In this document: piece after piece, positions 1 through 64,000 of the stretch | How positions within the stretch are numbered: position 1 is the first letter of the stretch | Layout of the letters: every line of letters starts with the position of its first letter | IMG/VR virus record: IMGVR_UViG_3300042891_000377 | Span: 32,001-96,000 of that record | Direction: 5' to 3' (one strand) | Length of the DNA stretch: 64,000 nt | Source: a virus | Position numbers and translations under genes: made by a program | Notes under the pieces: generated by a model | Told to the model about the DNA's origin: nothing | The model's database searches: none | Seen by the model: only the letters and a program-made list of their open reading frames with translations

Positions 1-2
1 TA

Positions 3-143
3 ATTAAAGATGAAAGTGGATTAGCCAGTGTAAATCATATTATACTTGCTGGCAATGTTGACAATGATCTGGGTGGTGCTGTCCTAGCTATGGACAATGG
101 AGCCATCCATATGATATACCGTGATGGGTGGAGAATAATCTAA
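3..143 (+). CDS. 3' end of a hypothetical protein (partial, runs off window start)
   Basis: Open frame from 3 (IKDESGLASVNHIILAGNVDNDLGG...GWRII) ending TAA 141-143, overlapping the next ATG (TAATG). Confidence 0.6.
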   Translation: MKDESGLASVNHIILAGNVDNDLGGAVLAMDNGAIHMIYRDGWRII

Positions 144-1888
144 TGACATATTTGTTTTCGAGTAATGTAGAAGTAAGCAACGATATTGGCAATCCGTTGC
201 CTATTACAGTAACCAACACCAACGGTAACATAGTAAGTTTGGCAAATCCATTTCCAGTAACCTTGGGTAGCAATAGTATACAGATTATTGGTAATGTATC
301 AATACCAACTACAGTAAACGTAGCATCAAGTCCGGACGATCCGGTACATACACATATTACAGAAATTGGTACCAGTGGCAATCTATTAGCATTAGGCATT
401 AATTATATGCCCATCGGCGGTAACGTCGGCATAATAGGCAATGTAACTGTTCTACAAGGTACTAATCCGTGGACTGTGAATGGTAGTGTTGGAATTACCA
501 GCATTGGTAATATTGATATAGGTAATACTAGTTTGCCTGTCAGGATCCAAGGTAACGTAAATGTAAATCCAATTTCAGTTACAGGTATAACGTCAAACGT
601 AAACGTCAATCCACTTTCTGCCACAGTGTCGGGTAACATCGGTATACTAAACACCAATGGTAATATAGTAAGTAACACTAATCCATTCCCAGTAACTGGC
701 AATTTAACTGCTACTATAACCGGAACTAGTACAGTAACACTAGGCACAGGATCAACAGATGCCTTTGGCAGACTGCGTACTAGCCAACCGTACACATTGT
801 TTGACAGTAGAGCAAGATACTACGATCATAATGACTTCAGTAACGTTAATGTCACTGGCGGAACAGTAGTTTATGACACCAACAGTTCCACGTTTCGATT
901 GAATGTAACTGCCGCCAATGGTTCTAGCGTTATAAGAGAAACAAAACGAGTGTTTCCTTATCAACCAGGTAAGAGTCTGTTAGTGTTAGCAACTTTCTGT
1001 ATGAACACACCTAAAACTAATCTACGTCAGCGTGTGGGCTATTTTACTACCAATAACGGTGTATACTTTGAAAACGACGGAACCTACAACTATCTGGTAA
1101 TAAGAAGTTATAGTAGTGGTGCGTTGGTTGAGGATAGAGTAAGACAAGATGCATGGGACAATCCATTTGCCGCATTAAATGTAGACAGAACACAGATTTT
1201 TTGGATAGATGTAGAATGGTTAGGTGTAGGATCTGTTCGTTGCGGATTTGTTATTAATGGTGCTTACGTGCTGTGTCATACGTTTCATCATGCTAACATT
1301 ATAGGCAATACTACTACATATATGACTACTGCAACATTGCCTGTACGGTATGAGATAACAAATACAGCAGCCACTGCTGGCACGAGTATGATGCGTCAAA
1401 TCTGTTCTACAGTTATCAGTGAAGGAGGATACAATGCCTTTACCTACAGCGAAACCGCAGGACGAGGTACTTCAGTATTAAGATTAGCAACAGCAGGAAC
1501 ATATTATCCCGTAGTCAGTATTAGATTGGCTAGTACAAGATTAGATGCTATTGTGTTGCCGAGACAGGTTGATGTTCTTAGTCCCACTGTAAACTACTAT
1601 CGTTGGAAGTTGGTGCTAAATCCTACCCTAACTGGTGCTACCTGGGCCGGAACTAGTACTTCGGGAACTATCGAATACGACACAGCTGCTACTGCTATAT
1701 CAGGCGGCACGGAACTACAGGCTGGCTATGTCAGCAGTAGAGAATTATCAGAGTTAGGAGCAGATGCTTTTGCCTTCCAATTAGGCAGAACACTAGCAGG
1801 AGTTAGCGATATAGTCACACTGGCCATGGCAGCAACATCAAACAACGCAGACGTGCTAGCGCAAATAGGCTGGCAAGAGATTACATAA
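143..1888 (+). CDS. Probable virion structural protein with N-terminal NP(F/L)PVT-type repeats
   Basis: ATG143 is coupled to the upstream stop; Thr/Asn/Gly/Val-rich repeats then DAFGRLRTS-containing globular domain. Confidence 0.55.
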   Translation: MTYLFSSNVEVSNDIGNPLPITVTNTNGNIVSLANPFPVTLGSNSIQIIGNVSIPTTVNVASSPDDPVHTHITEIGTSGNLLALGINYMPIGGNVGIIGNVTVLQGTNPWTVNGSVGITSIGNIDIGNTSLPVRIQGNVNVNPISVTGITSNVNVNPLSATVSGNIGILNTNGNIVSNTNPFPVTGNLTATITGTSTVTLGTGSTDAFGRLRTSQPYTLFDSRARYYDHNDFSNVNVTGGTVVYDTNSSTFRLNVTAANGSSVIRETKRVFPYQPGKSLLVLATFCMNTPKTNLRQRVGYFTTNNGVYFENDGTYNYLVIRSYSSGALVEDRVRQDAWDNPFAALNVDRTQIFWIDVEWLGVGSVRCGFVINGAYVLCHTFHHANIIGNTTTYMTTATLPVRYEITNTAATAGTSMMRQICSTVISEGGYNAFTYSETAGRGTSVLRLATAGTYYPVVSIRLASTRLDAIVLPRQVDVLSPTVNYYRWKLVLNPTLTGATWAGTSTSGTIEYDTAATAISGGTELQAGYVSSRELSELGADAFAFQLGRTLAGVSDIVTLAMAATSNNADVLAQIGWQEIT

Positions 1889-1973
1889 GATAATATCAAC
1901 ACTTAACCAAAACTCTTGACTATTATAAACTACCATGTTAAACTATCAGTTACAACTCAATAAATAATTAACT

Positions 1974-3596
1974 ATGTTATTTGGATTATTCATCTTAGCG
2001 GTGGCTTTAAGTATTTCAGCCGTGGCCGCATACTATTCCATAGCTGGATTAACAGCTATATTTGCCGCGGCTGTAGTGCCTATTATCATTATGGGTGCTG
2101 TACTAGAAGTAGGTAAAATTGCCGCTACTGTATGGCTACACAAGTTTTGGCATCGTGCTAACATACAGTTTAAACTTTATCTTGTTCCTGCCATTTTAGT
2201 GCTGATGCTGATTACCAGCATGGGTATCTTTGGTTTCTTATCTAAGGCACACATGGATCAAAACATTACGGTGGGCGATAGTGCCGCTCAAGTGCAGATC
2301 TTAGATGAAAAGATTAAAACAGAACAGGATAATATCAGCGTAAACAAACGAGCCCTACAACAAATGGATGCGCAAGTAGACCAAATGTTGGGTCGCACCA
2401 CAGATGACCGGGGTGCTAATCGTGCTGTGCAAATACGCAAGAATCAAGCTCGAGAACGTAAATCATTACAAGCAGATATCACTGCCGCACAAAAGAATAT
2501 ATCAGCACTGCAAGCAGAACGTGCTCCACTGGCTGCGCAGAATCGTAAAATTGAAGCAGAAGTAGGACCTATCAAGTACATAGCCGCACTGATCTACGGT
2601 GATAATCCTAACGCAGACTTACTAGAACGTGCTGTCCGTTGGGTTATTATCTTACTGGTATTTGTATTTGACCCATTGGCACTTATATTAATCTTAGCCG
2701 CAGAGCAAACTCTTATGTGGGCTAGAGAGGACAAGCGTAAGAAAGAAGATGAATACGAACTAGATGATGGCCCGTTAACTGACGAAGAAATTAGCACAAT
2801 AACTGCCACCGCTGACGTAGAAGACGTTGAAATGACTGAGAAGTTGTTTGACACCGAAGAAGAATTCTTTGCCCATGGTAAGGAAATAGCTCGAGAACTT
2901 GATGCTCAAGAAGATCGTTTACCTGATAACTATGCTAGTACACAAGCATATTTGCATACTCCATGGGTGTGGCCTGAACGTACTACAAATGAAGGACTAG
3001 TACCTAAACAACCTATAGTTGAAGATCCTTTAGATATTCCTATACCAGAAGGTGAAGAAATGTGGGCTCAAGAGGCTATTGACACTGACACTAGTAAACA
3101 GGACCTAGACAACGCTATTAGTTTAATTGCAGAAATGCAGTCTAAATTAGATGTACTACAAGCAGAGCACGATGCTAAACACGAAGAATTGGCGCAGATT
3201 AAATCAGTTGATCCAGTTACCCTAACAGACCATTTGGGCAATCCAATTGCCACATATTATCCACCAGTTCAACAGCAGGTAGTAGTACCAGATTTAAGTA
3301 TCAATGCTGAACTTGATGGTAATAGTGTAAGTGCTGGATTTGGTACAACCTTTCCAAAAAATCCAACCAAAGGTGATTTGTACCTAAGAGTTGATTATTT
3401 GCCTAGCAAACTATACAAATGGAATGATATCAAATGGATTGAAGTAGATAAAACTACTACAGATGTATATTCATATGATGTAGAATACATTAAACACCTA
3501 ACTAATAAAATAGCATCTGGCGAGTATGATGTAGATCTGCTTACACCGGCAGAGCAAGAACAAATTCAACAGTATATTAAAAATAACCCTCAATAA
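1974..3596 (+). CDS. Membrane-anchored coiled-coil phage protein
   Basis: 540 aa; N-terminal TM helices, coiled coil, further TM, acidic region. Confidence 0.6.
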   Translation: MLFGLFILAVALSISAVAAYYSIAGLTAIFAAAVVPIIIMGAVLEVGKIAATVWLHKFWHRANIQFKLYLVPAILVLMLITSMGIFGFLSKAHMDQNITVGDSAAQVQILDEKIKTEQDNISVNKRALQQMDAQVDQMLGRTTDDRGANRAVQIRKNQARERKSLQADITAAQKNISALQAERAPLAAQNRKIEAEVGPIKYIAALIYGDNPNADLLERAVRWVIILLVFVFDPLALILILAAEQTLMWAREDKRKKEDEYELDDGPLTDEEISTITATADVEDVEMTEKLFDTEEEFFAHGKEIARELDAQEDRLPDNYASTQAYLHTPWVWPERTTNEGLVPKQPIVEDPLDIPIPEGEEMWAQEAIDTDTSKQDLDNAISLIAEMQSKLDVLQAEHDAKHEELAQIKSVDPVTLTDHLGNPIATYYPPVQQQVVVPDLSINAELDGNSVSAGFGTTFPKNPTKGDLYLRVDYLPSKLYKWNDIKWIEVDKTTTDVYSYDVEYIKHLTNKIASGEYDVDLLTPAEQEQIQQYIKNNPQ

Positions 3597-3603
3597 CAAC
3601 GCA

Positions 3604-3611
3604 TATAAATA
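3604..3611 (+). promoter_or_regulatory. T4-type late promoter TATAAATA upstream of bS21
   Basis: Exact TATAAATA, then AAGGA RBS and ATG3638. Confidence 0.6.
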
Positions 3612-3637
3612 CATTTCAATAAGGAAGATAGTAATCA

Positions 3638-3874
3638 ATGGCACAACACGATTCAATGGTAAGAGGTAATACAGTTTACGTTAAAAATGATAACGTAGAA
3701 CAGGCAATGCGCAAATTCAAAAAGAACATACAGGACAGTGGACTAATATTAGATCTACGTGCCCGTGAGTCTTATGAAAAACCAACACTTAAACGCAAAC
3801 GCAAAGCGGCTGCGGCTAAACAACGTTGGAAAAAGAAATTATCCAGTCAAATGCTCCCAGCAAAACTATACTAG
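3638..3874 (+). CDS. rpsU: Ribosomal protein bS21
   Basis: V.VKNDNVEQAMRKFKK...RESYEKPTLKRKRKAAAAKQR matches the S21 pattern. Confidence 0.88.
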   Translation: MAQHDSMVRGNTVYVKNDNVEQAMRKFKKNIQDSGLILDLRARESYEKPTLKRKRKAAAAKQRWKKKLSSQMLPAKLY

Positions 3875-3883
3875 TAATATCCG

Positions 3884-5395
3884 ATGAATGTTTTAATTTT
3901 TGCTGACAATAGATTTCAAGCAAAACGATTAGGCATACTTCGCGCACCTGGCGCACACCGAATAGCAACACATCTACGTGAACAAGATATTAATACAGAA
4001 GTAATTGATTTCTATCTTGATTGGACCCAGGACGAAATTAAACAAATAATTGATTTAACAGTAAACAATCAAACACTGTTTGTTGGTTTTAGCTGTTCAT
4101 TGATGTTTGATGGTGTTAGTGAATTTGCCTACATTAGAGATTATATTCGTTCTCGTTATCCCTCAGTTGCAATTGTAATTGGTGGATATGGTACAACACA
4201 AAAAGGTTTTGACAATGCAGACTACTATCTTGAAGGATACAGTGAGTATGCGGTAACTGCATTAGTTAATCATCTCAAAGATTCAACAAATGAATTAAAA
4301 TTTAATGTTGATGACGCTGGTAGAAAAATAATCTACACAAAAGATTTATATCCAGTAAACAAACTAACCTCACTAAGAATAAACTACACACCGTCCGACT
4401 TTATACAAGGTGCAGAAACCCTGTCACTTGAAACTGCCCGTGGTTGTATTTTTAAATGTAAGTTTTGTTCATTTCAACTGCTGGGTAAAAAGAAAGTTGA
4501 CTATCTCAGAGACCCCGACGAAATACGCGATGAATTAATTCACAACTATGAACAGTACGGTACAACAAAATACATTGTAACTGAAGATACATTCAACGAC
4601 TCTAGTGATAAAGTTGACATGCTGTATAATATTACACAGTCACTACCATTTAAATTAAAACTTATGGGCTATATGCGAGCAGATTTGCTGGCCGCCCGAC
4701 CACAAGACATTCCAAAATTAATGGCATCTGGATTTGATAGTATGCACTTTGGCATCGAAACATTCAATGATCGAGCAGGGCAAGCCATTGGCAAAGGTAT
4801 GTCTGCTGTTAAATTAAAAGAAACATTAGTTAAGTTAAAGAAAGATTACCCACAATTATATGTGAATGGTACATTTATTGTAGGGTTACCTGGAGAATCA
4901 GAATCAGACATTAGGGAAACAGCACAATGGCTCATTGATTCTAAAGCAATTGATTTTTGGACATTCAATCCATTAATGATTCCAAAAAAGAACAAGTTAA
5001 TATATAGTTCAGAGTTTACTGATAATTATTTGATGTACGGTTACACTAAACTAAACGACGCTGAAGTTGACTTGGGTATGCAAACTAATCCAACCTTGTT
5101 GTATGGTTCTAAATTATTACCCTATATGGTATTATGGAAAAATAATTACTTTGATTACTTTGATGCTGCAATATTATCAAATAATATTAATCAGGCAGCT
5201 AACGCATTTAAGAAAGTAGATGCATGGACAACATTTGCTATTGCTGGCTTAGGGCATAATCTTGATCAGGTACAGCAATACAGTTATAATGGTGATAATC
5301 CGCTTGATCAAGAGTTAATTAACCAGCAGACCACTGATTTTATCAACAATTATAAAATTAATAAATTAAACTGGTTGACAACTAATGTAGTATAG
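3884..5395 (+). CDS. B12-binding-domain-type radical SAM protein
   Basis: ETARGCIFKCKFC (CxxxCxxC), EDTFN, FGIETFN, FIVGLPGE. Confidence 0.8.
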   Translation: MNVLIFADNRFQAKRLGILRAPGAHRIATHLREQDINTEVIDFYLDWTQDEIKQIIDLTVNNQTLFVGFSCSLMFDGVSEFAYIRDYIRSRYPSVAIVIGGYGTTQKGFDNADYYLEGYSEYAVTALVNHLKDSTNELKFNVDDAGRKIIYTKDLYPVNKLTSLRINYTPSDFIQGAETLSLETARGCIFKCKFCSFQLLGKKKVDYLRDPDEIRDELIHNYEQYGTTKYIVTEDTFNDSSDKVDMLYNITQSLPFKLKLMGYMRADLLAARPQDIPKLMASGFDSMHFGIETFNDRAGQAIGKGMSAVKLKETLVKLKKDYPQLYVNGTFIVGLPGESESDIRETAQWLIDSKAIDFWTFNPLMIPKKNKLIYSSEFTDNYLMYGYTKLNDAEVDLGMQTNPTLLYGSKLLPYMVLWKNNYFDYFDAAILSNNINQAANAFKKVDAWTTFAIAGLGHNLDQVQQYSYNGDNPLDQELINQQTTDFINNYKINKLNWLTTNVV

Positions 5396-5407
5396 TGTAT
5401 TATGATA

Positions 5408-5466
5408 AATAGTTATGTAGATGCCTAATTAGGGTCTACAACTATTACTTGCTTTTTATAAGGAGA
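5408..5466 (+). promoter_or_regulatory. Structured dnaK leader; ROSE-like RNA thermometer
   Basis: Long hairpin around TGCCTAATTAGGG, then CTTGCTT-tttat-AAGGAG pairing the SD with a bulged G. Confidence 0.55.
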
Positions 5467-5471
5467 AAACA

Positions 5472-7388
5472 ATGAGCAAAAATACAATCATAGGCATTGA
5501 CTTAGGCACCACTAATTCTTGTGTGGCCATTCTTGAAAATAACAAATCACGTGTAATTGAAAATAACGAAGGTGCTCGTACTACACCAAGTATCGTTGCT
5601 TATGGCGATGAAATTATTGTAGGTGCTAGTGCTAAACGTCAAGCAGTTACAAATCCAAAAAACACAATTTACGCCAGCAAACGACTTATTGGTCGCAAGT
5701 TTGACGAATCAGCAGTACAAAAAGACATTGACCTAATGCCCTACAAGATCGTTAAAAACGAAAATGGTGATGCTTGGGTAGAAGTAAATGGCAATAAATT
5801 AGCACCTCCACAAATTTCAGCAGAAGTATTGCGCAAAATGAAATTGACAGCAGAGGACTATTTAGGTTATGAAGTAACTCAAGCAGTTATTACAGTACCT
5901 GCTTATTTCAACGACAGCCAACGTCAAGCAACTAAAGATGCAGGCCGTATTGCAGGACTAGAAGTATTGCGTATTATCAATGAACCAACTGCGGCGGCAT
6001 TGGCATTTGGTTGTGATAAGGGCGATAAAAAAGACCGTAAGATTGCTGTGTACGACCTAGGTGGAGGTACATTTGATATTAGTATTATCGAAATCAGTGA
6101 TATCGACGGCGAAAAACAATTTGAAGTATTGTCAACTAACGGTGATACATTCCTTGGTGGTGAAGACTTTGACCAACGTGTAATGGAATACTTGGTTGAT
6201 GAGTTTAAGAAAGAGTCCGGCATTGACTTAAAACAAGATATGCTTGCTCTACAACGTCTTAAAGAATCAGCTGAAAAAGCTAAAATTGAATTGTCAAGTT
6301 CAACACAAACAGACGTAAACTTACCTTACATCACTGCTGATGCTACTGGTCCTAAACACTTGTCAGTTAAACTAACACGTGCTAAGTTTGAAAGTTTAGT
6401 TGAAGATTTAATTAAACGTTCAATTGACCCATGTAAAATTGCAGTTAAAGACTCTGGTATTGCAGTCGGCGACATCGATGATGTTATCCTAGTCGGCGGT
6501 CAAACACGTATGCCTAAAGTACAAGAAGCTGTTGAAGCATTCTTCGGTAAGGCTCCGCGTAAAGACGTTAACCCAGACGAAGCTGTGGCAGTTGGTGCGG
6601 CTATCCAGGGTGCAGTATTAGGTGGTGACAAAACTGATGTATTATTACTTGACGTAACTCCGCTATCATTGGGTATTGAAACAATGGGTGGTATTATGAC
6701 CAAGCTGATTAAGAAAAATACAACCATCCCAACTAAAGCAAGCCAAGTGTTCTCTACAGCAGAGGACAATCAACCAGCGGTTACTGTTATGGTAGCACAG
6801 GGTGAGCGTGAGTTTGTTAAGGACAATAAAGTACTTGGGCAGTTTAATTTGGAAGGTATTGAACCACAACGTCGTGGTCAGCCACAAATTGAAATTACTC
6901 TTGACATTGATGCTAATGGTATCTTAAAAGTAAGTGCTAAAGATAAAGCAACTGGCAAAGAAAACAAGATTACTATCAAAGCTAACTCAGGTCTAACTGA
7001 AGAAGAAATTGATGCAATGGTACGTGATGCAGAAGTTAATGCTGATGCGGATAAAAAATTGCGTGAATTAGTTGATGCACGTAATCAAGCTGAAGCACAG
7101 GTTCATGATGTTAAGAAAACTGTAGAAGAAGCCGGTGACTCGGTAACTGCTGAACAACATACTGCAATCAATGATGCTATTGCCGCTGTAGAAGAAGCCA
7201 TTAAAGGTGATGATGTAGAAGCAATTACTACAGCAATGACTAAACTAGCAGAACCAATGGCACCAATCTACCAAGCTAAACAAGCACACGAGTCAGCAAC
7301 AGTTGAACCTGGTCAGCAAACAGCAACAGATGCACAAGATGGTGTTGTAGATGCTGAATTCACAGAAGTTAACAAGGAGAGTAAATAA
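5472..7388 (+). CDS. dnaK: Chaperone DnaK (Hsp70)
   Basis: [37 protein letters not shown]. Confidence 0.98.
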
Positions 7389-7825
7389 TGAAACAAGTTT
7401 ACACAACCCTTGATATTCCAAGCCTTTACAAATTTGCTATTGGCTTTGATGATTTGTTTGCACAACTGCAACACTTAGAGCAACGTGGTAAGGACAGTGG
7501 CTACCCACCGTTTAATCTAATTAAACTAAATGAAACTAACTACGCTATTGAATTAGCTGTAGCTGGTTTTCAAGAAAGTGAATTAGAAGTAGAAGTTGAA
7601 GATGGTGATTTAGTTATTCGAGGTACCAATCGTGTAGTAGAAGAAGATGCCGGAGAATACATTCATCGTGGCATTGCGGCCCGTGACTTTGTCAAACGCA
7701 TTAAGCTAGCAGAAGGTGTAGAAGTCAACTCAGCACACGTCAAGAATGGTATCCTTACTGTTAAATTAGAACAATTTATACCTGAGCCAGTTAAACAAAA
7801 GGTTGCAATTTCCTTCGAAAAGTAG
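7388..7825 (+). CDS. Small heat-shock protein (Hsp20/IbpA family)
   Basis: GFD...YPPFNL, IELAVAGF, YIHRGIAARDF, NGILTV. Confidence 0.93.
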   Translation: MKQVYTTLDIPSLYKFAIGFDDLFAQLQHLEQRGKDSGYPPFNLIKLNETNYAIELAVAGFQESELEVEVEDGDLVIRGTNRVVEEDAGEYIHRGIAARDFVKRIKLAEGVEVNSAHVKNGILTVKLEQFIPEPVKQKVAISFEK

Positions 7826-7890
7826 TAATATAATAATAAGGGTGGAGGAAACTCCACCCATCATTAACAAAACAAATAAAGAGAGCAGAT

Positions 7891-8199
7891 ATGGCCAAGG
7901 CAATTGCAAAAGTTAAAACAACTCCAAACTTATCAGTCAAAGAACCCAGTATGTACAAGGTCATTTATATCAATGACAATGTAACGACTATGGAATTTGT
8001 TATTGAAAGTTTGCGTGTGGTATTTGATATTGCCGTTGATACAGCAATTGAAATTACACAGACCATTCACGAAGAAGGTAGTGCAACAGTTATCGTATTA
8101 CCATATGAAATGGCAGAACAAAAAGGTGTTGAAGCAACACAACTTGCTAGAGCAAATGGCTTCCCACTTGTAATCAAACTTGAACCTGACACAAAATGA
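7891..8199 (+). CDS. clpS: ClpS adaptor
   Basis: PSMYKVIYINDNVTTMEFVI, IHEEG, ARANGFPL. Confidence 0.9.
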   Translation: MAKAIAKVKTTPNLSVKEPSMYKVIYINDNVTTMEFVIESLRVVFDIAVDTAIEITQTIHEEGSATVIVLPYEMAEQKGVEATQLARANGFPLVIKLEPDTK

Positions 8200-8681
8200 T
8201 CTTTAATAAAATTAAAGAACTCAAGCAAGAAGGTAAGAAAATCGGTATAACTTTTAGTACGTTTGACATGCTACATGCTGGCCATATAGCTATGTTAAGC
8301 GAAGCTAAAAATCATTGTGATTACCTAATTTGTGGCCTACAAACAGATCCAACTATTGATCGTCCTGATACTAAGAATAAACCTATTCAAAGTATTGTAG
8401 AACGACAAATACAATTAGCCGCGTGTCGCTATGTAGATGAAGTGGTTATCTATCAAACAGAACAAGACCTAATTGACCTGTTGCTAATCTTACCATTGGA
8501 TGTGCGTGTCTTAGGTGTTGAATATGAACACGAAGAGTTTACAGGGCGAGAGGAATGTATGATGCGTAACATTGAATTGGTGTTTAATGGACGTGATCAC
8601 AGTTTCTCTAGTTCAAGTTTGCGTAAACGTGTAGCACATGCCGAAACAATTAAACTATTAAAGGATGGGCATAATGGGTAA
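8196..8681 (+). CDS. Cytidylyltransferase (TagD/glycerol-3-phosphate CT-like)
   Basis: TFDMLHAGH (HxGH), YVDEV, R...SSS.LR. Confidence 0.85.
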   Translation: MIFNKIKELKQEGKKIGITFSTFDMLHAGHIAMLSEAKNHCDYLICGLQTDPTIDRPDTKNKPIQSIVERQIQLAACRYVDEVVIYQTEQDLIDLLLILPLDVRVLGVEYEHEEFTGREECMMRNIELVFNGRDHSFSSSSLRKRVAHAETIKLLKDGHNG

Positions 8682-8856
8682 TATTAAAGTTGGTTTATTA
8701 ATGATCATTGCATGGCTTGCATTAGTATGGGCAGTGTATGGTTCAAGCGTAGAACATATCACTATGAAATATGATTGTGCTATTGCAGAAATTAGCCCAG
8801 ATGTTCCACAAACTGTTAAAGAACAATGTAGGAAACTACAGGAAGGTAAGAAATAA
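8665..8856 (+). CDS. Small membrane-anchored hypothetical protein
   Basis: One TM segment then YDC.IAEISPD.P..VKEQC; coupled to neighbours. Confidence 0.6.
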   Translation: MGIMGNIKVGLLMIIAWLALVWAVYGSSVEHITMKYDCAIAEISPDVPQTVKEQCRKLQEGKK

Positions 8857-9389
8857 TGGATGTAATGTTAGACTTAGAAACACTAAGCACACGACCAGAA
8901 GCAACTATCTTAACATTTGGCGCTATTAAATTTAGCCCATACAATCAAGAGCCCATGACAGATGGTATCTACTATCGTATTAACGTTGATGAACAAATTG
9001 AGTTAGGCAGTCATGTAGACGAAAATACTATTGCATGGTGGGGCAAACAAGCAGATGATGTACGTGAAGAAGCACTTAGCCCAGAGAACCGTATTAGTCT
9101 TGAAGAGTTCACACAAAACTTAAATCGTTTCCTAGTAGGTGCTGACAATATTTGGGCACAGGGTCCGGTGTTTGATATTGTTATTTTAGAAAACTTATAT
9201 AGACGATTGGGCAAACCTTGTCCATGGCAGTTCTGGCAGATCCGTGATAGCCGTACTTTGCTTAGTAGTCTTGGTGACCCACGTGATAAAAACAAAGCAG
9301 GCCTGCACAACGCATTGGAAGATGCGGTTTCACAAGCACAGGCAGTACAAATTGTGTTTAATAAGTATAATATAATTAAACAACAATAG
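8856..9389 (+). CDS. DEDDh 3'-5' exonuclease (Rv2179c-like)
   Basis: MLDLETL, FD..IL, IRDSRT, HNALEDA. Confidence 0.85.
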   Translation: MDVMLDLETLSTRPEATILTFGAIKFSPYNQEPMTDGIYYRINVDEQIELGSHVDENTIAWWGKQADDVREEALSPENRISLEEFTQNLNRFLVGADNIWAQGPVFDIVILENLYRRLGKPCPWQFWQIRDSRTLLSSLGDPRDKNKAGLHNALEDAVSQAQAVQIVFNKYNIIKQQ

Positions 9390-9396
9390 AGAAATA

Positions 9397-10227
9397 ATGA
9401 ATATAGTCACTAAACTTAGTTCGGACACTAAAGTAAAAATTTTACAAGCGTTGGTGTATGTAATTTTACTAATTACGTTAATTACCGCGTGGAGTACTAG
9501 TTTATTCTTAGTTGGATTGGGGCTAGGGTGGTTCCTATGGTTAGCAGGTGTACACGGAAGCCTACACAAATATTCAAGTCATAGATGTTTTGATGCTAAA
9601 AATAAACTAGCTGAACATTTTATTTTGTTAATGGGAACACTTTGTAGTTTAGGTAGTAATATTAGTTGGGCTGCTACACATCGTAAACATCATCAACATT
9701 CGGACCAAGAAGGTGATCCTCACAGCATACACACTGGCACGGGCAGTTTTTGGCGAGCAGTAAAGATATACTTTTATTATTTTCCAACATACTTAATTAA
9801 TCCTCGTACAATTAAAGATCTAACAGTTGACCCGCTACATAAATTATATCACCAGCACTATTATAAAATTGTTCTTGCTTATGTATTAATACTAGCCGCC
9901 ATAGATCCAATATATGTAGGATATTTTTGGGCACTGCCTGTGTTTTATGTCTACACTGGAATCAGTTATATTACAGTAATGGCACACAACATTACTCTGC
10001 ACAAATTTATTGGTTATAAGAATTTTAAAACTACTGATCAAACATTTAACTGGCATCTAGCTAGTATTTTATTACCTGGTGAAGGTAATCATAATAATCA
10101 TCATGCTTTACCAGGTGCAGCTAAAAATGCCTTAAAGAAAGGTGATATTGATTTGGGTTACTGGTATTTAAAAATAGTAGGCAAAGTATCTACTAATCAA
10201 GATTATTATCAAAAGTTTGTTACCTAA
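9397..10227 (+). CDS. Membrane fatty-acid desaturase (delta-9-like)
   Basis: His boxes HKYSSH, HRKHH, HNNHH. Confidence 0.85.
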   Translation: MNIVTKLSSDTKVKILQALVYVILLITLITAWSTSLFLVGLGLGWFLWLAGVHGSLHKYSSHRCFDAKNKLAEHFILLMGTLCSLGSNISWAATHRKHHQHSDQEGDPHSIHTGTGSFWRAVKIYFYYFPTYLINPRTIKDLTVDPLHKLYHQHYYKIVLAYVLILAAIDPIYVGYFWALPVFYVYTGISYITVMAHNITLHKFIGYKNFKTTDQTFNWHLASILLPGEGNHNNHHALPGAAKNALKKGDIDLGYWYLKIVGKVSTNQDYYQKFVT

Positions 10228-10973
10228 TGACAAATTATAATAAAATTAAATTGGCTCAGGGGGTATCGGTATTAGCCACAATACTAACCTTGACATTTGA
10301 ATTTGATTTAACATTGTTACTGTTGGGATTAGCGGTCAGTTGGGTATTCTATTGTATAGGATTATCAATTTGTCTACATAAATTATCTAGTCATCGAACT
10401 TTTGAACCTAAAAACGCTGTAATTAAATACATTTTGTTATGGTTTGGTACAGTAGTAACTATGGGTAGTACTATTAATTTTGCCGCTGGGCATAGACAGC
10501 ATCACAGAATGAGTGATACTCCTGATGATCCTTACTGTTTAACCGGTACATTATGGCATAAAGTTAAACTATTCTTTTATTGGTTCCCAGCATATAAGAT
10601 AAGTCCGTTAATTATTAAAGACCTATTACGTGACAAGGATCATGTTCGCTTTAATAACAACTATTGGAAGATACTGTTACTTTATCCTATTATCTTATTA
10701 GCAATCGACCCTGTGTGGTTTGGATACTTTTATGCATTGCCTGTTACTTACGTATTGTTGGGCATGGGCTATGTAACAGTTATTGCGCATTTACGTTTAG
10801 GTAACAGACCCTACGACACTAACGATAATAGTTGGGATAGTAAACTATTTGCTCTATTGCTAGCAGGTGAAGGATATCATAATACTCATCATGCTTATCC
10901 AGGATGGAGCACCTTTGGCCCATTGGATGTTGCAGGGCACGTAATAGAATTAATAAGGAAGAAAGATGTCTAA
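10227..10973 (+). CDS. Second membrane fatty-acid desaturase
   Basis: His boxes HKLSSH, HRQHH, HNTHH. Confidence 0.85.
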   Translation: MTNYNKIKLAQGVSVLATILTLTFEFDLTLLLLGLAVSWVFYCIGLSICLHKLSSHRTFEPKNAVIKYILLWFGTVVTMGSTINFAAGHRQHHRMSDTPDDPYCLTGTLWHKVKLFFYWFPAYKISPLIIKDLLRDKDHVRFNNNYWKILLLYPIILLAIDPVWFGYFYALPVTYVLLGMGYVTVIAHLRLGNRPYDTNDNSWDSKLFALLLAGEGYHNTHHAYPGWSTFGPLDVAGHVIELIRKKDV

Positions 10974-11673
10974 ACAACCATTGGTACTAATAGGATCTAG
11001 AGCCTTAATGGATTTTTATACAGACACCTGCGAAGTATTAGGTATCGAACTATTAGGCTTCTTGGATCAATACTATTGGGGCAATACAGAAAGTATTAGT
11101 GGAGTCCCCTGCATTGGTAGTGAATTAGACCTTATCGACAATCCTAAGAAATATGCCGATGCTAAGTTTATGATTGCCAATACCTGGGACGGAAACAGTC
11201 GTTTTGAAAATTTAGAACACGACGGCTATCATTTAAGACAGCAACGTTTAGCATTTGTTAAACAGTTAGACTTACCGTGTTATACTCTAATTGATCCCAG
11301 AGCAATTGTTGCTAAAAATAATCAAATTGGACAAGGCACATACATTGGTCCATTAGCTAATATTAGATCTAGGAACGTTATTGGCGAGCACGTGTTTATA
11401 CACGATAATGCTATCATGGCGCACGATGTACATGTGGGTGAAAATAGTATATTAGGTGTTGCTAGTGTTATTATGGGCGGAGTGCGTGTAGGCGAAAATG
11501 TATACGTGGGTTCAGGTGCATTATTAGTTAACGGAAAAAGTACTAAACAACCATACATTACAGTGGGAAATGACTGTAAGATACACGCTGGTGCATTGGT
11601 GCAAAAAGATATGGAAGCTGGTACAACTGCTACATTTGTAGGCAAGTACCTAAGAAGAACAGACCTAAGTTAA
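10966..11673 (+). CDS. Hexapeptide-repeat acyltransferase (PglD/NeuD-like)
   Basis: N-terminal Rossmann-like segment plus left-handed beta-helix repeats with AHD. Confidence 0.8.
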   Translation: MSKQPLVLIGSRALMDFYTDTCEVLGIELLGFLDQYYWGNTESISGVPCIGSELDLIDNPKKYADAKFMIANTWDGNSRFENLEHDGYHLRQQRLAFVKQLDLPCYTLIDPRAIVAKNNQIGQGTYIGPLANIRSRNVIGEHVFIHDNAIMAHDVHVGENSILGVASVIMGGVRVGENVYVGSGALLVNGKSTKQPYITVGNDCKIHAGALVQKDMEAGTTATFVGKYLRRTDLS

Positions 11674-11682
11674 GGAACGAAA

Positions 11683-12003
11683 ATGGAAATTATATTTGGT
11701 AGAGAAAATGCAGAAAAACTGCGTGAAAAATATACTGTGTTAGATTTAGAAACAGTTGAAAAAGATGGAGTTGAATTAGAAGTATTCTGCTTAATACCAG
11801 CTGATAAAATTAGTCTTGGTGATTTGCCTACACTAGAGCAGTATACTAATCTACATGCGGAATTTCTTGAAGGATATAAGAATAAACACTACGACTACTG
11901 CCGTCAGTGCATCACTTACCTAATGGGTAAGTTTTCCGGTGAAGTTGACACGTTTTATGAAGAAATACTGCGTAGAATCGATGAAATAGACCCTCCAAAG
12001 TAA
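11683..12003 (+). CDS. Hypothetical protein resembling the C-terminal tail of the window's adenylate cyclase
   Basis: By-eye alignment to the last ~100 aa of 25347-27371. Confidence 0.55.
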   Translation: MEIIFGRENAEKLREKYTVLDLETVEKDGVELEVFCLIPADKISLGDLPTLEQYTNLHAEFLEGYKNKHYDYCRQCITYLMGKFSGEVDTFYEEILRRIDEIDPPK

Positions 12004-12023
12004 TACTATAAGTTAATTATAAT

Positions 12024-12057
12024 AGAGCCCCTGTTAAATAATACTAACGGGGGCTTT
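12024..12057 (+). promoter_or_regulatory. 13-bp hairpin overlapping a late-promoter motif and sequestering the csgF RBS
   Basis: AGAGCCCCTGTTA/TAACGGGGGCTTT arms; TAAATA 12035-12040; GGGGG 7 nt before ATG12061. Confidence 0.5.
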
Positions 12058-12060
12058 CTC

Positions 12061-12558
12061 ATGATTAGGACACCTATCTGCAATCTTTTAATGGTCGCCA
12101 TGCTAATTGCCGGCGCCAATATCGTGCAGGCTGGGGAAATGGTCCATACCTTTAACAGTCCGGCATTCCACGGACAAGGATTTGGTATACATGCCCTTAC
12201 AATTAAGCAATTAGAAGATCAAGCCAAAGACAAGCGCGAATCTGCCGCAGAAGCTATACAGGCTAAAGCAGAATCTGCTGCACTTAATACTCCGCAGGCA
12301 CGCTTTATTGCTAATCTGGAATCGAGAATTTATAGTCAGTTGGCTAAACAACTAACTGATAGTATGTTTGGGGAAGGTGCTACTTGTACTACAGCAGGCA
12401 TAGTATGTGGTAATATTCCAAACTTAGGTGGTAACAGTATCCAGTGGAGTCTTGGAGCAGGTAGTGATAATGGTTTGATTATTATCACCATACAAGATTT
12501 AAGTAATGTTGACAATGTAACAACTATGAAAGTACCGGCGGGCTCATTTTATTTTTAA
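12061..12558 (+). CDS. csgF: Curli assembly protein CsgF-like
   Basis: Signal peptide then GEMVHTFNSPAF.G resembling mature CsgF N-terminus; directly upstream of csgG. Confidence 0.75.
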   Translation: MIRTPICNLLMVAMLIAGANIVQAGEMVHTFNSPAFHGQGFGIHALTIKQLEDQAKDKRESAAEAIQAKAESAALNTPQARFIANLESRIYSQLAKQLTDSMFGEGATCTTAGIVCGNIPNLGGNSIQWSLGAGSDNGLIIITIQDLSNVDNVTTMKVPAGSFYF

Positions 12559-12567
12559 GGATGATAA

Positions 12568-13434
12568 ATGAATAAAACACTTATATCCTTATTAATAGCC
12601 GCGCTGTTAACAGGATGCGCTACAGGTAGTGTTATTAAAGAAAAAATAACAGGTGAGCAATTTGACAAGCCTGAGATAGTACGTGAAACATATTTTACTA
12701 AACCAGAGAATAAGGTATTACCTCCAAGTGGTGGGCCTATTCCTATAGCAGTATATAGTTTTCAGGATAAAACTGGACAGCGTAAGAATATACCTAACGT
12801 GGCTAGTTTTAGTACTGCGGTAACACAGGGTGCAGAAGCATATCTAATTGGTGCTCTACAAGACGTAGGCGACCAACGTTGGTTTACTGTGTTAGAGCGT
12901 GTGGGCTTAGATAACTTGATTAAAGAGCGTCAAATGATTCGTCAAATGCGTGAACAATATCAAGGACGTGACGCTAAGGCATTACCACCAATGATGTTTG
13001 CTGGTGTTATTGTAGAAGGAAGTGTAACAGGTTATGATAGTAATCTGCTTACAGGAGGTAGTGGTATGCGCATACTAGGTATCGGAGCACAAACGCAATA
13101 CCAAAGTGATACAGTTACAATTACTCTAAGAACAGTAAGCGTTAATACAGGTGAAGTATTAACAACTGTAACAGTTACTAAAACAGTGTTAAGCTACATG
13201 GACAAACTTGGTATACTAAAGTTTGTTGAAGAAGGCACAAAAGCCGTTGAAGCTGAAACTGGTATGAGTATCAATGAAAGTGTCAATAAAGCAACTAGCC
13301 TAGCAGTTAAGGCTGCTGTAATTGCTACTATTCGAGAAGGAGTGCGTAAAGGGCACTGGGCATTTAAGGAAGAGCCTAAGCCTGTAGTACAAACAGATGG
13401 TGTAAAATACCCTTTGTTAGAAACAAAAAAATAA
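12568..13434 (+). CDS. csgG: Curli secretion channel lipoprotein CsgG
   Basis: Lipobox LTGC; VYSFQDKTGQRK, FSTAVTQG, WFTVLERVGLDNLIKERQMIR. Confidence 0.92.
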   Translation: MNKTLISLLIAALLTGCATGSVIKEKITGEQFDKPEIVRETYFTKPENKVLPPSGGPIPIAVYSFQDKTGQRKNIPNVASFSTAVTQGAEAYLIGALQDVGDQRWFTVLERVGLDNLIKERQMIRQMREQYQGRDAKALPPMMFAGVIVEGSVTGYDSNLLTGGSGMRILGIGAQTQYQSDTVTITLRTVSVNTGEVLTTVTVTKTVLSYMDKLGILKFVEEGTKAVEAETGMSINESVNKATSLAVKAAVIATIREGVRKGHWAFKEEPKPVVQTDGVKYPLLETKK

Positions 13435-13467
13435 TAATAGGATTTTAAAAATCCAAGGAGCAACACG

Positions 13468-14253
13468 ATGAAATATAATTTAAAAGCAACGGTAAGTATG
13501 ATGTTTTTAGCATTGTCAACATCGGTAATGGCCGCAGGCCCAACAGGTCCTAACCGTGTTTACATTGAACAATTGGGTAACACCAATAATGTTACAATTG
13601 AACAAGTTGGCGGCACTAACGATGTTGGTGGTACCGCTGGTAGTGTAGCAGTTGACGCAACAGGTCTAAGTACATTAACAGTAACAGCACCTAGTACAAG
13701 TAACTATGCTACAATTAACGGCAGTAATAACGGTGTAACTATAACGCAAACTGGTGACGATAATCAATCACAGTACAACATTAAAGGTGGCAATAACAGC
13801 TTTACAAGTACTCTAACTGGTGATGGTAATCAAAGTAAACTTACTATTGGTAATAGCACCACTAATGGTATGCGTAATACTGTTACTGAAACTGTTACAG
13901 GTAGTACTAATATGTTGATTACTAATATTGTTGGTAGTGACAACGCATTATCAACTACTATCACTGGTAGCAGTAACCAACTGACTACTGATGTAACTAC
14001 TAGTAATGCTGATATTACCAACACTATTAGTGGTAGTAACAATATATTTAATATACAACAACGAGATGCTGCAGGCAGTGCTGGCCATAGTTTAATCACA
14101 TCAACTACAGGTGATTATAACAGTATTACTACACAGCAACAAGGTACAAATGATACTACATTGAATATTAGTACAACTGGTGATCATAACACTATTACTA
14201 TACGTTCAAGTAGCAGTGCTATAGTAAGCCCAGTATCAGCAATAGTGAGATAG
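13468..14253 (+). CDS. Secreted curlin-like repeat protein
   Basis: Signal peptide; repeated (Q/I/T)xGxxN beta-solenoid motifs; Thr/Asn/Gly/Ser-rich. Confidence 0.75.
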   Translation: MKYNLKATVSMMFLALSTSVMAAGPTGPNRVYIEQLGNTNNVTIEQVGGTNDVGGTAGSVAVDATGLSTLTVTAPSTSNYATINGSNNGVTITQTGDDNQSQYNIKGGNNSFTSTLTGDGNQSKLTIGNSTTNGMRNTVTETVTGSTNMLITNIVGSDNALSTTITGSSNQLTTDVTTSNADITNTISGSNNIFNIQQRDAAGSAGHSLITSTTGDYNSITTQQQGTNDTTLNISTTGDHNTITIRSSSSAIVSPVSAIVR

Positions 14254-14256
14254 TCA

Positions 14257-15348
14257 ATGAAACTATTGCTTGCTTTAGCGTGCTTAGTAGCAACTACTAA
14301 CGCATGGGCAGGCATTGGAACTGTAAGCGATACTAAAGGTACCGCTTGTTCAATAGAGCGTGCTAAACAGACCCTGCCTGGCAACAAAGGTGCGACCATA
14401 GAAAGTATGGATACCTATGTTACAGGCGGCTGTGTTAGCAATATCACATTTAAAGATGACACCAAAGTAAAAATAACAGAAAACAGTCGACTAATGATAG
14501 ACGACTTTGTTTACGATCCTAAAAAATCCGACGCAGGTAAACTAGCTCTTAAAGTAGGTATGGGCACAGTACGTTATGCCTCTGGACAAATTGCTAAAAA
14601 CAATCCACAAAAGGTAGATATTAAAACACCCACAGCTAGTATTGCTGTTCGCGGTACAGACTTTAACATGACTGTAGACGAAGCAGGACAGAGTTTAGTT
14701 ATTCTTGTGCCTAGCTGTAAAGATGGTGAAAAGATTAAAGAATACGAGCTAGAAGAAAACTTATGTAAAGTGGGCAAGATCGAAGTCAGCACACTGGCTG
14801 GTGTAGTTACCTTAGACAAAGCATTTGAAGGTACGTATGTAACCAGTGCTAACATGATGCCTAGTCCTCCAGCTATTATTAACACAATTGAAAGTAAGAT
14901 TGGTAACAGTCTTATTATCACTCGCCCACCCGAAATTGTCAAAGCTAGTAAAGAAGCAGGTAAAAGCAAACGTGATCTAGAACAAGAAGAACTAGAAGCT
15001 ATTCAAGCAAGTCAACTTGCTCAACGTATAGCTAAAGAAGGTGAAGCTAAAGCTGTAGTGTTGCCTTATAGCTTTGACAGTGGTAAATCAGGATGTAATC
15101 CGGCAATCAATGTCTGCGTTAAATGGGAAAATCCGGATGGTGAAAGCATACAGGCCAAAGGTCGAGGTATAGCGTTTCGTCAAAGTGAAGATCACTATGC
15201 AGAAGTTAAAACACAGGGCTACGAAAGTAATACGTCAATTGAAATAATTCACGATGATAATATTGCCTCAGCTACAATTGGTTCGGGCGATCCAGGTGGC
15301 AATGTAGTGCGTATCAAACAGAATTCTGGAGTGTTAAGACGACAATGA
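14257..15348 (+). CDS. Periplasmic FecR-domain protein
   Basis: Signal peptide; F.DDT.V.ITENSRL.IDDFVYD, IKTPTASIAVRGTDF. Confidence 0.85.
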   Translation: MKLLLALACLVATTNAWAGIGTVSDTKGTACSIERAKQTLPGNKGATIESMDTYVTGGCVSNITFKDDTKVKITENSRLMIDDFVYDPKKSDAGKLALKVGMGTVRYASGQIAKNNPQKVDIKTPTASIAVRGTDFNMTVDEAGQSLVILVPSCKDGEKIKEYELEENLCKVGKIEVSTLAGVVTLDKAFEGTYVTSANMMPSPPAIINTIESKIGNSLIITRPPEIVKASKEAGKSKRDLEQEELEAIQASQLAQRIAKEGEAKAVVLPYSFDSGKSGCNPAINVCVKWENPDGESIQAKGRGIAFRQSEDHYAEVKTQGYESNTSIEIIHDDNIASATIGSGDPGGNVVRIKQNSGVLRRQ

Positions 15349-16472
15349 AACGGCTCCTTGTAATCTTATTATTAGTTTGCTCCAATACCTGGGCCGCAGG
15401 ACTTGCTGGACTTAATTATCAGAACTATGCCGCAGGTGGTGCTATGCCATCATATACGCAAGATGCTAATGGAAACATCACTAATCGCACACTACTATCA
15501 ACTGGAACTGTGAATACGGTGGGATTAACTACTAGTAGTGGAGCAGGCTTGCCTACTCGCAGTGATGGATTTATAGTTCGTTTCTATGGTTACATCAATA
15601 TAGAAACAGCAGGTACATATTACTTTGGCGGGCAAGCAGACGACGGTATCCGTATTAAGATTAATAACATATCTGTGGTTAATAGTTGGATAGAATCTGG
15701 CGGCGCATTTAGAGAAGGCAGCATTACTTTGTCAGCAGGAGTTGTTCCGGTAGAAGTAATGTATTACGAGAACGGCGGTGGACAAATGGTTAACTTCCAA
15801 TGGTTTATGAACGGCTATTGGCAGATTGTACCTACAGCGTCGATAGCTACAGATACTACCTATTGGGCGCCTGCGGCTCCTGTACTATGTTGCGGCGGCA
15901 GTTCGTCAAGTTTTAATGCTAGTCCATCTAATGTAACAAAAGTACAGTCATACGCCACAAGGAATACCAATGACAGTCAGGTGTACATAGACCAAATTGG
16001 TAATGATAACGAGATCACAGTTAACCAAACAGGTACTAAAAATAACTACACAGAATACAATAGTAGTGGTAGTTTCAATACCGTTAATATCTCACAAACT
16101 GGTAATAGTTCAACAACAGCAAACTACGTAGAACTAAATGTCAACGGTGATAGTAATATAGTAAATCTAACGCAGCAGAGTACAGGTGGTGCCAAGGGTA
16201 TCTACGCTACAGTTAACGATGACAATAATAATGTAACAGTCTTACAGAAAGACGGTGGTAATGCTTACTTAAACTTAAACCTAAGTGGCGGTAATAAAAC
16301 TGTAGACATAACGCAACAAGGCAGTGCTGCACACATGGCTGACATTACTCTAACTGGAGCAGGTGCTAGAAGTTTAAACTTAAATCAGCAAGGTAGCACA
16401 CAACAGTTTTACAGTATTAATAGTAGTTGCGCTAGTGCCTGTCAGGCAATAACAGTAATACAAGGACAATAA
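15345..16472 (+). CDS. Secreted PA14-domain plus curlin-repeat protein
   Basis: F.VRFYGYI...GTYYF...ADDGIR...YYENGGG (PA14), then IDQIGNDN/VNQTGTKN repeats. Confidence 0.78.
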   Translation: MKRLLVILLLVCSNTWAAGLAGLNYQNYAAGGAMPSYTQDANGNITNRTLLSTGTVNTVGLTTSSGAGLPTRSDGFIVRFYGYINIETAGTYYFGGQADDGIRIKINNISVVNSWIESGGAFREGSITLSAGVVPVEVMYYENGGGQMVNFQWFMNGYWQIVPTASIATDTTYWAPAAPVLCCGGSSSSFNASPSNVTKVQSYATRNTNDSQVYIDQIGNDNEITVNQTGTKNNYTEYNSSGSFNTVNISQTGNSSTTANYVELNVNGDSNIVNLTQQSTGGAKGIYATVNDDNNNVTVLQKDGGNAYLNLNLSGGNKTVDITQQGSAAHMADITLTGAGARSLNLNQQGSTQQFYSINSSCASACQAITVIQGQ

Positions 16473-16623
16473 CAGCAGAATCAGTGCTGTAACGTTATTA
16501 ATAACTGTTGTATTTTTACAACATTGTTATCAAAAAACAACAAAAGGTTGACTCTCCATTATAAATACTGTACACTGATAGTATAACATATTAGTGTTAT
16601 CCAATAAAAGGAGAAGTATCGTA

Positions 16624-17835
16624 ATGAAGAAATTATTATTAGCAACATTATTAGCAAGTATGTATTCAACTGCGAACGCTGGCATTCAAATTCCAGCTGG
16701 TGATTGGACTCTAGACATCGGCGGCGTTGTAAACGCTTACTACACAAACACACGCGGCACAGGTGATGCTGTAGTTGGTGGCGCCGGTGGCCCTAATACC
16801 AATGGTCAACGCAATGAATCAAATATTACAACTGGTCTATTACCAAACGTATTATCAGTTTCTGGTAAATCACGTCAAAATGATTTAGACATTGGTTTCA
16901 CTATTGCAATCAATCCAGGCGCTTCAACAACAGCAGCTGGTGATCAAGGCGCTAACCAAGAAAATCGTCAAGCATTTTTGACTATCGGTGATAAATCATG
17001 GGGTAGTGTAAAACTAGGTAAAGACCTAGGTATTTTCGCTAGTGATGCTATCTTAAACGACATGACATTGTTAGGTGTTGGTTCTGGTGCTGGCGCACTA
17101 GCTGGTAACACAACTACATTGGGTCGTATTGGTACTGGTTATATGTACGCTGACTGGAAATCACAAATTGCTTACACATCACCAAACTTTAATGGATTTC
17201 AATTCACAGCAGGTGTAACACAAGCATGGAATGCTCAAACAGCTGACTTAAATGCAGCAACAGCAGGTGTACAAGCTGCTTCAGCAACTTCAACAGGCCG
17301 TGGTGGTGCACAACCAGCTTTCGAAGGTAAAGTATCTTACTCATTAGCAGGTCCCATTGCTGCTAAAGTTTGGTCAAGTGCCATTACACAAAAAGTTGAA
17401 GGTGTTACTGGTGCCAGTGCCGATGACCGTGCTTATGCTTGGGACGTTGGTACAAACTTAACAGCTGGTCCATACGGTTTAACTGCTTATTACTTTGATG
17501 GTAAAGGTATTGGCCGTACACTTCAATTAGCTGATGGTTTTGATACTACTGGTCGTCGTCGTGATTCAAACGGTGGTTATGTACAAGGTACATACACATT
17601 GCCAACAGCAACTAAACTTGGCGTAAGCTGGGGTCAAAGTAAACTAGATCGTAACAGTGGTGAAACAGCAACCGCATTAGTTTCGAAAAACGAAATGTGG
17701 ACACTTGGTGCTTACCACCCACTTACTAAATCAGTTAACCTAGTAGCTGAATACTCAGACGTTAAGTCAGAAGCACAAAACGGTGCTGAAGGCAAATCAC
17801 GCTCAGTATCGGCAGGTGCTATCTTATTCTTCTAA
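16624..17835 (+). CDS. Outer-membrane porin (betaproteobacterial general-porin-like)
   Basis: AAGGAG RBS, signal peptide, amphipathic beta strands, C-terminal Phe. Confidence 0.85.
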   Translation: MKKLLLATLLASMYSTANAGIQIPAGDWTLDIGGVVNAYYTNTRGTGDAVVGGAGGPNTNGQRNESNITTGLLPNVLSVSGKSRQNDLDIGFTIAINPGASTTAAGDQGANQENRQAFLTIGDKSWGSVKLGKDLGIFASDAILNDMTLLGVGSGAGALAGNTTTLGRIGTGYMYADWKSQIAYTSPNFNGFQFTAGVTQAWNAQTADLNAATAGVQAASATSTGRGGAQPAFEGKVSYSLAGPIAAKVWSSAITQKVEGVTGASADDRAYAWDVGTNLTAGPYGLTAYYFDGKGIGRTLQLADGFDTTGRRRDSNGGYVQGTYTLPTATKLGVSWGQSKLDRNSGETATALVSKNEMWTLGAYHPLTKSVNLVAEYSDVKSEAQNGAEGKSRSVSAGAILFF

Positions 17836-17859
17836 GATTAACTTCTTAGTCTAATAATT

Positions 17860-17886
17860 AAAAAGCCCACTCCGGTGGGCTTTTTT
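17860..17886 (+). terminator. Intrinsic terminator after porin
   Basis: AAAAAGCCCAC-TCCG-GTGGGCTTTTTT. Confidence 0.88.
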
Positions 17887-17913
17887 ACGGAGATAACATC
17901 ATTTGGTTAAAAA

Positions 17914-18020
17914 TGTAACAAATTGTAAAAATATTGCTTGACAGGTGGCCGGTTATCATATACACTAGTAAACATATAGCAAATCACATTTGTAACAAGA
18001 TGTAACAAACTATATAAATA
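17914..18020 (+). promoter_or_regulatory. xoxF promoter region: sigma70-like promoter, late promoter and TGTAAC direct repeats
   Basis: TTGACA 17938 / TACACT 17961 (17-nt spacer); TATAAATA 18013-18020; TGTAA(C/A) at 17914, 17924, 17991, 18001. Confidence 0.55.
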
Positions 18021-18117
18021 AAGTTGTTATTAAGGGTCCTTAGTAACATTTTCAAAACTTGTGGTCCGCGGCATACAGCAACCGGCACGTTTTTATTTAA
18101 ACACAAGGGAGATGTAA

Positions 18118-19983
18118 ATGAAGTTAAAATCAATTAAAGTAGCATTAAGTTTAGTTTTAGCATTACCAGCAGTAGCTTTCGCAGCAGCTGACCAAGAAAA
18201 AGCAATGAAAGACGCTAACAACTGGGTTGGCCCACGTGGTCAATACGACAACCAAGGTTACAGTGCATTAGCACAAGTTAACAAAGGTAACGTTAAAGGC
18301 CTTAAAGCTGCTTGGACATTCGCTACCGGTGTAAACCGTGGCCACGAAGGTTCACCAGTAGTTGTTGGTAACATGATGTACGTTCACACAGCGTTCCCAA
18401 ACAACGTTTACGCTCTTGACTTAAACGACAATCAAAAAATCGTTTGGTCTTACTTCCCAAAACAAGATCCATCAGTACAAGCTGTATTGTGCTGCGATAA
18501 CGTTTCACGTGGTCTTGGTTACGGCGACGGTAAAATCTACCTACAACAAAACGATGGTAACTTGGTTGCTTTAGACGCTAAAACTGGTGCTAAAGTATGG
18601 TCAACTTTAATCAACGATCCAAAAGTCGGTGCTACTAACACTAATGCTCCACACGTGATCAAAGATAAAGTACTGACAGGTTGTTCAGGTGCTGAATTTG
18701 GTGTTCGTTGCTTTATCGCAGCTTACAACTTAAAAGACGGTTCATTAGCATGGAAAGCATACTCAACAGGCCCTGATGCTGAAATGTTAATCGGCGAAGG
18801 CTTCAACAAAGATACACCTGAGTACAGCGCACTATCAGTTTACCAAGACGTAAACGGTGGTAACAAATTAGGTGGTTCTTTCAACACTATCCCTAATGAC
18901 AAATTAGTAATTGGTCAAAAAGAGTTAGGCACACGTACATGGTTGAAACCACAAGCAGTTAAAGATGGTTGGCAACATGGTGGTGGCTCTGTATGGGGCT
19001 GGTGGCCGTATGATGCTCGTACAAACTTGGTTTACTACGGAACAGGTAACCCATCAGTTTGGAACCCAGATGTACGTCCAGGCGACAACAAATGGTCTAT
19101 GACTGTTTTCGCTCGTGACTTAGACACTGGCGTTGCAAAATGGGGTATGCAAATGACTCCACACGATGAGTGGGATTACGATGGTATTAACGAAGTAATC
19201 TTGTTCGACAAAGGTGGTAAAACATACGCATGGCACCATGACCGTAACGGTTTTGCTTACACTTGGAATGCTGGTAACGGTAAATTAGTTGCTGCAGAAA
19301 AAGTACACCCATTCGTTAACTGGGCAACTGGTGTTGATTTGAAAACAGGCGTGCCTAACAAATTGGCTACTGCTTCAACTCACCAAGATTACAATGCAAA
19401 AGGCGTTTGTCCAGCTGCTTTGGGTACTAAAGACCAACAACCAGCTGCGTACTCACCAAAAACTGGTTTAATTTACACTCCATTGAACCACGTATGTATG
19501 ACATACGAGCCAGTTGAGTCTAAATACGTTGCAGGTCAACCATGGGTTGGTGCTACATTGACCATGTTCCCAGGTCCAGACGGTGTAATGGGTGGTTTCG
19601 GTGCTTACGATCCAATGACAAACAAAAAAGTTTGGTACAACAAAGAGAAATTCTCTGCTTGGGGTGGTGCTTTAACAACTGCTTCAAACTTAGTATTCTT
19701 CGGTACTTTAGATCGTTGGTTTAAAGCTGTAGATGCATCATCAGGTAAAGAACTATGGAAATTCCAAGTTGGTTCTGGCGTGATTGGTAATGCATTCACA
19801 TACGGTCACAAAGGTAAACAACACGTTGGCGTGCTATCAGGTATCGGTGGCTGGGCTGGTGTGGCGATGAACCTTGGTATGACTAACCCAACAGACGCTT
19901 TAGGTGCTGCTGGTGGTTATGCTGAATTAACAAAATACAACGCGGCTCCTGGCGGCGGTGCATTAACAGTATTCAGTCTTTAA
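18118..19983 (+). CDS. xoxF: Lanthanide-dependent PQQ methanol dehydrogenase XoxF
   Basis: Signal peptide; vicinal disulfide LCCD; GAEFGVR; GNPS.W; TPHDEWDYDG with the extra Ln-ligand Asp (MxaF has DYAG); W-docking repeats. Confidence 0.93.
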   Translation: MKLKSIKVALSLVLALPAVAFAAADQEKAMKDANNWVGPRGQYDNQGYSALAQVNKGNVKGLKAAWTFATGVNRGHEGSPVVVGNMMYVHTAFPNNVYALDLNDNQKIVWSYFPKQDPSVQAVLCCDNVSRGLGYGDGKIYLQQNDGNLVALDAKTGAKVWSTLINDPKVGATNTNAPHVIKDKVLTGCSGAEFGVRCFIAAYNLKDGSLAWKAYSTGPDAEMLIGEGFNKDTPEYSALSVYQDVNGGNKLGGSFNTIPNDKLVIGQKELGTRTWLKPQAVKDGWQHGGGSVWGWWPYDARTNLVYYGTGNPSVWNPDVRPGDNKWSMTVFARDLDTGVAKWGMQMTPHDEWDYDGINEVILFDKGGKTYAWHHDRNGFAYTWNAGNGKLVAAEKVHPFVNWATGVDLKTGVPNKLATASTHQDYNAKGVCPAALGTKDQQPAAYSPKTGLIYTPLNHVCMTYEPVESKYVAGQPWVGATLTMFPGPDGVMGGFGAYDPMTNKKVWYNKEKFSAWGGALTTASNLVFFGTLDRWFKAVDASSGKELWKFQVGSGVIGNAFTYGHKGKQHVGVLSGIGGWAGVAMNLGMTNPTDALGAAGGYAELTKYNAAPGGGALTVFSL

Positions 19984-19997
19984 TCTGTAGTTAACCT

Positions 19998-20024
19998 AAA
20001 AAGCCCACTTCGGTGGGCTTTTTT
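19998..20024 (+). terminator. Intrinsic terminator after xoxF
   Basis: AAAAAGCCCAC-TTCG-GTGGGCTTTTTT. Confidence 0.88.
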
Positions 20025-20045
20025 ACCTCTGCAATAAATACTTTT

Positions 20046-20144
20046 ATGTATACTTGGCGCGAAACGTTTATCTTTATTGAAATCATTCTATTCTTCACAC
20101 TCGTGTTTTCTATCCCCTACATAGAACAACTAATCCAACCGTAA
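20046..20144 (+). CDS. Small hydrophobic peptide (32 aa, not in ORF track)
   Basis: MYTWRETFIFIEIILFFTLVFSIPYIEQLIQP; preceded by AATAAATA. Confidence 0.35.
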   Translation: MYTWRETFIFIEIILFFTLVFSIPYIEQLIQP

Positions 20145-20182
20145 CAAAAATTTAATCTGTTTGTAACACTACTGTAATCTTT
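20139..20182 (+). promoter_or_regulatory. Tandem Pho-box-like (PhoB) repeats
   Basis: 11-nt phased units CCGTAACAAAA/ATTTAATCTGT/TTGTAACACTA/CTGTAATCTTT upstream of phosphate genes. Confidence 0.65.
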
Positions 20183-20200
20183 GTGTGTTTAAATATACAT

Positions 20201-20950
20201 ATGACCACAAGATATAAGACCATTTGTATATCCGACTTTCACCTTGGCACTAAAGATGCTAAGGCTGATCTATTAAACAATTTCCTTAAAAATCACACCT
20301 GCGAAAATTTATTTTTAGTTGGTGATATTATTGACGGTTGGAAGATACAGCAGAACAAGTGGAAGTGGCATCAAAGCCATACTAATGTTATTCGTCGTAT
20401 ATTAGGTTATAGCAAGCGAGGTTGTAATGTAACCTATGTAACTGGCAATCATGACGAGTTTCTTCGCCCGTTGGTAAGTCATGGATTCAATCTCGGCAAT
20501 ATTCGTATGGTAAATCAAGCAGAATATCGCAGTATAGATGGCGAGTTGTTTCTAATTACCCACGGCGACTTATTTGACGGTATTACTAGATTAGCACCGT
20601 GGTTAGGATTTTTAGGTGATAAAGCATATGATGTAGCTTTATGGTTTAATAACTATTTTAACTTTGCTCGTAGAAAATTAGGATTTGGTTATTGGAGTTT
20701 AAGCAAGTTTTTAAAAGCTCGCGTTAAGAAAGCAATGGGTTTTGTATTTAAGTTTGAACTTAACATGTTACAGTATGCTCAAAAACAAGGGTATGATGGT
20801 GTTATCTGCGGACATATACACACACCCGAAATTAAACACATCAACGGCATGATTTATATGAACGACGGTGATTGGGTTGAAAGTTGTAGTGCCCTAGTAG
20901 AAGATTATGAAGGACGCTGGGATATTATATATTGGAATGAAATTAAATAG
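20201..20950 (+). CDS. Metallophosphoesterase, LpxH/PlcP-like (probable phospholipase C for lipid remodelling)
   Basis: ISDFHLG, LVGDIIDGW, GNHD, HGD, CGHIH, NDGDWVES. Confidence 0.8.
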   Translation: MTTRYKTICISDFHLGTKDAKADLLNNFLKNHTCENLFLVGDIIDGWKIQQNKWKWHQSHTNVIRRILGYSKRGCNVTYVTGNHDEFLRPLVSHGFNLGNIRMVNQAEYRSIDGELFLITHGDLFDGITRLAPWLGFLGDKAYDVALWFNNYFNFARRKLGFGYWSLSKFLKARVKKAMGFVFKFELNMLQYAQKQGYDGVICGHIHTPEIKHINGMIYMNDGDWVESCSALVEDYEGRWDIIYWNEIK

Positions 20951-20962
20951 GAGAGAATGTAA

Positions 20963-21964
20963 ATGACGATTCAACAGATTAAAACGATAATGTATTATGT
21001 AGTAATAGCATTTGCTGTATCAATGGCTGGATTAAAACAAGTTCAGGCAGCAGACAAAATGGTCAAAATAGACGGCAGTTCGACAGTCTATCCAATATCA
21101 GAAGCAGTAGCAGAAGAATTTCAAAAGAAAACAGGGGTTAAGGTAACAGTAGGTGAAAGTGGTACAGGTGGCGGCTTTAAAAAGTTCTGTCGCAGTGAAA
21201 CTGACATCAGCGATGCTAGTCGTCCTATTTCACAAAAAGAGATGGATGCTTGTAAAGAAGCAGGTGTACAGTACATCGAATTGCCCGTTGCCTACGATGC
21301 TCTAACTGTAGTAGTAAACAGCAAAAATGGCTGGGTTAAATCATTTACAGTTGAAGAATTGAAAAAAATATGGGCACCGGGTAGTTCAGTTAAAAACTGG
21401 AATCAAGTAAATCCAGCTTATCCAAATCAACCACTACAATTATTTGGCCCAGGTACAGCAAGTGGTACATTTGACTACTTCACCGAAGCTATCAATGGTA
21501 AGGCAAAATCCAGTCGCAGCGACTACACACCAAGTGAAGATGACAATGTTCTAGTAACTGGTGTAGCAGGTAATTCGGGGGCACTAGCTTACTTTGGTTA
21601 TGCTTATTACGAAGAAAACAAAGATAAATTACGTGCCATTCCTATCATTGCTAAGGGCTCAACAACGCCAGTATTACCAAGTCCAGAAGCAGTTATGAAT
21701 GGTACCTATCAACCATTAAGCCGCCCACTGTTTATCTATGTAAATGCAACAGCGGCTGCGTTTAGACCAGAAGTAAAAGCATTTGTAAATTTCTATTTAG
21801 AAAATGCACCTAAGTTAGTAAAAGAAGTAAAGTATGTTCCATTACCAGCAGACGACTATGCGGCAGTAACAGAGCATTTCAAAGCACTAAAACCAGGTAC
21901 AGGGTTTAACGGTACTCCAGAAGTAGGCATTAAAATTAAAGACTTAATTAAACGAATCAAATAA
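20963..21964 (+). CDS. pstS: Phosphate-binding protein PstS
   Basis: [44 protein letters not shown]. Confidence 0.93.
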
Positions 21965-21973
21965 GGAAACATT

Positions 21974-23383
21974 ATGACATTAAAAAATATTATCACAGGT
22001 TTATTCATAGCATCAGCATTAATTGCTACACCAGTATATGCAGACAGCACTAACGACATCGTGAATGCGTTGGTGATGAAAGGCGTGTTAACCGAAGAAG
22101 AAGGTGCCTTAATTAACAAAGGTCGTACTGGAGAAACAAGCGCAGTTAAAAAAGAAAAAGATACCACTGTACATGCGGCTAGCAAAATGAATATACGTGG
22201 CTACTTACAGATACGAAATACTACTATGCTCAGTGGTGACGAAGGAGTTAACCTTTGGTCAGATCGATCTGTAGGTGACAAAAATTCACTCGCTGACCAA
22301 GACAAAAACTTCCTAATTCGTCGTGCTCGTATTATTATATCAGGTTCGGCAGGTGATCGTTTAGATTACTATATTCAACCCGACTTTGCTAGTACAGCAG
22401 GTACCACAGGTAACGTTGCGCAACTACGTGATGCTTATGGTGACGTGAATCTAACCAAAGATAAAGTGCACCGTGTGCGTGTGGGTCAAAGTAAAGTACC
22501 ATATGGATTTGAAAACTTACAATCTTCACAAAATCGTTTAGCACTTGATCGTGCCGACGCATTTAACAGCGCAGTACGTGATGAGCGTGATTTAGGTGCG
22601 TTCTACTACTACACACCAGATAATGTACAAAAGTTGTTTAAAGAAATACAAGACAGTGGTTTAAAACATTCAGGTAACTACGGTATGTTTGGCGTTGGTA
22701 TATATAACGGCCAGGGTGCTAACCAACAAGATCGTAACGATAATTATCATACAGTAGCACGTTTTACTTACCCTTGGAAAACAGAAAGCGGACAAATATA
22801 CGAAGCTGGTATACAAGGTTATACAGGCAAGTATGTAAGAACAGGCAGTGCGTATAGAAGAAACATGGGCAACAACGTTTACGCAACTAAAACACCGACA
22901 TTAGAACCGGGCAACACAACTGGATTTAAAGACGAACGTATGGGTGTAAGTTTTATGATGTACCCACAACCGTTTGGTATACAAGGTGAGTGGAACTGGG
23001 GTAAAACTCCTGGCTTAGATACTGCTGCTAGTACTGATGGTATTATCAAAGAAACTAACTTGAACGGTGGTTACATTCAAACTATGTATAAAATTGATAA
23101 CTTTAAAGTATTAGATACCAATGGTACACTAATTCCATTTGTTAGATGGCAATACTTTGATGGTGCGTCAAAAGCAGAAACTAACTCACCAATGAACAAG
23201 GTTAACGATTGGGAGATGGGTGCTGAATGGCAAATCGCGCCAGAGGTTGAACTTGTGGCTTACTATCATATGATGAATCGTAGCAACCTAGTAACAGGAG
23301 CATCGGCTACTACACTAGTAAAGCAGGACTATGCTAACTTTAAAGCAGATGCCCTGCGTGTTCAACTACAGTATAACTTTTAG
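21974..23383 (+). CDS. Phosphate-selective porin (OprO/OprP family)
   Basis: Signal peptide; L..KGVLTEEE; FLIRRARI, LRDAY, GQSKVPYGFENLQSS; C-terminal YNF. Confidence 0.8.
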   Translation: MTLKNIITGLFIASALIATPVYADSTNDIVNALVMKGVLTEEEGALINKGRTGETSAVKKEKDTTVHAASKMNIRGYLQIRNTTMLSGDEGVNLWSDRSVGDKNSLADQDKNFLIRRARIIISGSAGDRLDYYIQPDFASTAGTTGNVAQLRDAYGDVNLTKDKVHRVRVGQSKVPYGFENLQSSQNRLALDRADAFNSAVRDERDLGAFYYYTPDNVQKLFKEIQDSGLKHSGNYGMFGVGIYNGQGANQQDRNDNYHTVARFTYPWKTESGQIYEAGIQGYTGKYVRTGSAYRRNMGNNVYATKTPTLEPGNTTGFKDERMGVSFMMYPQPFGIQGEWNWGKTPGLDTAASTDGIIKETNLNGGYIQTMYKIDNFKVLDTNGTLIPFVRWQYFDGASKAETNSPMNKVNDWEMGAEWQIAPEVELVAYYHMMNRSNLVTGASATTLVKQDYANFKADALRVQLQYNF

Positions 23384-23391
23384 GAAACATT

Positions 23392-23481
23392 ATGTTTGAA
23401 CTTTTTATAGATGCTGTAAAAGATATTAGCGGTATATTGGCGATAATGGCGGCTATTGGTATATGGTCATTTTTACTATAG
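23392..23481 (+). CDS. Small single-TM peptide (29 aa, not in ORF track)
   Basis: AGGA RBS; MFELFIDAVKDISGILAIMAAIGIWSFLL. Confidence 0.45.
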   Translation: MFELFIDAVKDISGILAIMAAIGIWSFLL

Positions 23482-23614
23482 ATTGCAAGAAAATTACTGG
23501 TCTTTAATGATTTTACGTATGTTATTTAGGTCAAAACGGTGTTACTATATGTATAAGTACTAGTAACAACAAAACATGTTGTGGTACTTTTAATAATTTA
23601 CTAGGAGAAATACT

Positions 23615-23686
23615 ATGTGGACTAAACCAGCAGCCACTGAAATGCGTTTCGGTTTTGAAGTAACTCTTTACGTAATGAACCGTTAA
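23615..23686 (+). CDS. pqqA: PQQ precursor peptide PqqA (not in ORF track)
   Basis: MWTKPAATEMRFGFEVTLYVMNR with conserved E-x-x-x-Y; AGGAG RBS. Confidence 0.95.
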   Translation: MWTKPAATEMRFGFEVTLYVMNR

Positions 23687-23709
23687 TTTTAAGGTCCATA
23701 ACGTAAACA

Positions 23710-23732
23710 AAGCCTCTTAGGAGGCTTTTTTA
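23710..23732 (+). terminator. Terminator after pqqA (overlaps the stop of the convergent HNH gene)
   Basis: AAAGCCTC-TTAG-GAGGCTTTTTT. Confidence 0.75.
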
Positions 23733-24181
23733 TTGGCCCGTGTTTCTGCCAAGGATGCTCTAATTTTTGCTCGTGTTTCTTCACTAACGACATGCCCTTT
23801 ACGACTTGCGGCCCAATTAGCCATATGTTCTTCAGACTTCTTTTTGCCCTTCATTGCTTCAGAACGTTTTTTATTGGCTTCTTCTAACTTACCACTTGCT
23901 CGTTGTCTTTCTGTTCTAAGTTTACAACTTTCTCTGAGTTTTGCTTTAGATTCCTCAGACATGGGTTTCTTGCTGCCTTTACTCCTTGCCATAAACATTG
24001 CCTCATCTTGTCCCATTTGCCCAGACAATGCTTGCCAAGCACAATAGTCTTGCCAATTGCCGTGTTGTTCGTACAGCAAGCGATGCGCTTCTGCGTGAGC
24101 TTCTACGGTAAGTTCTATTAGGTTACTAGGATCGTCGGTGCCGCCTAGGTATTGAGGTAAGATGTGATGTATATGTTTCAT
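23717..24181 (-). mobile_element. Free-standing HNH homing endonuclease with NUMOD3-like DNA-binding repeats
   Basis: HIHHILP..LGGTDDPSNL..LT...HAEAH; repeats SEESKAKL / SEETRAKI. Confidence 0.75.
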
Positions 24182-24212
24182 ACAGTTATTTATTATTGTT
24201 ACTTCATAACCT

Positions 24213-24262
24213 ATAAACAAAACTTATTGCGACCATTTAAAAATACAATTAAAAAAACCTAT
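24213..24262 (+). promoter_or_regulatory. Possible OxyR-type site upstream of ahpC
   Basis: ATAA-N7-TTAT-N7-ATTT-N7-CAAT plus ATTA-N7-CTAT; the region is very AT-rich. Confidence 0.4.
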
Positions 24263-24335
24263 TAATCAGGCTTTTTTTATTAAAAATTTTAATATATAAT
24301 ATATGTACATTAACAATTTAATCAAGGGGAAGTAA

Positions 24336-24902
24336 ATGAGTTTAATCGGAAAACAAGTAGAAGCATTTAAAGCACAAGCATACCGTCAAGGTCAGTTTGT
24401 AGAAGTATCAGAGCAAGATTTAAAAGGTCGTTGGAGTATAGTATTCTTTTACCCAGCAGACTTTACATTCGTCTGCCCAACAGAATTAGCAGACTTACAA
24501 GACGTATACGCTAGTGACTTTAAAGCAATGGGGGTAGAAGTATACAGCGTAAGCACAGACACACACTTTGTACACAAAGCATGGGCAGATGCTACAGACA
24601 CAATCCGTAACATCACCTACACAATGATTGGCGATGCTAACCATCAGTTAGCTCGACAATTTGGTGTGCTAATTGAAAGCGAAGGACTAGCTGATCGCGG
24701 TACGTTTGTTATTGATCCAGATGGTGTTGTACAGATCATTGAGATCAATCCAGGGGGTGTTGGCCGTGACGCAAAAGAACTATTGCGTAAAGTTAAAGCG
24801 GCAAAATACACTAGAGAGCATCCGGGTGAAGTATGCCCGGCTAAATGGCAAGAAGGAAGTGCTACCTTAGCACCAAGTTTGGATTTAGTAGGTAAACTAT
24901 AA
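24336..24902 (+). CDS. ahpC: Peroxiredoxin AhpC
   Basis: [21 protein letters not shown]. Confidence 0.95.
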
Positions 24903-24906
24903 AAAC

Positions 24907-24933
24907 AAAAAGCCCCAATTAAGGGGCTTTTTT
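24907..24933. terminator. Bidirectional terminator between ahpC and cytochrome c
   Basis: AAAAAGCCCC-AATTAA-GGGGCTTTTT. Confidence 0.8.
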
Positions 24934-24934
24934 A

Positions 24935-25231
24935 TCACTGAGTTAACACCCATTTAACTAGCGTTTTAATATCCTCGTCTTTGATCTGTGGACTCATTGG
25001 CGGCATTGGGATAGGACCCCATACTCCACTACCACCTGCTTTAACCTTTGCTACTAGTTTAGCCTCTACATCTTGACCTTTGTATTTCTTAGCAACGTCT
25101 TTATACGCTGGACCTAAGATCTTATGATCAACTGCGTGACAAGCTAAACACCCACTTTTCTGTGCCAATGCTTGGTTAGCATTTGCTGTGATGCAACTAC
25201 CTAATAATAATACTGCTAAAATAGTTTTCAT
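24935..25231 (-). CDS. Periplasmic class I cytochrome c (c551/c552-like)
   Basis: Signal peptide, CLACH haem motif, GPAYKDVA, GVWGPIPMPP (axial Met). Confidence 0.92.
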   Translation of the reverse strand: MKTILAVLLLGSCITANANQALAQKSGCLACHAVDHKILGPAYKDVAKKYKGQDVEAKLVAKVKAGGSGVWGPIPMPPMSPQIKDEDIKTLVKWVLTQ

Positions 25232-25346
25232 TTTAGACCTTTCATAAAAGTTAACTTACAATGTATTTAACGCCGATAAACTATATCTATTTATTTTTGG
25301 TAGAATTTTGATTGACGAAAATTCCAAAAGAGTAAATAATAGTACT

Positions 25347-27371
25347 ATGATGAAAAATAAACTTAAAAAACTCCTAGTCAGTCCGTGGACTGCGTTAATT
25401 ACATTAGCTGTTATTGTAGTAGTAATCCTACAAGGACCTACATTCGTAGAGTCGGTTAGACTTAGATACTTTGACACACTGATTAGTGGCAAGGCTCCTA
25501 CAGAAAATAATATCTATACTGTAAACATAGATGAAGCAACATTAGACAAGTATGGGCAATGGCCATTTAAGCGTGACAAGTACGCAGACCTAATTGATGA
25601 CCTGTACAAACATGGCGCTGGCCTAGTTGTTTGGACTGTTATGATGCCAGAAGCAGACCGTCAAGGTGGCGATGCGGCCTTGGCATTAGAGTTAGAGGAC
25701 CATCCAGTTATCCTTACTAACATGCCCAGTGAAAAGTCTAAGAACATCCCACGTAAACCAGGCAGTGCTGTTATTGGTGACGAGTACAGCGACACAATTA
25801 TCACCTATCCGGGTATCATTGCTAACATTCCAGAACTAGAACGTAATGCCGCTGGTGTTGGTATTGCTAACACATTCCCAGAGGTAGATGGTGTTAATCG
25901 TCGACTACCATTGTTCGTTGGTTATGACAATAACGTATATCCAAGTATTCCGTTAGAAGTATTACGTGTTATATCGCAAGACTCAACATTCCAAGTTAAA
26001 CTAAATGAATTTGGTGTTGAGAAAATGCGCATACCAAGTTTCCGTCCTATCAGCACAGATAGCTTAGGTCGTATCTGGGTAGACTGGAGTCAAAAGTCAA
26101 CACAGGTATCAGCAGTCAACTTGCCTACAGACTTTGGTGGTGCTGTGGTTATTGTAGGCCTAAGTGCCGCAGGTTTAGCTAACCCAGTGCCAACTAGTAT
26201 CGGTAGCGTATGGCCACAAGATATGCAGGCCGCTGTTATTGGTACGTTAGCTAACAACGTAAACATTGAACGTCCATTCTGGGCAGACAATGCTGAACTG
26301 TTGGCTCTTATTGTTATCTCACTTATTATTTTAATCTTGAGCCGTTGGGTATATGTTGGCCTAGGAGTTGGCGTTGTATTGCTTGCGGCAATTACACCTG
26401 CAACAATGTATGCGTTTGCGCACTATAACTTCTTGTTTGATGCCATTGTGCCCACAGCAGGCGGTGTACTGGTTATGCTACACGCTTATGGTGTTAAGTT
26501 TATTAGCGAGTTCTTACAGAAACAACAGATCAAGAAACAATTTGGTAGCTACGTTAACCCTACTATTGTTGAACGCTTACAAAAGAATCCAGAGCTGATT
26601 AAACTAGGCGGCGAACGTAAAGAACTTTCAATTGTTATGACTGACCTACGTGGCTTCACAACACTTGGCGAATCGTTTGGTGATGATGTAGAAGGACTTA
26701 CACAGATCATGAATGACTACATGACAGCATTGAGTATTCCTGTGCTAAAGAATGATGGTACTTTAATTAAGTTTATCGGTGATGCTAGTTTACACGTACA
26801 CGGTGCTCCGTTGGATGATGCTAATCACGCTAAGACTGCGGTGCGTACTGCACTCGAAATGATCAAAGCCATTGAAGACTTTAACGTAGAACTTGTTGCT
26901 AGTGGCCGGCCACCGGTTGGTATGGGTGCTGGTGTTAACACAGGTGAAACCTTAATTGGTAACATTGGTGCTAAGAGCAAGTTTGGTTATGACGTTCTAG
27001 GTGACAGTGTAAGTACTGCGGCACGTTTAGAAGGACAAACTAAGTCATATGGTGTGTTACTAATCATCGGTCCTAAGACTGCTGAATACTGTAAAGATGA
27101 CTTCCCTGTAGTATGGTTAGACAACATTGCCGTTAAAGGTAAAACTATTGGCTTAGATATCTACACAGTTGGTCGTACTAATCTTTATATGCACGAGGAG
27201 TATCGTAAAGAATATACTCGTGGTAATTGGGGCAAGGCTATTGTATGGGCTAAAAAATTAGTCAACAACGATGATGTTGATATTAAACATTACTATGAAC
27301 TAATGATTGAACGTATGGAACAGGGTGTTCCTGCAAACTGGGATGGCACTTATCACGCCACTTCAAAATAA
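25347..27371 (+). CDS. CHASE2-domain class III adenylate cyclase
   Basis: N-terminal TM, IDEATL..YGQWPF.R (CHASE2), further TMs, TDLRGFT, KFIGDA, GVNTG, YDVLGD.V..AARLEG. Confidence 0.9.
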   Translation: MMKNKLKKLLVSPWTALITLAVIVVVILQGPTFVESVRLRYFDTLISGKAPTENNIYTVNIDEATLDKYGQWPFKRDKYADLIDDLYKHGAGLVVWTVMMPEADRQGGDAALALELEDHPVILTNMPSEKSKNIPRKPGSAVIGDEYSDTIITYPGIIANIPELERNAAGVGIANTFPEVDGVNRRLPLFVGYDNNVYPSIPLEVLRVISQDSTFQVKLNEFGVEKMRIPSFRPISTDSLGRIWVDWSQKSTQVSAVNLPTDFGGAVVIVGLSAAGLANPVPTSIGSVWPQDMQAAVIGTLANNVNIERPFWADNAELLALIVISLIILILSRWVYVGLGVGVVLLAAITPATMYAFAHYNFLFDAIVPTAGGVLVMLHAYGVKFISEFLQKQQIKKQFGSYVNPTIVERLQKNPELIKLGGERKELSIVMTDLRGFTTLGESFGDDVEGLTQIMNDYMTALSIPVLKNDGTLIKFIGDASLHVHGAPLDDANHAKTAVRTALEMIKAIEDFNVELVASGRPPVGMGAGVNTGETLIGNIGAKSKFGYDVLGDSVSTAARLEGQTKSYGVLLIIGPKTAEYCKDDFPVVWLDNIAVKGKTIGLDIYTVGRTNLYMHEEYRKEYTRGNWGKAIVWAKKLVNNDDVDIKHYYELMIERMEQGVPANWDGTYHATSK

Positions 27372-27382
27372 AGGATTAGATT

Positions 27383-28108
27383 GTGTATCTAATAAACAAT
27401 CAACCTGTAATTGATCTGTCAGAATATGTTAATATGCAGAAGTTGTTTGATCAAAAATCACAGTTCGATTATGCTGTGGTTAAGAGTTCACCGCTGGTTA
27501 CTCCCGCTCGTTATTATCGCACACAATTCTTAGACCAACAACATCTTGGAATTTCAGATGTAATAGAAACATATAATAATTCAGATGAATTTGATTTCCT
27601 TCAAGACCTTAGAGATCACGGTCAATTGGCTAGTTGGTTAAGATACAATCAAAATCTTATATACGGACAACAAAGTGTTCCTATAATCTACCCAACAAAT
27701 TGGCTTACTAAACATATTGCAGATGAAACAGTCAAAACAGAAAACGTAAAATATTTTAAATTTTTATTTGATTGGTTAGCTGATGAACAAATATTTACTG
27801 AGTACGGTCGTGTAGTAGTATTTTTAAATGAGCCGGGAGTTTCAACACCAATTCATCAAGACTCTTCCGATGCATCACGAAAAGATGAATTCATTTGGTT
27901 AAGTCTCGGCGATAGGAAAAAGTTTTTTGTATACGATGAAAAAAATAAAGTTAAGCATTATTTAACAAGTGCTATCGGCACGTTTGATGCTACTAATTAT
28001 CATGGCGCTGATGCGGGGGAATTTGCATCGTGGAGTATGCGTATAGATGGTACATTCTCAGATTCATTTTTAATAAAAACTAATTTATATAAACATTTTA
28101 GGAATTAA
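27383..28108 (+). CDS. Cupin/2OG-Fe(II) oxygenase-like protein
   Basis: HQD motif, distal YHG, SMRIDG. Confidence 0.5.
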   Translation: MYLINNQPVIDLSEYVNMQKLFDQKSQFDYAVVKSSPLVTPARYYRTQFLDQQHLGISDVIETYNNSDEFDFLQDLRDHGQLASWLRYNQNLIYGQQSVPIIYPTNWLTKHIADETVKTENVKYFKFLFDWLADEQIFTEYGRVVVFLNEPGVSTPIHQDSSDASRKDEFIWLSLGDRKKFFVYDEKNKVKHYLTSAIGTFDATNYHGADAGEFASWSMRIDGTFSDSFLIKTNLYKHFRN

Positions 28109-28109
28109 T

Positions 28110-28895
28110 ATGAAATATTTTATAGTATTAATACTGTTTCTATCAACGTCAGCTATAGCAAAACCTATTACTGCTAAAAGTTTTTTAGTGGCAGATAACA
28201 CAGGCGAAGTTATATTAGAAAAGAATGCCGACCGTGTACAGCCCATTGCTAGCATTACTAAACTAATGACAGTAATGGTAGTGCTAGACGCCCACCAAAA
28301 CTTAGATGAAATGATCACATTGGATCGCAGATTAGTTGGCAAGTATCACACTCGATTGCCTCGCAGTGTTAAACAACTTACTCGTGGTGAATTGATTGAT
28401 CTTGCTATTGTTAAGAGTGATAACCTTGCCGCATATACATTAGGCGCAAATTATCCGGGCGGTTTAACACGATGTATTGCTGAGATGAATCACATTGCGT
28501 TTGTACTAGGTATGTCAAATACCACATTTGCTGACCCAACAGGACTAGACGCAGACAACGTCAGTAACGCTCGTGACTTAGGCAAATTAGTTTTAGCCGC
28601 AAAAGAATATACGGAGATTACCGAAGCAAGTGGTAAACCTAATGTAAGTATCAAAGTTAAACGTCGTTGGTGGCAGTTTGGTAACACTAATCCAATGGTT
28701 AGAAATAGCAATGATGTACGAGTGAGTAAAACAGGTTATATAAATGAAAGTGGTGGTTGTGTGGTTATGCTACTTGATACTGAATTAGGACAACGTGTGA
28801 TTGTATTGTTGGGTAGTAAAAATACTCGTACACGTTTCCCAGAAGCACAAAAAATCGCTGTAACAGTTAGTAACAGCGATATTAATGTTGATTAG
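28110..28895 (+). CDS. D-Ala-D-Ala endo/carboxypeptidase (PBP7/peptidase S11)
   Basis: Signal peptide; SITK (SxxK), SDN, KTG. Confidence 0.9.
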   Translation: MKYFIVLILFLSTSAIAKPITAKSFLVADNTGEVILEKNADRVQPIASITKLMTVMVVLDAHQNLDEMITLDRRLVGKYHTRLPRSVKQLTRGELIDLAIVKSDNLAAYTLGANYPGGLTRCIAEMNHIAFVLGMSNTTFADPTGLDADNVSNARDLGKLVLAAKEYTEITEASGKPNVSIKVKRRWWQFGNTNPMVRNSNDVRVSKTGYINESGGCVVMLLDTELGQRVIVLLGSKNTRTRFPEAQKIAVTVSNSDINVD

Positions 28896-29215
28896 TCACT
28901 GCCACCACTAGCGGCTTTATCGTCTTCTGATTTCTTATCAACATTGTTGATAGCTTTCTCAGCTTCTACACGTTCAAATTCAATTGTCTTACCGCGTAAA
29001 TGTAATACTGTGTTTACTTTTTGATTCAAACGTATCAAATCGTTGTCTAACATACGTATACGATCAATTAAGGCAATAAGCACAGTATTTGCGTCTGAAA
29101 TGACTGGTTTTACCTCTTTTGTAGCCCATTCCCACACGTATTTGATGATGAATCCCATACCCACTGCCATAACAATGGGAAAGCCATATTTGTTTACTAA
29201 ATCTACTACATCCAT
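28892..29215 (-). CDS. Small membrane protein (GFP-motif TM plus coiled coil)
   Basis: YGFPIVMA TM, LIDRIRMLDNDLIR; paralog of 30694-30975. Confidence 0.7.
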   Translation of the reverse strand: MDVVDLVNKYGFPIVMAVGMGFIIKYVWEWATKEVKPVISDANTVLIALIDRIRMLDNDLIRLNQKVNTVLHLRGKTIEFERVEAEKAINNVDKKSEDDKAASGGSD

Positions 29216-29766
29216 AACATTATTCCTTGTGTTAGTAATACAATGCCTACAGCCGCTAGGCCAAAGCTACCCCAGAACATTAGCATACTAGCAGCAAGGA
29301 TACTAGCTGATAATAGAACAATGCTTAACTGGAACGCAGTGCTGGCATAACCAATCCACGGTAGTTGTGTTTTATAGTGATCACGATCTGCTTCTAACTG
29401 TTTAGCCTGTTTAAATAACTCTGGCTTACCTTCTGCGCCTTGATCATATGATAGAGCTTTTAGGTGATGATGTTCTGCTAGCTTTTTATCACCACGAGCA
29501 TTAGCTTCTTGCCCAGCTAGTTCATAGCTAGTTTGTTTAATACTTTTAGCTTGGTAGAATACCCATAGGTCATTGGCCTGTATGGTATTGTTCATTACTT
29601 TGCTGTTCAGACTACCTTGGAACCACATGGTAAATGCCAGTAAGGCTGCAAAGACATTAATTACTAATCCTGCTTTGCTTTTGATCATACTATCAGCGGT
29701 TTCTTTCTCGCCACCTTTCTCTTCGTTTTTGCGTATCATTTTGATTACTGTATCGTGTAATGCCAT
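29206..29766 (-). CDS. DUF4337-like membrane protein
   Basis: ANDLW.FYQAKSIK, FQLSIVL.SASIL; three TMs. Confidence 0.65.
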   Translation of the reverse strand: MALHDTVIKMIRKNEEKGGEKETADSMIKSKAGLVINVFAALLAFTMWFQGSLNSKVMNNTIQANDLWVFYQAKSIKQTSYELAGQEANARGDKKLAEHHHLKALSYDQGAEGKPELFKQAKQLEADRDHYKTQLPWIGYASTAFQLSIVLLSASILAASMLMFWGSFGLAAVGIVLLTQGIMLWM

Positions 29767-30542
29767 TATCCATTGTCTCCGTTTTTCCAACGCTCTAATA
29801 TAGCCGCATAGCGTGTAATGCTGTGATTAGTAAAGAAGTTAATTTCTCGACGTTTAAGTCCTACTACAAATCCGCGCCATACGTCTTTAGTTACCTGCCA
29901 TGCTGTTGGAGCACGTAAATGACCATAGTGATTCATATAGTACATACCACCAAAGTGTTTGTATGGCCAGGGCGGAACACGTGCTACAATATCAGCATTG
30001 TTGACGAATCGGAAATGTAGTACACCTGTTGCTTCAATTTTCTTAATGTAATTTTTAGTGCCTACTTTTGGACTACCATAGGTAAACAAAGCCTGTGGAC
30101 TAGGACAGTCTTCTGAATACTGTAGACGGTACGCAACCAATGTGGCCATTGCGGCTCCTAGACTGTGTCCAGTACACCATACTGTACGTGTCTTACCATG
30201 ATCGTCGGCTAGGTCTTTTAGTTTAGGCCAAATGTTATCTACACTTTCTTTAAATCCACGATGGATCCATTTTACACCCGAGTCGCTTTTTACTGGACGA
30301 GCTTTTAGGTCACTGGCAATATCAGCAAACTCTGTAGGCTGTGTACCACGGCAGGCAATAATCAGATCAGTTTTGTTTTCTAACCAGTACGCTTGACTAC
30401 CTTTGATATCTATTAAGGTTGATTTAAACCCAAGTTCTTTAAATGCCGCTTTACCTTCCTTTTCATCCAAGTAAGCAAGTTCGCTAATTTTAGCAAATAG
30501 CCAGGCTTGTTCCGGAAACGCTCGCATGTTTATTGCAGACAT
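29766..30542 (-). CDS. Lipase, class 3
   Basis: CRGT, HRGF, TGHSLGAAMA (GxSxG), YGSPKVG, NNADIV.RVP. Confidence 0.9.
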   Translation of the reverse strand: MSAINMRAFPEQAWLFAKISELAYLDEKEGKAAFKELGFKSTLIDIKGSQAYWLENKTDLIIACRGTQPTEFADIASDLKARPVKSDSGVKWIHRGFKESVDNIWPKLKDLADDHGKTRTVWCTGHSLGAAMATLVAYRLQYSEDCPSPQALFTYGSPKVGTKNYIKKIEATGVLHFRFVNNADIVARVPPWPYKHFGGMYYMNHYGHLRAPTAWQVTKDVWRGFVVGLKRREINFFTNHSITRYAAILERWKNGDNG

Positions 30543-30694
30543 AATACTACTCCTATAAGAATTCCAAAAAATACACCAACGGCAAAGGCTTTGAACATAT
30601 CTATGTCATCCCATACTGCTTGTTTCTTAAGCCATGCTTTTGTATGTGCTGGTAAGCTGTTGTGCCATCGTTCTAATTTAGTAGGTTCAAACAT
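30530..30694 (-). CDS. Small membrane protein (54 aa, not in ORF track)
   Basis: MFEPTKLERWHNSLPAHTKAWLKKQAVWDD...VGVFFGILIGVVLCLQ; coupled to both neighbours. Confidence 0.6.
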   Translation of the reverse strand: MFEPTKLERWHNSLPAHTKAWLKKQAVWDDIDMFKAFAVGVFFGILIGVVLCLQ

Positions 30695-30975
30695 TAATCT
30701 CTCCGAGCGTCGTGTTTGCCATCTGCGCGACTAATACGGTCTACATCTGGACGTAGGCCTAGTGCGTTAGATACTACTGTATCGATACGTATAACGTCAT
30801 GGTTCATTGTTTTAACACGATTGTCTAATGCTGTGATGATACCGGCCATGCCTTTGATACTGCCAAGCACGCCTTGTAATAGTAATTTAATTGTAAGGTA
30901 AACAAAGTACCCGCCGGCTAATGCCATTGCAACGGGGAAGCCTAAATCGCCAATTAGTTTGAAAATATCGCCCAT
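30694..30975 (-). CDS. Small membrane protein (GFP-motif TM plus coiled coil)
   Basis: LGFPVAMA TM, LDNRVKTMNHDVIR; AAGGAG RBS. Confidence 0.7.
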   Translation of the reverse strand: MGDIFKLIGDLGFPVAMALAGGYFVYLTIKLLLQGVLGSIKGMAGIITALDNRVKTMNHDVIRIDTVVSNALGLRPDVDRISRADGKHDARRD

Positions 30976-31020
30976 TAACTACTCCTTGAATTTTGTTATT
31001 ATTATACTAGTATTTATAGA

Positions 31021-31055
31021 TTTTGGTTGACTTTTTGATTAGATGACTGTATAAT
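31021..31055 (+). repeat. Repeated early-promoter cassette, copy 1
   Basis: TTTTGGTTGACT-N17-TATAAT. Confidence 0.8.
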
Positions 31056-31064
31056 CATAAAACT

Positions 31065-31364
31065 ATGAGAATAACTAAACTAAATGGTCGATTCAACGCT
31101 AACAAAAAATGGGGTTATACTTATTCTATAACCTTTAATGGCTTTGATTGGAAAAGATTCTACGCATTTAAAGCACAGGCCAAGGCAATGTTTGGTGATA
31201 GCATTGAGATGAAAAAGTCTTTTTTATGGCGAGAAGATACTGTTTTGTTGCGTTCAGCTCCTTGGGCGTTCCATTATGGCAAATCATCAAAGCCTATGAT
31301 GATATACTTTCGCGACAAGACTGACATGGAACAGTGTGTGATGATGTTTGCTTTGACATCTTAA
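31065..31364 (+). CDS. Hypothetical early protein
   Basis: ORF directly behind promoter copy 1. Confidence 0.6.
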   Translation: MRITKLNGRFNANKKWGYTYSITFNGFDWKRFYAFKAQAKAMFGDSIEMKKSFLWREDTVLLRSAPWAFHYGKSSKPMMIYFRDKTDMEQCVMMFALTS

Positions 31365-31366
31365 TA

Positions 31367-31433
31367 TTTTGGTTGACTTTTGAGTAAGTAGGCTGTATAA
31401 TGCTATACATAAACTAACAACACGGAGCAATAA
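31367..31433 (+). repeat. Early-promoter/RBS cassette, copy 2
   Basis: TTGACT 31373, TATAAT 31396, leader ending GGAGCAATAA. Confidence 0.8.
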
Positions 31434-31718
31434 ATGGCATACGTAGTCTACAACAAAGAAACAACTAAAACAATACGAGCTAAAGCATATGGTAAAGAGT
31501 ATTATGCCACAGAAGCTGCCGCTAAAGCGTTCTTAACACGTATGACCAAAATGGGCTATCGTAAAGAAGACTTTGCCGTAGCAGAAATCAGTGACTTCCG
31601 TGCTAACATTGAAAAGTATGAAACAGTTACTAACTTAATGTCAGGTAAACCTGTTCGCCAAAGCGTGAATACTCCATTGAGTTGTGATGTTAGCTCAGAA
31701 ACATATTGGAGTATGTAA
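31434..31718 (+). CDS. Hypothetical early protein
   Basis: GGAG RBS; C-terminal NTPLSCDVSSETYWSM. Confidence 0.7.
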   Translation: MAYVVYNKETTKTIRAKAYGKEYYATEAAAKAFLTRMTKMGYRKEDFAVAEISDFRANIEKYETVTNLMSGKPVRQSVNTPLSCDVSSETYWSM

Positions 31719-31720
31719 GA

Positions 31721-31788
31721 TTTTGGTTGACTTTTTGGTTAAATGACTGTATAATGTTACACATACACTAACAACACAGGAGCAATAA
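31721..31788 (+). repeat. Early-promoter/RBS cassette, copy 3
   Basis: TTGACT 31727, TATAAT 31750, leader ending GGAGCAATAA. Confidence 0.8.
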
Positions 31789-32109
31789 ATGGACTTTCAA
31801 GCTATTCACAATGAAGCACAAACAGCAGCAACTAACGCTCAAAATGCATTTCTTAAAACATACGGCGAAATGGCCTACTGTGGTTTTGCCTGGGTTAATG
31901 TTTATGTAGATCGTACTAACTCAACAGAAGCTAAGGGTTTACTTGGTGTTGGCTTTAAGAAAGACTACCGTCCTAAATGTTTAAACTTGTGGAGCCCAGG
32001 TAACTACCATGGTCAGAGCATGGATGTGTTAGAAGAAGGTGCTCGTGCTTATGCAGAAGTACTGACTAAATATGGCTTTCGTGCTTATGCTGGTAGCCGT
32101 GCAGACTAG
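31789..32109 (+). CDS. Hypothetical early protein (CGFAWV motif)
   Basis: AGGAG RBS; ORF track. Confidence 0.7.
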   Translation: MDFQAIHNEAQTAATNAQNAFLKTYGEMAYCGFAWVNVYVDRTNSTEAKGLLGVGFKKDYRPKCLNLWSPGNYHGQSMDVLEEGARAYAEVLTKYGFRAYAGSRAD

Positions 32110-32163
32110 TATGAAAGTTATTAATACATTGACAGCGTCATTAAATACTAGTATAATAGTTTT

Positions 32164-33198
32164 ATGAATACTAAACGCATAGGCTTTGCTTGTAAGTGGA
32201 TCGATAGCCCAGATCAGGTTAATGGTATCAAACCGTTAGATGATGCTAAACAGTATAACACTGGCAGTACAACAGTAGCATGGCTTAACCGCCAAACTAA
32301 GGAAGTTGCCGAAGAAAAACTATGGGACCTAATGGTAGGTAACATAGAATCAACCCGTAAGTTAGTAGAAAGAATTGGAACATTAAATGGCAACCTTAGG
32401 ATGGTTCGTATCAGCTCTGATATATTACCAGTATACACTCAGTCTGATTGGAGTTATTTTTGGCGCAAGCCTGATGTCGTTAGTTATTGCGAGCAGGCCT
32501 TGGGTAAGGTGGGTGAGCTTGCTCGTAGGCTTGATGTGCGCTTATCTTTTCACCCGGGTCAATTCACTGTACTTGCAAGTGATAATGACGACATTGTTCA
32601 CAGAAGTATAGAAGAATTCGAGTACCATGCGGACATGATTCGTTGGATGGGCTATGGTCAAAAATTCCAAGACTTTAAATGTAACGTACACATCGCAGGT
32701 CGTCGTGGCGCACAGGGCATACGCGATGTATACCCCCGACTAAGTGTTGAAGCACGTAATACCTTAACTATCGAAAATGAGGAGATGAAACATGGACTTG
32801 TGGATTGCCTTGAGCTTTATGATCTTGTGCCAATTGTGCTTGATATACATCATCATTGGGTCCGAGAGGGAGAATATATCTCAAGTAATGACCCAAGAGT
32901 TGCGAAGGTTATTGAAAGTTGGCGTGGCGTGCGTCCTGCTTGTCATTACAGCGTATCTCGTGAAGACGTATTGGTTGGGCACGATACTAGCGTTGCCCCT
33001 GACTACCAACAGCTATTAGAATCTGGCTACAAGAAAAGTAAAATGCGAGCACACAGTGACTTCTATTGGAACACTGTGGTTAACGATTGGGCATTAGAAC
33101 ACCTGGCATGGGCTGACATTATGTGCGAGGCTAAGGGTAAGAATCTTGCGTCATTTGCCTTGTATGAACGTGCTAAAGAGTTAGGCTTAACTAGTTAG
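32164..33198 (+). CDS. uvsE: UV-damage endonuclease UvsE/UvdE
   Basis: RIGFACK, RISSD, RLSFHPGQF, IENEE, LDIHHH, HSD, MCEAK.K. Confidence 0.9.
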   Translation: MNTKRIGFACKWIDSPDQVNGIKPLDDAKQYNTGSTTVAWLNRQTKEVAEEKLWDLMVGNIESTRKLVERIGTLNGNLRMVRISSDILPVYTQSDWSYFWRKPDVVSYCEQALGKVGELARRLDVRLSFHPGQFTVLASDNDDIVHRSIEEFEYHADMIRWMGYGQKFQDFKCNVHIAGRRGAQGIRDVYPRLSVEARNTLTIENEEMKHGLVDCLELYDLVPIVLDIHHHWVREGEYISSNDPRVAKVIESWRGVRPACHYSVSREDVLVGHDTSVAPDYQQLLESGYKKSKMRAHSDFYWNTVVNDWALEHLAWADIMCEAKGKNLASFALYERAKELGLTS

Positions 33199-34437
33199 TA
33201 CTCGATGTATATCATCATAGGCTATGGCGTTATCGTCGTAGCCTATTTCTTTGAATAGAGTACGACAATTATCTAGCAGTTCTTTTGTAATAATATGCTT
33301 GAATTCACCGTAGAAATGATGGAAATTGTACTCTACGATTGGCGCTATAGCCTCTATAACCTGTTGTTTCTCTTCTGCTGTTAACGCACAGTACCAAGCA
33401 ATCTGCTGAACAACAGCTTCTGTACGTTGATCGTTGTCCTCTATTAAATCATAGCTTTCATCTATAATACCTTCAAACGTTTTAAACCCATATGACTTCA
33501 AGTAGGCTAAATTACCAACTGCACCAAGTAACATGAATGGTTGCTTCATTACAATTGGTTTAAATATCTTTTCAGTTAAGTGTAGTTTGTTGTAATAAAA
33601 TACTGTTTCGGTAACTATGTGCCACAAGCTGTCATTAGTGCAACGTGGGATATCTGCACTAGCTAACCCAGGTATATACTTGTTATCAATAATTAATGGG
33701 GTACTAGGTAAATGTAATTTAATATGATCAACAGCTTTAGTTGATAACTTTGTATTACTATCGGCAATTTCTTCTTGCCATGTTGCTTGTTCGGTTGCTA
33801 GTCCAAAACTAATTTGCCCGTGTTCTAACAATAATTCTTCAGCTAATTTGCTTACAAAGTAGCAACGATAGCTACGATCATTACTTACTAATCGATTAAA
33901 TGTAATATAGTCGTATTTGTATTCTTTAATTACCTGCTTATTATAATTTAACGCATAAAATCCTCGATACCAATCTAATGCCGCAAACCCGTGAAAGAAG
34001 TAATATAGCAATCGTGCATTGTATTTTTTAGCATAGTGATCGGCTAATTCAGATATTTCACTGGTGACAATAGTTTTCTGCTTGTGTACATAAGATAAAT
34101 TATTGATCCCAAAATTTAAAACTTCTTGCGAAACAACTGGGAAATTGTAAGGATGCGAATTGGTGTTATTAAATTCAATTATTTCATCTGCTGTATATTT
34201 ACTTGGATAATCAAATACTTTAAGATAATCATCTGTTAGTTTATTTAATAACGGTTCCTGATCGTAAAAGAAGATTTTTTCTGTCACACATATAGTACGG
34301 GTAAATAATATTATATCATTGATAGTTATTTGCTCTGCATTGGTACTAATAGTTCCGCCGCTAGGGCAATGATATAAATCAAAATCTTTAAACAGTTCTT
34401 GATATAAAAATTCGTATACATGATCAACTTGGAGCAT
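33187..34437 (-). CDS. Glycosyltransferase-like protein
   Basis: IVTETVF...LTEKIFKPI..KQPF..G..L.YLKSYGFKTF...DESYD; paralog of 39163-40167. Confidence 0.55.
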   Translation of the reverse strand: MLQVDHVYEFLYQELFKDFDLYHCPSGGTISTNAEQITINDIILFTRTICVTEKIFFYDQEPLLNKLTDDYLKVFDYPSKYTADEIIEFNNTNSHPYNFPVVSQEVLNFGINNLSYVHKQKTIVTSEISELADHYAKKYNARLLYYFFHGFAALDWYRGFYALNYNKQVIKEYKYDYITFNRLVSNDRSYRCYFVSKLAEELLLEHGQISFGLATEQATWQEEIADSNTKLSTKAVDHIKLHLPSTPLIIDNKYIPGLASADIPRCTNDSLWHIVTETVFYYNKLHLTEKIFKPIVMKQPFMLLGAVGNLAYLKSYGFKTFEGIIDESYDLIEDNDQRTEAVVQQIAWYCALTAEEKQQVIEAIAPIVEYNFHHFYGEFKHIITKELLDNCRTLFKEIGYDDNAIAYDDIHRVLTS

Positions 34438-34439
34438 TA

Positions 34440-35678
34440 ATGTCATCTCAATTAAAAACAGTAGGATTCATTGGAATCGGCAAACTTGGCCTAGCCTGCG
34501 CAGAAGTAATGTCAACTCATTATGATGTTACTGGCTATGATATTTACCCACGTACCAGTGACAAGATAGCAATATCTGATACTTTAGAAGGAGCAGTAAC
34601 AGGTAAGGATGTTATCTTTGTTGCAGTACAAACTCCCCACGATCCAATCTATGATGGATCACAACCAATTACACATTTGCCAAACAAAGACTTTGATTAC
34701 ACTATTGTAAATCAAGTATTGGCAGATATTAATCAATATGTTACACAGGACCAACTTGTGGTACTAATTTCAACAGTGCTACCTGGTACTACACGCAGGG
34801 AACTGCGTAAACATATTACCAACGCACGTTTTATCTATAATCCTTATCTAATTGCCATGGGCAGTGTTGAGTGGGATATGGTTAATCCTGAGATGGTTAT
34901 TGTTGGTACAGAAGACGGTAGCTTAACTGGTGATGCGCAATTACTTAAAGACTTCTACGCACCCCTTATGGAAAACGATCCGCGCTACGCTATTGGCACT
35001 TGGGATGAAGCAGAAGCAATTAAGATTTTCTACAACACATTTATTTCAACTAAAATTGGTTTGGTAAACATGATACAGGACGTTGCTATGAAAAGTGGTA
35101 ATATAAATGTAGATGTAGTAACAGATGCATTATCAAATGCAACCATGCGTATTATCAGTAAGAAATATCTAACAGCGGGCATGGGCGATGCAGGACCATG
35201 TCATCCACGTGATAACATTGCGCTACGTTGGCTAGCTGAGAATTTAGACCTAGGCTACGATATTTTTGACACTGTAATGCATGCTAGAGAAAAGCAAGCA
35301 GAAAATCTAGCAGTATACTTAACTGATTTAGCTGACGAACATAACTTGCCAATTGTTATCCATGGTAAGGCATATAAGCCTGATGTAGATATGTTAGATG
35401 GTAGTTATAGTTTATTAATTGGGCATTATCTTGAAGAACTTAAAGTTGAGTTTTCGTATAGCGATCCACTAACAGGCGATCACGTAGAAAATGGCAAAGA
35501 TGCTGTGATATTATTAGCACACAATCGTCAGATTACCTATGGATATACCGGCGAACTGCCCGAACAACAACTATACTTTACTCCCGGTACTAACAGCATT
35601 ATCTTAGATCCATGGCGTAAATTTGAAAGTCTAAACTATCAAGTAATTCACTACGGAAATACTCGTGGTCAGTATTAA
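34440..35678 (+). CDS. UDP-glucose/GDP-mannose dehydrogenase family
   Basis: GIGKLG, AVQTP, STVLPGT, EAIK..YN, GPCHPRD, AYKP. Confidence 0.88.
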   Translation: MSSQLKTVGFIGIGKLGLACAEVMSTHYDVTGYDIYPRTSDKIAISDTLEGAVTGKDVIFVAVQTPHDPIYDGSQPITHLPNKDFDYTIVNQVLADINQYVTQDQLVVLISTVLPGTTRRELRKHITNARFIYNPYLIAMGSVEWDMVNPEMVIVGTEDGSLTGDAQLLKDFYAPLMENDPRYAIGTWDEAEAIKIFYNTFISTKIGLVNMIQDVAMKSGNINVDVVTDALSNATMRIISKKYLTAGMGDAGPCHPRDNIALRWLAENLDLGYDIFDTVMHAREKQAENLAVYLTDLADEHNLPIVIHGKAYKPDVDMLDGSYSLLIGHYLEELKVEFSYSDPLTGDHVENGKDAVILLAHNRQITYGYTGELPEQQLYFTPGTNSIILDPWRKFESLNYQVIHYGNTRGQY

Positions 35679-36183
35679 TATTGATCCTTTCTGGGATGAT
35701 AGTTTTAAACAATTAGATTATGCTGTAGAAGCATTTAATAATCCCGCGGACACAGCACAATGGATGGAGCAAGGATATCCGGGTAAGTTCACTGGTGCTA
35801 TGTGCGACATGCGCAGACCACAGCCAGTTTGGAATCCTATGTTTGTTAAATACTTTAACCGTCTTGGCTGGCAGGATGTAGGCACAAGTTACTATCGCAT
35901 GAGCAGTGGTACTATATTACCAGTTCACCAAGATACTTATAAACGATACATAGAGTTGTTTGACCTCACAGGTCGAGAACATACTATATATCGTGCTATA
36001 GTGTTCTTAGAGGATTGGGCTAGTGGACACTATTTAGAAATTGATGGTGAGCCAATTATTAAGTGGACGGCAGGCGATGTAGTTACATGGTGTTACGATA
36101 CACCGCACATGGCAGCAAACATGGGATTGACTCCTAGATACACATTACAGATAACAGGGCATATAGATGAAGATAAGCAGTAG
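35665..36183 (+). CDS. 2OG-Fe(II)/cupin oxygenase-like protein
   Basis: PVHQD, H..AN.G..PRYTLQIT. Confidence 0.6.
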   Translation: MVSINIDPFWDDSFKQLDYAVEAFNNPADTAQWMEQGYPGKFTGAMCDMRRPQPVWNPMFVKYFNRLGWQDVGTSYYRMSSGTILPVHQDTYKRYIELFDLTGREHTIYRAIVFLEDWASGHYLEIDGEPIIKWTAGDVVTWCYDTPHMAANMGLTPRYTLQITGHIDEDKQ

Positions 36184-37081
36184 CAATGAATGGGGCAAGT
36201 TAAAAAGTATAGTAGTAGGTTCAGCAACCTACGCTAACTGGCCTAGTAATGATCCTGTATTCTCACAAGAACATTTAAAAACAGCATGGCACGAAACTCC
36301 TGTACCAAGTGGCCCTGTGCCGCAATGGATCGTTGATGAGGCAAATGAAGATTTAGATGAGCTCGCTGGAGTATTAATTAAGTTAGGTATAGAAGTATTT
36401 CGTCCCAATGAAATGAATTTTGTTGAACGTGAAGGCATGTACAATTATTGTCCACGTGATAGATTGTTAATTGCAGGTAGCTGTGTTATCGATCCTGCCA
36501 TGATGTATCCTTGCCGTGACCAAGAAATTGAAACATTAGATTTTGTACTTGGAAACGCAAGCGCAGTAATGCCTATGCCACGCGGCCAAGGTATGATTAT
36601 GGACGCGGCCAACGTGTGTAGACTTGGTAAAACATGGTTATACTTACTAAGTGACAGCGGTAATCAACAGGCATTAGATTGGTTGCGTAAAAAATTGCCA
36701 CACATTAATATTGAAGCATGTAACTTTTACAATGGTGTACACATCGACAGTACAATTGTTCCGTTGCGTGAAGGATTTGTTGTACTCAATGCCAGCAGGG
36801 TAACACCGGATAATTGCCCTAAGGCCTTTGATGGTTGGACTAAACTTTGGGTAACTGACGTAGAAGCACAAAGTTTTCATGAATACCCCTATGCTAGTAA
36901 ATGGATTGGATTGAATATGTTAAGCATAGATCCTAATACAGTAATTGTTGATCGAGCACAGTATAGACTTATAGAAGACTTGGAACGTGCAGGCTTTGTA
37001 ACAATTCCATTACAATTAAGACATAGTAGAACACTTGGTGGTGGATTCCATTGTGTGACTCTTGATTTAGTTAGAGATTAG
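36167..37081 (+). CDS. Amidinotransferase (glycine/inosamine amidinotransferase family)
   Basis: NEWG.LK.IVVG, CPRD, DAAN, HIDST, LGGGFHCVT. Confidence 0.88.
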   Translation: MKISSSNEWGKLKSIVVGSATYANWPSNDPVFSQEHLKTAWHETPVPSGPVPQWIVDEANEDLDELAGVLIKLGIEVFRPNEMNFVEREGMYNYCPRDRLLIAGSCVIDPAMMYPCRDQEIETLDFVLGNASAVMPMPRGQGMIMDAANVCRLGKTWLYLLSDSGNQQALDWLRKKLPHINIEACNFYNGVHIDSTIVPLREGFVVLNASRVTPDNCPKAFDGWTKLWVTDVEAQSFHEYPYASKWIGLNMLSIDPNTVIVDRAQYRLIEDLERAGFVTIPLQLRHSRTLGGGFHCVTLDLVRD

Positions 37082-37142
37082 CGCATTCTGTTAATGTGTT
37101 TAATTAAGATTTAACTAAATATTTGTAACATTTGGATATATC

Positions 37143-37874
37143 ATGACCAATAGCTTCGCGAGCTACACACAGGCCTCACTTAATGCTTTGCAATTTAATC
37201 TTAAAAGTCAAGATGCGATTAATAAAAAGCAAGAGATACTAACCGGCATTGCTGCCCACTATAAATCTAACCCCACAAGTATATTATTTGTTGGGTTTAG
37301 TCCATTAATGTTAGGGGTAACTTACAAACAGATATTTGTCACTAACATAACCGCTGAAACAAAAAATTACCTTGATGCTAGCGACATTAAATACACATAT
37401 ATAGATACAAAGGATTTACCAGGATATAAGAAACAATTCTCCTGGGTAGTAGCAGGTGATGAATATTTTACCTTTGCTAACACAGAAGAAGAGCAACAGA
37501 CTAGTGTAGAAATAATTGCTAGTCTGGCTAAAGATTTAATAGTCACAACATTACGTGATTATAAAAATCAAAACTTTAAAGACCGTGAGTTTAGCCAACC
37601 ACAGGCAGTTTATAATCACAGTGATAGTTTAGTATTTTTAGAATATCACAAATATGATTATTCAGATAAAAATGCCTGGGCAACAACAGTATATGAAATG
37701 CAAGATACTAAAACACAATCTTATGGTCCGTTTAGTCGTCGAGCAATGTTTTTTAAACAGTTAGCAAAGTTTAGTATCGATGCTGGTGCTAAACAGTTTT
37801 ATGTACACAAGGATTTAATGTACAAAAGTCTTATACGTAGAAACTATGAGCATGTAATATCAATTTCAATTTAA
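37143..37874 (+). CDS. Hypothetical protein (possibly degenerate methyltransferase fold)
   Basis: 243-aa ORF; ILFVG segment only weakly suggestive. Confidence 0.5.
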   Translation: MTNSFASYTQASLNALQFNLKSQDAINKKQEILTGIAAHYKSNPTSILFVGFSPLMLGVTYKQIFVTNITAETKNYLDASDIKYTYIDTKDLPGYKKQFSWVVAGDEYFTFANTEEEQQTSVEIIASLAKDLIVTTLRDYKNQNFKDREFSQPQAVYNHSDSLVFLEYHKYDYSDKNAWATTVYEMQDTKTQSYGPFSRRAMFFKQLAKFSIDAGAKQFYVHKDLMYKSLIRRNYEHVISISI

Positions 37875-37892
37875 AGTTTTTCAAGTGAGTAT

Positions 37893-39161
37893 ATGGATAT
37901 CAACGAACAATTACAGCCCATTGTCGCCGGGCTAATAGACAATCTCAAAGTATCAATTGAGCAAGAACTGCATGATAAAGTCAGTGCCGAAGTAATTAAA
38001 AAAATTGCCAGTACTGAACTTGATACAGTAGTTGACAGTCTTGTTAAAAAACAAATTGGCGATCGCCTTGATAAATTTAACTTTGCCGATACCAGCAGAG
38101 AACAACTAACAGCACAAATTGCTAAGATCACAGCTGATGTCAATAAAACTGTCATTGACAAAGCCAATGTACAGATCACACAAGAAATAAAAAAACAACT
38201 TGCTACCCTTGATCTTAATTTAATAGTTAACGAAATTGTTAAATCTAAATTACTCGAGCTGATTAAACTACATAATTTTCCAGAAAGAAGCATAGCGCAC
38301 ACTGCTATAAATTTACAAGGTTTCAATTTATCCGGTGATGCTATAAATGGTGGCATTATACAAAACTTTGGCAGTACTGGTATAGAAGACCGTGCTAGTT
38401 TTGTACAACTTACCCTTATGGATCATGCCTGTGCATTTGAAGGTCCTGTGTTTGCACCAAGTGCAAAGATCACAGGTGACCTAACAGTAGATGGCACCTT
38501 AACACTCAATGGCACTGTTTTGGAATCAAGTCCAGGCTTTGCACAGTTAGTTGATGCCGCGGGTAATGCAGTTGTTGGAAAACTTGACACCCAATTGTTT
38601 ACAGGATTCAGTGATATAGTATTTGGTAGAATACAAGAAACTGGAATTGACCTAGATAAGATTACACAAGGCGGTAAAGAAATTGTTAAGGGACCACAAT
38701 TAGGCTATCACATTGTTGACAGTAACCTGCAACGTGTGGGTGTGGTCAAAGATCTACAAACATCAGGTGAGAACTTACTAAGCGATACCTTATATGTTAC
38801 ACAGCGCAGGGTTGGTGTCAACACCATGGACCCGAGTGCTGTGTTTGCAGTATGGGACGAAGAAGTTGAAATGATTGTAGCCAAACGTAAACAGGACACT
38901 GGCTACATCGGAACGGCACGTAAACAACAACTTACACTTGGCAGTAATAACAAAGAAAATATTATCCTTGACACTGACGGTAGTGTTAAGGTTGAGAACT
39001 TAGTTGTGGGTCGTGTTGCAATGACATCAGCTACAGCAGTTCCAAACTATGCCGGAGAAATGGCACAGATTGTCTACAATGAATTACCTGCACCCGGTAG
39101 TCCAATTGGATGGGTATGTATTGGTGGTTCAAGATGGGCTAAGTTTGGTATAATAGAATAA
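37893..39161 (+). CDS. Hypothetical protein (helical N-terminus, beta-rich C-terminus)
   Basis: 422-aa ORF with typical codon use. Confidence 0.6.
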   Translation: MDINEQLQPIVAGLIDNLKVSIEQELHDKVSAEVIKKIASTELDTVVDSLVKKQIGDRLDKFNFADTSREQLTAQIAKITADVNKTVIDKANVQITQEIKKQLATLDLNLIVNEIVKSKLLELIKLHNFPERSIAHTAINLQGFNLSGDAINGGIIQNFGSTGIEDRASFVQLTLMDHACAFEGPVFAPSAKITGDLTVDGTLTLNGTVLESSPGFAQLVDAAGNAVVGKLDTQLFTGFSDIVFGRIQETGIDLDKITQGGKEIVKGPQLGYHIVDSNLQRVGVVKDLQTSGENLLSDTLYVTQRRVGVNTMDPSAVFAVWDEEVEMIVAKRKQDTGYIGTARKQQLTLGSNNKENIILDTDGSVKVENLVVGRVAMTSATAVPNYAGEMAQIVYNELPAPGSPIGWVCIGGSRWAKFGIIE

Positions 39162-39162
39162 T

Positions 39163-40167
39163 TTAAACTAACGTAGTCTTAAGGTTAGTATGAAATTGCT
39201 GTTGCCAATCAGTTTCAAACATAATACGTTTATTATGCTCGACTATTTCACGTATTTTCTCTAATACATCTGCCTGTGATAATGTAATTAAATATTCCAT
39301 CTGTTTAAATGCCCGAGCAAACCGGGTAGTTGGATCTTCAATAGTATCATAAGTTTCATCGATAATACCATCAAATGTTCTAAATCCTAAACTGCGAAGA
39401 TTACGCAGATAGTATTGTCCACTAAACACGATAAACAATCTTTCTGCTATTATAGGTTTAACAATCTTTTCAGTATAGAAACTATAGTCATTATCAAAAT
39501 TAGTTTCTGCTACGATACTGTATGCAGTTTGATTGTAGATGCTAATAGGAACGATGGTGCTGATACTCATCTCCATGTTATGATATTTAACTTTGCCTAT
39601 ACTATGGGTAATTGGATTGACAGGAACCATGTCACTTTCCCAAATAAAATTATCATTATTGAATAATTCTAGATGTGCAAATTTATAATAGGTTAATATG
39701 GATAATTTATCTATGCCTGATACGTGTGCATGATCATATATAAAATCTCTATGAGGTCTACTGGCTCCTAGTAATATATCAAACATTTTTTCTTTAGTAT
39801 CGTATGGTGTTAATTGTTCCAATGTAGTGTGTTGTTGATAAAACGATCGAGTATTGATAAACCAATCCATCCATAGATCTGAATCAATACCTTTGACATA
39901 CCCACAGGTAAAATATTTTATTTTATTGGATTGATATCGTCGCATAAAATCAACTGTAGTTCGATGTAATTCTGATACTAATATAACAATGCAATCACAG
40001 TGAATTAATGCTTGATCTATATCAAGTTCAAAGTTAGAATTATATGGAAATGGTATATGAAATACTGCGCGAGTTGCTAGCGCAATATTGTCAATTGGAG
40101 TGATATTAAGACAATTTAAATGGTATCGGCAAACATCCGAATTTGTATAAACGTTTGCCGATAACAT
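39163..40167 (-). CDS. Glycosyltransferase-like protein
   Basis: SIVAET...YTEKIVKPI...F..L.NLRSLGFRTF...DETYD. Confidence 0.55.
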   Translation of the reverse strand: MLSANVYTNSDVCRYHLNCLNITPIDNIALATRAVFHIPFPYNSNFELDIDQALIHCDCIVILVSELHRTTVDFMRRYQSNKIKYFTCGYVKGIDSDLWMDWFINTRSFYQQHTTLEQLTPYDTKEKMFDILLGASRPHRDFIYDHAHVSGIDKLSILTYYKFAHLELFNNDNFIWESDMVPVNPITHSIGKVKYHNMEMSISTIVPISIYNQTAYSIVAETNFDNDYSFYTEKIVKPIIAERLFIVFSGQYYLRNLRSLGFRTFDGIIDETYDTIEDPTTRFARAFKQMEYLITLSQADVLEKIREIVEHNKRIMFETDWQQQFHTNLKTTLV

Positions 40168-40170
40168 GTA

Positions 40171-40431
40171 TTACTTAGTTGTTACTGGTGTTTTTGCAGC
40201 AGTTTTCTTTTTACCATAGTATGGTTTACGTTTCTTAGCTGGTGCAGTTGTTTTAGCTGGTAATGGTGCTAATTTAACTTCTGCCACTGTGCCTGCACGT
40301 TGTCTTGTTGGTTTAGCTGGTGGAATGTAAACAGCAGCTGGTACTTCAGCCTTAGCCGGTGGTGTTAAAATTTCTTTAACAGTTTCTTGCGGGGCGCCAA
40401 AACCAAAAAGTTGTTTGATAAAATTAATCAT
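40171..40431 (-). CDS. Small Lys/Ala/Pro-rich basic protein
   Basis: AAGGAG RBS and ATAAATA upstream; PAKKRKPYYGKKK tail. Confidence 0.65.
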   Translation of the reverse strand: MINFIKQLFGFGAPQETVKEILTPPAKAEVPAAVYIPPAKPTRQRAGTVAEVKLAPLPAKTTAPAKKRKPYYGKKKTAAKTPVTTK

Positions 40432-40483
40432 GTAGTTCTCCTTGTGTAATATTTATTCATTATATACGCATAGATAAAATTTA

Positions 40484-40530
40484 TTTTAGTTGACATTTTG
40501 GTAAAATGACTGTATAATGCTATACATAAA
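40484..40530 (+). repeat. Early-promoter cassette, copy 4
   Basis: TTGACA 40490, TATAAT 40513. Confidence 0.8.
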
Positions 40531-40573
40531 CTGTTAATAAGGAAGAACAAAATCCACACTTTTAGGAGCAATA

Positions 40574-40924
40574 ATGACCACTAACGCTTACATCTTTGCT
40601 TGGGATCAAAAAGGTATTGACAGCATAATTCCAATTAGTCAATACGAAGAATGGGATAAAAAGAACACGTGGAATGTTCTAACCGATCAACCAACTGAAC
40701 GTAATCCGTTAAACAGCATCATTCAAAGTCTTGTACTTCGCGCAATTTACAATAGTCAACGTCACTATGAAATCTACAGTATAGATTGTGCATTTCCAAT
40801 AGACGAAAAAGAGTGGCGTGAGATCTGGCAAGAGAATCCGCAGGGCACAGCAGATCTAATACGTGAGCGTGGTGTTAAGTTATATAGCGATAGAGAAGAT
40901 AGAAAATCTCAAGTAATCAGTTAG
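40574..40924 (+). CDS. Hypothetical early protein
   Basis: AGGAG RBS; ORF track. Confidence 0.7.
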   Translation: MTTNAYIFAWDQKGIDSIIPISQYEEWDKKNTWNVLTDQPTERNPLNSIIQSLVLRAIYNSQRHYEIYSIDCAFPIDEKEWREIWQENPQGTADLIRERGVKLYSDREDRKSQVIS

Positions 40925-40925
40925 A

Positions 40926-40992
40926 TTTTGGTTGACATTTTGGTAAAATGACTGTATAATGTTACACATACAATAACAAAACGGAGCAAAAT
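40926..40992 (+). repeat. Early-promoter/RBS cassette, copy 5
   Basis: TTGACA 40932, TATAAT 40955, GGAG. Confidence 0.8.
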
Positions 40993-41274
40993 ATGACAAC
41001 TTCAATTAAAACACAAGCTGATTTAGATTGGGAAATACAAGCATACGGCATGTCGGAAGCTTCTGTTAAGCACCTTGTAGAAACACAGGCTTTTCCAGGT
41101 ACAGAATTGATGTTTGCCGCTGGTATGTTAAGTGATGCGCAACAGATTATGGATCCAGAGTTTAATAAAGATGGGTGGGTAAGTCCAGAAACTGCTAACC
41201 GTGCTCGTCAATATATGAATGTTGCCAAATATATTATGTTTAACATGATGAAAGACGAAAGGAAGGCTGCTTAA
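40993..41274 (+). CDS. Hypothetical early protein
   Basis: ORF behind cassette 5. Confidence 0.65.
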   Translation: MTTSIKTQADLDWEIQAYGMSEASVKHLVETQAFPGTELMFAAGMLSDAQQIMDPEFNKDGWVSPETANRARQYMNVAKYIMFNMMKDERKAA

Positions 41275-41702
41275 TGGGCTTAGACATGTATGCGTATGCC
41301 GCAGCCAGAGAAGGGCAACAAAAAGAGTTTTGGCATGATGGTGAGTTTGATCCAGAAACTGGTGACTACGTTAATGCTAAAGTAACCAAACCAATTGAAA
41401 TTGCCTATTGGCGCAAGCACCCCAACTTGCATGGTTGGATGGAAGAACTTTGGCGGAGTAAAGGCAGTCCACGTGACAGCGATGACGAAGAAACATTCAA
41501 CGGTATTGAACTTGAACTGACCTGGGAAGATATCGATATGTTAGAGGAAGATATCAATCAAGGCGCACTACCTGGTACAAGTGGTTTCTTCTTTGGTGAT
41601 CCGGCAGATGATTACTATCGTGGGGATGACTTAAAGTTTATTCAAGAAGCACGTAGTCAACTGTTCTTAGGCTTACGTGTATTTTATAATTCAAGTTGGT
41701 AA
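41274..41702 (+). CDS. Phage hypothetical protein (MGLDMY...YWRKHPNLHGWM)
   Basis: Motif pattern typical of a widespread phage family; translationally coupled. Confidence 0.7.
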   Translation: MGLDMYAYAAAREGQQKEFWHDGEFDPETGDYVNAKVTKPIEIAYWRKHPNLHGWMEELWRSKGSPRDSDDEETFNGIELELTWEDIDMLEEDINQGALPGTSGFFFGDPADDYYRGDDLKFIQEARSQLFLGLRVFYNSSW

Positions 41703-41712
41703 GGAGAATAGC

Positions 41713-41895
41713 ATGGATAAAATAATTAAACAAATTAAAGGTATTGGTGAAGTTGGTATTGATACAAACGCAAGTCCAGGCAATGGTCCTTACTATGTTA
41801 AGCACTATCGCACAGGCTACGATGTCTGTGGCTTTGACTCCGTTGAAGAAGCACTGATGGAGTTGGAATTTGTTGAAGATGGAGCATTAGCTTGA
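41713..41895 (+). CDS. Hypothetical protein
   Basis: AAGGAG RBS before ATG41713. Confidence 0.6.
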   Translation: MDKIIKQIKGIGEVGIDTNASPGNGPYYVKHYRTGYDVCGFDSVEEALMELEFVEDGALA

Positions 41896-42119
41896 TCAAT
41901 CACACACTACAATGGTTAGGTACCAGCTGTTTGATCACTATGTATGTGATCATGAGTTTCTACCCTGAGCTGTATCCCATCAATATTATACTCGGTTGCT
42001 TTGGTGGTGTGTTCTATTTTGCTTGGAGTTTCCGTGTGGCAAATCGTCCGCAGATGTTAGTTAACGCTGCAGGTGTTTTGGTCTGTTTAGCTGGCTTAGT
42101 TAAATTATATTTTGCTTGA
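41892..42119 (+). CDS. Small three-TM membrane protein
   Basis: Hydrophobic ORF overlapping the upstream stop. Confidence 0.55.
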   Translation: MINHTLQWLGTSCLITMYVIMSFYPELYPINIILGCFGGVFYFAWSFRVANRPQMLVNAAGVLVCLAGLVKLYFA

Positions 42120-42172
42120 CAAAAGTGGTTAAATAGTCTATAATATGTTACTTGATAATAAGGAAACAACAA

Positions 42173-42412
42173 ATGGTTACTGATGAGTTTCAATACAATA
42201 ATGAAGAAGAAGCAGAAATGGGTCAGCTTCATGCTATTCATAATAACATGAATCATATTGCCGCAGTACAACGTGAGTTAGCTAAACAGGCTGCACAGCC
42301 AAGTCTCGAACATTGCGAAGAATGTGGCGATGAAATACCACGAGCAAGACAGCTTGCCATACCCGGTGTTAGACTTTGCGTTTTCTGTAAAGAACGTGCA
42401 GAACGTCATTAA
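42173..42412 (+). CDS. TraR/DksA C4 zinc-finger protein
   Basis: CEECGDEIPRARQLAIPGVRLCVFC; acidic N-terminus; own TTGACA/TATAAT promoter. Confidence 0.85.
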   Translation: MVTDEFQYNNEEEAEMGQLHAIHNNMNHIAAVQRELAKQAAQPSLEHCEECGDEIPRARQLAIPGVRLCVFCKERAERH

Positions 42413-43281
42413 TGTTAGCAATCAAATATGCTGATCCATGTAATCTTTCTGATACTGTAACTTTACATTTTAAATTAAGAAACCATGCAGTAACTAGTAA
42501 ATGGATCGAAAGATTACTGCTAGCTCAAACACACTATCCAATTGATGCTCCTGATAGATTTTATGGATTTGGCTCTATAGAAGAACAAACAGCAGATGCA
42601 TTGCACCGTATGCAACAATGTATTGCACTCATCAATTCTCATGAACAAATCATTGATCGACAACTGACCAACGTTGCTGATCAAGATACATTAAATTATC
42701 TACATCATATTTTTGAAGTATATCACGGGTTACTAGATCAGCAGACACATCCGGTATGGCAGACAGCATCACCAGAAGTTAGGCTAGCATTAGCAGATTT
42801 AAACTTACTTGTTCATCGGTGCGAAAGTGTTAATCGAGGTGCACAACCTAGGCACGTAGTGACCTATTATGGGTTGCCTAAAACAGAAACACTGGCCGTA
42901 GAAGATTATGCATTGTTTGAACCCGCTATAAAGTTTGGTACTGTGTATTTGAACTATGCCGAAATAGGCAAAACATTAGATGATTTAGCAGTAGATAATG
43001 ATAGATATATTGCAGATGAAGCATTCCAACCATTTAGACATTATAGTGCAGATTTTAATGTTAAATTTTATTCAACTGATTATAGACAAGTAGATGAACA
43101 ATATGCTATAATAAAACAATATTATGATACACATAATAAATTTTTTGAACAACGTAATTTACCCTGGGGACATCCGTATTTAAATATTGGTGCAATACCC
43201 TTAGCAGATTTAGTTAACACAACAGATGTAATCGAACAAATAGCAACTCGACAATATGTCAAATCAGTAACTTTAATATAA
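42412..43281 (+). CDS. Hypothetical protein
   Basis: 289-aa ORF, coupled. Confidence 0.6.
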
Positions 43282-43289
43282 GGAAACAC

Positions 43290-43910
43290 ATGTCAACTTT
43301 AGTCCCAATGGTAGTAGAACGTACGAGTCAAGGCGAACGTAGCTATGACATTTATTCACGCTTACTTAAAGATCGTATCATCATGTTAGACACTGATGTC
43401 AACGAGCATACTGCTAGTTTAATCGTAGCGCAGATGTTGTTCTTAGAAAGTGAAGCACCAGAGAAAGATATCTTATTCTACATCAATAGTCCGGGTGGTA
43501 GTGTAACTGCTGGCTTGGCAATTTATGATACAATGCAGTTTATCAAATGTGATGTATCAACTATTGTACTTGGACAAGCATGTTCGATGGGTAGCTTCCT
43601 AGCGCAAGCAGGTGCACCAGGCAAGCGTATTGTTCTGCCAGAAGCACGTACTATGATTCACCGTGTTAGTTCCGGTACCCCCGGTACACGTGGTAGTGTA
43701 CACGTACAAGACCTACAGTTTGAAGATGCTAAACGTAGCTTTGAAGAAAGTGTGCGTATTAACAAACGCTTAACAGAACTGTATGCACGTCATAATACTG
43801 CTGGTAAAACGTATGACGAACTTTATGAAGCAATGAAGTTTGACACATTTTTAAGTGCAGACGAAGCTGTTGCCTATGGTCTAGCAGACGAAGTGATTAC
43901 TAAACGTTAA
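43290..43910 (+). CDS. clpP: ClpP protease proteolytic subunit
   Basis: [37 protein letters not shown]. Confidence 0.95.
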
Positions 43911-44980
43911 TGACCAAATTATGCCTTGACTTTATCACCGAATCAACACAGCCATTATTTACTGTTTTAATTGATGGCTGTGTAGTATCGGCAGTAGTAA
44001 ACGATAAAGAATTAACTATATCAGCCGATTTACAATACGGATTCCATACACTGGCTATTTCAGTAACCAATCCATCGTCACCTATTGTATTCACTGATGC
44101 AAAATTAGATGGAGTTAGTTTCCGACAAACGTTATATACAATGTTTGCTAATAAGCAATGCAAAAGACAAACAACAACTTTAACAATCACTGATAATATA
44201 TTATATCTTCCATTTATTAATCCGATAGCGGTATGGATTGCATCCTGCGCAGAAAAAATTCCTGCAAAATTATATGCGCATAGTTTGTATGATGAATTTG
44301 AAATTTATTATCCCGAATCTATAGTTATTCCTACTAGTTTTCCAAAAATACTACAAGATTATATGTTGTGTAATACAGACTTTTATATGCATGCTAAATC
44401 ATTATTATTAGATCCGTATTATAACGCAGAAGTACCGTATGCAAAACTTAGTAAATTAACATATGATGATACTGCATTGTATACTGAATTATTTGCAAAT
44501 TTAGAATTCTTTAAGAATAATGCACGTACACCAGCGCAGAGCAAATATAACAAATTAGAAACAAGTAAATCTGACTGGAGAGTGTTTGATTTTATTCTTG
44601 AAAAAAACATATTGCCCGAGGCACAGTTTCCTGCCCTCTATAAGTTATTGCATGATCTTAATTTAGATGAAATATTACATGGATTTATAGGTATACTTGG
44701 CCCAGGTGAATACATAACCCCGCACGTTGATCGTTACGAGGGTATGGAATTTATAATAGAAAAATATGGTGGTTGTGGACAGCTATATATTCCTGTGAAC
44801 TTTAAAGAAGGCAACTATTTTAAATTTAATAATATTGGATTAGTTCCGTTAGATGGTCCAATGTTAATTAATACTCAACATTTTGCTCATGCATTAATAA
44901 ACAATAGTAATGAATATCGATTTGCAATAGGTATACACGGATCTCGACTACATATTACAAATAAAGATGATAATGGCTAA
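43910..44980 (+). CDS. Protein with C-terminal Asp/Asn beta-hydroxylase-like cupin domain
   Basis: LGPGEYITPHVD...H.LINNS..YR. Confidence 0.55.
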   Translation: MTKLCLDFITESTQPLFTVLIDGCVVSAVVNDKELTISADLQYGFHTLAISVTNPSSPIVFTDAKLDGVSFRQTLYTMFANKQCKRQTTTLTITDNILYLPFINPIAVWIASCAEKIPAKLYAHSLYDEFEIYYPESIVIPTSFPKILQDYMLCNTDFYMHAKSLLLDPYYNAEVPYAKLSKLTYDDTALYTELFANLEFFKNNARTPAQSKYNKLETSKSDWRVFDFILEKNILPEAQFPALYKLLHDLNLDEILHGFIGILGPGEYITPHVDRYEGMEFIIEKYGGCGQLYIPVNFKEGNYFKFNNIGLVPLDGPMLINTQHFAHALINNSNEYRFAIGIHGSRLHITNKDDNG

Positions 44981-46280
44981 CTCTAACGTATTCTGTAATA
45001 CACCTTGGTATGAGGCTCACATCTATTGGGATGGCAGCTTTGGTACCTGTTGTCAAGAGAGTAGGAAATTATACGCAGAATCTGAAACACAATACAACAT
45101 TAAAACAATGTCTTTAGCAGAATGGTTTAATAGCAGACCTGCTAGAGAATTTCGTATGGATATGTTTAGCAACGAAGGCACTGTTACGTGTAGTCAATGT
45201 TATAACGAGCAAGGGGTAAGTGGTACAAGTCGTAGACATCGCAGTAATCAAAAAAGTGTAATTTTTACAAAGCAGGCATTTGGTGAAAGTTTCAAACAAA
45301 GTCCAGGTTATAAACAGTTCATGTTTAGTAAAGGTATGGATGGTATGACTAACACTATGCCAATTGATCTACATATTGATTTAGGTAACTATTGCAACTT
45401 AGCTTGTAAGATGTGCTGGTCTGGTGCAAGCAGTAAAATTGCAACTCAATATGTCAAGTGGGGGAATGAAGAACATAAACAATATCTTGGTAGTGATTGG
45501 ACTAAAGATACAGAAACGTGGAATAGATTCTTAAATGAATTACTAACCATTCCTAAACTAAAAAATATACATTTAATGGGCGGTGAAACTTTACTAACAG
45601 GTCAATTTGAAGAATTAATTGACTTTATGACTGCACATAATAGATTTGATGTATGCTTTAGTTTTGTCACTAACGGAACAAAGTTTAATGAATCACTAAT
45701 TAACAAACTAAAAAAATTTGCACGAGTAGGCATCGAAGTAAGTATAGAAACTGTAACTGCGCATAATGATTATGTTAGGCAAGGTACTAATACAGCAATA
45801 GTATTAGAAAATATACAAAAATATATACAGCACTGTACTGATACGTCAGTGTCGGTCACTATACGTCCTGCTATAAGCGCATTAACAGTTGGTTATTATT
45901 ATACGTTATTAGAATATTGTTTAGAACATAAGTTGATGATTAAAAGTTTGCTCGTAACAACTCCAAAATATTTAGACATTAAGGTGTTGCCGTATGCAAT
46001 TAAACAAAACTATCTGCAACACTATACAACTATAGTAGATCAGCTAGCGGACATTGATATTGATATTGATTTTAACGAGAGTGATGCAGGTAATTATAAA
46101 AAATCTATTAAACAACAGGCTATGCAAATGATCAATATACTTACACCTGTATTGATAGATAACGAAGATGGCTTACCAGAATTAGTTACTATGTGCAAAA
46201 AATGGGATACTGAATATAAATTCGATGCAATTACATTATATCCAGAATTAACCAAGGTGTTTGATCAGTATGGATACTAA
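44973..46280 (+). CDS. Radical SAM protein with N-terminal twitch/SPASM-like Cys cluster
   Basis: FCNTPW..CC..C..C; CNLACKMC; MGGE; TNGT. Confidence 0.82.
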   Translation: MANSNVFCNTPWYEAHIYWDGSFGTCCQESRKLYAESETQYNIKTMSLAEWFNSRPAREFRMDMFSNEGTVTCSQCYNEQGVSGTSRRHRSNQKSVIFTKQAFGESFKQSPGYKQFMFSKGMDGMTNTMPIDLHIDLGNYCNLACKMCWSGASSKIATQYVKWGNEEHKQYLGSDWTKDTETWNRFLNELLTIPKLKNIHLMGGETLLTGQFEELIDFMTAHNRFDVCFSFVTNGTKFNESLINKLKKFARVGIEVSIETVTAHNDYVRQGTNTAIVLENIQKYIQHCTDTSVSVTIRPAISALTVGYYYTLLEYCLEHKLMIKSLLVTTPKYLDIKVLPYAIKQNYLQHYTTIVDQLADIDIDIDFNESDAGNYKKSIKQQAMQMINILTPVLIDNEDGLPELVTMCKKWDTEYKFDAITLYPELTKVFDQYGY

Positions 46281-46737
46281 CCAAACCTACCAAGTTGACC
46301 TTTCGATACTACTCAAACCTCGTTGGGTCAATACGCCGCCGACTATTAGAATTGGCTTAAATGATACATTAGAAAATATCACATTAGATAAAGATACTTG
46401 GTTTGATTATAGCTACATGTCTGCATCTACTACAAATAAATTACAAATTGAATACTATGGTAAAACTAATGCAGATACTGATATAGATAATAACAAAGAT
46501 ACCGCGGTCATAATTGATCAAATAAAGATCAATGGTATATCTAGTCCCAAATTTGCATGGGCGGGCGTATATACTCCTACCTATCCATTACATTATATCA
46601 ACGACAATCCTACTGCAGCAAGTACTTTGTCTCCATTCACTTATATGGGATGGAATGGAATTTGGACATTGGAATTTACAATACCTGTATTTACATGGAT
46701 ACATAACGTTGAAGGTTTAGGTTGGATTTACGACTAG
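46270..46737 (+). CDS. Hypothetical protein
   Basis: ORF overlapping the radical SAM stop. Confidence 0.55.
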   Translation: MDTNQTYQVDLSILLKPRWVNTPPTIRIGLNDTLENITLDKDTWFDYSYMSASTTNKLQIEYYGKTNADTDIDNNKDTAVIIDQIKINGISSPKFAWAGVYTPTYPLHYINDNPTAASTLSPFTYMGWNGIWTLEFTIPVFTWIHNVEGLGWIYD

Positions 46738-46744
46738 TTGCAAA

Positions 46745-46779
46745 TTTTGGTTGACTTTTTGGTAAATCGACTGTATAAT
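46745..46779 (+). repeat. Early-promoter cassette, copy 6
   Basis: TTTTGGTTGACT 46745, TATAAT 46774. Confidence 0.8.
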
Positions 46780-46816
46780 GTATTTTGTAAGTTAATTAAA
46801 CAACAGGAGAATTAAA

Positions 46817-47014
46817 ATGCGATTCGAAGTTAGTTACAAAACTTTAGCACGTGGACTTAGTGAAAGTGGTGGTGTTATCCACGGTACCGATGGTCCAAGT
46901 AATTATGTTGTTGTAGTAGAGGCGGCAAACCAGAACTATGCAGAAAATCAAGTACGCAATATGAATGGTGGTGCTGATCGTTGTATCATTCAATATGCAC
47001 GTCATATTGGTTAA
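46817..47014 (+). CDS. Hypothetical early protein
   Basis: AGGAG RBS. Confidence 0.65.
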   Translation: MRFEVSYKTLARGLSESGGVIHGTDGPSNYVVVVEAANQNYAENQVRNMNGGADRCIIQYARHIG

Positions 47015-47027
47015 GGAGAAATAAATT

Positions 47028-47225
47028 ATGGCAAGCAAAGAATCAAATCGTACTATTGTAACAGGTGTTGATAATTTCACAGTCAACATCATGGACAATG
47101 GTTTTACGGTAGAGTACACTGGTAATAACAGTGACAATGATTGGATCACTTCGAAAACAATCGTAGGTGATGTTGATAAACTATGTGAAATCATTCGTGG
47201 AATTGTTGTTATTCCACGTTCTTAG
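47028..47225 (+). CDS. Hypothetical protein
   Basis: AAGGAG RBS. Confidence 0.65.
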   Translation: MASKESNRTIVTGVDNFTVNIMDNGFTVEYTGNNSDNDWITSKTIVGDVDKLCEIIRGIVVIPRS

Positions 47226-47233
47226 GAGATATT

Positions 47234-47542
47234 ATGTCTTTATTTAAAGTAGCAGGTGTTAGTACACTAAATGGCCTTACTAAAGTACGTTTTGCTAATG
47301 ACTTTGTTAGTCGTGTTAAGATGTTGATTAAATCAGGTCATACTGACATTGAATTAATTGAACTAGCAGAACCATTATCCAAACCAGAAATAGTTGCGTA
47401 TCTTAAAACCACTGACTTAATGCAGACAGCTCGTTATGCAGAAGCAATTAATTTGTCGGATGAAAAGTATAACACTGTCAAATTTGTTAAACCTGCAATT
47501 AGTTTAGAAGCAATTAAAGCACGGGTAGGCATTGTTGCGTAG
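47234..47542 (+). CDS. Hypothetical protein
   Basis: AGGAG RBS; followed by terminator. Confidence 0.65.
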   Translation: MSLFKVAGVSTLNGLTKVRFANDFVSRVKMLIKSGHTDIELIELAEPLSKPEIVAYLKTTDLMQTARYAEAINLSDEKYNTVKFVKPAISLEAIKARVGIVA

Positions 47543-47546
47543 TAAG

Positions 47547-47573
47547 AAAAAGCCCGTGTAATGCGGGCTTTTT
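47547..47573 (+). terminator. Intrinsic terminator
   Basis: AAAAGCCCG...CGGGCTTTT. Confidence 0.75.
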
Positions 47574-47699
47574 AATATGCAACAGTTATATAGTTATAAC
47601 ATCATAGTATAATCCTGTTACAAAATATTTACACCTTAAAGGTTAAATACTGATAACGGCGCCCTGTTATATTTCCGCCGCTTATCGGAGGAATACAGA

Positions 47700-48110
47700 A
47701 TGCGTAAAATACTATTGTTGTTAACAGCATCTTTGATTCAAACTGCGGTTGCTGCTGATTTACCCAAGGAAATGTACATGCCCAATGATGCTGGTGGGTT
47801 TGTTGTATTAACAGTAGAAGCATGTAGATTCAAACAAGTGGCAAAGGACTATCCGTATCGAGCGTATGCTGTCAATCACGAAGGCTGTTGGGATAGTCCA
47901 GATACATCAGATGTTCCTACACAAATAATGTCAAAGTCGGAAGGCGCACCAGAGGCCCCAACCATCCGAGTTATATCAATGGTTAACACTTGGTGGGAAG
48001 AAGGCGGCAAAGCAACGTTCATGCAACGAAATTTTAGTCCAGAAAAGAAACGATATTTAAGTAATGGTACAATTGAAATGACATTAAAGCCAATTGTAGT
48101 AAAACCGTAG
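47700..48110 (+). CDS. Secreted hypothetical protein
   Basis: Signal peptide, GGAGG RBS, two Cys. Confidence 0.65.
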   Translation: MRKILLLLTASLIQTAVAADLPKEMYMPNDAGGFVVLTVEACRFKQVAKDYPYRAYAVNHEGCWDSPDTSDVPTQIMSKSEGAPEAPTIRVISMVNTWWEEGGKATFMQRNFSPEKKRYLSNGTIEMTLKPIVVKP

Positions 48111-48118
48111 GAAGTAAC

Positions 48119-48250
48119 ATGAAAACACGTAAACTAGTAAGGAAAATGTATAGAGCCTGTGTACGACACAATGTAATAAAACAAAAGAAATTGTGGCTAA
48201 AATTGATTAAAAAGTCATTAAAACATAAACATACTGAAACTATGCAATAA
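48119..48250 (+). CDS. Small very basic peptide (43 aa, not in ORF track)
   Basis: AGGA RBS; MKTRKLVRKMYRACVRHNVIKQKKLWLKLIKKSLKHKHTETMQ. Confidence 0.5.
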   Translation: MKTRKLVRKMYRACVRHNVIKQKKLWLKLIKKSLKHKHTETMQ

Positions 48251-48369
48251 ATAGTTGATATATGCTATCTAGTATATGCTGGATAGCATATACTGAGGTA
48301 TGTTAGTTAACACACGATTTTCGGCCTCGTCCGTGTATAATTAATAGTATACACAGAGGAGAAGTTAAA

Positions 48370-48612
48370 ATGAAAGTAAGCGTTTTATTAACAGCAGTAT
48401 TATTAGCAGTTGCAAGCATTGCATCAGCTGAAGAAGTTAAACAGAACACTAACACTCAACATCAACTATCAAAACGTCCTTATGCAGCGCCTGCTGTAGA
48501 TAAGGAAACATTTGATGGCGCGGTTGTTGATAAAAAAGAAGTAGAGAAACCTACACATTTAAATTTACACATGTTGGGTAAGCGTCCGTTTATGGAAAAA
48601 GCGACTGACTAA
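48370..48612 (+). CDS. Small secreted protein with duplicated HxLxKRP(Y/F) motif
   Basis: GAGGAG RBS; signal peptide; HQLSKRPY and HMLGKRPF. Confidence 0.7.
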   Translation: MKVSVLLTAVLLAVASIASAEEVKQNTNTQHQLSKRPYAAPAVDKETFDGAVVDKKEVEKPTHLNLHMLGKRPFMEKATD

Positions 48613-48619
48613 AGAAATT

Positions 48620-48965
48620 GTTGTAGCCGTAAGGCAAAGTTGTAAAGTAAGGCATGTTGGACGGCGGTTCGATTCCGCCCAGGTCCACCAAAAGTATATT
48701 GTCACTAAGGTCCCGTAAGGATTATGTCTTTGGCGAGATAGTATGCTTCTGATGGGCCTGACCAGGTTTCGACAGCGTGAGATAGGATAACAACTCAACA
48801 CGTGGGGTCACGTAAAATACAAATCTTGTAAATGCAAAAACATCTACAACTGGTGCTGTAAAAGTATCTATGGGTCGTGGCTTCCGCTTCGGTTCTGCTA
48901 CTCGTACAGCAACGTTTGCCTAAGAAACAAACACCACGGGGTAACTATACCTTGTAATCAAAAAT
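48620..48965 (+). ncRNA. ssrA: Circularly permuted (two-piece) tmRNA
   Basis: T-arm GGCGGTTCGATTCCGCC plus CAGGTCCACCA (ends 48690) precedes GGGCCTGA..GGTTTCGAC (starts 48754); acceptor stem has G3-U70; tag frame 48834-48923; outer ends approximate. Confidence 0.88.
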
Positions 48966-48968
48966 AGT

Positions 48969-48998
48969 AGAAAGCTCACTTCGGTGGGCTTTCTTTTT
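48969..48998 (+). terminator. Terminator after tmRNA
   Basis: AGAAAGCTCAC-TTCG-GTGGGCTTTCTTTTT. Confidence 0.85.
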
Positions 48999-49000
48999 GC

Positions 49001-49029
49001 TTGACATTTTGATTAACTGAGTATATAAT
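49001..49029 (+). promoter_or_regulatory. Consensus sigma70 promoter (diverged cassette copy 7)
   Basis: TTGACA-N17-TATAAT. Confidence 0.75.
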
Positions 49030-49063
49030 AGCATTTGTAAGTTAATAATCAATAAGGAAAAAT

Positions 49064-50272
49064 ATGAGCTATCCAGACAAAGATCCTAAAGATATTTATG
49101 GACAAGACCTTATTAAGGTATTTGGACCGCAGGCACAGCGTAGACATATCAGTACGTTGACTGCACAAGAAAAGCAAGCTATCTTGGACAAAGTACCCGA
49201 CTATGTTGAGACAGACGATTTAGGTAATAGACCTAGCTTTTTTCAAATTACCAATAAGATACTTTGGGTGCTACAACAAACACAGGCTTTAAATGGTATT
49301 GATTTAGATTGGTGCCCAACATTAGCTAACCGTGCAATGAAACGCCACCCGGATCATTATTTTCCTGTAAATAAAGCATATAAAAATAATTCAGTACAGC
49401 GTGGTATATGGTTACGTCACTTACTAGGCGATATTTTATTTCAATTTGACCCAAATCATGTGCTTATGGGTTTAGCACGTAAACTAAGCGATGGCACAGC
49501 TAACTTAAATAACGGGCAACATCGTACAGTAGGTTGTATTATTATAGGTATTAGAGAAGTGCCCATTGAATGGCAAGAAAGTGATTTAGAAAGTGTTGAC
49601 GTAGACTTGTATGCGACTGATAACCTACACACCCTTTCAGCTAGTCCGTTTGATGAGTTCCGTATCCAAGTGCGCCGTAATCAAGTGCGTAAAGCAGAAG
49701 GTCGTACAGACCTTATTGCAGATGATATTAAATGTGAACATATCTTTGATATTCATGCACGATATGGCAGTCGTTTTGTAGAAAAAGGCCAGGAAGAAAC
49801 ATTAGCACGTGAATGTACAGGTGTTGGTAACATGATCAAATACTATGACACATATGGTGCTGATATCTACGAACGTGCTGTTAGTATCTGTTGCAGTGTG
49901 TTTTCTAAGGCTACACTAGCAACTGGTAATGCTTGGGGCTTAATGGAGTTTTTACGCGAGCAAACCAATAATGGCAGTTGGGAAAATCCCGCCGAGTTAG
50001 ATTGGGCTGTTCAACAATCGCTACTATACAAATATAGCGATCCTAAGAAAAGTGGAATGCATTTAGATATTAAAAAAGCGTTTGTTGATTTCCTAGATAA
50101 CTCTAGTAAGGCAAACTTGTATATGGATTGTCCAGAGCCTCGTAGAATTGCTGGCGGAATTCTTAAGTTATGCCAAACATCTAACCCAGAATTAACATGG
50201 GCACCAGTTAACTATCAAGGTCGAGATGTATTAGATGCACTCAAGTCATTCTTTGTAATGCCTAAGGCCTAA
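49064..50272 (+). CDS. ParB/Srx-like N-terminal-domain protein
   Basis: VQR...FDP...NNGQHRT motif. Confidence 0.55.
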   Translation: MSYPDKDPKDIYGQDLIKVFGPQAQRRHISTLTAQEKQAILDKVPDYVETDDLGNRPSFFQITNKILWVLQQTQALNGIDLDWCPTLANRAMKRHPDHYFPVNKAYKNNSVQRGIWLRHLLGDILFQFDPNHVLMGLARKLSDGTANLNNGQHRTVGCIIIGIREVPIEWQESDLESVDVDLYATDNLHTLSASPFDEFRIQVRRNQVRKAEGRTDLIADDIKCEHIFDIHARYGSRFVEKGQEETLARECTGVGNMIKYYDTYGADIYERAVSICCSVFSKATLATGNAWGLMEFLREQTNNGSWENPAELDWAVQQSLLYKYSDPKKSGMHLDIKKAFVDFLDNSSKANLYMDCPEPRRIAGGILKLCQTSNPELTWAPVNYQGRDVLDALKSFFVMPKA

Positions 50273-50273
50273 A

Positions 50274-50792
50274 ATGGTGCATACTGAAATTAATCAGCAG
50301 ATACAGGATAGACGCCTACATTCTGGCAATGACGACGATACCTATTATAATGAATCCTTATATGGTTATGCCTGCGAAAACTTTACAGATCCGTATGTAC
50401 TATTCAAATTGGCTATCTACGGATATTATATGAAACGGTATAAATGGACTAAAGTTGAAGCAGATTGGTTTATTGATACCCAAAAGGAAAATTCAGTAAG
50501 TTGGACCGACGGTGTTCAAACATACTATTATGATTGGGGTAAAGGTAAAAATAAAGTAACAGATGATTATCTACACTATCCTAACCTAGATCATATTATT
50601 CCAGCTAGTATTGGGGAGAAACCAGATAACAGCCCGCAAAATTTCCGTATCCGTTGCCGTAGATTAAATGAAAATAGAGGCAATACCAACACAGATAAAG
50701 AACGTCGTGCTACTATAATCGATATGTATCTCGATATGGGTATAGAAGAACGTCGATCATTATTAAATTATCTATCAAATCTCTTGACATAA
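50274..50792 (+). CDS. HNH-like nuclease
   Basis: PNLDHIIP...DNSPQNFRIRCRRLNENRGN. Confidence 0.6.
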   Translation: MVHTEINQQIQDRRLHSGNDDDTYYNESLYGYACENFTDPYVLFKLAIYGYYMKRYKWTKVEADWFIDTQKENSVSWTDGVQTYYYDWGKGKNKVTDDYLHYPNLDHIIPASIGEKPDNSPQNFRIRCRRLNENRGNTNTDKERRATIIDMYLDMGIEERRSLLNYLSNLLT

Positions 50793-50812
50793 ATATTTTT
50801 CTGTAATACACT

Positions 50813-50869
50813 ATGTATTTCGTGCCTAACCTAGGGCGTGTACATATTTTTATTTGCTTAATAAAGGAG
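50813..50869 (+). promoter_or_regulatory. Structured groES leader; ROSE-like RNA thermometer
   Basis: Hairpin around TGCCTAACCTAGGG, then TTTGCTT-aata-AAGGAG. Confidence 0.55.
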
Positions 50870-50875
50870 TAACAA

Positions 50876-52784
<1,909 letters not shown>

Positions 52785-52807
52785 TTAACTATAAGTTAAT
52801 TGTTCCT

Positions 52808-52839
52808 AAAAATAGCACCTCCGGGTGCTATTTTTTTTT
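52808..52839 (+). terminator. Terminator after groEL
   Basis: AAAAATAGCAC-CTCCGG-GTGCTATTTTTTTTT. Confidence 0.85.
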
Positions 52840-52887
52840 GCCTGGAATAAATACTGTATAATTCATTAAATGGGGAATATAGGAACC

Positions 52888-54165
52888 ATGGCAAATAGTA
52901 ATTTCGTAGTACACAACGGGCTCACAGTTGGGCCGACAACAATCGATGCAACAAGCGGTAACGTTTCAATTCCGGTAGGAAAGATGATTACCATTGGTAA
53001 CATTATTTTACGTGATAACGGTGATGGACAATTAGCTGTACGTGACATCACAGACAACAGCGATGCAATCATCAATGCTACTTTAGATTCTGGATCACAG
53101 ACATTAGGTAATATTCAAATTGGTAATAACCATATTGAATCAATTAACGCCAACGGACAACTTAGTCTTCGTCCAAACGGTACCGGTAATATTGCGCTTA
53201 GTTCAAATACCATTGATGTTGGGCGAGGCGGAGTCACAACTATTTCAACAGGCGGTACCTTCACAGGCGCTAATTTAACATTAGCACCGGGCGGAGCAGG
53301 ATTTGTTGTTGTTACTGGTAATTTACAAGTTAGTGGTAATTTTGTTGTTAATGGTACTACAACAAATATTAACTCAACGAATTTAGTTATTGAGGATAAA
53401 AATATTGTCCTTGCTGACGTTGCTGCACCTGATAATACTACTGCGGATGGTGGTGGTATTACACTTAAAGGTGCTACAGATAAAACTCTTAATTGGGTTA
53501 ATGCAACTGCTGCATGGACATCATCTGAAGACTTTGCCTTGGCATCTGGTAAAGTTTATAAGATTAATGGTACCTCAGTATTAAGCTCAACTACACTAGG
53601 ATCTGGCGTAACAGGTTCTAGTTTAACTTCAGTTGGTACGTTGACTGCACTTACAGTTAGCGGTGCAATCACAGTTAACAGCGGTAATGGTGTTACAGCC
53701 TTAATTAACGGTGGTACTAACGGAGTAGGTAATATTGGTTCATCAACTACAGGGTTTAACACAGTATTTGCTAAATCGACATCAGCACAATATGCTGACT
53801 TGGCAGAAAACTATCAAGCAGATGCAGCGTATACACCGGGCACAGTGGTACACTTTGGTGGTGAGTTCGAAGTTACAGCATGTGATACGGATATGTGTAC
53901 TCGTGTGGCAGGTGTTGTATCTACTGCTCCGGCACACTTAATGAACACTGGTTTAGCGGGTGACAACGTAGTAGCACTAGCATTAACGGGTCGTGTTCCA
54001 TGTCTAGTACAAGGCAATGTACGTAAAGGTGACATGATGGTAAGTGCAGGCAATGGCCGAGCAAGAGCAGAAGCTAATCCAAGTGTCGGATCAGTAATTG
54101 GTAAAGCAATAGAAAACTTTGATGGTCTAGAAGGCGTTATTGAAGTAGTGGTAGGCATTAGGTAA
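52888..54165 (+). CDS. Tail fibre/virion protein with C-terminal autocleavage chaperone-like domain
   Basis: Gly/Thr/Asn-rich; SAQYADLAE...GVVSTAPA.LMN...ALTGRVPC. Confidence 0.75.
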   Translation: MANSNFVVHNGLTVGPTTIDATSGNVSIPVGKMITIGNIILRDNGDGQLAVRDITDNSDAIINATLDSGSQTLGNIQIGNNHIESINANGQLSLRPNGTGNIALSSNTIDVGRGGVTTISTGGTFTGANLTLAPGGAGFVVVTGNLQVSGNFVVNGTTTNINSTNLVIEDKNIVLADVAAPDNTTADGGGITLKGATDKTLNWVNATAAWTSSEDFALASGKVYKINGTSVLSSTTLGSGVTGSSLTSVGTLTALTVSGAITVNSGNGVTALINGGTNGVGNIGSSTTGFNTVFAKSTSAQYADLAENYQADAAYTPGTVVHFGGEFEVTACDTDMCTRVAGVVSTAPAHLMNTGLAGDNVVALALTGRVPCLVQGNVRKGDMMVSAGNGRARAEANPSVGSVIGKAIENFDGLEGVIEVVVGIR

Positions 54166-54190
54166 TTAAACACTAAAATAGTATTAAAAT

Positions 54191-54226
54191 AGAATAGGAC
54201 CTTAGGGTCCTATTTTCGTATAAATA
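54191..54226 (+). promoter_or_regulatory. Terminator hairpin followed by late promoter TATAAATA
   Basis: AATAGGACC-TTAG-GGTCCTATTTT; TATAAATA 54219-54226. Confidence 0.7.
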
Positions 54227-54249
54227 CTTAGAATAATACGAGAATCTCA

Positions 54250-55215
54250 ATGGCATTAACTAGACCAACCGCAGCTCAGATTAATACAGTGATCACATCC
54301 ATCAGTGATCCAATAATGGTATTAAATCAAGGTAGCACTGCAGCCAATATAGACATTGGTTTTGTAATGAATCGTACCAATGGTACAGTGGCTAATATAG
54401 CACTATTTTGGGATGAAAGTGCTAATACTTTTGCTACAGCATTTACTACGAATTCGGGTAGAACTGATGCTAATATTACAATTAGTGAATATGCTAATAT
54501 TAAAGCAGGTACAATATTTGGTAACATTGGCGGCGGAAGTACATTAAGTAATGTCTATGTTACTGGCAGTCTGTTACCTGCAGCAAATGTCACGTTTGAT
54601 CTAGGCAGCCCAACCCAACGTTGGCGTGAGGGGTGGTTTAGCGGTAGTACAATCCACATCGGTAGTGAATCTATCAGTGTAGACACCAATGGTAAATGGA
54701 TGTTTACCAGTGATGGAACCACTGTAGAGTTAGGTAAAAATAATGATTTCAATCCGCCCAATGCAAACGTTTCTGGTGCAGTTACCGCAGGTAGTATTAA
54801 TGTCACTGGGTTTGTGTCACAGGGAACAGGAACGTATGTAACACGTCAATATGTCCTACACGGCACAACAACTAATGCTACAGAAACAGAGATACTAACA
54901 GTAGGTGCAGGTACAAGAATGCCTGTAAATACAAATACCACGGTACTGTATGATATACATATCGTAGCAAGAAGAACTGATGCCACCGGTGAATCTGCCG
55001 CATGGGAATTAGAAGGCTGTGCGGATAATTTTTCAGGTACAGTAGCTGACGTTGGCGATGTGTACGAAATTGTTGTAGCACAAGATGATGTAACATGGGA
55101 TGTTGATGCTAGAGCAGACGACACAAATAATAGTATAAACTTGTATGTTACAGGTGCAGCAAATAAAACAATCCGCTGGACCGCAGTGGTTAAAACAATT
55201 GAGGTAGCAGAATAA
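54250..55215 (+). CDS. Virion/tail fibre protein
   Basis: MALTR start, FDLGSPTQRWR fibre motif. Confidence 0.65.
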   Translation: MALTRPTAAQINTVITSISDPIMVLNQGSTAANIDIGFVMNRTNGTVANIALFWDESANTFATAFTTNSGRTDANITISEYANIKAGTIFGNIGGGSTLSNVYVTGSLLPAANVTFDLGSPTQRWREGWFSGSTIHIGSESISVDTNGKWMFTSDGTTVELGKNNDFNPPNANVSGAVTAGSINVTGFVSQGTGTYVTRQYVLHGTTTNATETEILTVGAGTRMPVNTNTTVLYDIHIVARRTDATGESAAWELEGCADNFSGTVADVGDVYEIVVAQDDVTWDVDARADDTNNSINLYVTGAANKTIRWTAVVKTIEVAE

Positions 55216-57194
55216 TGTCGGCACGTATACGTTCATTTAAATTTGACAATGTATCAAAGAAAATATCTATTGCAGGGCAGGTAGTATCCGATGGATCAAC
55301 TAGTACCCCTACAGTATCTGGTAATTTGTCAGCAAATACGCAGGGTAATATTACTTCTGTGGGTACATTAAGCTCGCTGGTTGTAACTGGTAATATATCA
55401 GCAGCAAATTACAATTATGCCAATGGTGTTAGTATATTAGCAGGGGTTATAGCTAATGCAGGAGCACAGTCTGCATCAATAGCATCGCTGAATACAACTA
55501 AGGCAAATCTGAGTGGTGCAACATTCTCTGGACCAGTTACGACTACAGAATTATTTGTTACATCCCCGGGTGGTGACGAGGGTGGACAACTTAACCTAGC
55601 TCCGTCAGCGACCAATACTACTTTAGCTGGCAATGTTGTTATTGATGTATTCCAAAATAGATTAAGAATTTTCGAAGGAGGCGGAACAGCTCGCGGTGGA
55701 TATTTTGATCTATCAGGATTAAGTGCAGGTGTAGGTACTAACCTAGCCGCAGGCGGTGGCGGTTCTCCGGGCGGAACAAATTCACAAATACAATTTAATA
55801 ATTCTTCTTCGTTTGGTGGTGCATTAAGTTTATATTACTTTTCAGGTAATGGTGTAGTTTTAGCCAACGCTGCCGTTGCATCAACTTCAACTACGACCGG
55901 TGCACTGCAAGTATCTGGTGGTATTGGTGTAGCTGGTAATGTGTGGTGTGGTCAAGTTTATTCAACTAATAATGGCAACGGTACTAACTATAGAATCGGT
56001 GATGACGCTTGGTTGGGTGATGTGAATACAGCAGATACTGCACAAATAATGGGCGCACAGAATGGTAATAATGGTTATTTACGATTTGGTAATGTAGGTA
56101 CAGAAACATTAGGTCGTGCCGGTAGTGGTGCGTTAACCTGGACAGGTACGTTCTCTGCGGGCAACATTAATTCCGATAATCATAATTATGCAAATGGTAC
56201 TTCGATAATTACCACATTATCAACTACTATTACCACTGCTAACACTAACATGAAAGGATATGTTGATGGGCAGATATCGACTACTAGTTCATCAGTAACC
56301 ACAGCCAACACCAACATGAAAGGATATGTTGATGCGGCTAATACTATACAGTCAAATCAAATAGCAGGTGCCAATGCTGCTATAGTTACTGCTAACACAG
56401 CACTTAAAGGTTATACTGATGCTGCAATTACTACAGTTACCAATTCAGTTACTGGTGCTAATGCCGCAATACCTGTCTATACTGCTGGTATCACTGCTCC
56501 AAGTAGCCCAAAATCAAATGATGTATGGTACGATACTGCAACAGATATAACATTTTTATATATAAACGATGGTGATAGTAATCAATGGGTTGATATAACA
56601 TCAACTCCGCTAAATGTTGCAGTATCTACGGTAACCGGAACCACGTTAAGTATTTCGGGCGCCGGATCTATAGGTACTACATTTAGTTCTGGAGCACATA
56701 CTATTACTGGTAGTCCTACTACTGCCCTTATTAATGGTGGTACAAATGGAGTAGGGAATATCGGAGCTAGTGGTGCTACATTTAATACTATATTTGCAAA
56801 ATCAACTTCGGCTCAATATGCCGATTTGGCAGAAAAATATACATCAGATAATGAGTATAACCCAGGTACTGTTTTAATATTTGGAGGATTACAGGAAGTT
56901 ACAATATCAACCAACTCGCATGATCCTACGGTTGCTGGGGTCGTAACTACAAATCCTGCATATCTAATGAATAATGATATTATCGGAGTAGCAGTTGCAC
57001 TAACCGGAAGAGTACCATGTCAAGTAAAGGGGCCGGTAAATAAAGGTGATAGATTAGTTTCCAGTAGCACTCATGGTACAGCACAACGATTAAGTATGAG
57101 TGAATATACTCCGGGTTGTATAATAGGTAAGAGCTTAGAAACAATCGAAACTAACGAAATTAAATTAATTGAAGTAGCAATAGGAAGATTTTAA
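55215..57194 (+). CDS. Tail fibre protein with TANT(N/A)(M/L)KGY.D repeats and autocleavage domain
   Basis: STSTTTGALQVSGGIG; three coiled repeats at ~56235-56420; SAQYADLAE. Confidence 0.75.
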   Translation: MSARIRSFKFDNVSKKISIAGQVVSDGSTSTPTVSGNLSANTQGNITSVGTLSSLVVTGNISAANYNYANGVSILAGVIANAGAQSASIASLNTTKANLSGATFSGPVTTTELFVTSPGGDEGGQLNLAPSATNTTLAGNVVIDVFQNRLRIFEGGGTARGGYFDLSGLSAGVGTNLAAGGGGSPGGTNSQIQFNNSSSFGGALSLYYFSGNGVVLANAAVASTSTTTGALQVSGGIGVAGNVWCGQVYSTNNGNGTNYRIGDDAWLGDVNTADTAQIMGAQNGNNGYLRFGNVGTETLGRAGSGALTWTGTFSAGNINSDNHNYANGTSIITTLSTTITTANTNMKGYVDGQISTTSSSVTTANTNMKGYVDAANTIQSNQIAGANAAIVTANTALKGYTDAAITTVTNSVTGANAAIPVYTAGITAPSSPKSNDVWYDTATDITFLYINDGDSNQWVDITSTPLNVAVSTVTGTTLSISGAGSIGTTFSSGAHTITGSPTTALINGGTNGVGNIGASGATFNTIFAKSTSAQYADLAEKYTSDNEYNPGTVLIFGGLQEVTISTNSHDPTVAGVVTTNPAYLMNNDIIGVAVALTGRVPCQVKGPVNKGDRLVSSSTHGTAQRLSMSEYTPGCIIGKSLETIETNEIKLIEVAIGRF

Positions 57195-57196
57195 TC

Positions 57197-57955
57197 ATGG
57201 CAGGATTTCCAACTGGTCCAACCAATGGGCAACAAGTAACAGCAAATGGAATTACATACACTTATAATAGTACCAAAACAGCTTGGGTGCGCAATACTAC
57301 AGCTGGTACAAACTTAACAGCGGCAAGTTTAGCAGTTACAAATAGTACAGCAAGTACTAGTTCGGCCTCGGGTGCCTTAATAGTAACAGGCGGTGTGGGC
57401 ATTGGCGGTAATTTATATGTTGCCGGAGCAATAAACATTGCTACATTAGGAGTAACTACGCTTACAGTTAGTACAACTTCGTCGCTTGCCGCTGCAACAG
57501 CCGCATCTTTATCTACAGCAACAATAGTGGCATCAGGTACAACGCAAGTGCAGTCACTTGGTATAGGTACTGCTGCAAGTGGAATAACAGGTGAGATACG
57601 TGCAACAAATGCCATTACAGCATTTTATTCAGACAAACGATTAAAAACAAATTTCAAAACAATTGAAAACCCATTAGACAAAGTAGATCAACTTACTGGA
57701 CTAATGTACACACAAAATGCATTAGCTGAACAGTTTGGGTATAATGATTACTCACAACAAGTTGGCGTGTTTGCACAAGATGTACAACAAGTACAACCAG
57801 AAGCAGTCAAACCTGCTCCATTTGATATTGCTGAAGATGGTACAAGTAGTTCGGGCGAAAACTACCTTACTGTACAATACGAAAAATTAATTCCGTTATT
57901 AATCGAAGCAATTAAAGAATTAAGGGCTGAAGTAAATCAGTTAAAAGGACTTTAA
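57197..57955 (+). CDS. Tail fibre protein with peptidase S74 intramolecular chaperone
   Basis: YSDKRLK.N, GVFAQDVQ.V.PEAV, Y.KLIPLLIEAIKEL. Confidence 0.85.
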   Translation: MAGFPTGPTNGQQVTANGITYTYNSTKTAWVRNTTAGTNLTAASLAVTNSTASTSSASGALIVTGGVGIGGNLYVAGAINIATLGVTTLTVSTTSSLAAATAASLSTATIVASGTTQVQSLGIGTAASGITGEIRATNAITAFYSDKRLKTNFKTIENPLDKVDQLTGLMYTQNALAEQFGYNDYSQQVGVFAQDVQQVQPEAVKPAPFDIAEDGTSSSGENYLTVQYEKLIPLLIEAIKELRAEVNQLKGL

Positions 57956-57956
57956 C

Positions 57957-59276
57957 GTGGCAGTTAGCTTAACTACTTCTAACTATAATCTATTAGACCC
58001 ATCATCTTGGACTGCTGGATCTGGCAGTGTTGGTATATTTTCTGCAAATGGTGATACTGGAGAACAAAACAGATATATTGGCACGGATCCCTGGGGCAAT
58101 GCTGCAATGGTTTGGCAATCAGTTCCATCGGGCAATAGTGGAGCCGACGGCGGATGGAACACTAGTGGAGTATCTATCGATTCATCTAAATTATATAGAT
58201 TTTCTGTCTGGGTTAAACGAACATCAGCAACTGGCGGCGGAACATTCTACTTTGGTCTACAAAGCAGTTCGGGTTCTACAGTAGGATTAGATAATGATGT
58301 TGTAAATACCAACCCATATTTTGATTATCGCGGAACTTCTGCGTTAACACAAAATCAATGGTATCTTTTTGTGGGTCATTGTTATCCAGCAACATATTAT
58401 AGTCGGTTGCCACACGACGACAGTGGATATTATACCACCTCAGGAAGAGTTGGGTGGAATGCAGGTAATGTACCAAACGATTGTAGGTGGGTAGCAGGAA
58501 CAACTACTGCGGTGCATCGAACATATCATTACTATTGTGCAGAGGCTACTACCCATCTTGAATTTTTCTATCCGAGGATCGACTGCATTGACGGAACACA
58601 CCCGTCAATACAGAGGTTATTGTCTAATCCATCTGATTCGGAACGAATTACTTTTCCTGATTCTACGAGTCAAAGTACTAATTTTGACAGTGCAAAAGAT
58701 GCCGGAAAACTAATGTCTACTACAACATTTACGAGTTCAGGTACCTGGATTAAACCACCGGCGTGTACTCGAATTATTGTTAAAGTAGTCGGCGCCGGCG
58801 GTGGCGCCTCTGGGTATTGCGAAAGTGGCGGCGCCGGCGGTTACTCAGAAAAAGTAATAGATGTTGCACAAATATCTACTGTTGCAGTTACAGTAGGCGG
58901 CGGTGGGGGTGCTGTTGGTTACTACGCAGCAGGTGGAAACGGTGGTACAAGTTCATTTGGGTCTTACTGCTCCGCCACCGGCGGGTATGGAGCAAACCAA
59001 CATGCAGGTCATACAGGTGGCCACGGTGGGGTTGGTTCTAGTGGTGATGTCAACTTTCTAGGTGGCACAGGGACTGGCCACGGAAATACTGGCGGCAGAG
59101 AAGCAGTTGGCACCGGCGGAGCGGGTTATTGGGGCGGCGGAAAAAGAGCATCACATTCCACTAATGCTGATGTTGGCTATTCAGCGCCAGGCGCTGGTGG
59201 ATGTGGCGGAGCAATGCAAGGATGGGTAGGCAGTGCAGGTGCCTCGGGATTAGTTGTTGTATATGAATATAGATAA
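57957..59276 (+). CDS. Virion protein: carbohydrate-binding-like N-terminus plus glycine-rich domain
   Basis: Trp/Tyr-rich beta domain; FTSSGTW.KP...GGGG repeats. Confidence 0.65.
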   Translation: MAVSLTTSNYNLLDPSSWTAGSGSVGIFSANGDTGEQNRYIGTDPWGNAAMVWQSVPSGNSGADGGWNTSGVSIDSSKLYRFSVWVKRTSATGGGTFYFGLQSSSGSTVGLDNDVVNTNPYFDYRGTSALTQNQWYLFVGHCYPATYYSRLPHDDSGYYTTSGRVGWNAGNVPNDCRWVAGTTTAVHRTYHYYCAEATTHLEFFYPRIDCIDGTHPSIQRLLSNPSDSERITFPDSTSQSTNFDSAKDAGKLMSTTTFTSSGTWIKPPACTRIIVKVVGAGGGASGYCESGGAGGYSEKVIDVAQISTVAVTVGGGGGAVGYYAAGGNGGTSSFGSYCSATGGYGANQHAGHTGGHGGVGSSGDVNFLGGTGTGHGNTGGREAVGTGGAGYWGGGKRASHSTNADVGYSAPGAGGCGGAMQGWVGSAGASGLVVVYEYR

Positions 59277-59285
59277 GGAATTATC

Positions 59286-59957
59286 ATGGCAATTACATTA
59301 ACCGCAACAGGAATCACTTTTCCTGATTCTACGAGTCAAAGTACCAAATTTGACAGTACGATAGATGTGGGTAGAATTATTAATATAACTTCATTTACTA
59401 CAACGGGTACTTGGACCAAACCTGCTGGGTGTACGTCTGTGTTAGTTAAACTTGTGGGCGGTGGCGGTGGCGCCGCTGGGTATTGCGAAAGTGGCGGCGG
59501 TGGCGGTTATTCGGAAAAGGTTATTGATGTCACAGCAGTTGCCACAGTTGCAGTTACAGTAGGCGGTGGTGGTTCCTCGGTTGGTTACTACGCAGCTGGC
59601 GCAGCTGGTGGTACAAGTTCATTTGGTGCATACTGTTCTGCAACTGGTGGTGGTGGTGCAAATACAGGAGGTTCTCACTGTGGCGGCAACCCGGGATTAG
59701 GCAGTGGCGGAAGTATAAATCTATATGGCGGAGTCGGAACAGGTCACACAAACCATGGTGGCCATTTCCCTGGTGGTCAAGGCGGCGGAACATTCTTTGG
59801 GTCGAGTGGCACAGTAAATCGAGCCACCACAAGTAATAAATTATATAACGGATCACCAGGAACAGGCGGGCCTGGTGGTAGAACAAATGATGGCAGCGGC
59901 GGCGCTGGTATTGCAAATGGCGAGTCCGGTCTTGTTATCGTTTATGCATATAGTTGA
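59286..59957 (+). CDS. Glycine-rich virion protein (paralog 2)
   Basis: ITFPDST, FTTTGTWTKP, YCESGGGGG. Confidence 0.7.
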   Translation: MAITLTATGITFPDSTSQSTKFDSTIDVGRIINITSFTTTGTWTKPAGCTSVLVKLVGGGGGAAGYCESGGGGGYSEKVIDVTAVATVAVTVGGGGSSVGYYAAGAAGGTSSFGAYCSATGGGGANTGGSHCGGNPGLGSGGSINLYGGVGTGHTNHGGHFPGGQGGGTFFGSSGTVNRATTSNKLYNGSPGTGGPGGRTNDGSGGAGIANGESGLVIVYAYS

Positions 59958-59966
59958 GGGAATAAC

Positions 59967-60629
59967 ATGGCAATCACATTAGGTATAAATGGTATTACTT
60001 TTTCAGATAATTCGATACAATTATCTAATTTTGACAGCTCGATTAGTACAGGTAAGTTATTATCTATATCGACCTTTACAGCATCAGGCACATGGACTAA
60101 ACCATCTGGCTGTACGAATATTGTAGTTAAAGTTGTTGGTGGTGGTGGTGGTGGTTCATCATACTGTGAAAGTGGTGGTGGTGGTGGATTTAGTGAAAAG
60201 AGGCTGGATGTAACCGCAGTTTCTACTGTTGCAGTTACAGTAGGTGGCGGCGGCCTATTAGCAGCTTATTCCGGCGGCAACGCTGGTGGTACAAGTTCAT
60301 TTGGTGCATACTGTTCTGCCACTGGTGGATATGGATCTAATCAGAATCTTGGTCATACAGGTGGGTTTGGTGGTGTTGGATCTGGCGGCGATATTAATCT
60401 ATACGGTGGATCCGGAACCGGTCATGGTAATTCTATGGGCAACGGAGCAATAGGTAAAGGCGGCCCTAGTTATTGGGGCGGAAATTCTAATTTAACTGGA
60501 CGACATCAAAATCCTGGTGGAACAAGAACAGCGGCACCTGGAGCAGGTGGTACAGGCGGTGTTACAAACGAAAATTTAGGTGGCCAAGGTGGGATGAATG
60601 GGCTAGTAGTTGTATGGGAATATAAATAA
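59967..60629 (+). CDS. Glycine-rich virion protein (paralog 3)
   Basis: ITFSD, FTASGTWTKP, YCESGGGGG. Confidence 0.7.
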   Translation: MAITLGINGITFSDNSIQLSNFDSSISTGKLLSISTFTASGTWTKPSGCTNIVVKVVGGGGGGSSYCESGGGGGFSEKRLDVTAVSTVAVTVGGGGLLAAYSGGNAGGTSSFGAYCSATGGYGSNQNLGHTGGFGGVGSGGDINLYGGSGTGHGNSMGNGAIGKGGPSYWGGNSNLTGRHQNPGGTRTAAPGAGGTGGVTNENLGGQGGMNGLVVVWEYK

Positions 60630-60643
60630 AGGAGTGCAGTAAA

Positions 60644-61051
60644 ATGAAAAGAGCATTAATACATAGTGCAGAACCAGGTAGAGTTTGTGACGTAGTAGAG
60701 ATTGGTAGTGAATTTGAAGTATCCCCAGATTTTAGTTGGATTGATTGCCCAGACGATACAACATCATCGCACACCTATGATGCAGACACACAGACATTTA
60801 AAGCATTTGATATGTTATCAATGCCGGGGTTTACTGAAAATGCATATAAAATTGCACGTTCGATTGCATATACAGACATTGGTAATCAATTGGATATGTT
60901 ATATAAAGAATTGCAAGCAACGGGTACAATTAGCAATGTTGGTCCGTGGTCAACACACATAACAGCAGTTAAAGGTGCAATACCAAAAGATGATCCTGCC
61001 GCAGTACTAGCGTGGAATATTGCACAGGTGCAAGCAAATAACCCGCAATAG
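60644..61051 (+). CDS. Tail-fibre-associated hypothetical protein
   Basis: AAGGAG RBS; R..AY.DIGNQLDMLY...W..HI.AVK..IPK. Confidence 0.6.
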   Translation: MKRALIHSAEPGRVCDVVEIGSEFEVSPDFSWIDCPDDTTSSHTYDADTQTFKAFDMLSMPGFTENAYKIARSIAYTDIGNQLDMLYKELQATGTISNVGPWSTHITAVKGAIPKDDPAAVLAWNIAQVQANNPQ

Positions 61052-61087
61052 GTTGTAATACACAATCGTTTCGTGTATAATATTAGT

Positions 61088-62317
61088 ATGACCACATACT
61101 CGAAACGATTTTCAATAGCACACTGGGATAGACTCTCAGAAGAACATGCTGATGCTTATTATACAATGTTTAAGAATGCAAGTCCTGAATTTTTAGACAA
61201 TATTCACGATATCTACTTTGGCAAATACTTTTACTATAATTACAATGGTGTAGATAAACGATGTGGAAATCCAATGGGAGTCGAAGCATCGGACACTCAC
61301 ATTGATTACCTATTTAAAATACAAGAAGAACTTGGTGTTGAAATATCACTTACATTTAACACTGTTCAAGTACCGCACGAAGTAATATTCAATTACGAAA
61401 TTAGACAACAGTTTGTGCAATGGATTGGTTCATATTATGATCGTGGATTACGTAGTTGTACTATGTCAAGCGAACACATATTGCGTACAGGTGAGTTACA
61501 AACACGCTGCCCTGATATGCGATGGAAAAGCACAGTAAATCAAATTGTATCCGACGCACAGCAATTTATTGACTATGCGTATCTTGGATACAATACTATT
61601 TTATTAGACAGAAGTTTAAATAGAAACATTAAAGAACTTAAAAAGATTAAGAAGGCACAGGACTATCTTAATGGCAAAAACCCCCAAAAGAAATTACTAA
61701 CATCATTGCTGATTGCCGAAGCATGTGTTTACCATTGCCCGTTTAAGAAAGAACACGATAGCGTAGGCGAAGTTATAAGCACTGAGTATTTTAGAGATGC
61801 CGCCAATCTTTCGTGTAATGGCTGGCGTGGTTCGGAAGCATTTAAACAATTACCGCGAGTGGGCATTGACTTAGTTGCTGTTGATGCAAAAACATTAAAT
61901 CAATTTTTAGATCTAGTTGATATATTTAAATTCTCCGGACGATTAACTCAAGCACCATTCCTTGCTAAAGATGCCAAGTATGCTAAAGCAGTATGGTTTT
62001 ATAAGACACAAAAACTAGATCAACAGAACACAAATATTGGCAACACAGTATACGCAGATAACTATAAAGATATAGTCGATAATAATCTTGCACCGTTACA
62101 CGATTGGATTCCTGGTTGGATTGATACACGATTTACTAAAGAAGATTATAAAACAACTTACACAATTTATACTGGCATATGGTCGACTGCTCCGGGTAAG
62201 AAGTTAGAGAAACTATTAACAACGTGTAGAAATCAGTGTTGGGATTGTCATCAATGCGAACGTACATTTGGTACAGATGATATCGATTCTGCATTGCAAC
62301 TAAGGAAAGTAGTATGA
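61088..62317 (+). CDS. Peptidase-U32-like (Fe-S) protein
   Basis: STVN, LDRSLNRN, EACVYHCPFK.EH, KFSGR, C-terminal CRNQCWDCHQC. Confidence 0.55.
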   Translation: MTTYSKRFSIAHWDRLSEEHADAYYTMFKNASPEFLDNIHDIYFGKYFYYNYNGVDKRCGNPMGVEASDTHIDYLFKIQEELGVEISLTFNTVQVPHEVIFNYEIRQQFVQWIGSYYDRGLRSCTMSSEHILRTGELQTRCPDMRWKSTVNQIVSDAQQFIDYAYLGYNTILLDRSLNRNIKELKKIKKAQDYLNGKNPQKKLLTSLLIAEACVYHCPFKKEHDSVGEVISTEYFRDAANLSCNGWRGSEAFKQLPRVGIDLVAVDAKTLNQFLDLVDIFKFSGRLTQAPFLAKDAKYAKAVWFYKTQKLDQQNTNIGNTVYADNYKDIVDNNLAPLHDWIPGWIDTRFTKEDYKTTYTIYTGIWSTAPGKKLEKLLTTCRNQCWDCHQCERTFGTDDIDSALQLRKVV

Positions 62318-63918
62318 GAAACAAAATTGAAAGAATAACTATTGTAGGAGGCGGCAGTTCGGGATGGATGACAGCGGCTGCTATATCAAAACAATTACCA
62401 CACGTTAAACTTACTCTAATCGAGTCGCCCAATATCCCAACAATTGGAGTAGGCGAAAGTACAATCGGACAGATAAACGAATTCCTTCACTATCTTGGTC
62501 TTAAAGATGAAGATTGGATGAAGCACTGTAACGCAACATATAAGACATCAATTAAGTTTATCGATTTTAGAGAAAACCCAACAGAAAAGCCACACGTATT
62601 TCATTACCCGTTTGGTAGATATGACTTTACTGATAAGCCCAGAGGTCTAATGGAATGGTTTATTGGTGCCGCAACACTACCTAATATTGATCCATATTCA
62701 TTTGCAGAATTTTATCACGATCAGGTTATAATGACTGATGCAAATAAAATGACAAAGAATGAGGATCATCTAATACGTGGATTTAATTTTAAATCCGACA
62801 CAGCATATCATATGGATGCAACTCTATTTGGTAATTATCTACGTGACCATTTATGTTTGCCGGTGGGTATGACACATATTCTAGATAACGTGTTAACCGC
62901 AACAATGGATGCAAAAGGACACATTGATACTATTGTAACTGAAAAGAATGGTGAGCTAACAGCAGATTTGTTTATTGACTGTACGGGTTTTAGATCACTA
63001 TTACTTGAACAAACATTAAAAGTTCCATTCATATCATTCCATGACACACTATTAAATGATAGCGCAGTAGCAGGTGTTATTCCATATATCGATAAAGATA
63101 AAGAAATGGAGTGCGTTACAAGTTGTACTGCAATTGAAGCAGGATGGGTTTGGAATATCCCTTTGTGGGATAGACTTGGCACGGGGTATGTTTACTCAAG
63201 TAAATTTGCAACAAAAGAACAAGCAGAAGAACAATTTAAAAATCATTTAAAATCTAATAGAATGACAGTACAAGATGTTGCACGTGTTGACGCAATGGAA
63301 GTTCGACATATTGCTATTAAACATGGTGTACATGAACGTACCTGGGAAAAGAATGTTATTGGTATAGGTCTATCAAATGGATTCATTGAGCCACTTGAAT
63401 CAACTGGTTTAATGCTTACACATGAATGTATTATTAAGATGGTAAATCTACTCAAAATGCGCAATGGCAGAGTTACGCGGTTTGATGTTGATGCATTTAA
63501 TTTTGCATTTCGTGAACAAATTACAGGATTTAAAGACTTTATCAGTCAGCACTATGCCTTGTCTATGCGTAATGATAGTGCATACTGGAATCATGTTAGT
63601 GAAGAAACTACATATTCACAACAGATGTATGATTTTAAAGCTGGCGTATTAGGTTCATACAATGATATTGCATATCGACTTCATAGGTCGCGTGTAGTAG
63701 GCAACGACATGGGCGGAATAGCATATATCATTGCAGGCATGGGGCACAACGTTATTGATAGTAGCAGAGTAGATTTTAATAATAATCAGTACAGCGAACC
63801 CGTTGATATGGCTACTAATACATGGAACACATGGCGCGAACACCGAGCACAAACTGTTAAAGTTGTCGATGCATTACCTACACATTACGCATTTCTAAAA
63901 AGCACAATATATAAATGA
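62314..63918 (+). CDS. Flavin-dependent tryptophan-halogenase-family protein
   Basis: VGGGSSGW, GVGEST, ATYK.SI.F, FIDCTGF, GWVWNIP, FIEPLESTG. Confidence 0.9.
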   Translation: MRNKIERITIVGGGSSGWMTAAAISKQLPHVKLTLIESPNIPTIGVGESTIGQINEFLHYLGLKDEDWMKHCNATYKTSIKFIDFRENPTEKPHVFHYPFGRYDFTDKPRGLMEWFIGAATLPNIDPYSFAEFYHDQVIMTDANKMTKNEDHLIRGFNFKSDTAYHMDATLFGNYLRDHLCLPVGMTHILDNVLTATMDAKGHIDTIVTEKNGELTADLFIDCTGFRSLLLEQTLKVPFISFHDTLLNDSAVAGVIPYIDKDKEMECVTSCTAIEAGWVWNIPLWDRLGTGYVYSSKFATKEQAEEQFKNHLKSNRMTVQDVARVDAMEVRHIAIKHGVHERTWEKNVIGIGLSNGFIEPLESTGLMLTHECIIKMVNLLKMRNGRVTRFDVDAFNFAFREQITGFKDFISQHYALSMRNDSAYWNHVSEETTYSQQMYDFKAGVLGSYNDIAYRLHRSRVVGNDMGGIAYIIAGMGHNVIDSSRVDFNNNQYSEPVDMATNTWNTWREHRAQTVKVVDALPTHYAFLKSTIYK

Positions 63919-64000
63919 CAGAAACACATATACGAACCCTTGCTCGCACACTAAGTTATCGATTTGCGGCTGCGGCAATTACAGCATTGTGGACAGGACT
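63915..64000 (+). CDS. Start of a DUF2061-like small membrane protein (partial)
   Basis: MTETHIRTLARTLSYR; ATGA overlap with the halogenase stop. Confidence 0.5.
   Translation, partial: MTETHIRTLARTLSYRFAAAAITALWTG

Follow-up and report, generated by a model that had tools for sequence, protein, structure and literature searches.

The window, a stretch of 64,000 nucleotides from a 104 kb IMG/VR record, carries a viral gene module of the curli type accompanied by a receptor cyclase. Between positions 12061 and 16472, CsgF is followed by the lipoprotein CsgG, a protein with curlin repeats, a FecR-domain protein bearing an export signal and a second curlin headed by PA14; a CHASE2 class III adenylate cyclase is encoded at 25347-27371, 8.9 kb 3' of the csg block. 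Judged from its sequence, this module is another instance, and an ordinary one, of the viral set for type VIII secretion (curli; T8SS) that has been published for pelagiphages. In fact, the arrangement CsgF-CsgG-CsgA/B-FecR-CsgA/B-adenylate cyclase has been described in pelagiphages (Wittmers et al., 2022; PMC9599517), the GenBank records of HTVC008M and Melnitz contain the same six genes, contiguous, and the order CsgF-CsgG-curlin-FecR-curlin-adenylate cyclase recurs here, except that an island precedes the cyclase. By tblastn, all six module proteins find matches of 26-45% in HTVC008M and of up to 99% among IMG/VR loci; identities to the HTVC008M and Melnitz proteins are also given as 37-48%.

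The DNA belongs to a phage, as the presence of virion and tail-fibre PHROGs, GroEL and a tmRNA indicates, and its carrier is apparently an uncultured T4-like (jumbo) phage of large size and marine origin; the 104 kb record is 19% complete according to CheckV, and a complete relative measures 329 kb. The preliminary description of this DNA, which had read it as a phage-encoded system of csgF-csgG-curlin-FecR-PA14/curlin genes with a distant CHASE2 cyclase, is borne out on both counts, the gene content being confirmed by Pfam and topology, and signal peptides are predicted in all five exported module proteins. Its claim of novelty fails, because the association of FecR and the cyclase with the phage T8SS is published (PMC9599517) and annotated in Melnitz. 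What is added here is the pairing of FecR and cyclase in bacteria without CsgG, a FecR protein devoid of an anchor, swappable sugar-binding heads, the nature of orf106 as a paralogue of the cyclase tail, the replacement of the catalytic Asn by Ser, and the co-evolution of FecR with CsgG/CsgF and not with CHASE2.

Genes of the Pore and of the Predicted Fibre

The csg block opens with a CsgF-like T8SS protein provided with a signal peptide (12061..12558, + strand; Pfam CsgF E 7e-10, 39.7 bits against a cut-off of 25.8) and an N-terminal FNSPAFHGQG motif. The next gene encodes the CsgG outer-membrane channel lipoprotein (12568..13434, + strand), recognised by Pfam CsgG (E 4e-50, 170 bits against a cut-off of 20.8) and by the lipobox LLTGC, and 45-48% identical to the CsgG of HTVC008M and Melnitz. 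No match to CsgE (PF10627) was found across the 104 kb record, with a positive E. coli control; CsgE is likewise missing from the published viral (PMC9599517) and alphaproteobacterial modules.

The first of the two curlin-repeat subunits (13468..14253, + strand) is an exported CsgA/B-like protein with a signal peptide and xIxQxGxxN repeats; its Pfam Curlin_rpt match is sub-threshold only, while hhalign aligns it with the curlin region of subunit 2 (98.9%, E 1.5e-17). Subunit 2 (15345..16472, + strand) has Curlin_rpt above the cut-off and an N-terminal PA14 sugar-binding head (Pfam PA14 E 3e-10). Its AlphaFold model consists of a PA14 sandwich (residues 20-165), a linker and a strand-turn-strand solenoid (211-373) with pLDDT >90, and Foldseek ranks structures of the Marinomonas primoryensis adhesin PA14 with bound sugar at the top (E 4e-8). 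The earlier view of PA14 as a glycan binder agrees with this modelled adhesin-type, sugar-binding fold. Among 40 relatives, the head of the second curlin is a discoidin (F5/8 type C) domain in 13-14 and PA14 in 6, and it is undetected or absent in the rest; the domain predictions indicate that this protein bears swappable sugar-binding heads, PA14 or discoidin.

The FecR-Fold Protein

Flanked by the curlin genes lies the gene of an exported protein with a FecR domain (14257..15348, + strand; Pfam FecR E 8e-11, 42.7 bits against a cut-off of 24); its stop overlaps the start of the curlin-2 gene by 4 nt. The protein is composed of a signal peptide, a beta-sandwich (residues ~20-200), a helical linker and a poorly conserved C-terminal part. 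The N-domain is confident in the AlphaFold model, for which the top Foldseek matches are the C-terminal cell-surface signalling domain of PupR (6ovk) and the anti-sigma structure 4m0h (E 1e-4). The FecR domain begins directly after the signal peptide; this cleavable peptide is the sole hydrophobic segment, and neither a transmembrane anchor nor an anti-sigma domain was found in the protein. A curlin-like element was also searched for in it and none could be shown. More than 6400 metagenome relatives are found at 90% clustering.

The CHASE2 Cyclase, orf106 and the Downstream Carboxypeptidase

The CHASE2 receptor-type class III adenylate cyclase (25347..27371, + strand; CHASE2 E 6e-37, Guanylate_cyc E 9e-18) lies in an open frame of 25308-27371 and probably starts at ATG 25347. 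CHASE2 covers residues 34-342 (128 bits against a cut-off of 26.3) and is flanked by hydrophobic segments at 19-52 and 323-393, one N-terminal and three more, which gives a layout of one transmembrane helix, periplasmic CHASE2, three transmembrane helices, a cytoplasmic cyclase domain and a C-terminal tail. The best PDB sequence matches are class III cyclases. The metal-binding Asp446 and Asp492, the ATP-type pair Lys488/Asp562 and Arg573 are retained, and Ser569 is found in place of the transition-state Asn. The protein is thus predicted to be an inner-membrane cyclase of ATP-type specificity, but adenylate cyclase activity is not assured because of the change of the catalytic Asn to Ser. The same Ser occurs in 28 of 37 phage cyclases, that of the window included, whereas bacterial homologues have Asn. 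No other CHASE2 protein is present in the 104 kb record, and neither a cNMP-binding protein nor a cAMP receptor was found in this record or in one complete relative.

At the other end of the module, orf106 (11683..12003, + strand) encodes a small cytoplasmic protein, a free-standing paralogue of the last ~100 residues of the cyclase. It corresponds to the final strands of the cyclase domain and the helical tail, with the catalytic residues absent. Pfam and NCBIfam gave no match for orf106; its family aligns with cyclase C-termini by hhalign (probability 97.8%, E 1e-12, 99 columns), and tblastn matches at E 1e-5 to 1e-10 fall within the cyclase genes of other loci. In the ESM Atlas, the nearest cluster with a name, a lead only, carries Guanylate_cyc (score 0.86). 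The gene stands upstream of csgF in about 29 loci and shows a dN/dS of 0.06-0.2; as a paralogue of the cyclase tail placed just ahead of the csg genes, it ties the two ends of the module further together. An exported S11 D-Ala-D-Ala carboxypeptidase (28110..28895, + strand; Pfam Peptidase_S11 E 9e-42; signal peptide), encoded 3' of the cyclase here and in about 30 related loci, where it often follows directly, may be an accessory of the module.

Cargo Island and Transcription Layout

The csg block and the cyclase are separated by an inserted cargo island (16473..25346; Pfam and NCBIfam) that lies outside the module and encodes a porin, a XoxF-type PQQ dehydrogenase, an LpxH/PlcP-like metallophosphoesterase, a PstS-like binding protein, a phosphate porin, an HNH-NUMOD3 endonuclease (minus strand), a peroxiredoxin and a cytochrome c (minus strand). 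Within it, TATAAATA motifs are located at 16560 and 18013, and strong terminator-like hairpins at 23709 and 24907. The separation of 9 kb given in the preliminary description holds as regards the island, with an exact gap of 8.9 kb since the cyclase probably starts at ATG 25347. For the csg genes, the term operon is inferred from their tight spacing and the overlap of 4 nt; it does not extend to the cyclase, which here falls outside the csg transcription unit because the gap contains two minus-strand genes and the terminator-like hairpins.

From FecR to the cyclase the distance is 10 kb here, while in most relatives only curlin-2 stands between them, with a gap of 12-400 bp between curlin-2 and the cyclase. 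Across relatives this junction measures between 12 bp and about 19 kb, and its gene content varies: it is a recurrent insertion site and the usual weak point of the module, and the island is hypervariable.

Conservation and Co-evolution of the Module

In about 160 IMG/VR loci, which share the gene order, and in cultured phages the module genes occur together almost without exception. The cyclase is present in all 45 CsgG-anchored loci with at least 9 kb of downstream sequence (within 10 kb in 42, at 11-18 kb in 3), and loci anchored on the cyclase contain csgFG and FecR wherever the sequence is long enough, including the complete 329 kb genome. In four loci the linkage is kept despite an inversion, and in a set of 50,697 phage records the isolates with CsgG are the same as those with the CHASE2 cyclase. 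Two exported curlin-repeat proteins beside the pore are conserved in essentially all loci. The association of the cyclase with the csg-FecR block in related phages, on which the preliminary description had staked its proposal, withstood this survey, since the cyclase accompanies the block in every record that is long enough. The module genes stay linked across deep divergence; the co-occurrence partly reflects descent, because all the surveyed loci belong to one phage lineage.

The distances of FecR follow those of CsgG and CsgF (r about 0.86; ARI 0.87 with CsgG), whereas against CHASE2 they give r 0.15 and ARI -0.05. Moreover, the cyclase is a mosaic, with r 0.11 between CHASE2 and the cyclase domain. 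Since FecR does not track CHASE2 and the cyclase is mosaic, the cyclase gene has been exchanged independently of its supposed FecR partner.

Possible Functions of the Module

On the whole, we lean towards a viral curli module with a lectin fibre and a FecR/CHASE2 envelope sensor pair that alters host cAMP. CsgG and CsgF would form an outer-membrane channel in the infected cell, and both curlins would be exported and polymerise into a curli-like fibre displaying the lectin head, which might render the infected cell sticky for glycans. The FecR-fold protein and the CHASE2 cyclase would act in parallel as an envelope sensor pair, of a type common in bacteria, that the phage lineage joined to the secretion genes and that may change host cAMP. 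The missing FecR-CHASE2 tracking, the mosaic nature of the cyclase, the position of the cyclase in a separate unit 8.9 kb away, Ser569 and the lack of a cNMP-binding protein in the record and the complete relative are counted against this explanation.

A relay from fibre to FecR to cAMP is plausible, but the full chain built on the preliminary description, in which a lectin-tipped fibre senses contact with cells, particles or superinfecting phage and signals through CsgG/CsgF, FecR and CHASE2 to cAMP, is unlikely. The FecR fold is the one that in PupR/FecR systems engages an outer-membrane protein by binding its periplasmic signalling domain, the FecR gene sits between the curlin genes and translationally overlaps the second, the lectin heads vary as receptor-binding modules do, and FecR-CHASE2 pairs exist in bacteria; however, FecR-CHASE2 co-evolution was not detectable in data with good power for FecR-CsgG, the curlin-like element could not be shown in the FecR protein, and the record and the complete relative yielded no cAMP reader. 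We know of no precedent for the transmission of force or contact via an amyloid fibre, which also weighs against the relay.

The co-evolution of FecR, tight with CsgG, CsgF and curlin 1 but absent for the cyclase, would suit a periplasmic T8SS accessory that stands in for the missing CsgE gate/chaperone, with the cyclase as an independent host-manipulating neighbour. CsgE is indeed absent from the record and from viral modules (PMC9599517), and the cyclase is set apart by islands that reach about 19 kb, and it has recombined independently. This division is nevertheless improbable, given that the best bacterial relatives of FecR and cyclase adjoin each other and not T8SS genes, that the cyclase is kept in every long-enough record and after inversion, and that the cyclase-tail paralogue orf106 is located at the csg end.

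A fibreless system, in which the CsgG/CsgF pore would time lysis in the manner of a pinholin or secretin, or take up solutes, and the curlin-like genes would have another role, was put forward for Melnitz and the first pelagimyophage genomes (PMC9004378; PMC7029224) and would fit both a pore devoid of the CsgE gate and the lack of clumping of Melnitz-infected cells seen by Buchholz et al. (PMC9004378), which is also counted against a fibre, but it is very improbable in view of the two exported curlin-repeat proteins beside the pore in essentially all loci, one of them modelled as a confident beta-solenoid with a lectin head, and of the fact that these two studies missed the curlins later found by Wittmers et al. 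(PMC9599517).

Comparison With Known Systems

The T8SS of pelagiphages (HTVC008M, KC465899, 7562-13807; Melnitz, MZ577097, 50731-56876) has the same gene set and order as the window, and CsgE and CsgD are absent from both. The window differs in the 8.9 kb cargo island between curlin 2 and the cyclase, in a carrier that seems to be a much larger phage, in the PA14 head of the second curlin, and in the presence of orf106, instead of a histidine kinase, before csgF.

With bacterial curli (csgBAC-csgDEFG of E. coli and the alphaproteobacterial csgFG type) the phage module shares the CsgG lipoprotein channel, CsgF and exported curlin-repeat subunits, and its csgF-csgG-subunit order is that of Azospirillum. 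Unlike them, it has no CsgE, CsgC/H or CsgD, and it possesses a FecR-fold gene between the subunit genes, one lectin-headed subunit and a linked receptor cyclase; in the bacterial csgFG loci inspected, neither a FecR nor a cyclase gene was found.

The fold of the periplasmic domain is common to the phage FecR protein and to FecR/PupR anti-sigma factors, but the phage protein has neither a cytoplasmic anti-sigma domain nor a transmembrane helix, and no ECF sigma factor or TonB-dependent transducer was found among the phage cluster genes. Because these four elements are absent, the name iron regulator is unjustified for it.

The closest bacterial homologues of the phage FecR protein and cyclase adjoin each other, without CsgG, and FecR-CHASE2 gene pairs occur in Ruegeria, Paracoccus, Ensifer, Shinella, Paraburkholderia and Rhizobium CB3090. 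That CHASE2 receptors of bacteria recur beside FecR-domain proteins is also documented in the literature (PMC5192318; PMC5498481; PMC9239204), and the linkage stated in the preliminary description is confirmed by these papers and the inspected loci. As in the phage, an exported FecR-domain protein is encoded next to a membrane receptor of the CHASE2 type, which in many cases is a class III cyclase; examples are CyaD1 with SMc02177 in S. meliloti, the LysM-FecR protein with a CHASE2 kinase in Burkholderia, the CHASE2 cyclase clusters of Campylobacterota and alphaproteobacterial plasmid loci. Unlike the phage module, the bacterial ones have no link to CsgG/F and often include a TPR protein, an OmpA-family protein or an NHLP exporter, and their FecR-linked cyclases retain Asn at the catalytic position, with Lys/Thr or Lys/Ser as the pair.

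Gene content of the module and its carrier

The window is phage DNA, encoding virion and tail-fibre proteins, GroEL, a tmRNA and an HNH homing endonuclease. The parent IMG/VR record measures 104 kb, with a CheckV completeness of 19%, and a complete relative with terminal repeats reaches 329 kb. The tmRNA gene (48598-49014) is of the permuted type according to ARAGORN, and a phage tmRNA has reportedly been described in the related Methylophilales phage Melnitz. The genes for GroEL and for a protein of the tryptophan-halogenase family are located at 51147-52784 and 62314-63918 (PHROG E-values of 7e-173 and 3e-148, respectively).

Six tightly packed genes occupy the plus strand from 11683 to 16472. 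The first, orf106 (11683-12003, 106 codons), is without database matches and is followed by csgF (Pfam E-value 7e-10) and csgG (4e-50), the product of the latter carrying a lipobox. Then come curlin 1 (13468-14253), coding for an exported protein of 261 residues with curlin-like repeats, a gene for an exported FecR-domain protein of 363 residues (14257-15348; E-value 8e-11) and curlin 2 (15345-16472), whose exported product of 375 residues combines a PA14 domain (E-value 3e-10) with curlin repeats that exceed the Pfam cut-off; the stop of the FecR gene and the start of curlin 2 overlap by 4 nt. Further downstream, on the same strand, the gene at 25308-27371 encodes a CHASE2 domain (E-value 6e-37) and a class III cyclase domain (Guanylate_cyc, E-value 9e-18). 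Pfam, signal-peptide and hydrophobic-segment calls confirmed the gene order given in a preliminary description, that is csgF-csgG-curlin-FecR-PA14/curlin with a later CHASE2 cyclase. Sigma-70 promoter and T4 late-promoter motifs were no more numerous than expected by chance.

The CsgG of the window (288 residues) is devoid of the C-terminal extension found in longer relatives. In many related IMG/VR loci (L006, L012, L022, L046, L067, L072) CsgG has 385-470 residues, including a linker rich in Pro, Lys and Glu and, at the C-terminus, a small domain that contains a G-W-V motif and resembles bacterial SH3. Directly upstream of the module (9397-11673) are genes for two fatty-acid desaturases and for a hexapeptide acyltransferase; desaturase homologues are also found just 3' of the cyclase, on the opposite strand, in several relatives (L030, L031, L037, L120, L124).

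Co-occurrence of the csg-FecR block and the cyclase

The preliminary description had proposed that contact made by a lectin-bearing fibre is relayed through FecR to the CHASE2 cyclase and hence to cAMP, a proposal that the lack of a cyclase beside the csg-FecR block in related phages would have contradicted. The two do co-occur. Among 80 IMG/VR loci fetched with CsgG as the anchor, the order CsgF, CsgG, curlin 1, FecR, curlin 2, zero to five other genes and cyclase is near-universal. The cyclase lies inside the locus in 42 of the 45 loci with at least 9 kb 3' of csgG and 11-18 kb downstream, on the same strand, in the other three, so that the association holds in all 45. In a second set of 80 loci, anchored on the cyclase, csgFG and FecR are present wherever the upstream sequence suffices; three long records seemingly devoid of csg genes, including the complete 329 kb genome, have csgG 16-19 kb upstream of the cyclase. 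Moreover, the csg block is inverted and downstream of the cyclase in four loci, indicating that the linkage outlived a rearrangement. A search of 50,697 phage records in GenBank found CsgG and the CHASE2 cyclase in the same isolates only, Melnitz and the Pelagibacter phage HTVC008M. Since the surveyed phages are all related, part of this co-occurrence signal reflects common descent.

A recombination hotspot between curlin 2 and the cyclase

In the 8.9 kb separating curlin 2 from the cyclase, Pfam and NCBIfam delineate a cargo island (16594-25231). Its genes code for a porin, a XoxF-type PQQ dehydrogenase belonging to the methanol/ethanol family (613 bits to TIGR03075), a metallophosphoesterase resembling LpxH/PlcP, a PstS-like protein, a phosphate-selective porin, an endonuclease of the HNH-NUMOD3 type, a peroxiredoxin and a cytochrome c; those for the endonuclease and the cytochrome c are on the minus strand. 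Terminator-like hairpins are present within the island at 23709 and 24907, and the cyclase of the window is a transcription unit of its own. Across relatives, curlin 2 and the cyclase are as little as 12 bp or as much as about 19 kb apart, and the genes inserted between them (metallophosphoesterase, PstS, porins, glycosyltransferase, epimerase, autotransporter, amidoligase and unknowns) differ even among close relatives, including some with flanking genes more than 90% identical. The junction is a recombination hotspot, and the island of the window represents one of its states.

The metallophosphoesterase, often found between curlin 2 and the cyclase, was considered as a cAMP phosphodiesterase and rejected: its nearest NCBIfam model is of the LpxH type, below cut-off, and the gene adjoins PstS and the phosphate porin. 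It looks, from its sequence and neighbours, like a PlcP-type phosphorus-stress gene outside the signalling. On the other side of the cyclase, an exported S11 D-Ala-D-Ala carboxypeptidase is encoded at 28110-28895; in about 30 related loci (L006, L007, L010, L086-L104 and others) such a gene is found directly 3' of the cyclase or within about 1 kb of it, and the carboxypeptidase may be one more component of the module, acting on the envelope.

Fibre subunits with variable heads

Curlin 1 is homologous to the C-terminal half of curlin 2 (hhalign probability 98.9%, E-value 1.5e-17). In the AlphaFold model of curlin 2, a disordered linker, in which an LCCGG motif is conserved, joins a PA14 sandwich (residues 20-165) to a strand-turn-strand solenoid of 14 strands (residues 211-373, pLDDT above 90). 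The best structural matches of the head are the sugar-bound PA14 domain of a Marinomonas primoryensis adhesin and the yeast flocculins. Among 40 curlin 2 homologues, 140-852 residues long, the solenoid is conserved and the head is variable: 13 or 14 have a discoidin (F5/8 type C) domain and six a PA14 domain, the head of the others being of no recognised type or absent. This pattern is consistent with an adhesive fibre whose lectin heads can be exchanged.

The cyclase and its tail homologue

The probable start of the cyclase is the ATG at 25347, as judged from where the alignments of relatives begin. The protein has one N-terminal hydrophobic segment and three more around CHASE2. It has both metal-binding Asp residues, the Arg and the Lys/Asp pair that is characteristic of enzymes specific for ATP, and a Ser occupies the position of the transition-state Asn. 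The combination of Asp with this Ser is found in 28 of 37 phage cyclase homologues, and nine have Thr or Ser with Asn, like the bacterial homologues. The conservation of the Asn-to-Ser change shows that the cyclase is under selection, but its activity cannot be assumed. No cNMP-binding domain (PF00027) that could serve as a phage cAMP receptor is encoded in the record, and the same holds for one complete relative and four more long records; host proteins would have to be the target of any cAMP.

Over its full length, orf106 is homologous to the last 100 or so residues of the cyclase, corresponding to the final strands of the catalytic domain and a helical tail. Comparison of the two families (hhalign probability 97.8%, E-value 1e-12) is accompanied by tblastn matches of orf106 inside the cyclase genes of other loci (E-values of 1e-5 to 1e-10), by a weak collinear BLASTP match to the cyclase of the window and by a weak lead in the same direction from the ESM Atlas. 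The catalytic residues of the cyclase are all absent from orf106, which lies upstream of csgF in about 29 loci and is under purifying selection (dN/dS 0.06-0.2). The homology, as detected by these profiles, provides a new tie between the two ends of the module, and orf106 could modulate the cyclase.

Separate histories of FecR and CHASE2

Across 68 non-identical loci, the pairwise distances of CsgF, CsgG and each half of FecR correlate highly with one another (r 0.79-0.91), FecR and CsgG clusters agree closely (ARI 0.87), and by these distances the history of FecR is that of the secretion genes. For FecR versus CHASE2, r is 0.15 (partial 0.11; ARI -0.05), and for CHASE2 versus the cyclase domain it is 0.11. 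These low values suggest that the cyclase gene is a mosaic, exchanged independently of the csg-FecR block, as would be expected if the island site recombines. They give no support to a co-adapted FecR-CHASE2 pair and, in this respect, count against the contact-sensing relay. A contact between the two proteins is not disproved, since CHASE2 is the most conserved part (median identity 64%) and could keep a generic interface.

FecR and a bacterial sensor pair

In the phage FecR protein, a cleavable signal peptide is followed only by the beta-sandwich of the FecR fold, a helical linker and a tail of low conservation. The sandwich is confidently modelled, its top Foldseek matches being the PupR signalling domain (6ovk) and 4m0h. 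The protein is not an anti-sigma factor, and nothing connects it with iron. It is represented in metagenomes by more than 6400 clusters at 90% identity. A curlin-like repeat at its C-terminus, suspected because it would have linked FecR physically to the fibre, was discarded: an HMM of the last 75 residues found no curlin at E <1 among 5702 ORFs, the hhalign probability was only 8% and AlphaFold confidence is low in that region.

On bacterial plasmids, the best homologues of the cyclase, in Ensifer, Paracoccus (pAMI5), Shinella and Ruegeria, are 27-29% identical over 64-93% of the length (shortest in Ruegeria) and directly adjoin a 'FecR domain-containing protein'. Independently, the best bacterial matches of the phage FecR domain were also found next to CHASE2 proteins (Ruegeria, Paraburkholderia, Rhizobium CB3090), the arrangement in Paraburkholderia being FecR, an OmpA-family protein and CHASE2, and one Ensifer FecR locus has a cyclase-domain gene 4 kb away. 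This bacterial context comes from plasmid records; a profile search of genome contigs with the FecR alignment returned only one phage-like contig in a MAG. The pairing is also known from Burkholderia (LysM-FecR with a CHASE2 kinase), Sinorhizobium (cyaD1 with smc02177) and Campylobacterota, so that both plasmid loci and literature bear out the CHASE2-FecR linkage that the preliminary description attributed to bacteria. A TPR protein is often near the plasmid pairs, and an NHLP-type bacteriocin export system stands beside two of them, on the alphaproteobacterial plasmids of Ensifer (L085) and Shinella (L169); association with export machinery may be frequent for the sensor pair in bacteria. Neither FecR nor CHASE2 cyclase genes are present in the inspected alphaproteobacterial csgFG loci. 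Given FecR-CHASE2 adjacency in bacteria away from csgFG, the phage module looks, on gene neighbourhoods, as though a T8SS had been joined to a FecR/CHASE2 sensor pair from bacteria.

Possible functions

Most likely, the module is a curli-type secretion system that puts lectin-tipped fibres on the infected cell and is permanently associated with a bacterial-type FecR/CHASE2 cAMP sensor. The contact-sensing relay is one possible wiring of these parts, rather unlikely on present evidence, and about equally probable is an arrangement in which FecR is a secretion accessory and the cyclase works independently. Quite improbable is the complete chain, a trans-envelope sensor installed by the phage, in which a fibre with exchangeable lectins would bind glycans of neighbouring cells, particles or algae and signal through the CsgG/CsgF pore and the FecR fold to the CHASE2 cyclase, with orf106 as a modulator; if it were true, the cAMP of the infected cell would vary with whatever the cell touches, and through it host physiology or the timing of lysis.

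To our knowledge, the SAR11 and OM43 hosts have no curli system of their own. The module would therefore provide infected cells of these very abundant ocean bacteria with a surface structure new to them, and probably with an additional second-messenger input. Among marine phages, few auxiliary gene sets are more abundant. The functional question is a real one, and cultured phages with their hosts allow it to be tested. For the pairs Melnitz/H5P1 and HTVC008M/HTCC1062, the hypotheses are narrowed by the swapping of lectin heads, the paralogue of the cyclase tail, the change in the active site, the separate histories that the two halves have had and the bacterial ancestry of FecR-CHASE2.

Comparison with the published module

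A contiguous homologous set is present in HTVC008M (7562-13807), consisting of csgF, csgG, a curlin gene, two 'hypothetical' genes, which are homologues of the FecR protein and curlin 2, and an adenylate/guanylyl cyclase gene. The annotation of Melnitz reads CsgF, CsgG, curlin-repeat protein, FecR domain protein, curlin-repeat protein and cyclase. A partial curli operon was reported by Zaragoza-Solas et al. (2020; PMC7029224) and discussed for Melnitz by Buchholz et al. (2022; PMC9004378). Wittmers et al. (2022; PMC9599517) described the set in full, FecR and cyclase included, in pelagi-podophages and -myophages; they found the module expressed in metatranscriptomes, argued for selection at the multigene level and interpreted FecR as an iron regulator. 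None of these three papers mentions CHASE2 or PA14, and a further literature search returned nothing beyond them. The window contributes no new kind of system: it holds a further member of a published, abundant module, here interrupted by cargo genes and carried by a phage of unusually large size.

Follow-up and report, generated by a model that had tools for sequence, protein, structure and literature searches.

Why would a phage carry a methanol dehydrogenase, a PQQ precursor peptide, a periplasmic cytochrome c and a porin, and do these genes work as one unit? The window analysed here (64,000 nucleotides) is part of a 104,171-bp IMG/VR virus record, and an initial annotation had read the four genes as a methanol-oxidation kit surrounded by phage sequence. 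All four were found intact at the places given, and their surroundings are indeed of phage type: a virion protein is 45% identical to proteins of T4-like cyanomyophages, with matches to 131 phage records, T4-like virion and replication genes are present in the 104-kb record, and tail-fibre-like proteins, primase, DnaB, NrdAB and ligase are also encoded. Synteny at 86–92% nucleotide identity links the present phage to two relatives, G006 (219 kb) and G010. The xoxF contig is supported as bona fide phage, and the observation stands as genuine, with good support.

The explanation that we favour, and consider probable as a whole, is that a large T4-like myophage infecting freshwater Methylophilaceae carries here a hypervariable auxiliary-gene island, bounded by two conserved phage genes (PA14/curlin and CHASE2 cyclase) and composed of cassettes of one gene apiece, every cassette bringing a ribosome site and a hairpin terminator of its own. 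Judged by their divergence from the host, the island genes would be of different ages. As a phage gene, pqqA is older than xoxF and much more widely distributed. The xoxF cassette is the youngest, a recent and strain-variable insertion at a terminator hairpin now duplicated on either side; its gene either came from the chromosomal xoxF of a host closely related to the isolates RH-M32 and MMSCM63 or was recently converted by it. The genes of the island and its edges are as follows.

15345..16472, plus strand: PA14 and curlin-repeat protein, conserved backbone gene, left island edge (Pfam PA14, Curlin_rpt)
16624..17835, plus strand: general Gram-negative porin (Porin_4) with signal peptide (PF13609, E 4e-22)
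18118..19983, plus strand: xoxF, encoding a secreted, PQQ-containing methanol dehydrogenase of 621 aa, lanthanide type (TIGR03075, D-Y-D)
20183..20950, plus strand: calcineurin-like metallophosphoesterase, weakly LpxH-like (PF00149, PF12850; NCBIfam matches only below cut-off)
20963..21964, plus strand: PstS-family periplasmic phosphate-binding protein (TIGR02136, 316 bits, cut-off 206.6)
21974..23383, plus strand: phosphate-selective porin, OprO/P family (PF07396, E 1e-38)
23615..23686, plus strand: pqqA, PQQ precursor peptide, 23 aa, stand-alone cassette (TIGR02107)
23717..24220, minus strand: HNH/NUMOD3 endonuclease, homing-endonuclease-like (weak Pfam HNH and NUMOD3 matches)
24336..24902, plus strand: AhpC peroxiredoxin (TIGR03137, 316 bits, cut-off 272)
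24935..25231, minus strand: periplasmic cytochrome c, c551/c552 (c8) type, 98 aa (PF00034, CLACH haem motif)
25308..27371, plus strand: CHASE2 adenylate/guanylate cyclase, conserved backbone gene, right island edge (Pfam)

Amino acid identity of the left-edge gene is 69–90% to its counterparts in the relatives L111 and L139, and 30% to that in L003, a distant relative; for the right-edge gene it is 83–97% among close relatives and 53% for L003. GC content is 38.5% for the contig, 36–43% for the island genes and 47–52% for three host loci. Five genes, encoding the metallophosphoesterase, PstS, the OprO/P porin, the HNH endonuclease and AhpC, are interspersed among the four proposed parts, and had not been mentioned in the initial annotation. 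The endonuclease gene accompanies pqqA in L004, L139 and L210, while ahpC adjoins pqqA or xoxF in L004, L006, L111, L112 and L139.

The dehydrogenase scores 613.5 bits against TIGR03075 (cut-off 480), and its best solved relatives are the lanthanide XoxF structures 6oc5 (E 7e-201) and 6dam (E 4e-196). The vicinal Cys-Cys is at residues 125–126 (nt 18490–18495), the D-Y-D motif (residues 353–355, nt 19174–19182) lies exactly where it had been placed, and all 333 columns that are invariant in an alignment of 77 Methylophilaceae XoxF are retained. A functional-looking methanol dehydrogenase of the XoxF type is supported. No homologue of xoxJ or xoxG was found in the whole 104 kb and no PqqE on the phage record; the initial annotation had remarked on the lack of xoxJ and pqqE in the window. 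With XoxF and PqqA encoded and these partners missing, the phage must depend on those of the host.

The borders of the xoxF cassette are defined by comparison with relatives that lack the gene, and its elements, with one further motif upstream of the porin, are listed below.

16560..16567, plus strand: TATAAATA, T4-late-promoter-like motif upstream of the porin (motif search)
17859..17888, no strand: first of two terminator hairpins that form a 30-nt direct repeat, left cassette border (repeat family D1)
17891..20140, plus strand: xoxF cassette, 2.25 kb, insertion relative to syntenic phages (indel against L131)
17938..17966, plus strand: sigma-70-like promoter (TTGACA-17-TACACT) within the cassette (10 of 12 consensus positions; matched by pattern only)
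18013..18020, plus strand: TATAAATA, late-promoter-like motif lying 98 nt before xoxF (motif search)
19997..20026, no strand: terminator hairpin, copy 2 of the 30-nt direct repeat (repeat family D1)

In L131, the match to the window ends at 17890 and, after 2 nt, resumes at 20141–20202; the same clean 2.25-kb indel is found against L134, L138 and L139, and homology to xoxF-less relatives stops at 17885–17890. A direct-repeat search found the two hairpin copies to be 97% identical, and an identical hairpin stands 3' of xoxF in L004 and L106. The syntenic G006 and G010 and the loci L131, L134 and L138 lack xoxF and retain the porin, pqqA, AhpC or the cytochrome. As for the TATAAATA motif, its six copies in the 64-kb window are all directly upstream of a correctly oriented gene, including the porin and xoxF, so that its positions, although not its number (6 observed, 10 expected), are suggestive.

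The origin of the gene was approached through the host chromosomes. From nt 18172 to 19984, the phage DNA is 98.4% identical to the chromosomal xoxF of the Methylophilaceae isolates RH-M32 (OZ271852) and MMSCM63 (OZ271845), reaching 100% over about 1 kb against the latter, and the mature protein differs from that of RH-M32 by a single residue. This near-identity ends at the ends of the gene. The host has a canonical xoxF-xoxJ-xoxG-cytochrome cluster, whereas in the phage both the signal peptide and the flanks of xoxF are different, and xoxJ, xoxG and the second cytochrome are lacking. A host segment with the same gene order, which would have counted against the kit, was not found: only the xoxF reading frame matches.

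The 98–100% identity, together with a mosaic in which tracts identical to the host alternate with tracts of 88–93%, would also fit an assembly chimera or host contamination, with xoxF reads from an abundant host threaded into the phage contig. The mosaic itself could be an assembly-graph artefact between the phage allele and an abundant host allele. A chimera or contamination is nevertheless extremely improbable. About 280 nt at the 5' side of the cassette (promoter region and signal-peptide codons) and about 155 nt at the 3' side are absent both from the host locus and from the phages that lack xoxF, the reading frame runs unbroken through the start of host identity, and the last 9 nt of xoxF are of phage type, as in L004. 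In addition, four contigs from other samples independently tie xoxF to the same phage backbone: L003, L004 and L106, the latter two with the same xoxF and terminator joined to phage genes, and the metagenome contig L261, where the 5' end of xoxF is joined to a curlin-repeat gene. Continuity over 17.8–20.2 kb is based on this comparison with other assemblies, the porin-to-xoxF junction being observed in the present contig only.

A genuine but recent insertion could still be a neutral passenger, picked up by illegitimate or terminator-mediated recombination, with no selected function and bound to be lost. The identity to the host of up to 100% over about 1 kb is consistent with this, as are the absence of xoxF from the nearest relatives and its GC content (43.5%, against 43.7% in the host allele), which has not shifted towards the 38.5% of the contig. 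The codon differences, 26 synonymous and 3 non-synonymous, may have arisen in hosts before capture and, being near-identical to the host gene, xoxF may have resided in the phage for too short a time to demonstrate selection. Nevertheless, we regard a neutral passenger as unlikely. The reading frame begins with a signal peptide that is joined in frame and, although not that of the host, is still plausible, and promoter-like signals of its own lie upstream. At least three further assemblies contain the cassette, in differing island contexts. Moreover, each of three phage xoxF genes groups with a different host clade and an AU test rejects their monophyly (p-AU 1e-8), which indicates separate acquisition by three phage lineages, each from its own host clade. 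The same island holds xoxF even in L003, whose backbone genes are only 30–75% identical at the amino acid level.

For pqqA the picture is different. The peptide scores 38.4 bits against TIGR02107 (cut-off 20), and its gene is preceded by an AGGAG ribosome site and followed by a separate terminator at 23709–23728. It is found in 11 related viral loci and in at least 120 viral contigs, and no xoxF was found in the retrieved parts of 80 of these contigs.

The cytochrome had been taken as the electron carrier of the kit. It has a signal-like N-terminus, and its structural matches are to PDB 2d0s (E 3e-29) and the c551 structure 1dvv (E 4e-26). It is 65% identical to a stand-alone host gene and belongs to a phage-specific cluster (80–95% identity within, about 70% to cellular Methylophilaceae). 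No significant similarity to the host XoxG was detected; the protein is of the c551/c552 type and is not XoxG. The porin, preceded by an AAGGAG site 8 nt ahead of its ATG at 16624, is 60% identical to two host Porin_4 porins located outside any methanol context and 88–95% identical to proteins of 12 viral contigs. It is a copy of the general porin of the host, and in relatives it directly adjoins PstS/OprP, so the substrate entry once suggested for it is unsupported.

These observations bear on the kit as a whole, in which a porin for methanol or lanthanide entry, XoxF, PqqA and a cytochrome directly accepting electrons from XoxF would be co-selected. In its favour, all four proteins are periplasmic or outer-membrane and encoded within 8.6 kb, xoxF, pqqA and the cytochrome gene are directly adjacent in L106, and L003 unites xoxF and pqqA with genes for a formate dehydrogenase alpha subunit and a quinoprotein-associated SoxYZ-like carrier, so that C1-related genes do accumulate in the island. 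Against it, the porin, pqqA and the cytochrome occur without xoxF in close relatives, both strands are used with one terminator per gene, and phosphate and stress genes lie between, in addition to the cytochrome and porin types just described. Divergence from the host also differs greatly, amino acid identity being 97.6% for XoxF, 78% for PstS, 73% for OprP, 65% for the cytochrome and 60% for the porin. Fragments of relatives suggest that each of the four genes comes and goes on its own. Co-selection as one kit is thus very unlikely; what stands is a phage contig with XoxF and PqqA but without xoxJ, xoxG and pqqE, whose variable island contains the four genes as separate cassettes.

The sequence comparisons show what the genes are, how the cassettes are laid out, where xoxF came from and how variable the island is; when the genes are expressed, whether the enzyme is active and what the phage gains are matters of inference. 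During infection, xoxF would be transcribed from the phage's own upstream signals and the pre-protein exported through its phage-specific signal peptide, to mature in the periplasm with host PQQ, the host lanthanide supply and host XoxJ. Electrons would then pass to the host XoxG, so that methanol could feed the respiratory chain as host transcription declines. PqqA would provide the peptide consumed stoichiometrically in PQQ synthesis by host PqqB-E, and the c551/c552-type cytochrome may act as a general soluble periplasmic carrier, probably further along the chain in the direction of the terminal oxidase, and not as the dedicated acceptor of XoxF. The porin, PstS, OprO/P and the phosphoesterase would fit phosphate and nutrient acquisition, and AhpC peroxide defence.

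Cyanophages offer a parallel, since their psbA and pstS also pair a phage copy of a core energy-harvesting protein with a phosphate-uptake gene, in photosynthesis there and in periplasmic quinoprotein respiration here. Mosaic alleles in cyanophages are attributed to phage-host gene conversion, which is suspected in the present xoxF as well. Large freshwater pmoC-phages reportedly carry just one enzyme or subunit from the C1-oxidation pathway of their hosts, highly similar to that of co-occurring hosts; they are said to differ in encoding a methane monooxygenase subunit rather than a methanol dehydrogenase, and in having methanotroph hosts.

The full module had been thought to be where novelty might lie, a claim weakened by the fact that phage methanol dehydrogenase and PqqA have been known since 2020. 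Coutinho et al. (Microbiome 8:163, PMC7678222) described the Lake Baikal T4-like Methylophilaceae phages VP_139 and VP_266, both encoding methanol dehydrogenase and the latter PqqA, with the same hypothesis of boosted methanol oxidation and PQQ supply. The words "xoxF" and "cytochrome" occur nowhere in the text of PMC7678222, so neither the lanthanide type nor a c551-type cytochrome is described there. Nor does that paper analyse cassettes or indels, report near-identity to cultivated hosts or test for repeated acquisition; the present phage is set here against VP_139 and VP_266 by description. Shared by all are a freshwater origin, low GC content, T4-like character and predicted Methylophilaceae hosts (PMC7678222), and the Baikal phages likewise carry ribonucleotide reductase and radical-SAM genes (PMC7678222).

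The island, which lies between a PA14/curlin gene on the left and a CHASE2 cyclase gene on the right, has the following content.

Features of the island; the genes between the two flanks were assigned from the ORF map and family searches.
15345-16472, PA14/curlin-repeat protein, left flank
16624-17835, Porin_4 porin
18118-19983, xoxF
20183-20950, calcineurin-like phosphoesterase
20963-21964, PstS
21974-23383, OprO/P phosphate porin
23615-23686, pqqA
23717-24220, minus strand, HNH/NUMOD3 endonuclease
24336-24902, AhpC
24935-25231, minus strand, cytochrome c of 98 aa
25308-27371, CHASE2 cyclase, right flank

By its TIGR03075 score (613.5 bits, cut-off 480) the XoxF protein is a member of the PQQ methanol/ethanol dehydrogenase family; it has the full length of an eight-bladed propeller and aligns end to end with the lanthanide XoxF structures 6oc5 and 6dam, its best solved relatives. 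The vicinal Cys-Cys pair, which would form the disulfide over PQQ, is found at aa 125-126 (nt 18490-18495) and aligns with the CCD of 6oc5, while the lanthanide-type extra Asp is present in the WDYDG motif at about aa 351-355 (D-Y-D, nt 19174-19182). MxaF carries Ala (D-Y-A) in place of this second Asp. Furthermore, all 333 columns invariant across 77 Methylophilaceae XoxF are retained. The intact XoxF-type PQQ dehydrogenase described in the initial annotation is thus borne out by the family score and the structural relatives, and on re-reading the sequence both motifs named there hold, D-Y-D at the very position given. From these features, the protein is predicted to be a lanthanide-type methanol dehydrogenase. 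In a tree whose cellular members are 77 Methylophilaceae xoxF genes, the phage gene nests as sister of that of RH-M32 (OZ271852), a Methylophilaceae isolate; the Methylophilaceae clade is presumably the one labelled XoxF4. Other XoxF homologues (P0001-P0011) are 90-95% identical.

When one genome per prokaryote species was searched, the phage gene (18172-19984) proved 98.4% identical in nucleotides to the chromosomal xoxF of RH-M32 and of a second isolate, MMSCM63 (OZ271845), the next-best match being at about 90%. This identity starts past the signal-peptide codons and ends at the stop codon. The rest of the 14.5-kb island is at most 77% identical to these genomes, save for pqqA stretches of about 100 nt at 85-86%. 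The possibility that the island is a near-identical copy of a host segment with the same gene order, considered in the initial annotation, was rejected because host near-identity is confined to xoxF. At the protein level, XoxF is 97.6% identical to RH-M32, compared with 78% for PstS, 73% for OprO/P, 65% for the cytochrome c and 60% for the porin; the mature XoxF differs by a single residue (S158A), and the two proteins have distinct signal peptides. As xoxF is far closer to RH-M32 than its neighbours are, it is much younger in the phage than they are. The host xoxF cluster is canonical, with xoxF accompanied by genes for an XoxJ-like solute-binding protein, an XoxG-like cytochrome c of 190 aa and another cytochrome. 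Homologues of these three proteins were found nowhere in the 104-kb record and neither was PqqE, as expected from the earlier statement that xoxJ and pqqE are missing.

The record that surrounds the island, a linear IMG/VR virus sequence of 104,171 bp of which the window is bases 32001-96000, has a clear phage character. Its virion structural protein (128-1888) is 45% identical to T4-like cyanomyophage virion proteins, and 131 of 131 GenBank records matching it are phage. Tail-fibre-like proteins, GroEL, DnaK, primase, DnaB helicase, NrdAB and DNA ligase are also encoded, with a coding density of about 96% and 116 of the 144 ORFs on one strand by a simple ORF-based estimate. The GC content is 38.5%, against 47-52% at three presumed-host loci, and two viral relatives, G006 (219 kb) and G010 (95 kb), show a collinear match to the window over the 16 kb 5' of the island, at 86-92% nucleotide identity. 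The Gp23 capsid protein (PF07068) was found neither in this record nor in its syntenic relatives, only in the record G007, which has just the porin cassette in common with the window, and Terminase_6N gave a single borderline match, in G006. The record is therefore called T4-like on the strength of its virion protein and the published classification.

The gene at 5472-7388 was considered as structural and rejected, being a full-length DnaK at 67-69% amino acid identity to matches annotated as DnaK among the GenBank phages; huge uncultured phages have DnaK too, and here GroEL (51147-52784) accompanies it in the same phage. A permuted tmRNA at 48598-49014 on the plus strand matches betaproteobacterial and permuted tmRNA models, with a tag of 29 residues predicted by ARAGORN, and is consistent with a betaproteobacterial host.

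With regard to the placement of xoxF, a 30-nt terminator hairpin at 17859-17888 is followed by a second, 97% identical copy at 19997-20026. Four loci that lack xoxF (L131, L134, L138 and L139) match the window up to 17885-17890 and again from 20141-20146, and in L131 the two matching segments lie only 2 nt apart, so that the xoxF unit appears as a clean insertion of 2.25 kb. The same unit, gene plus terminator, occurs in other samples and other contexts: in L004 the order is xoxF-pqqA-HNH-AhpC, and in L106 it is xoxF-pqqA-cytochrome-CHASE2. In the metagenome contig L261 the 5' region of xoxF is joined to a curlin-repeat gene via one unknown ORF, and in the more distant L003 (backbone at 30-75% aa identity) xoxF lies in the same island, between PA14/curlin and CHASE2. 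The independent xoxF-phage joins of L004, L106, L261 and L003 argue strongly against an assembly chimera, in which xoxF had been joined to phage sequence from elsewhere; the exact porin-to-xoxF junction, however, was found in this record only. With a host-derived gene between phage genes and its placement seen again in independent assemblies, xoxF can be classed by position as a putative phage auxiliary metabolic gene. Megablast of the island against GenBank phages returned no match, and the matches of XoxF by tblastn in the GenBank phage collection were limited to remote glucose-dehydrogenase-like genes from Acinetobacter phage records; no phage genome deposited there carries xoxF.

The HNH/NUMOD3 homing-endonuclease-like gene adjoins pqqA, the two having a terminator region in common, and both are again side by side in L004 and L139 (72-75% aa identity), as well as in the further locus L210 (53%). 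This endonuclease may drive pqqA, or cassettes next to it, from one co-infecting phage to another.

A DNA tree was built from 80 xoxF genes. Each of the three full-length phage copies falls inside a different host clade: the window gene groups with RH-M32 and MMSCM63, that of the viral contig L002 with LSUCC0401 and LSUCC0665, and that of L003 with Uisw_099_01. Constraining the three into one group costs 517 log-likelihood units (p-AU 1e-8). The tree shows repeated uptake of xoxF by phages, from different host clades.

A sliding-window comparison revealed that the gene is itself a mosaic. Over roughly 18844-19830 the window xoxF matches MMSCM63 at 100%, but identity falls to 93% around 18600-18770 and to 88% at the 5' end of the gene. 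The L004 copy is 100% host-like from 18606 to about 19680 and then just 88-90% at the 3' end, and the 3' end of the L106 copy is a third variant. Conversion of a resident phage allele by host alleles would produce this pattern; assembly path-switching would produce the same one. As a means of telling real recombination from path-switching, an AT-ward substitution bias was looked for in the divergent tracts, with none clear. Tentatively, and at somewhat less than even confidence, we propose that phage xoxF is not a fixed heirloom, but is continually re-sampled from the strain under infection by homologous recombination, together with cassette movement. Under such re-sampling, the host allele would overwrite internal tracts of the resident gene, while the phage would retain its own signal-peptide region, promoter region and terminator. 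The mature viral XoxF would remain essentially identical to the host enzyme, and hence compatible with host XoxG and XoxJ. Whole cassettes would move within the island at the terminator hairpins that bound each of them, perhaps with the help of the neighbouring HNH endonuclease.

The idea that porin, XoxF, PqqA and cytochrome c form one methanol-oxidation kit was then confronted with the related loci. PqqA is sound, as proposed initially (TIGR02107, 38.4 bits against a cut-off of 20, with an EVTLY motif giving the conserved Glu-x3-Tyr). It stands alone instead of heading a pqqABCDE operon; host genomes have several scattered pqqA-like copies, so the head position is not strictly required. A short-pattern search found at least 120 viral contigs with the Methylophilaceae-type PqqA core motif, and none of the 80 examined has xoxF within the part that was covered. 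Likewise, xoxF is absent from all available sequence of G006 and G010, whose equivalent island holds OprO/P, phosphoesterase, pqqA, AhpC and cytochrome, and in G010 also the porin. Nine more viral loci have the porin without xoxF 3' of it, several with PstS or OprO/P directly next.

The cytochrome was assigned to the c551/c552 family (class I, c8 type): the mature protein is about 80 residues long, with CxxCH at the N-terminal side and the distal Met set within PMPP, and its CLACH and GPIPMPP motifs align with 2d0s (E 3e-29) and 1dvv (E 4e-26). We rejected its identification as XoxG (cytochrome cL), given BLASTP similarity to host XoxG of only E 2.5 and c551/c552 proteins as best solved relatives. 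The proteins most similar to it are a cluster from phages, at 80-95% identity, well above the roughly 70% to cellular Methylophilaceae cytochromes. The host homologue stands alone among unrelated genes away from the xox cluster, and the homologues of the porin in the host are located next to an integrase, among housekeeping genes and outside any methanol locus. Taken globally, the initial annotation stands in its observations (genes, motifs and coordinates) and in its reading of xoxF as phage-borne; the single kit is not borne out, since relatives keep pqqA and cytochrome without xoxF and the cytochrome is unrelated to XoxG. These relatives, the cytochrome type and the host contexts lead us to read the island as a set of independently acquired envelope and periplasm genes. 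In this reading, xoxF and pqqA would serve energy metabolism, the cytochrome probably too; PstS and OprO/P would serve phosphate or nutrient uptake, perhaps with the porin and phosphoesterase; and AhpC would serve peroxide defence. Two roles thus need correcting: the cytochrome is not to be taken for XoxG, and the porin is to be grouped with the genes for phosphate uptake.

RH-M32 has two copies of the porin gene on either side of a phage-type integrase, at a distance of about 6 kb (locus L101, C1:1548228-1554625), and the second copy may be on an integrated element.

A ribosome site and a terminator were found for each cassette. The motif TATAAATA, which we take to be the T4 late-promoter consensus, occurs six times in 64 kb, in all six cases directly 5' of a gene and correctly oriented, including the porin (16560) and xoxF (18013). 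These positions suggest late, phage-controlled transcription. A sigma-70-like site is also present at 17938-17966. It lies between two copies of a 34-nt repeat 5' of xoxF (17900-17933 and 17987-18020, 76% identical), each ending with a TATAAATA-like box, and the repeat pair may be a regulatory site.

The Methylophilaceae, which rely on lanthanide XoxF, rank with the most abundant consumers of methanol in lakes and coastal seas. A phage with its own XoxF and PqqA could sustain methanol oxidation in infected cells, which in turn could shift carbon and rare-earth use at ecosystem scale. This idea is already published: Lake Baikal T4-like Methylophilaceae phages encode a methanol dehydrogenase and PqqA, for which the same auxiliary role was proposed in what was claimed as the first viral report of a methanol dehydrogenase gene (Coutinho et al. 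2020, PMC7678222). With this precedent the core claim is already known. The words 'xoxF' and 'cytochrome' do not appear in that text. Methanol dehydrogenase goes unmentioned in a 2024 survey of methane-metabolism genes in viruses, and our literature search found no paper uniting lanthanide, xoxF and 'virus-encoded'. What the present analysis adds is the anatomy of the cassette, the near-identity of its gene to that of cultivated hosts, the finding that phage xoxF is polyphyletic, the cytochrome typing and the variable island content. The precise link to the cultivated RH-M32 and MMSCM63 opens the hypothesis to experiment and, xoxF being a strain-variable cassette, xoxF-plus and xoxF-minus phages of one lineage could be used as natural controls.

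In the related 72-kb phage contig L003 (IMGVR_UViG_3300025120_009955), a formate dehydrogenase alpha subunit of 946 aa lies directly 3' of xoxF (L003:11955-14795; TIGR01591, 885 bits, cut-off 666). Further along are pqqA and a quinoprotein-dehydrogenase-associated SoxYZ-like carrier (L003:18082-18801; TIGR04557, 197 bits, cut-off 140). In the papers searched we found no phage that carries the first as well as the final enzyme for oxidizing methanol to CO2.

Several other genes of the window deserve mention. Just 5' of the island, a CsgG-like curli secretion protein (12568-13434; NCBIfam E 7e-53, below cut-off) opens a long series of exported proteins with the PA14/curlin protein, porins, PstS, XoxF and cytochrome. 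The radical-SAM/SPASM protein at 44967-46280 was considered as PqqE and rejected; its N-terminal SPASM match (aa 10-79) precedes the radical-SAM core (aa 139-292), whereas the two domains normally come the other way round, and an Asp/Asn hydroxylase-like gene sits before the gene. Finally, the window holds a UvdE UV-endonuclease gene (32164-33198) and a tryptophan-halogenase-like gene (62314-63918; phrog_2928, E 3e-148).

Follow-up and report, generated by a model that had tools for sequence, protein, structure and literature searches.

The window, by which we mean the whole stretch of 64,000 nucleotides analysed here, corresponds to bases 32001–96000 of a linear IMG/VR record, 104,171 bases long and about 19% complete by the CheckV estimate. 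It contains an open reading frame of 23 codons, beginning with ATG and closed by TAA, that encodes the peptide MWTKPAATEMRFGFEVTLYVMNR (Table 1). The first-pass annotation had taken this frame for a pqqA gene and proposed a search with a PqqA HMM. In profile searches both curated models matched the peptide well above their cut-offs, PF08042 with 39.6 bits (cut-off 21.1) over 19 of 19 model positions and TIGR02107 with 38.4 bits (cut-off 20) over 21 of 21, and this was the one PqqA match in the 104-kb record. The cross-link pair of the ExxxY motif is Glu16 and Tyr20, read E16-V-T-L-Y20. The AGGAG claimed as ribosome-binding site is likewise present, and a Shine–Dalgarno-like site precedes pqqA in 87 of the 91 phage copies among the matches listed. 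Judged from the profile matches and from the pattern of substitutions described below, the frame is a genuine pqqA that is under selection.

Downstream of the stop codon, at a distance of 22 nt, an 8-bp stem with four G-C pairs is followed by a T-run. Its predicted fold (−13.3 kcal/mol) is significant in a shuffling test (z = −2.98; 1 of 200 shuffles equal), and its position is retained in the contig L004, the nearest relative of the window, in which both arms carry changes. The earlier description of this hairpin as pqqA's own terminator holds as far as its significance is concerned, but it is a bidirectional hairpin that serves the convergent HNH-like ORF as well. The claim of a stand-alone transcription unit was similarly borne out in part. 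A terminator, an upstream element and a −10-like TATAAG are all present, but no + strand terminator was predicted between the late promoter of xoxF at 18013 and position 23709, so that read-through into pqqA from xoxF and the Pho genes is possible. A long late transcript may thus also have pqqA as its final cistron.

Table 1. Features of the pqqA locus and other genes discussed in the text (positions in the window)
Feature	Position	Strand	Remarks
Virion structural protein	128-1888		phrog_1645, 373 bits
DnaK homologue	5472-7388		
xoxF-like PQQ-dependent dehydrogenase	18118-19983	+	PF01011; late promoter motif at 18013
Pho-type operon	20027-23481	+	metallophosphoesterase, PstS-like protein, phosphate porin O/P, 29-aa hydrophobic ORF
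Near-invariant block common with L004	23482-23527	+	contains the 23505-23519 element
Host-type pqqA upstream element	23505-23519	not assigned	TAATGATTTTACGTA, exact reverse complement of TACGTAAAATCATTA
Inverted repeat	23541-23567	+	GTTACTA 23541-23547 / TAGTAAC 23561-23567
Late-promoter-like sequence	23552-23559		TATAAGTA, in the loop of the inverted repeat
Shine-Dalgarno AGGAG	23603-23607	+	7 nt 5' of pqqA ATG
pqqA	23615-23686	+	23 codons plus TAA
Intrinsic terminator hairpin	23709-23728	both strands	AAAGCCTC-TTAG-GAGGCTTT, then T-run
Convergent HNH-like ORF	23717-24220	-	candidate free-standing homing endonuclease
ClpP	43290-43910		
Asp/Asn beta-hydroxylase-like protein	43910-44980		
Radical-SAM protein	44967-46280		N-terminal SPASM domain
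Permuted (two-piece) tmRNA	48604-48896		betaproteobacterial type
Cpn60 homologue	51147-52784		
Tail-fibre cluster	52.8-60.6 kb		

The window is a real fragment of a large T4-like freshwater myophage. Its virion structural protein is about 45% identical to the counterpart in T4-like cyanomyophages, and pqqA lies between the gene for this protein and the tail-fibre genes. The T4-type late promoter motif TATAAATA occurs 10 times in the record, with 8 of the 10 copies in the 8.5% that is non-coding, and exact copies stand 34 nt 5' of the porin gene and 105 nt 5' of xoxF. Comparison with 80 host xoxF loci including 10-kb flanks gave nucleotide similarity limited to 18172–19984, the mature xoxF; contamination with host DNA was rejected on this ground. 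Phage structural genes, late promoters and the confinement of host similarity to xoxF together indicate that pqqA is embedded in the phage genome, with viral genes flanking it and no host junction. Contigs of another lake metagenome span 23500–24322 without any difference. Many neighbours are cellular-looking (a porin, the PQQ dehydrogenase, metallophosphoesterase, PstS, phosphate porin O/P, AhpC, a CHASE2 cyclase and a DD-carboxypeptidase).

The neighbours of pqqA

The XoxF-like dehydrogenase encoded upstream is the probable user of PQQ. Its mature portion has 98.4% nucleotide identity to the xoxF genes of the Methylophilaceae isolates RH-M32 and MMSCM63 and only about 80% to those of related phages, whereas the signal-peptide codons, the promoter region and both flanks are phage-specific and unrelated to the host loci. 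From this pattern, it looks like a very recent gene conversion of the phage gene by a host gene. The match also points to the host lineage, which is likely to be Methylophilaceae close to the two isolates.

A Pho-type operon separates xoxF from pqqA in the window. In L004 this operon is absent and pqqA follows about 200 nt after xoxF, indicating that the segment is an insertion in the window's lineage. A variant that lacks it, with a joint from 20026 to 23482, co-occurs in a lake metagenome (run X2). Another joint, from 23242 to 18168 with six nucleotides (CATCGG) in between, was seen at low depth in two lake metagenomes; no repeat that would explain it was found, and it may represent a rearranged relative or a mis-join in the assembly graph.

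The convergent ORF that adjoins pqqA on its 3' side scored just under the cut-offs of the HNH (19.3 versus 21.4 bits) and NUMOD3 (19.0 versus 20.4 bits) models. Homologues lie 3' of pqqA in L004 (1677–2177, 75%) and in L188 (1663–2163, 53%), so that the association is seen in three phage contigs and in two orientations. Variants in lake metagenomes skip the ORF, with a joint from 23655 to 24324. All three HNH-linked pqqA alleles carry unusual residues, Leu or Ala at position 18 and Arg at position 23. On these grounds the ORF may be a free-standing homing endonuclease aimed at the pqqA flank.

The region upstream of pqqA

The first-pass annotation had noted an inverted repeat upstream of pqqA. 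The repeat exists, but its predicted fold is within the range expected by chance (z = −1.15; 23 of 200 shuffles as good). In L004 the right half is retained and the left arm carries changes that are not compensated, and we rejected the repeat as a regulatory hairpin. The sequence in its loop, TATAAGTA, matches the T4-type late promoter at 7 of 8 positions and contains the −10-like TATAAG mentioned above; an exact TATAAATA was not found at about −10 of pqqA. The string ATAAGTA also stands 5' of pqqA in the related contigs L003, L004, L006 and L007.

Further upstream, 110 nt 5' of the ATG, lies a quasi-palindrome whose 15-mer core is found about 100–130 nt 5' of most host pqqA copies; it is the sole exact match within the window. 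Using a symmetric 15-nt position weight matrix that was trained on host sites only and scanned on both strands, we obtained a score of 19.7 bits for this site, which equals the host median. A one-orientation 18-nt matrix, which missed the window site, was discarded. Among the matches listed, 79% of 87 phage pqqA upstream regions scored above the 95th percentile of control DNA from the same loci, with medians of 14.4 bits for the upstream regions and 2.9 bits for the control DNA. In five host genomes the pattern gave 33 matches, of which 19 lie 5' of pqqA, as compared with 2 matches for the backwards control. As judged from these scores, phage pqqA cassettes retain a host-type cis element, and the site in the window is a candidate operator or promoter element. 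It lies in a block that is almost identical to L004 and starts exactly at the end of the Pho-operon insertion. Over the entire match (23482–24902) identity to L004 is 84%, and the region of the element is the best-conserved part of the pqqA unit.

About 14 copies of the quasi-palindrome in the five host genomes lie away from pqqA (for example G001:C1:187445, G003:C1:240451 and G003:C3:57067). By eye, the ORFs that follow such sites look like those for SAH hydrolase, 6-phosphogluconate dehydrogenase and a TonB-dependent receptor, and the sites may form a small regulon. A different leader precedes pqqA in xoxF-linked relatives and in one host copy and is absent from the pqqA of the window (L003:17805–17898, L006:8296–8397, L007:4590–4687, L009:3934–4034 and, on the − strand, L090:1758–1860). 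It contains a 6-bp stem (TTGGA...TCCAA) with three compensatory pairs among the five sequences. No Rfam family matched this leader, and its stem is a candidate cis-regulatory hairpin.

Two freshwater metatranscriptome runs contain 8–9% of the sampled words, and their contigs cover xoxF and the porin gene heavily. At least for xoxF, whose host version is 98% identical, this cover would be accounted for by host mRNA. The pqqA bin reached a depth of 1.76 in one of the two runs and 0 in the second, and contigs of this kind show neither starts nor levels.

pqqA in other phages and in the hosts

The co-occurrence of pqqA and xoxF across phage contigs, a check that the first-pass annotation had suggested, proved to be real. 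Among viral loci related through XoxF, 6 of 8 carry pqqA, just before or just after xoxF. The two genes lie within 10 kb of each other in 7 of 9 xoxF-bearing phage contigs and in merely 2 of 80 host xoxF loci, which makes the linkage phage-specific. The gene is nevertheless far from confined to phages with xoxF. A degenerate pattern for the peptide core matched at least 120 stretches in IMG/VR, of which 80 loci were examined; among these matches pqqA was intact in 80 of 80, and neither xoxF nor pqqB–E was found in the fetched flanks. The largest ORFs of these loci are of kinds typical for phages, encoding terminase, major head protein, DNA polymerase, primase/helicase, RecE and Erf.

Among the matches listed, 91 phage loci contain 85 distinct nucleotide versions that encode 30 peptides. 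W2, P5 and Y19 are invariant across the 85 versions and N22 is nearly so, all four positions having been left unconstrained by the search pattern. The Tyr of ExxxY, also unconstrained, is invariant, as is the Glu, which the pattern had fixed. In phage copies pS was well above pN, and the start codon, ribosome-binding site and stop codon were intact in all copies. From these comparisons it is clear that phage pqqA is under strong purifying selection, and the gene has thus been retained under selection across related viruses.

In addition, pqqA is present, mostly unannotated, in every cultured Methylophilales phage of the collection. The GenBank phages concerned are Venkman, P19250A, MEP301, MEP401/402 and four Melnitz isolates; in their entries the gene is either unannotated or hidden beneath a spurious ORF on the opposite strand. 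The copies are intact, have 23–24 codons and a ribosome-binding site and occupy gaps between annotated genes, and most have the host-type upstream element, as in the window. These phages are smaller (35–142 kb), infect marine OM43 or freshwater LD28 hosts and, unlike the window, have no xoxF annotated in the 2.7–6 kb stretches around pqqA. In Melnitz (MZ577095.1; L239:2961–3056) a hypothetical protein is annotated on the strand opposite pqqA, and the true gene, on the + strand just before tRNA-Leu, is left unannotated. The paper on Melnitz refers to PQQ solely as a supplement of the medium.

In the chromosomes of the Methylophilaceae themselves, a single pqqBCDE is accompanied by 3–12 copies of pqqA per genome (Beck et al., 2014; PMC4109929). 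The five Methylophilaceae genomes that we inspected agree with this, each having one pqqC and 3–9 pqqA copies, with one pqqA beside pqqB–C and the others dispersed. One pqqC together with many pqqA copies is the pattern expected if the supply of precursor, rather than that of enzyme, is amplified. The layout of the host orphans (AGGAG, 23 codons, about 25 nt, then a hairpin and T-run) is like that of the phage unit, indicating that the arrangement with its own ribosome-binding site and terminator is a native host cassette and no invention of the phage. The window pqqA has no genomic association with pqqBCDE in the 104-kb record; since most host copies are orphans too, this does not bar it from membership of the PqqA family.

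Compared with the common host peptide, that of the window has two changes, M18L and K23R, and its gene shares 78–89% of its nucleotides with the host copies sampled. In most phage pqqA genes among the matches listed, the peptide is identical to that of host copies. In comparison with the orphans of PMC4109929, therefore, the window copy shares the layout and the quasi-palindrome at about −110, and differs in its location in a phage genome, its Leu18 and Arg23, its proximity to xoxF, which is rare in hosts, and the late-promoter-like TATAAGTA upstream.

Proposed precursor supply to the host and its alternatives

The central proposal of the first-pass annotation was that the phage carries the precursor gene alone and relies on PqqB–E of the host, and our results support it. 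The window comes from a real phage. Its record holds a single pqqA, and searches of the 104 kb with models for pqqB, pqqC, pqqD and pqqE gave no matches; neither did a search for pqqC in five related viral records, themselves fragments. Since all of these viral records are fragments, the absence of pqqB–E is provisional and the genes could lie elsewhere in the genomes. The single pqqC and multiple pqqA copies of the hosts fit the same reading, as does the purifying selection on the phage copies. Taking the sequence evidence together, we think it probable that the phage pqqA is a functional copy, captured from a Methylophilaceae host, which supplies a consumable precursor to host PqqB–E.

According to this model, the gene would have been captured as a complete orphan cassette comprising the upstream element, ribosome-binding site, 23 codons and terminator. 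During infection the PqqA peptide would be made in the host cytoplasm, host PqqD and PqqE would cross-link Glu16 to Tyr20 of the phage peptide, and host peptidases, PqqB and PqqC would complete PQQ. After export, the cofactor would be inserted into PQQ dehydrogenases of the periplasm, among them the XoxF-type enzyme that the phage encodes 3.6 kb upstream, and PQQ would in this way be sustained for the dehydrogenases of both host and phage. One peptide is consumed for each PQQ molecule while the pathway enzymes turn over, so that the precursor gene would be the single component of the pathway that it pays a phage to carry. That the hosts themselves amplify pqqA alone fits this argument. We infer from these considerations that the gene is expressed, that its product is converted to PQQ and that the phage benefits, as well as the earlier suggestion that the precursor is stoichiometrically limiting. 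Some points count against the model. The metatranscriptome cover of pqqA is marginal (depth 1.76, in a single run), PQQ can be reused, so that the pay-off of extra synthesis within one infection is not obvious, and with Leu18 in place of the host Met18 the peptide may or may not be accepted by host PqqE and PqqD. Moreover, any benefit has to be independent of a dehydrogenase encoded by the phage, since the flanks fetched for most pqqA phage contigs contain no xoxF.

It seems improbable that pqqA is a neutral passenger, picked up from the host or dragged along by a homing endonuclease or by xoxF without any benefit. Such an origin would suit the very recent exchange of the adjacent xoxF with a host (98.4% nucleotide identity), the HNH-like ORF that adjoins pqqA here and in L004 and L188 and is polymorphic in metagenomes, and the nature of the region as an island with insertions such as the Pho operon. 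It is hard to reconcile with a gene that is intact in 91 of 91 phage loci among the matches listed, in unrelated phage types and under strong purifying selection, and that occurs in every cultured Methylophilales phage of the collection. The 78–89% identity to host copies further argues that the window pqqA is no fresh capture.

We hold it to be rather improbable that the locus acts as DNA or RNA, by titrating a host factor at the upstream element, as a target for recombination or homing, or as a small RNA. The retention of a 15-nt host-type element 5' of 79% of the phage copies, its standing as the best-conserved part of the unit relative to L004, the presence of an HNH gene at the pqqA 3' flank in two orientations and the leader hairpin with compensatory changes in a subset of relatives would all accord with such a role. 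In the coding sequence, however, synonymous changes are many and amino-acid changes few, and no copy has lost its start, ribosome-binding site or stop. Conservation that follows the codons argues against the passenger as well as the DNA- or RNA-level role, because a purely DNA- or RNA-level role needs none.

Distinctly improbable, too, is another function of the peptide, either as a decoy on host PqqD and PqqE that throttles PQQ synthesis or as a substrate of the radical-SAM/SPASM protein. Leu or Ala at position 18 and Arg at position 23, in or beside the motif of the HNH-linked copies, are unusual, and the radical-SAM/SPASM protein adjoins an Asp/Asn-hydroxylase-like protein in the record. 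Most phage copies nevertheless encode a peptide identical to that of the host, and the radical-SAM gene is 21 kb from pqqA and has no match to the PqqE model. Lowering PQQ would also be self-defeating for a phage that carries a PQQ-dependent dehydrogenase. Finally, we regard as extremely improbable an artefact in which a host chromosome or chimeric assembly was mislabelled as viral and pqqA is a bacterial orphan copy: the many cellular-looking neighbours (porins, PstS, AhpC, CHASE2 cyclase and DD-carboxypeptidase), the CheckV completeness of merely 19% and the 98% identity of xoxF to the host gene are outweighed by host similarity whose limits coincide exactly with those of mature xoxF, phage structural genes on either side of pqqA, T4-type late promoters before the porin gene and xoxF, an arrangement common to related viral contigs at 75–85% identity, and metagenome contigs that bridge the pqqA region.

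A more elaborate scheme might be envisaged, although we offer it tentatively and consider it on balance doubtful. Phage pqqA cassettes would be more than bare coding morons: the operator-like element (in 79% of copies) would keep phage pqqA wired to the PQQ-demand circuit of the host. In the lineage of the window, pqqA, xoxF and cytochrome c would form a portable methanol-oxidation kit, and homing of the free-standing HNH endonuclease to the pqqA 3' flank would spread this kit between co-infecting phages.

The logic resembles that of cyanophage psbA, an auxiliary gene through which the phage replaces a fast-turnover host component: in both cases the phage carries the part that is consumed or turned over and the host supplies the rest. 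The present product differs from a protein subunit in being a 23-residue RiPP precursor consumed stoichiometrically, and the case of the window is known from sequence. Among the main consumers of methanol in lakes and coastal seas are the Methylophilaceae (OM43, LD28 and relatives), whose methanol dehydrogenases need PQQ. Carriage of the precursor alone would be a very economical form of metabolic reprogramming, and a RiPP precursor is a rare case of an auxiliary gene. Because pqqA escapes ordinary gene callers it is under-counted in viromes, and because cultured phage–host pairs exist, with Venkman or Melnitz on strain H5P1 and P19250A on IMCC19250, the idea of precursor supply can be tested directly. 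The medium published for isolation included PQQ at 1 nM.

Viral pqqA was already published in 2020 and is common, so that the window serves as a good illustration of something already known. T4-like Methylophilaceae phages with methanol dehydrogenase were described from Lake Baikal; in the population VP_266 PqqA was reported as well, and the proposed role was to boost methanol oxidation (Coutinho et al., 2020, Microbiome 8:163; PMC7678222). The Baikal phages VP_266 and VP_139 and the window phage are alike in being T4-like, freshwater and of low GC, with predicted Methylophilaceae hosts and with methanol dehydrogenase and PqqA. In contrast to the Baikal phages, the window has a Pho operon between xoxF and pqqA and an HNH-like gene adjoining pqqA. 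Identity of the record with VP_266 was considered on the basis of peptide deformylase and rejected; no such gene was found in the record, which thus cannot be equated with VP_266. What the window adds is the phage-specific linkage of pqqA and xoxF, the host-type element kept upstream, the HNH-like gene alongside and signs that xoxF was very recently exchanged with a host lineage that can be identified.

Viral radical-SAM proteins were linked to PQQ synthesis in the Baikal study (PMC7678222). In the window, by contrast, the radical-SAM protein with its N-terminal SPASM domain was rejected as a phage PqqE, since TIGR02109 gave no match. Its gene ends a row of three (43290–46280), after those for ClpP and the Asp/Asn beta-hydroxylase-like protein and upstream of a tmRNA gene; from their predicted products, the hydroxylase-like and radical-SAM genes may constitute a peptide-modifying pair. 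The tmRNA lies between the ClpP region and the gene for the Cpn60 homologue. The protein assigned to phrog_22485, which had been considered as a phage hallmark, turned out to be DnaK, and tmRNA, ClpP, Cpn60 and DnaK make up a proteostasis gene set of the phage.
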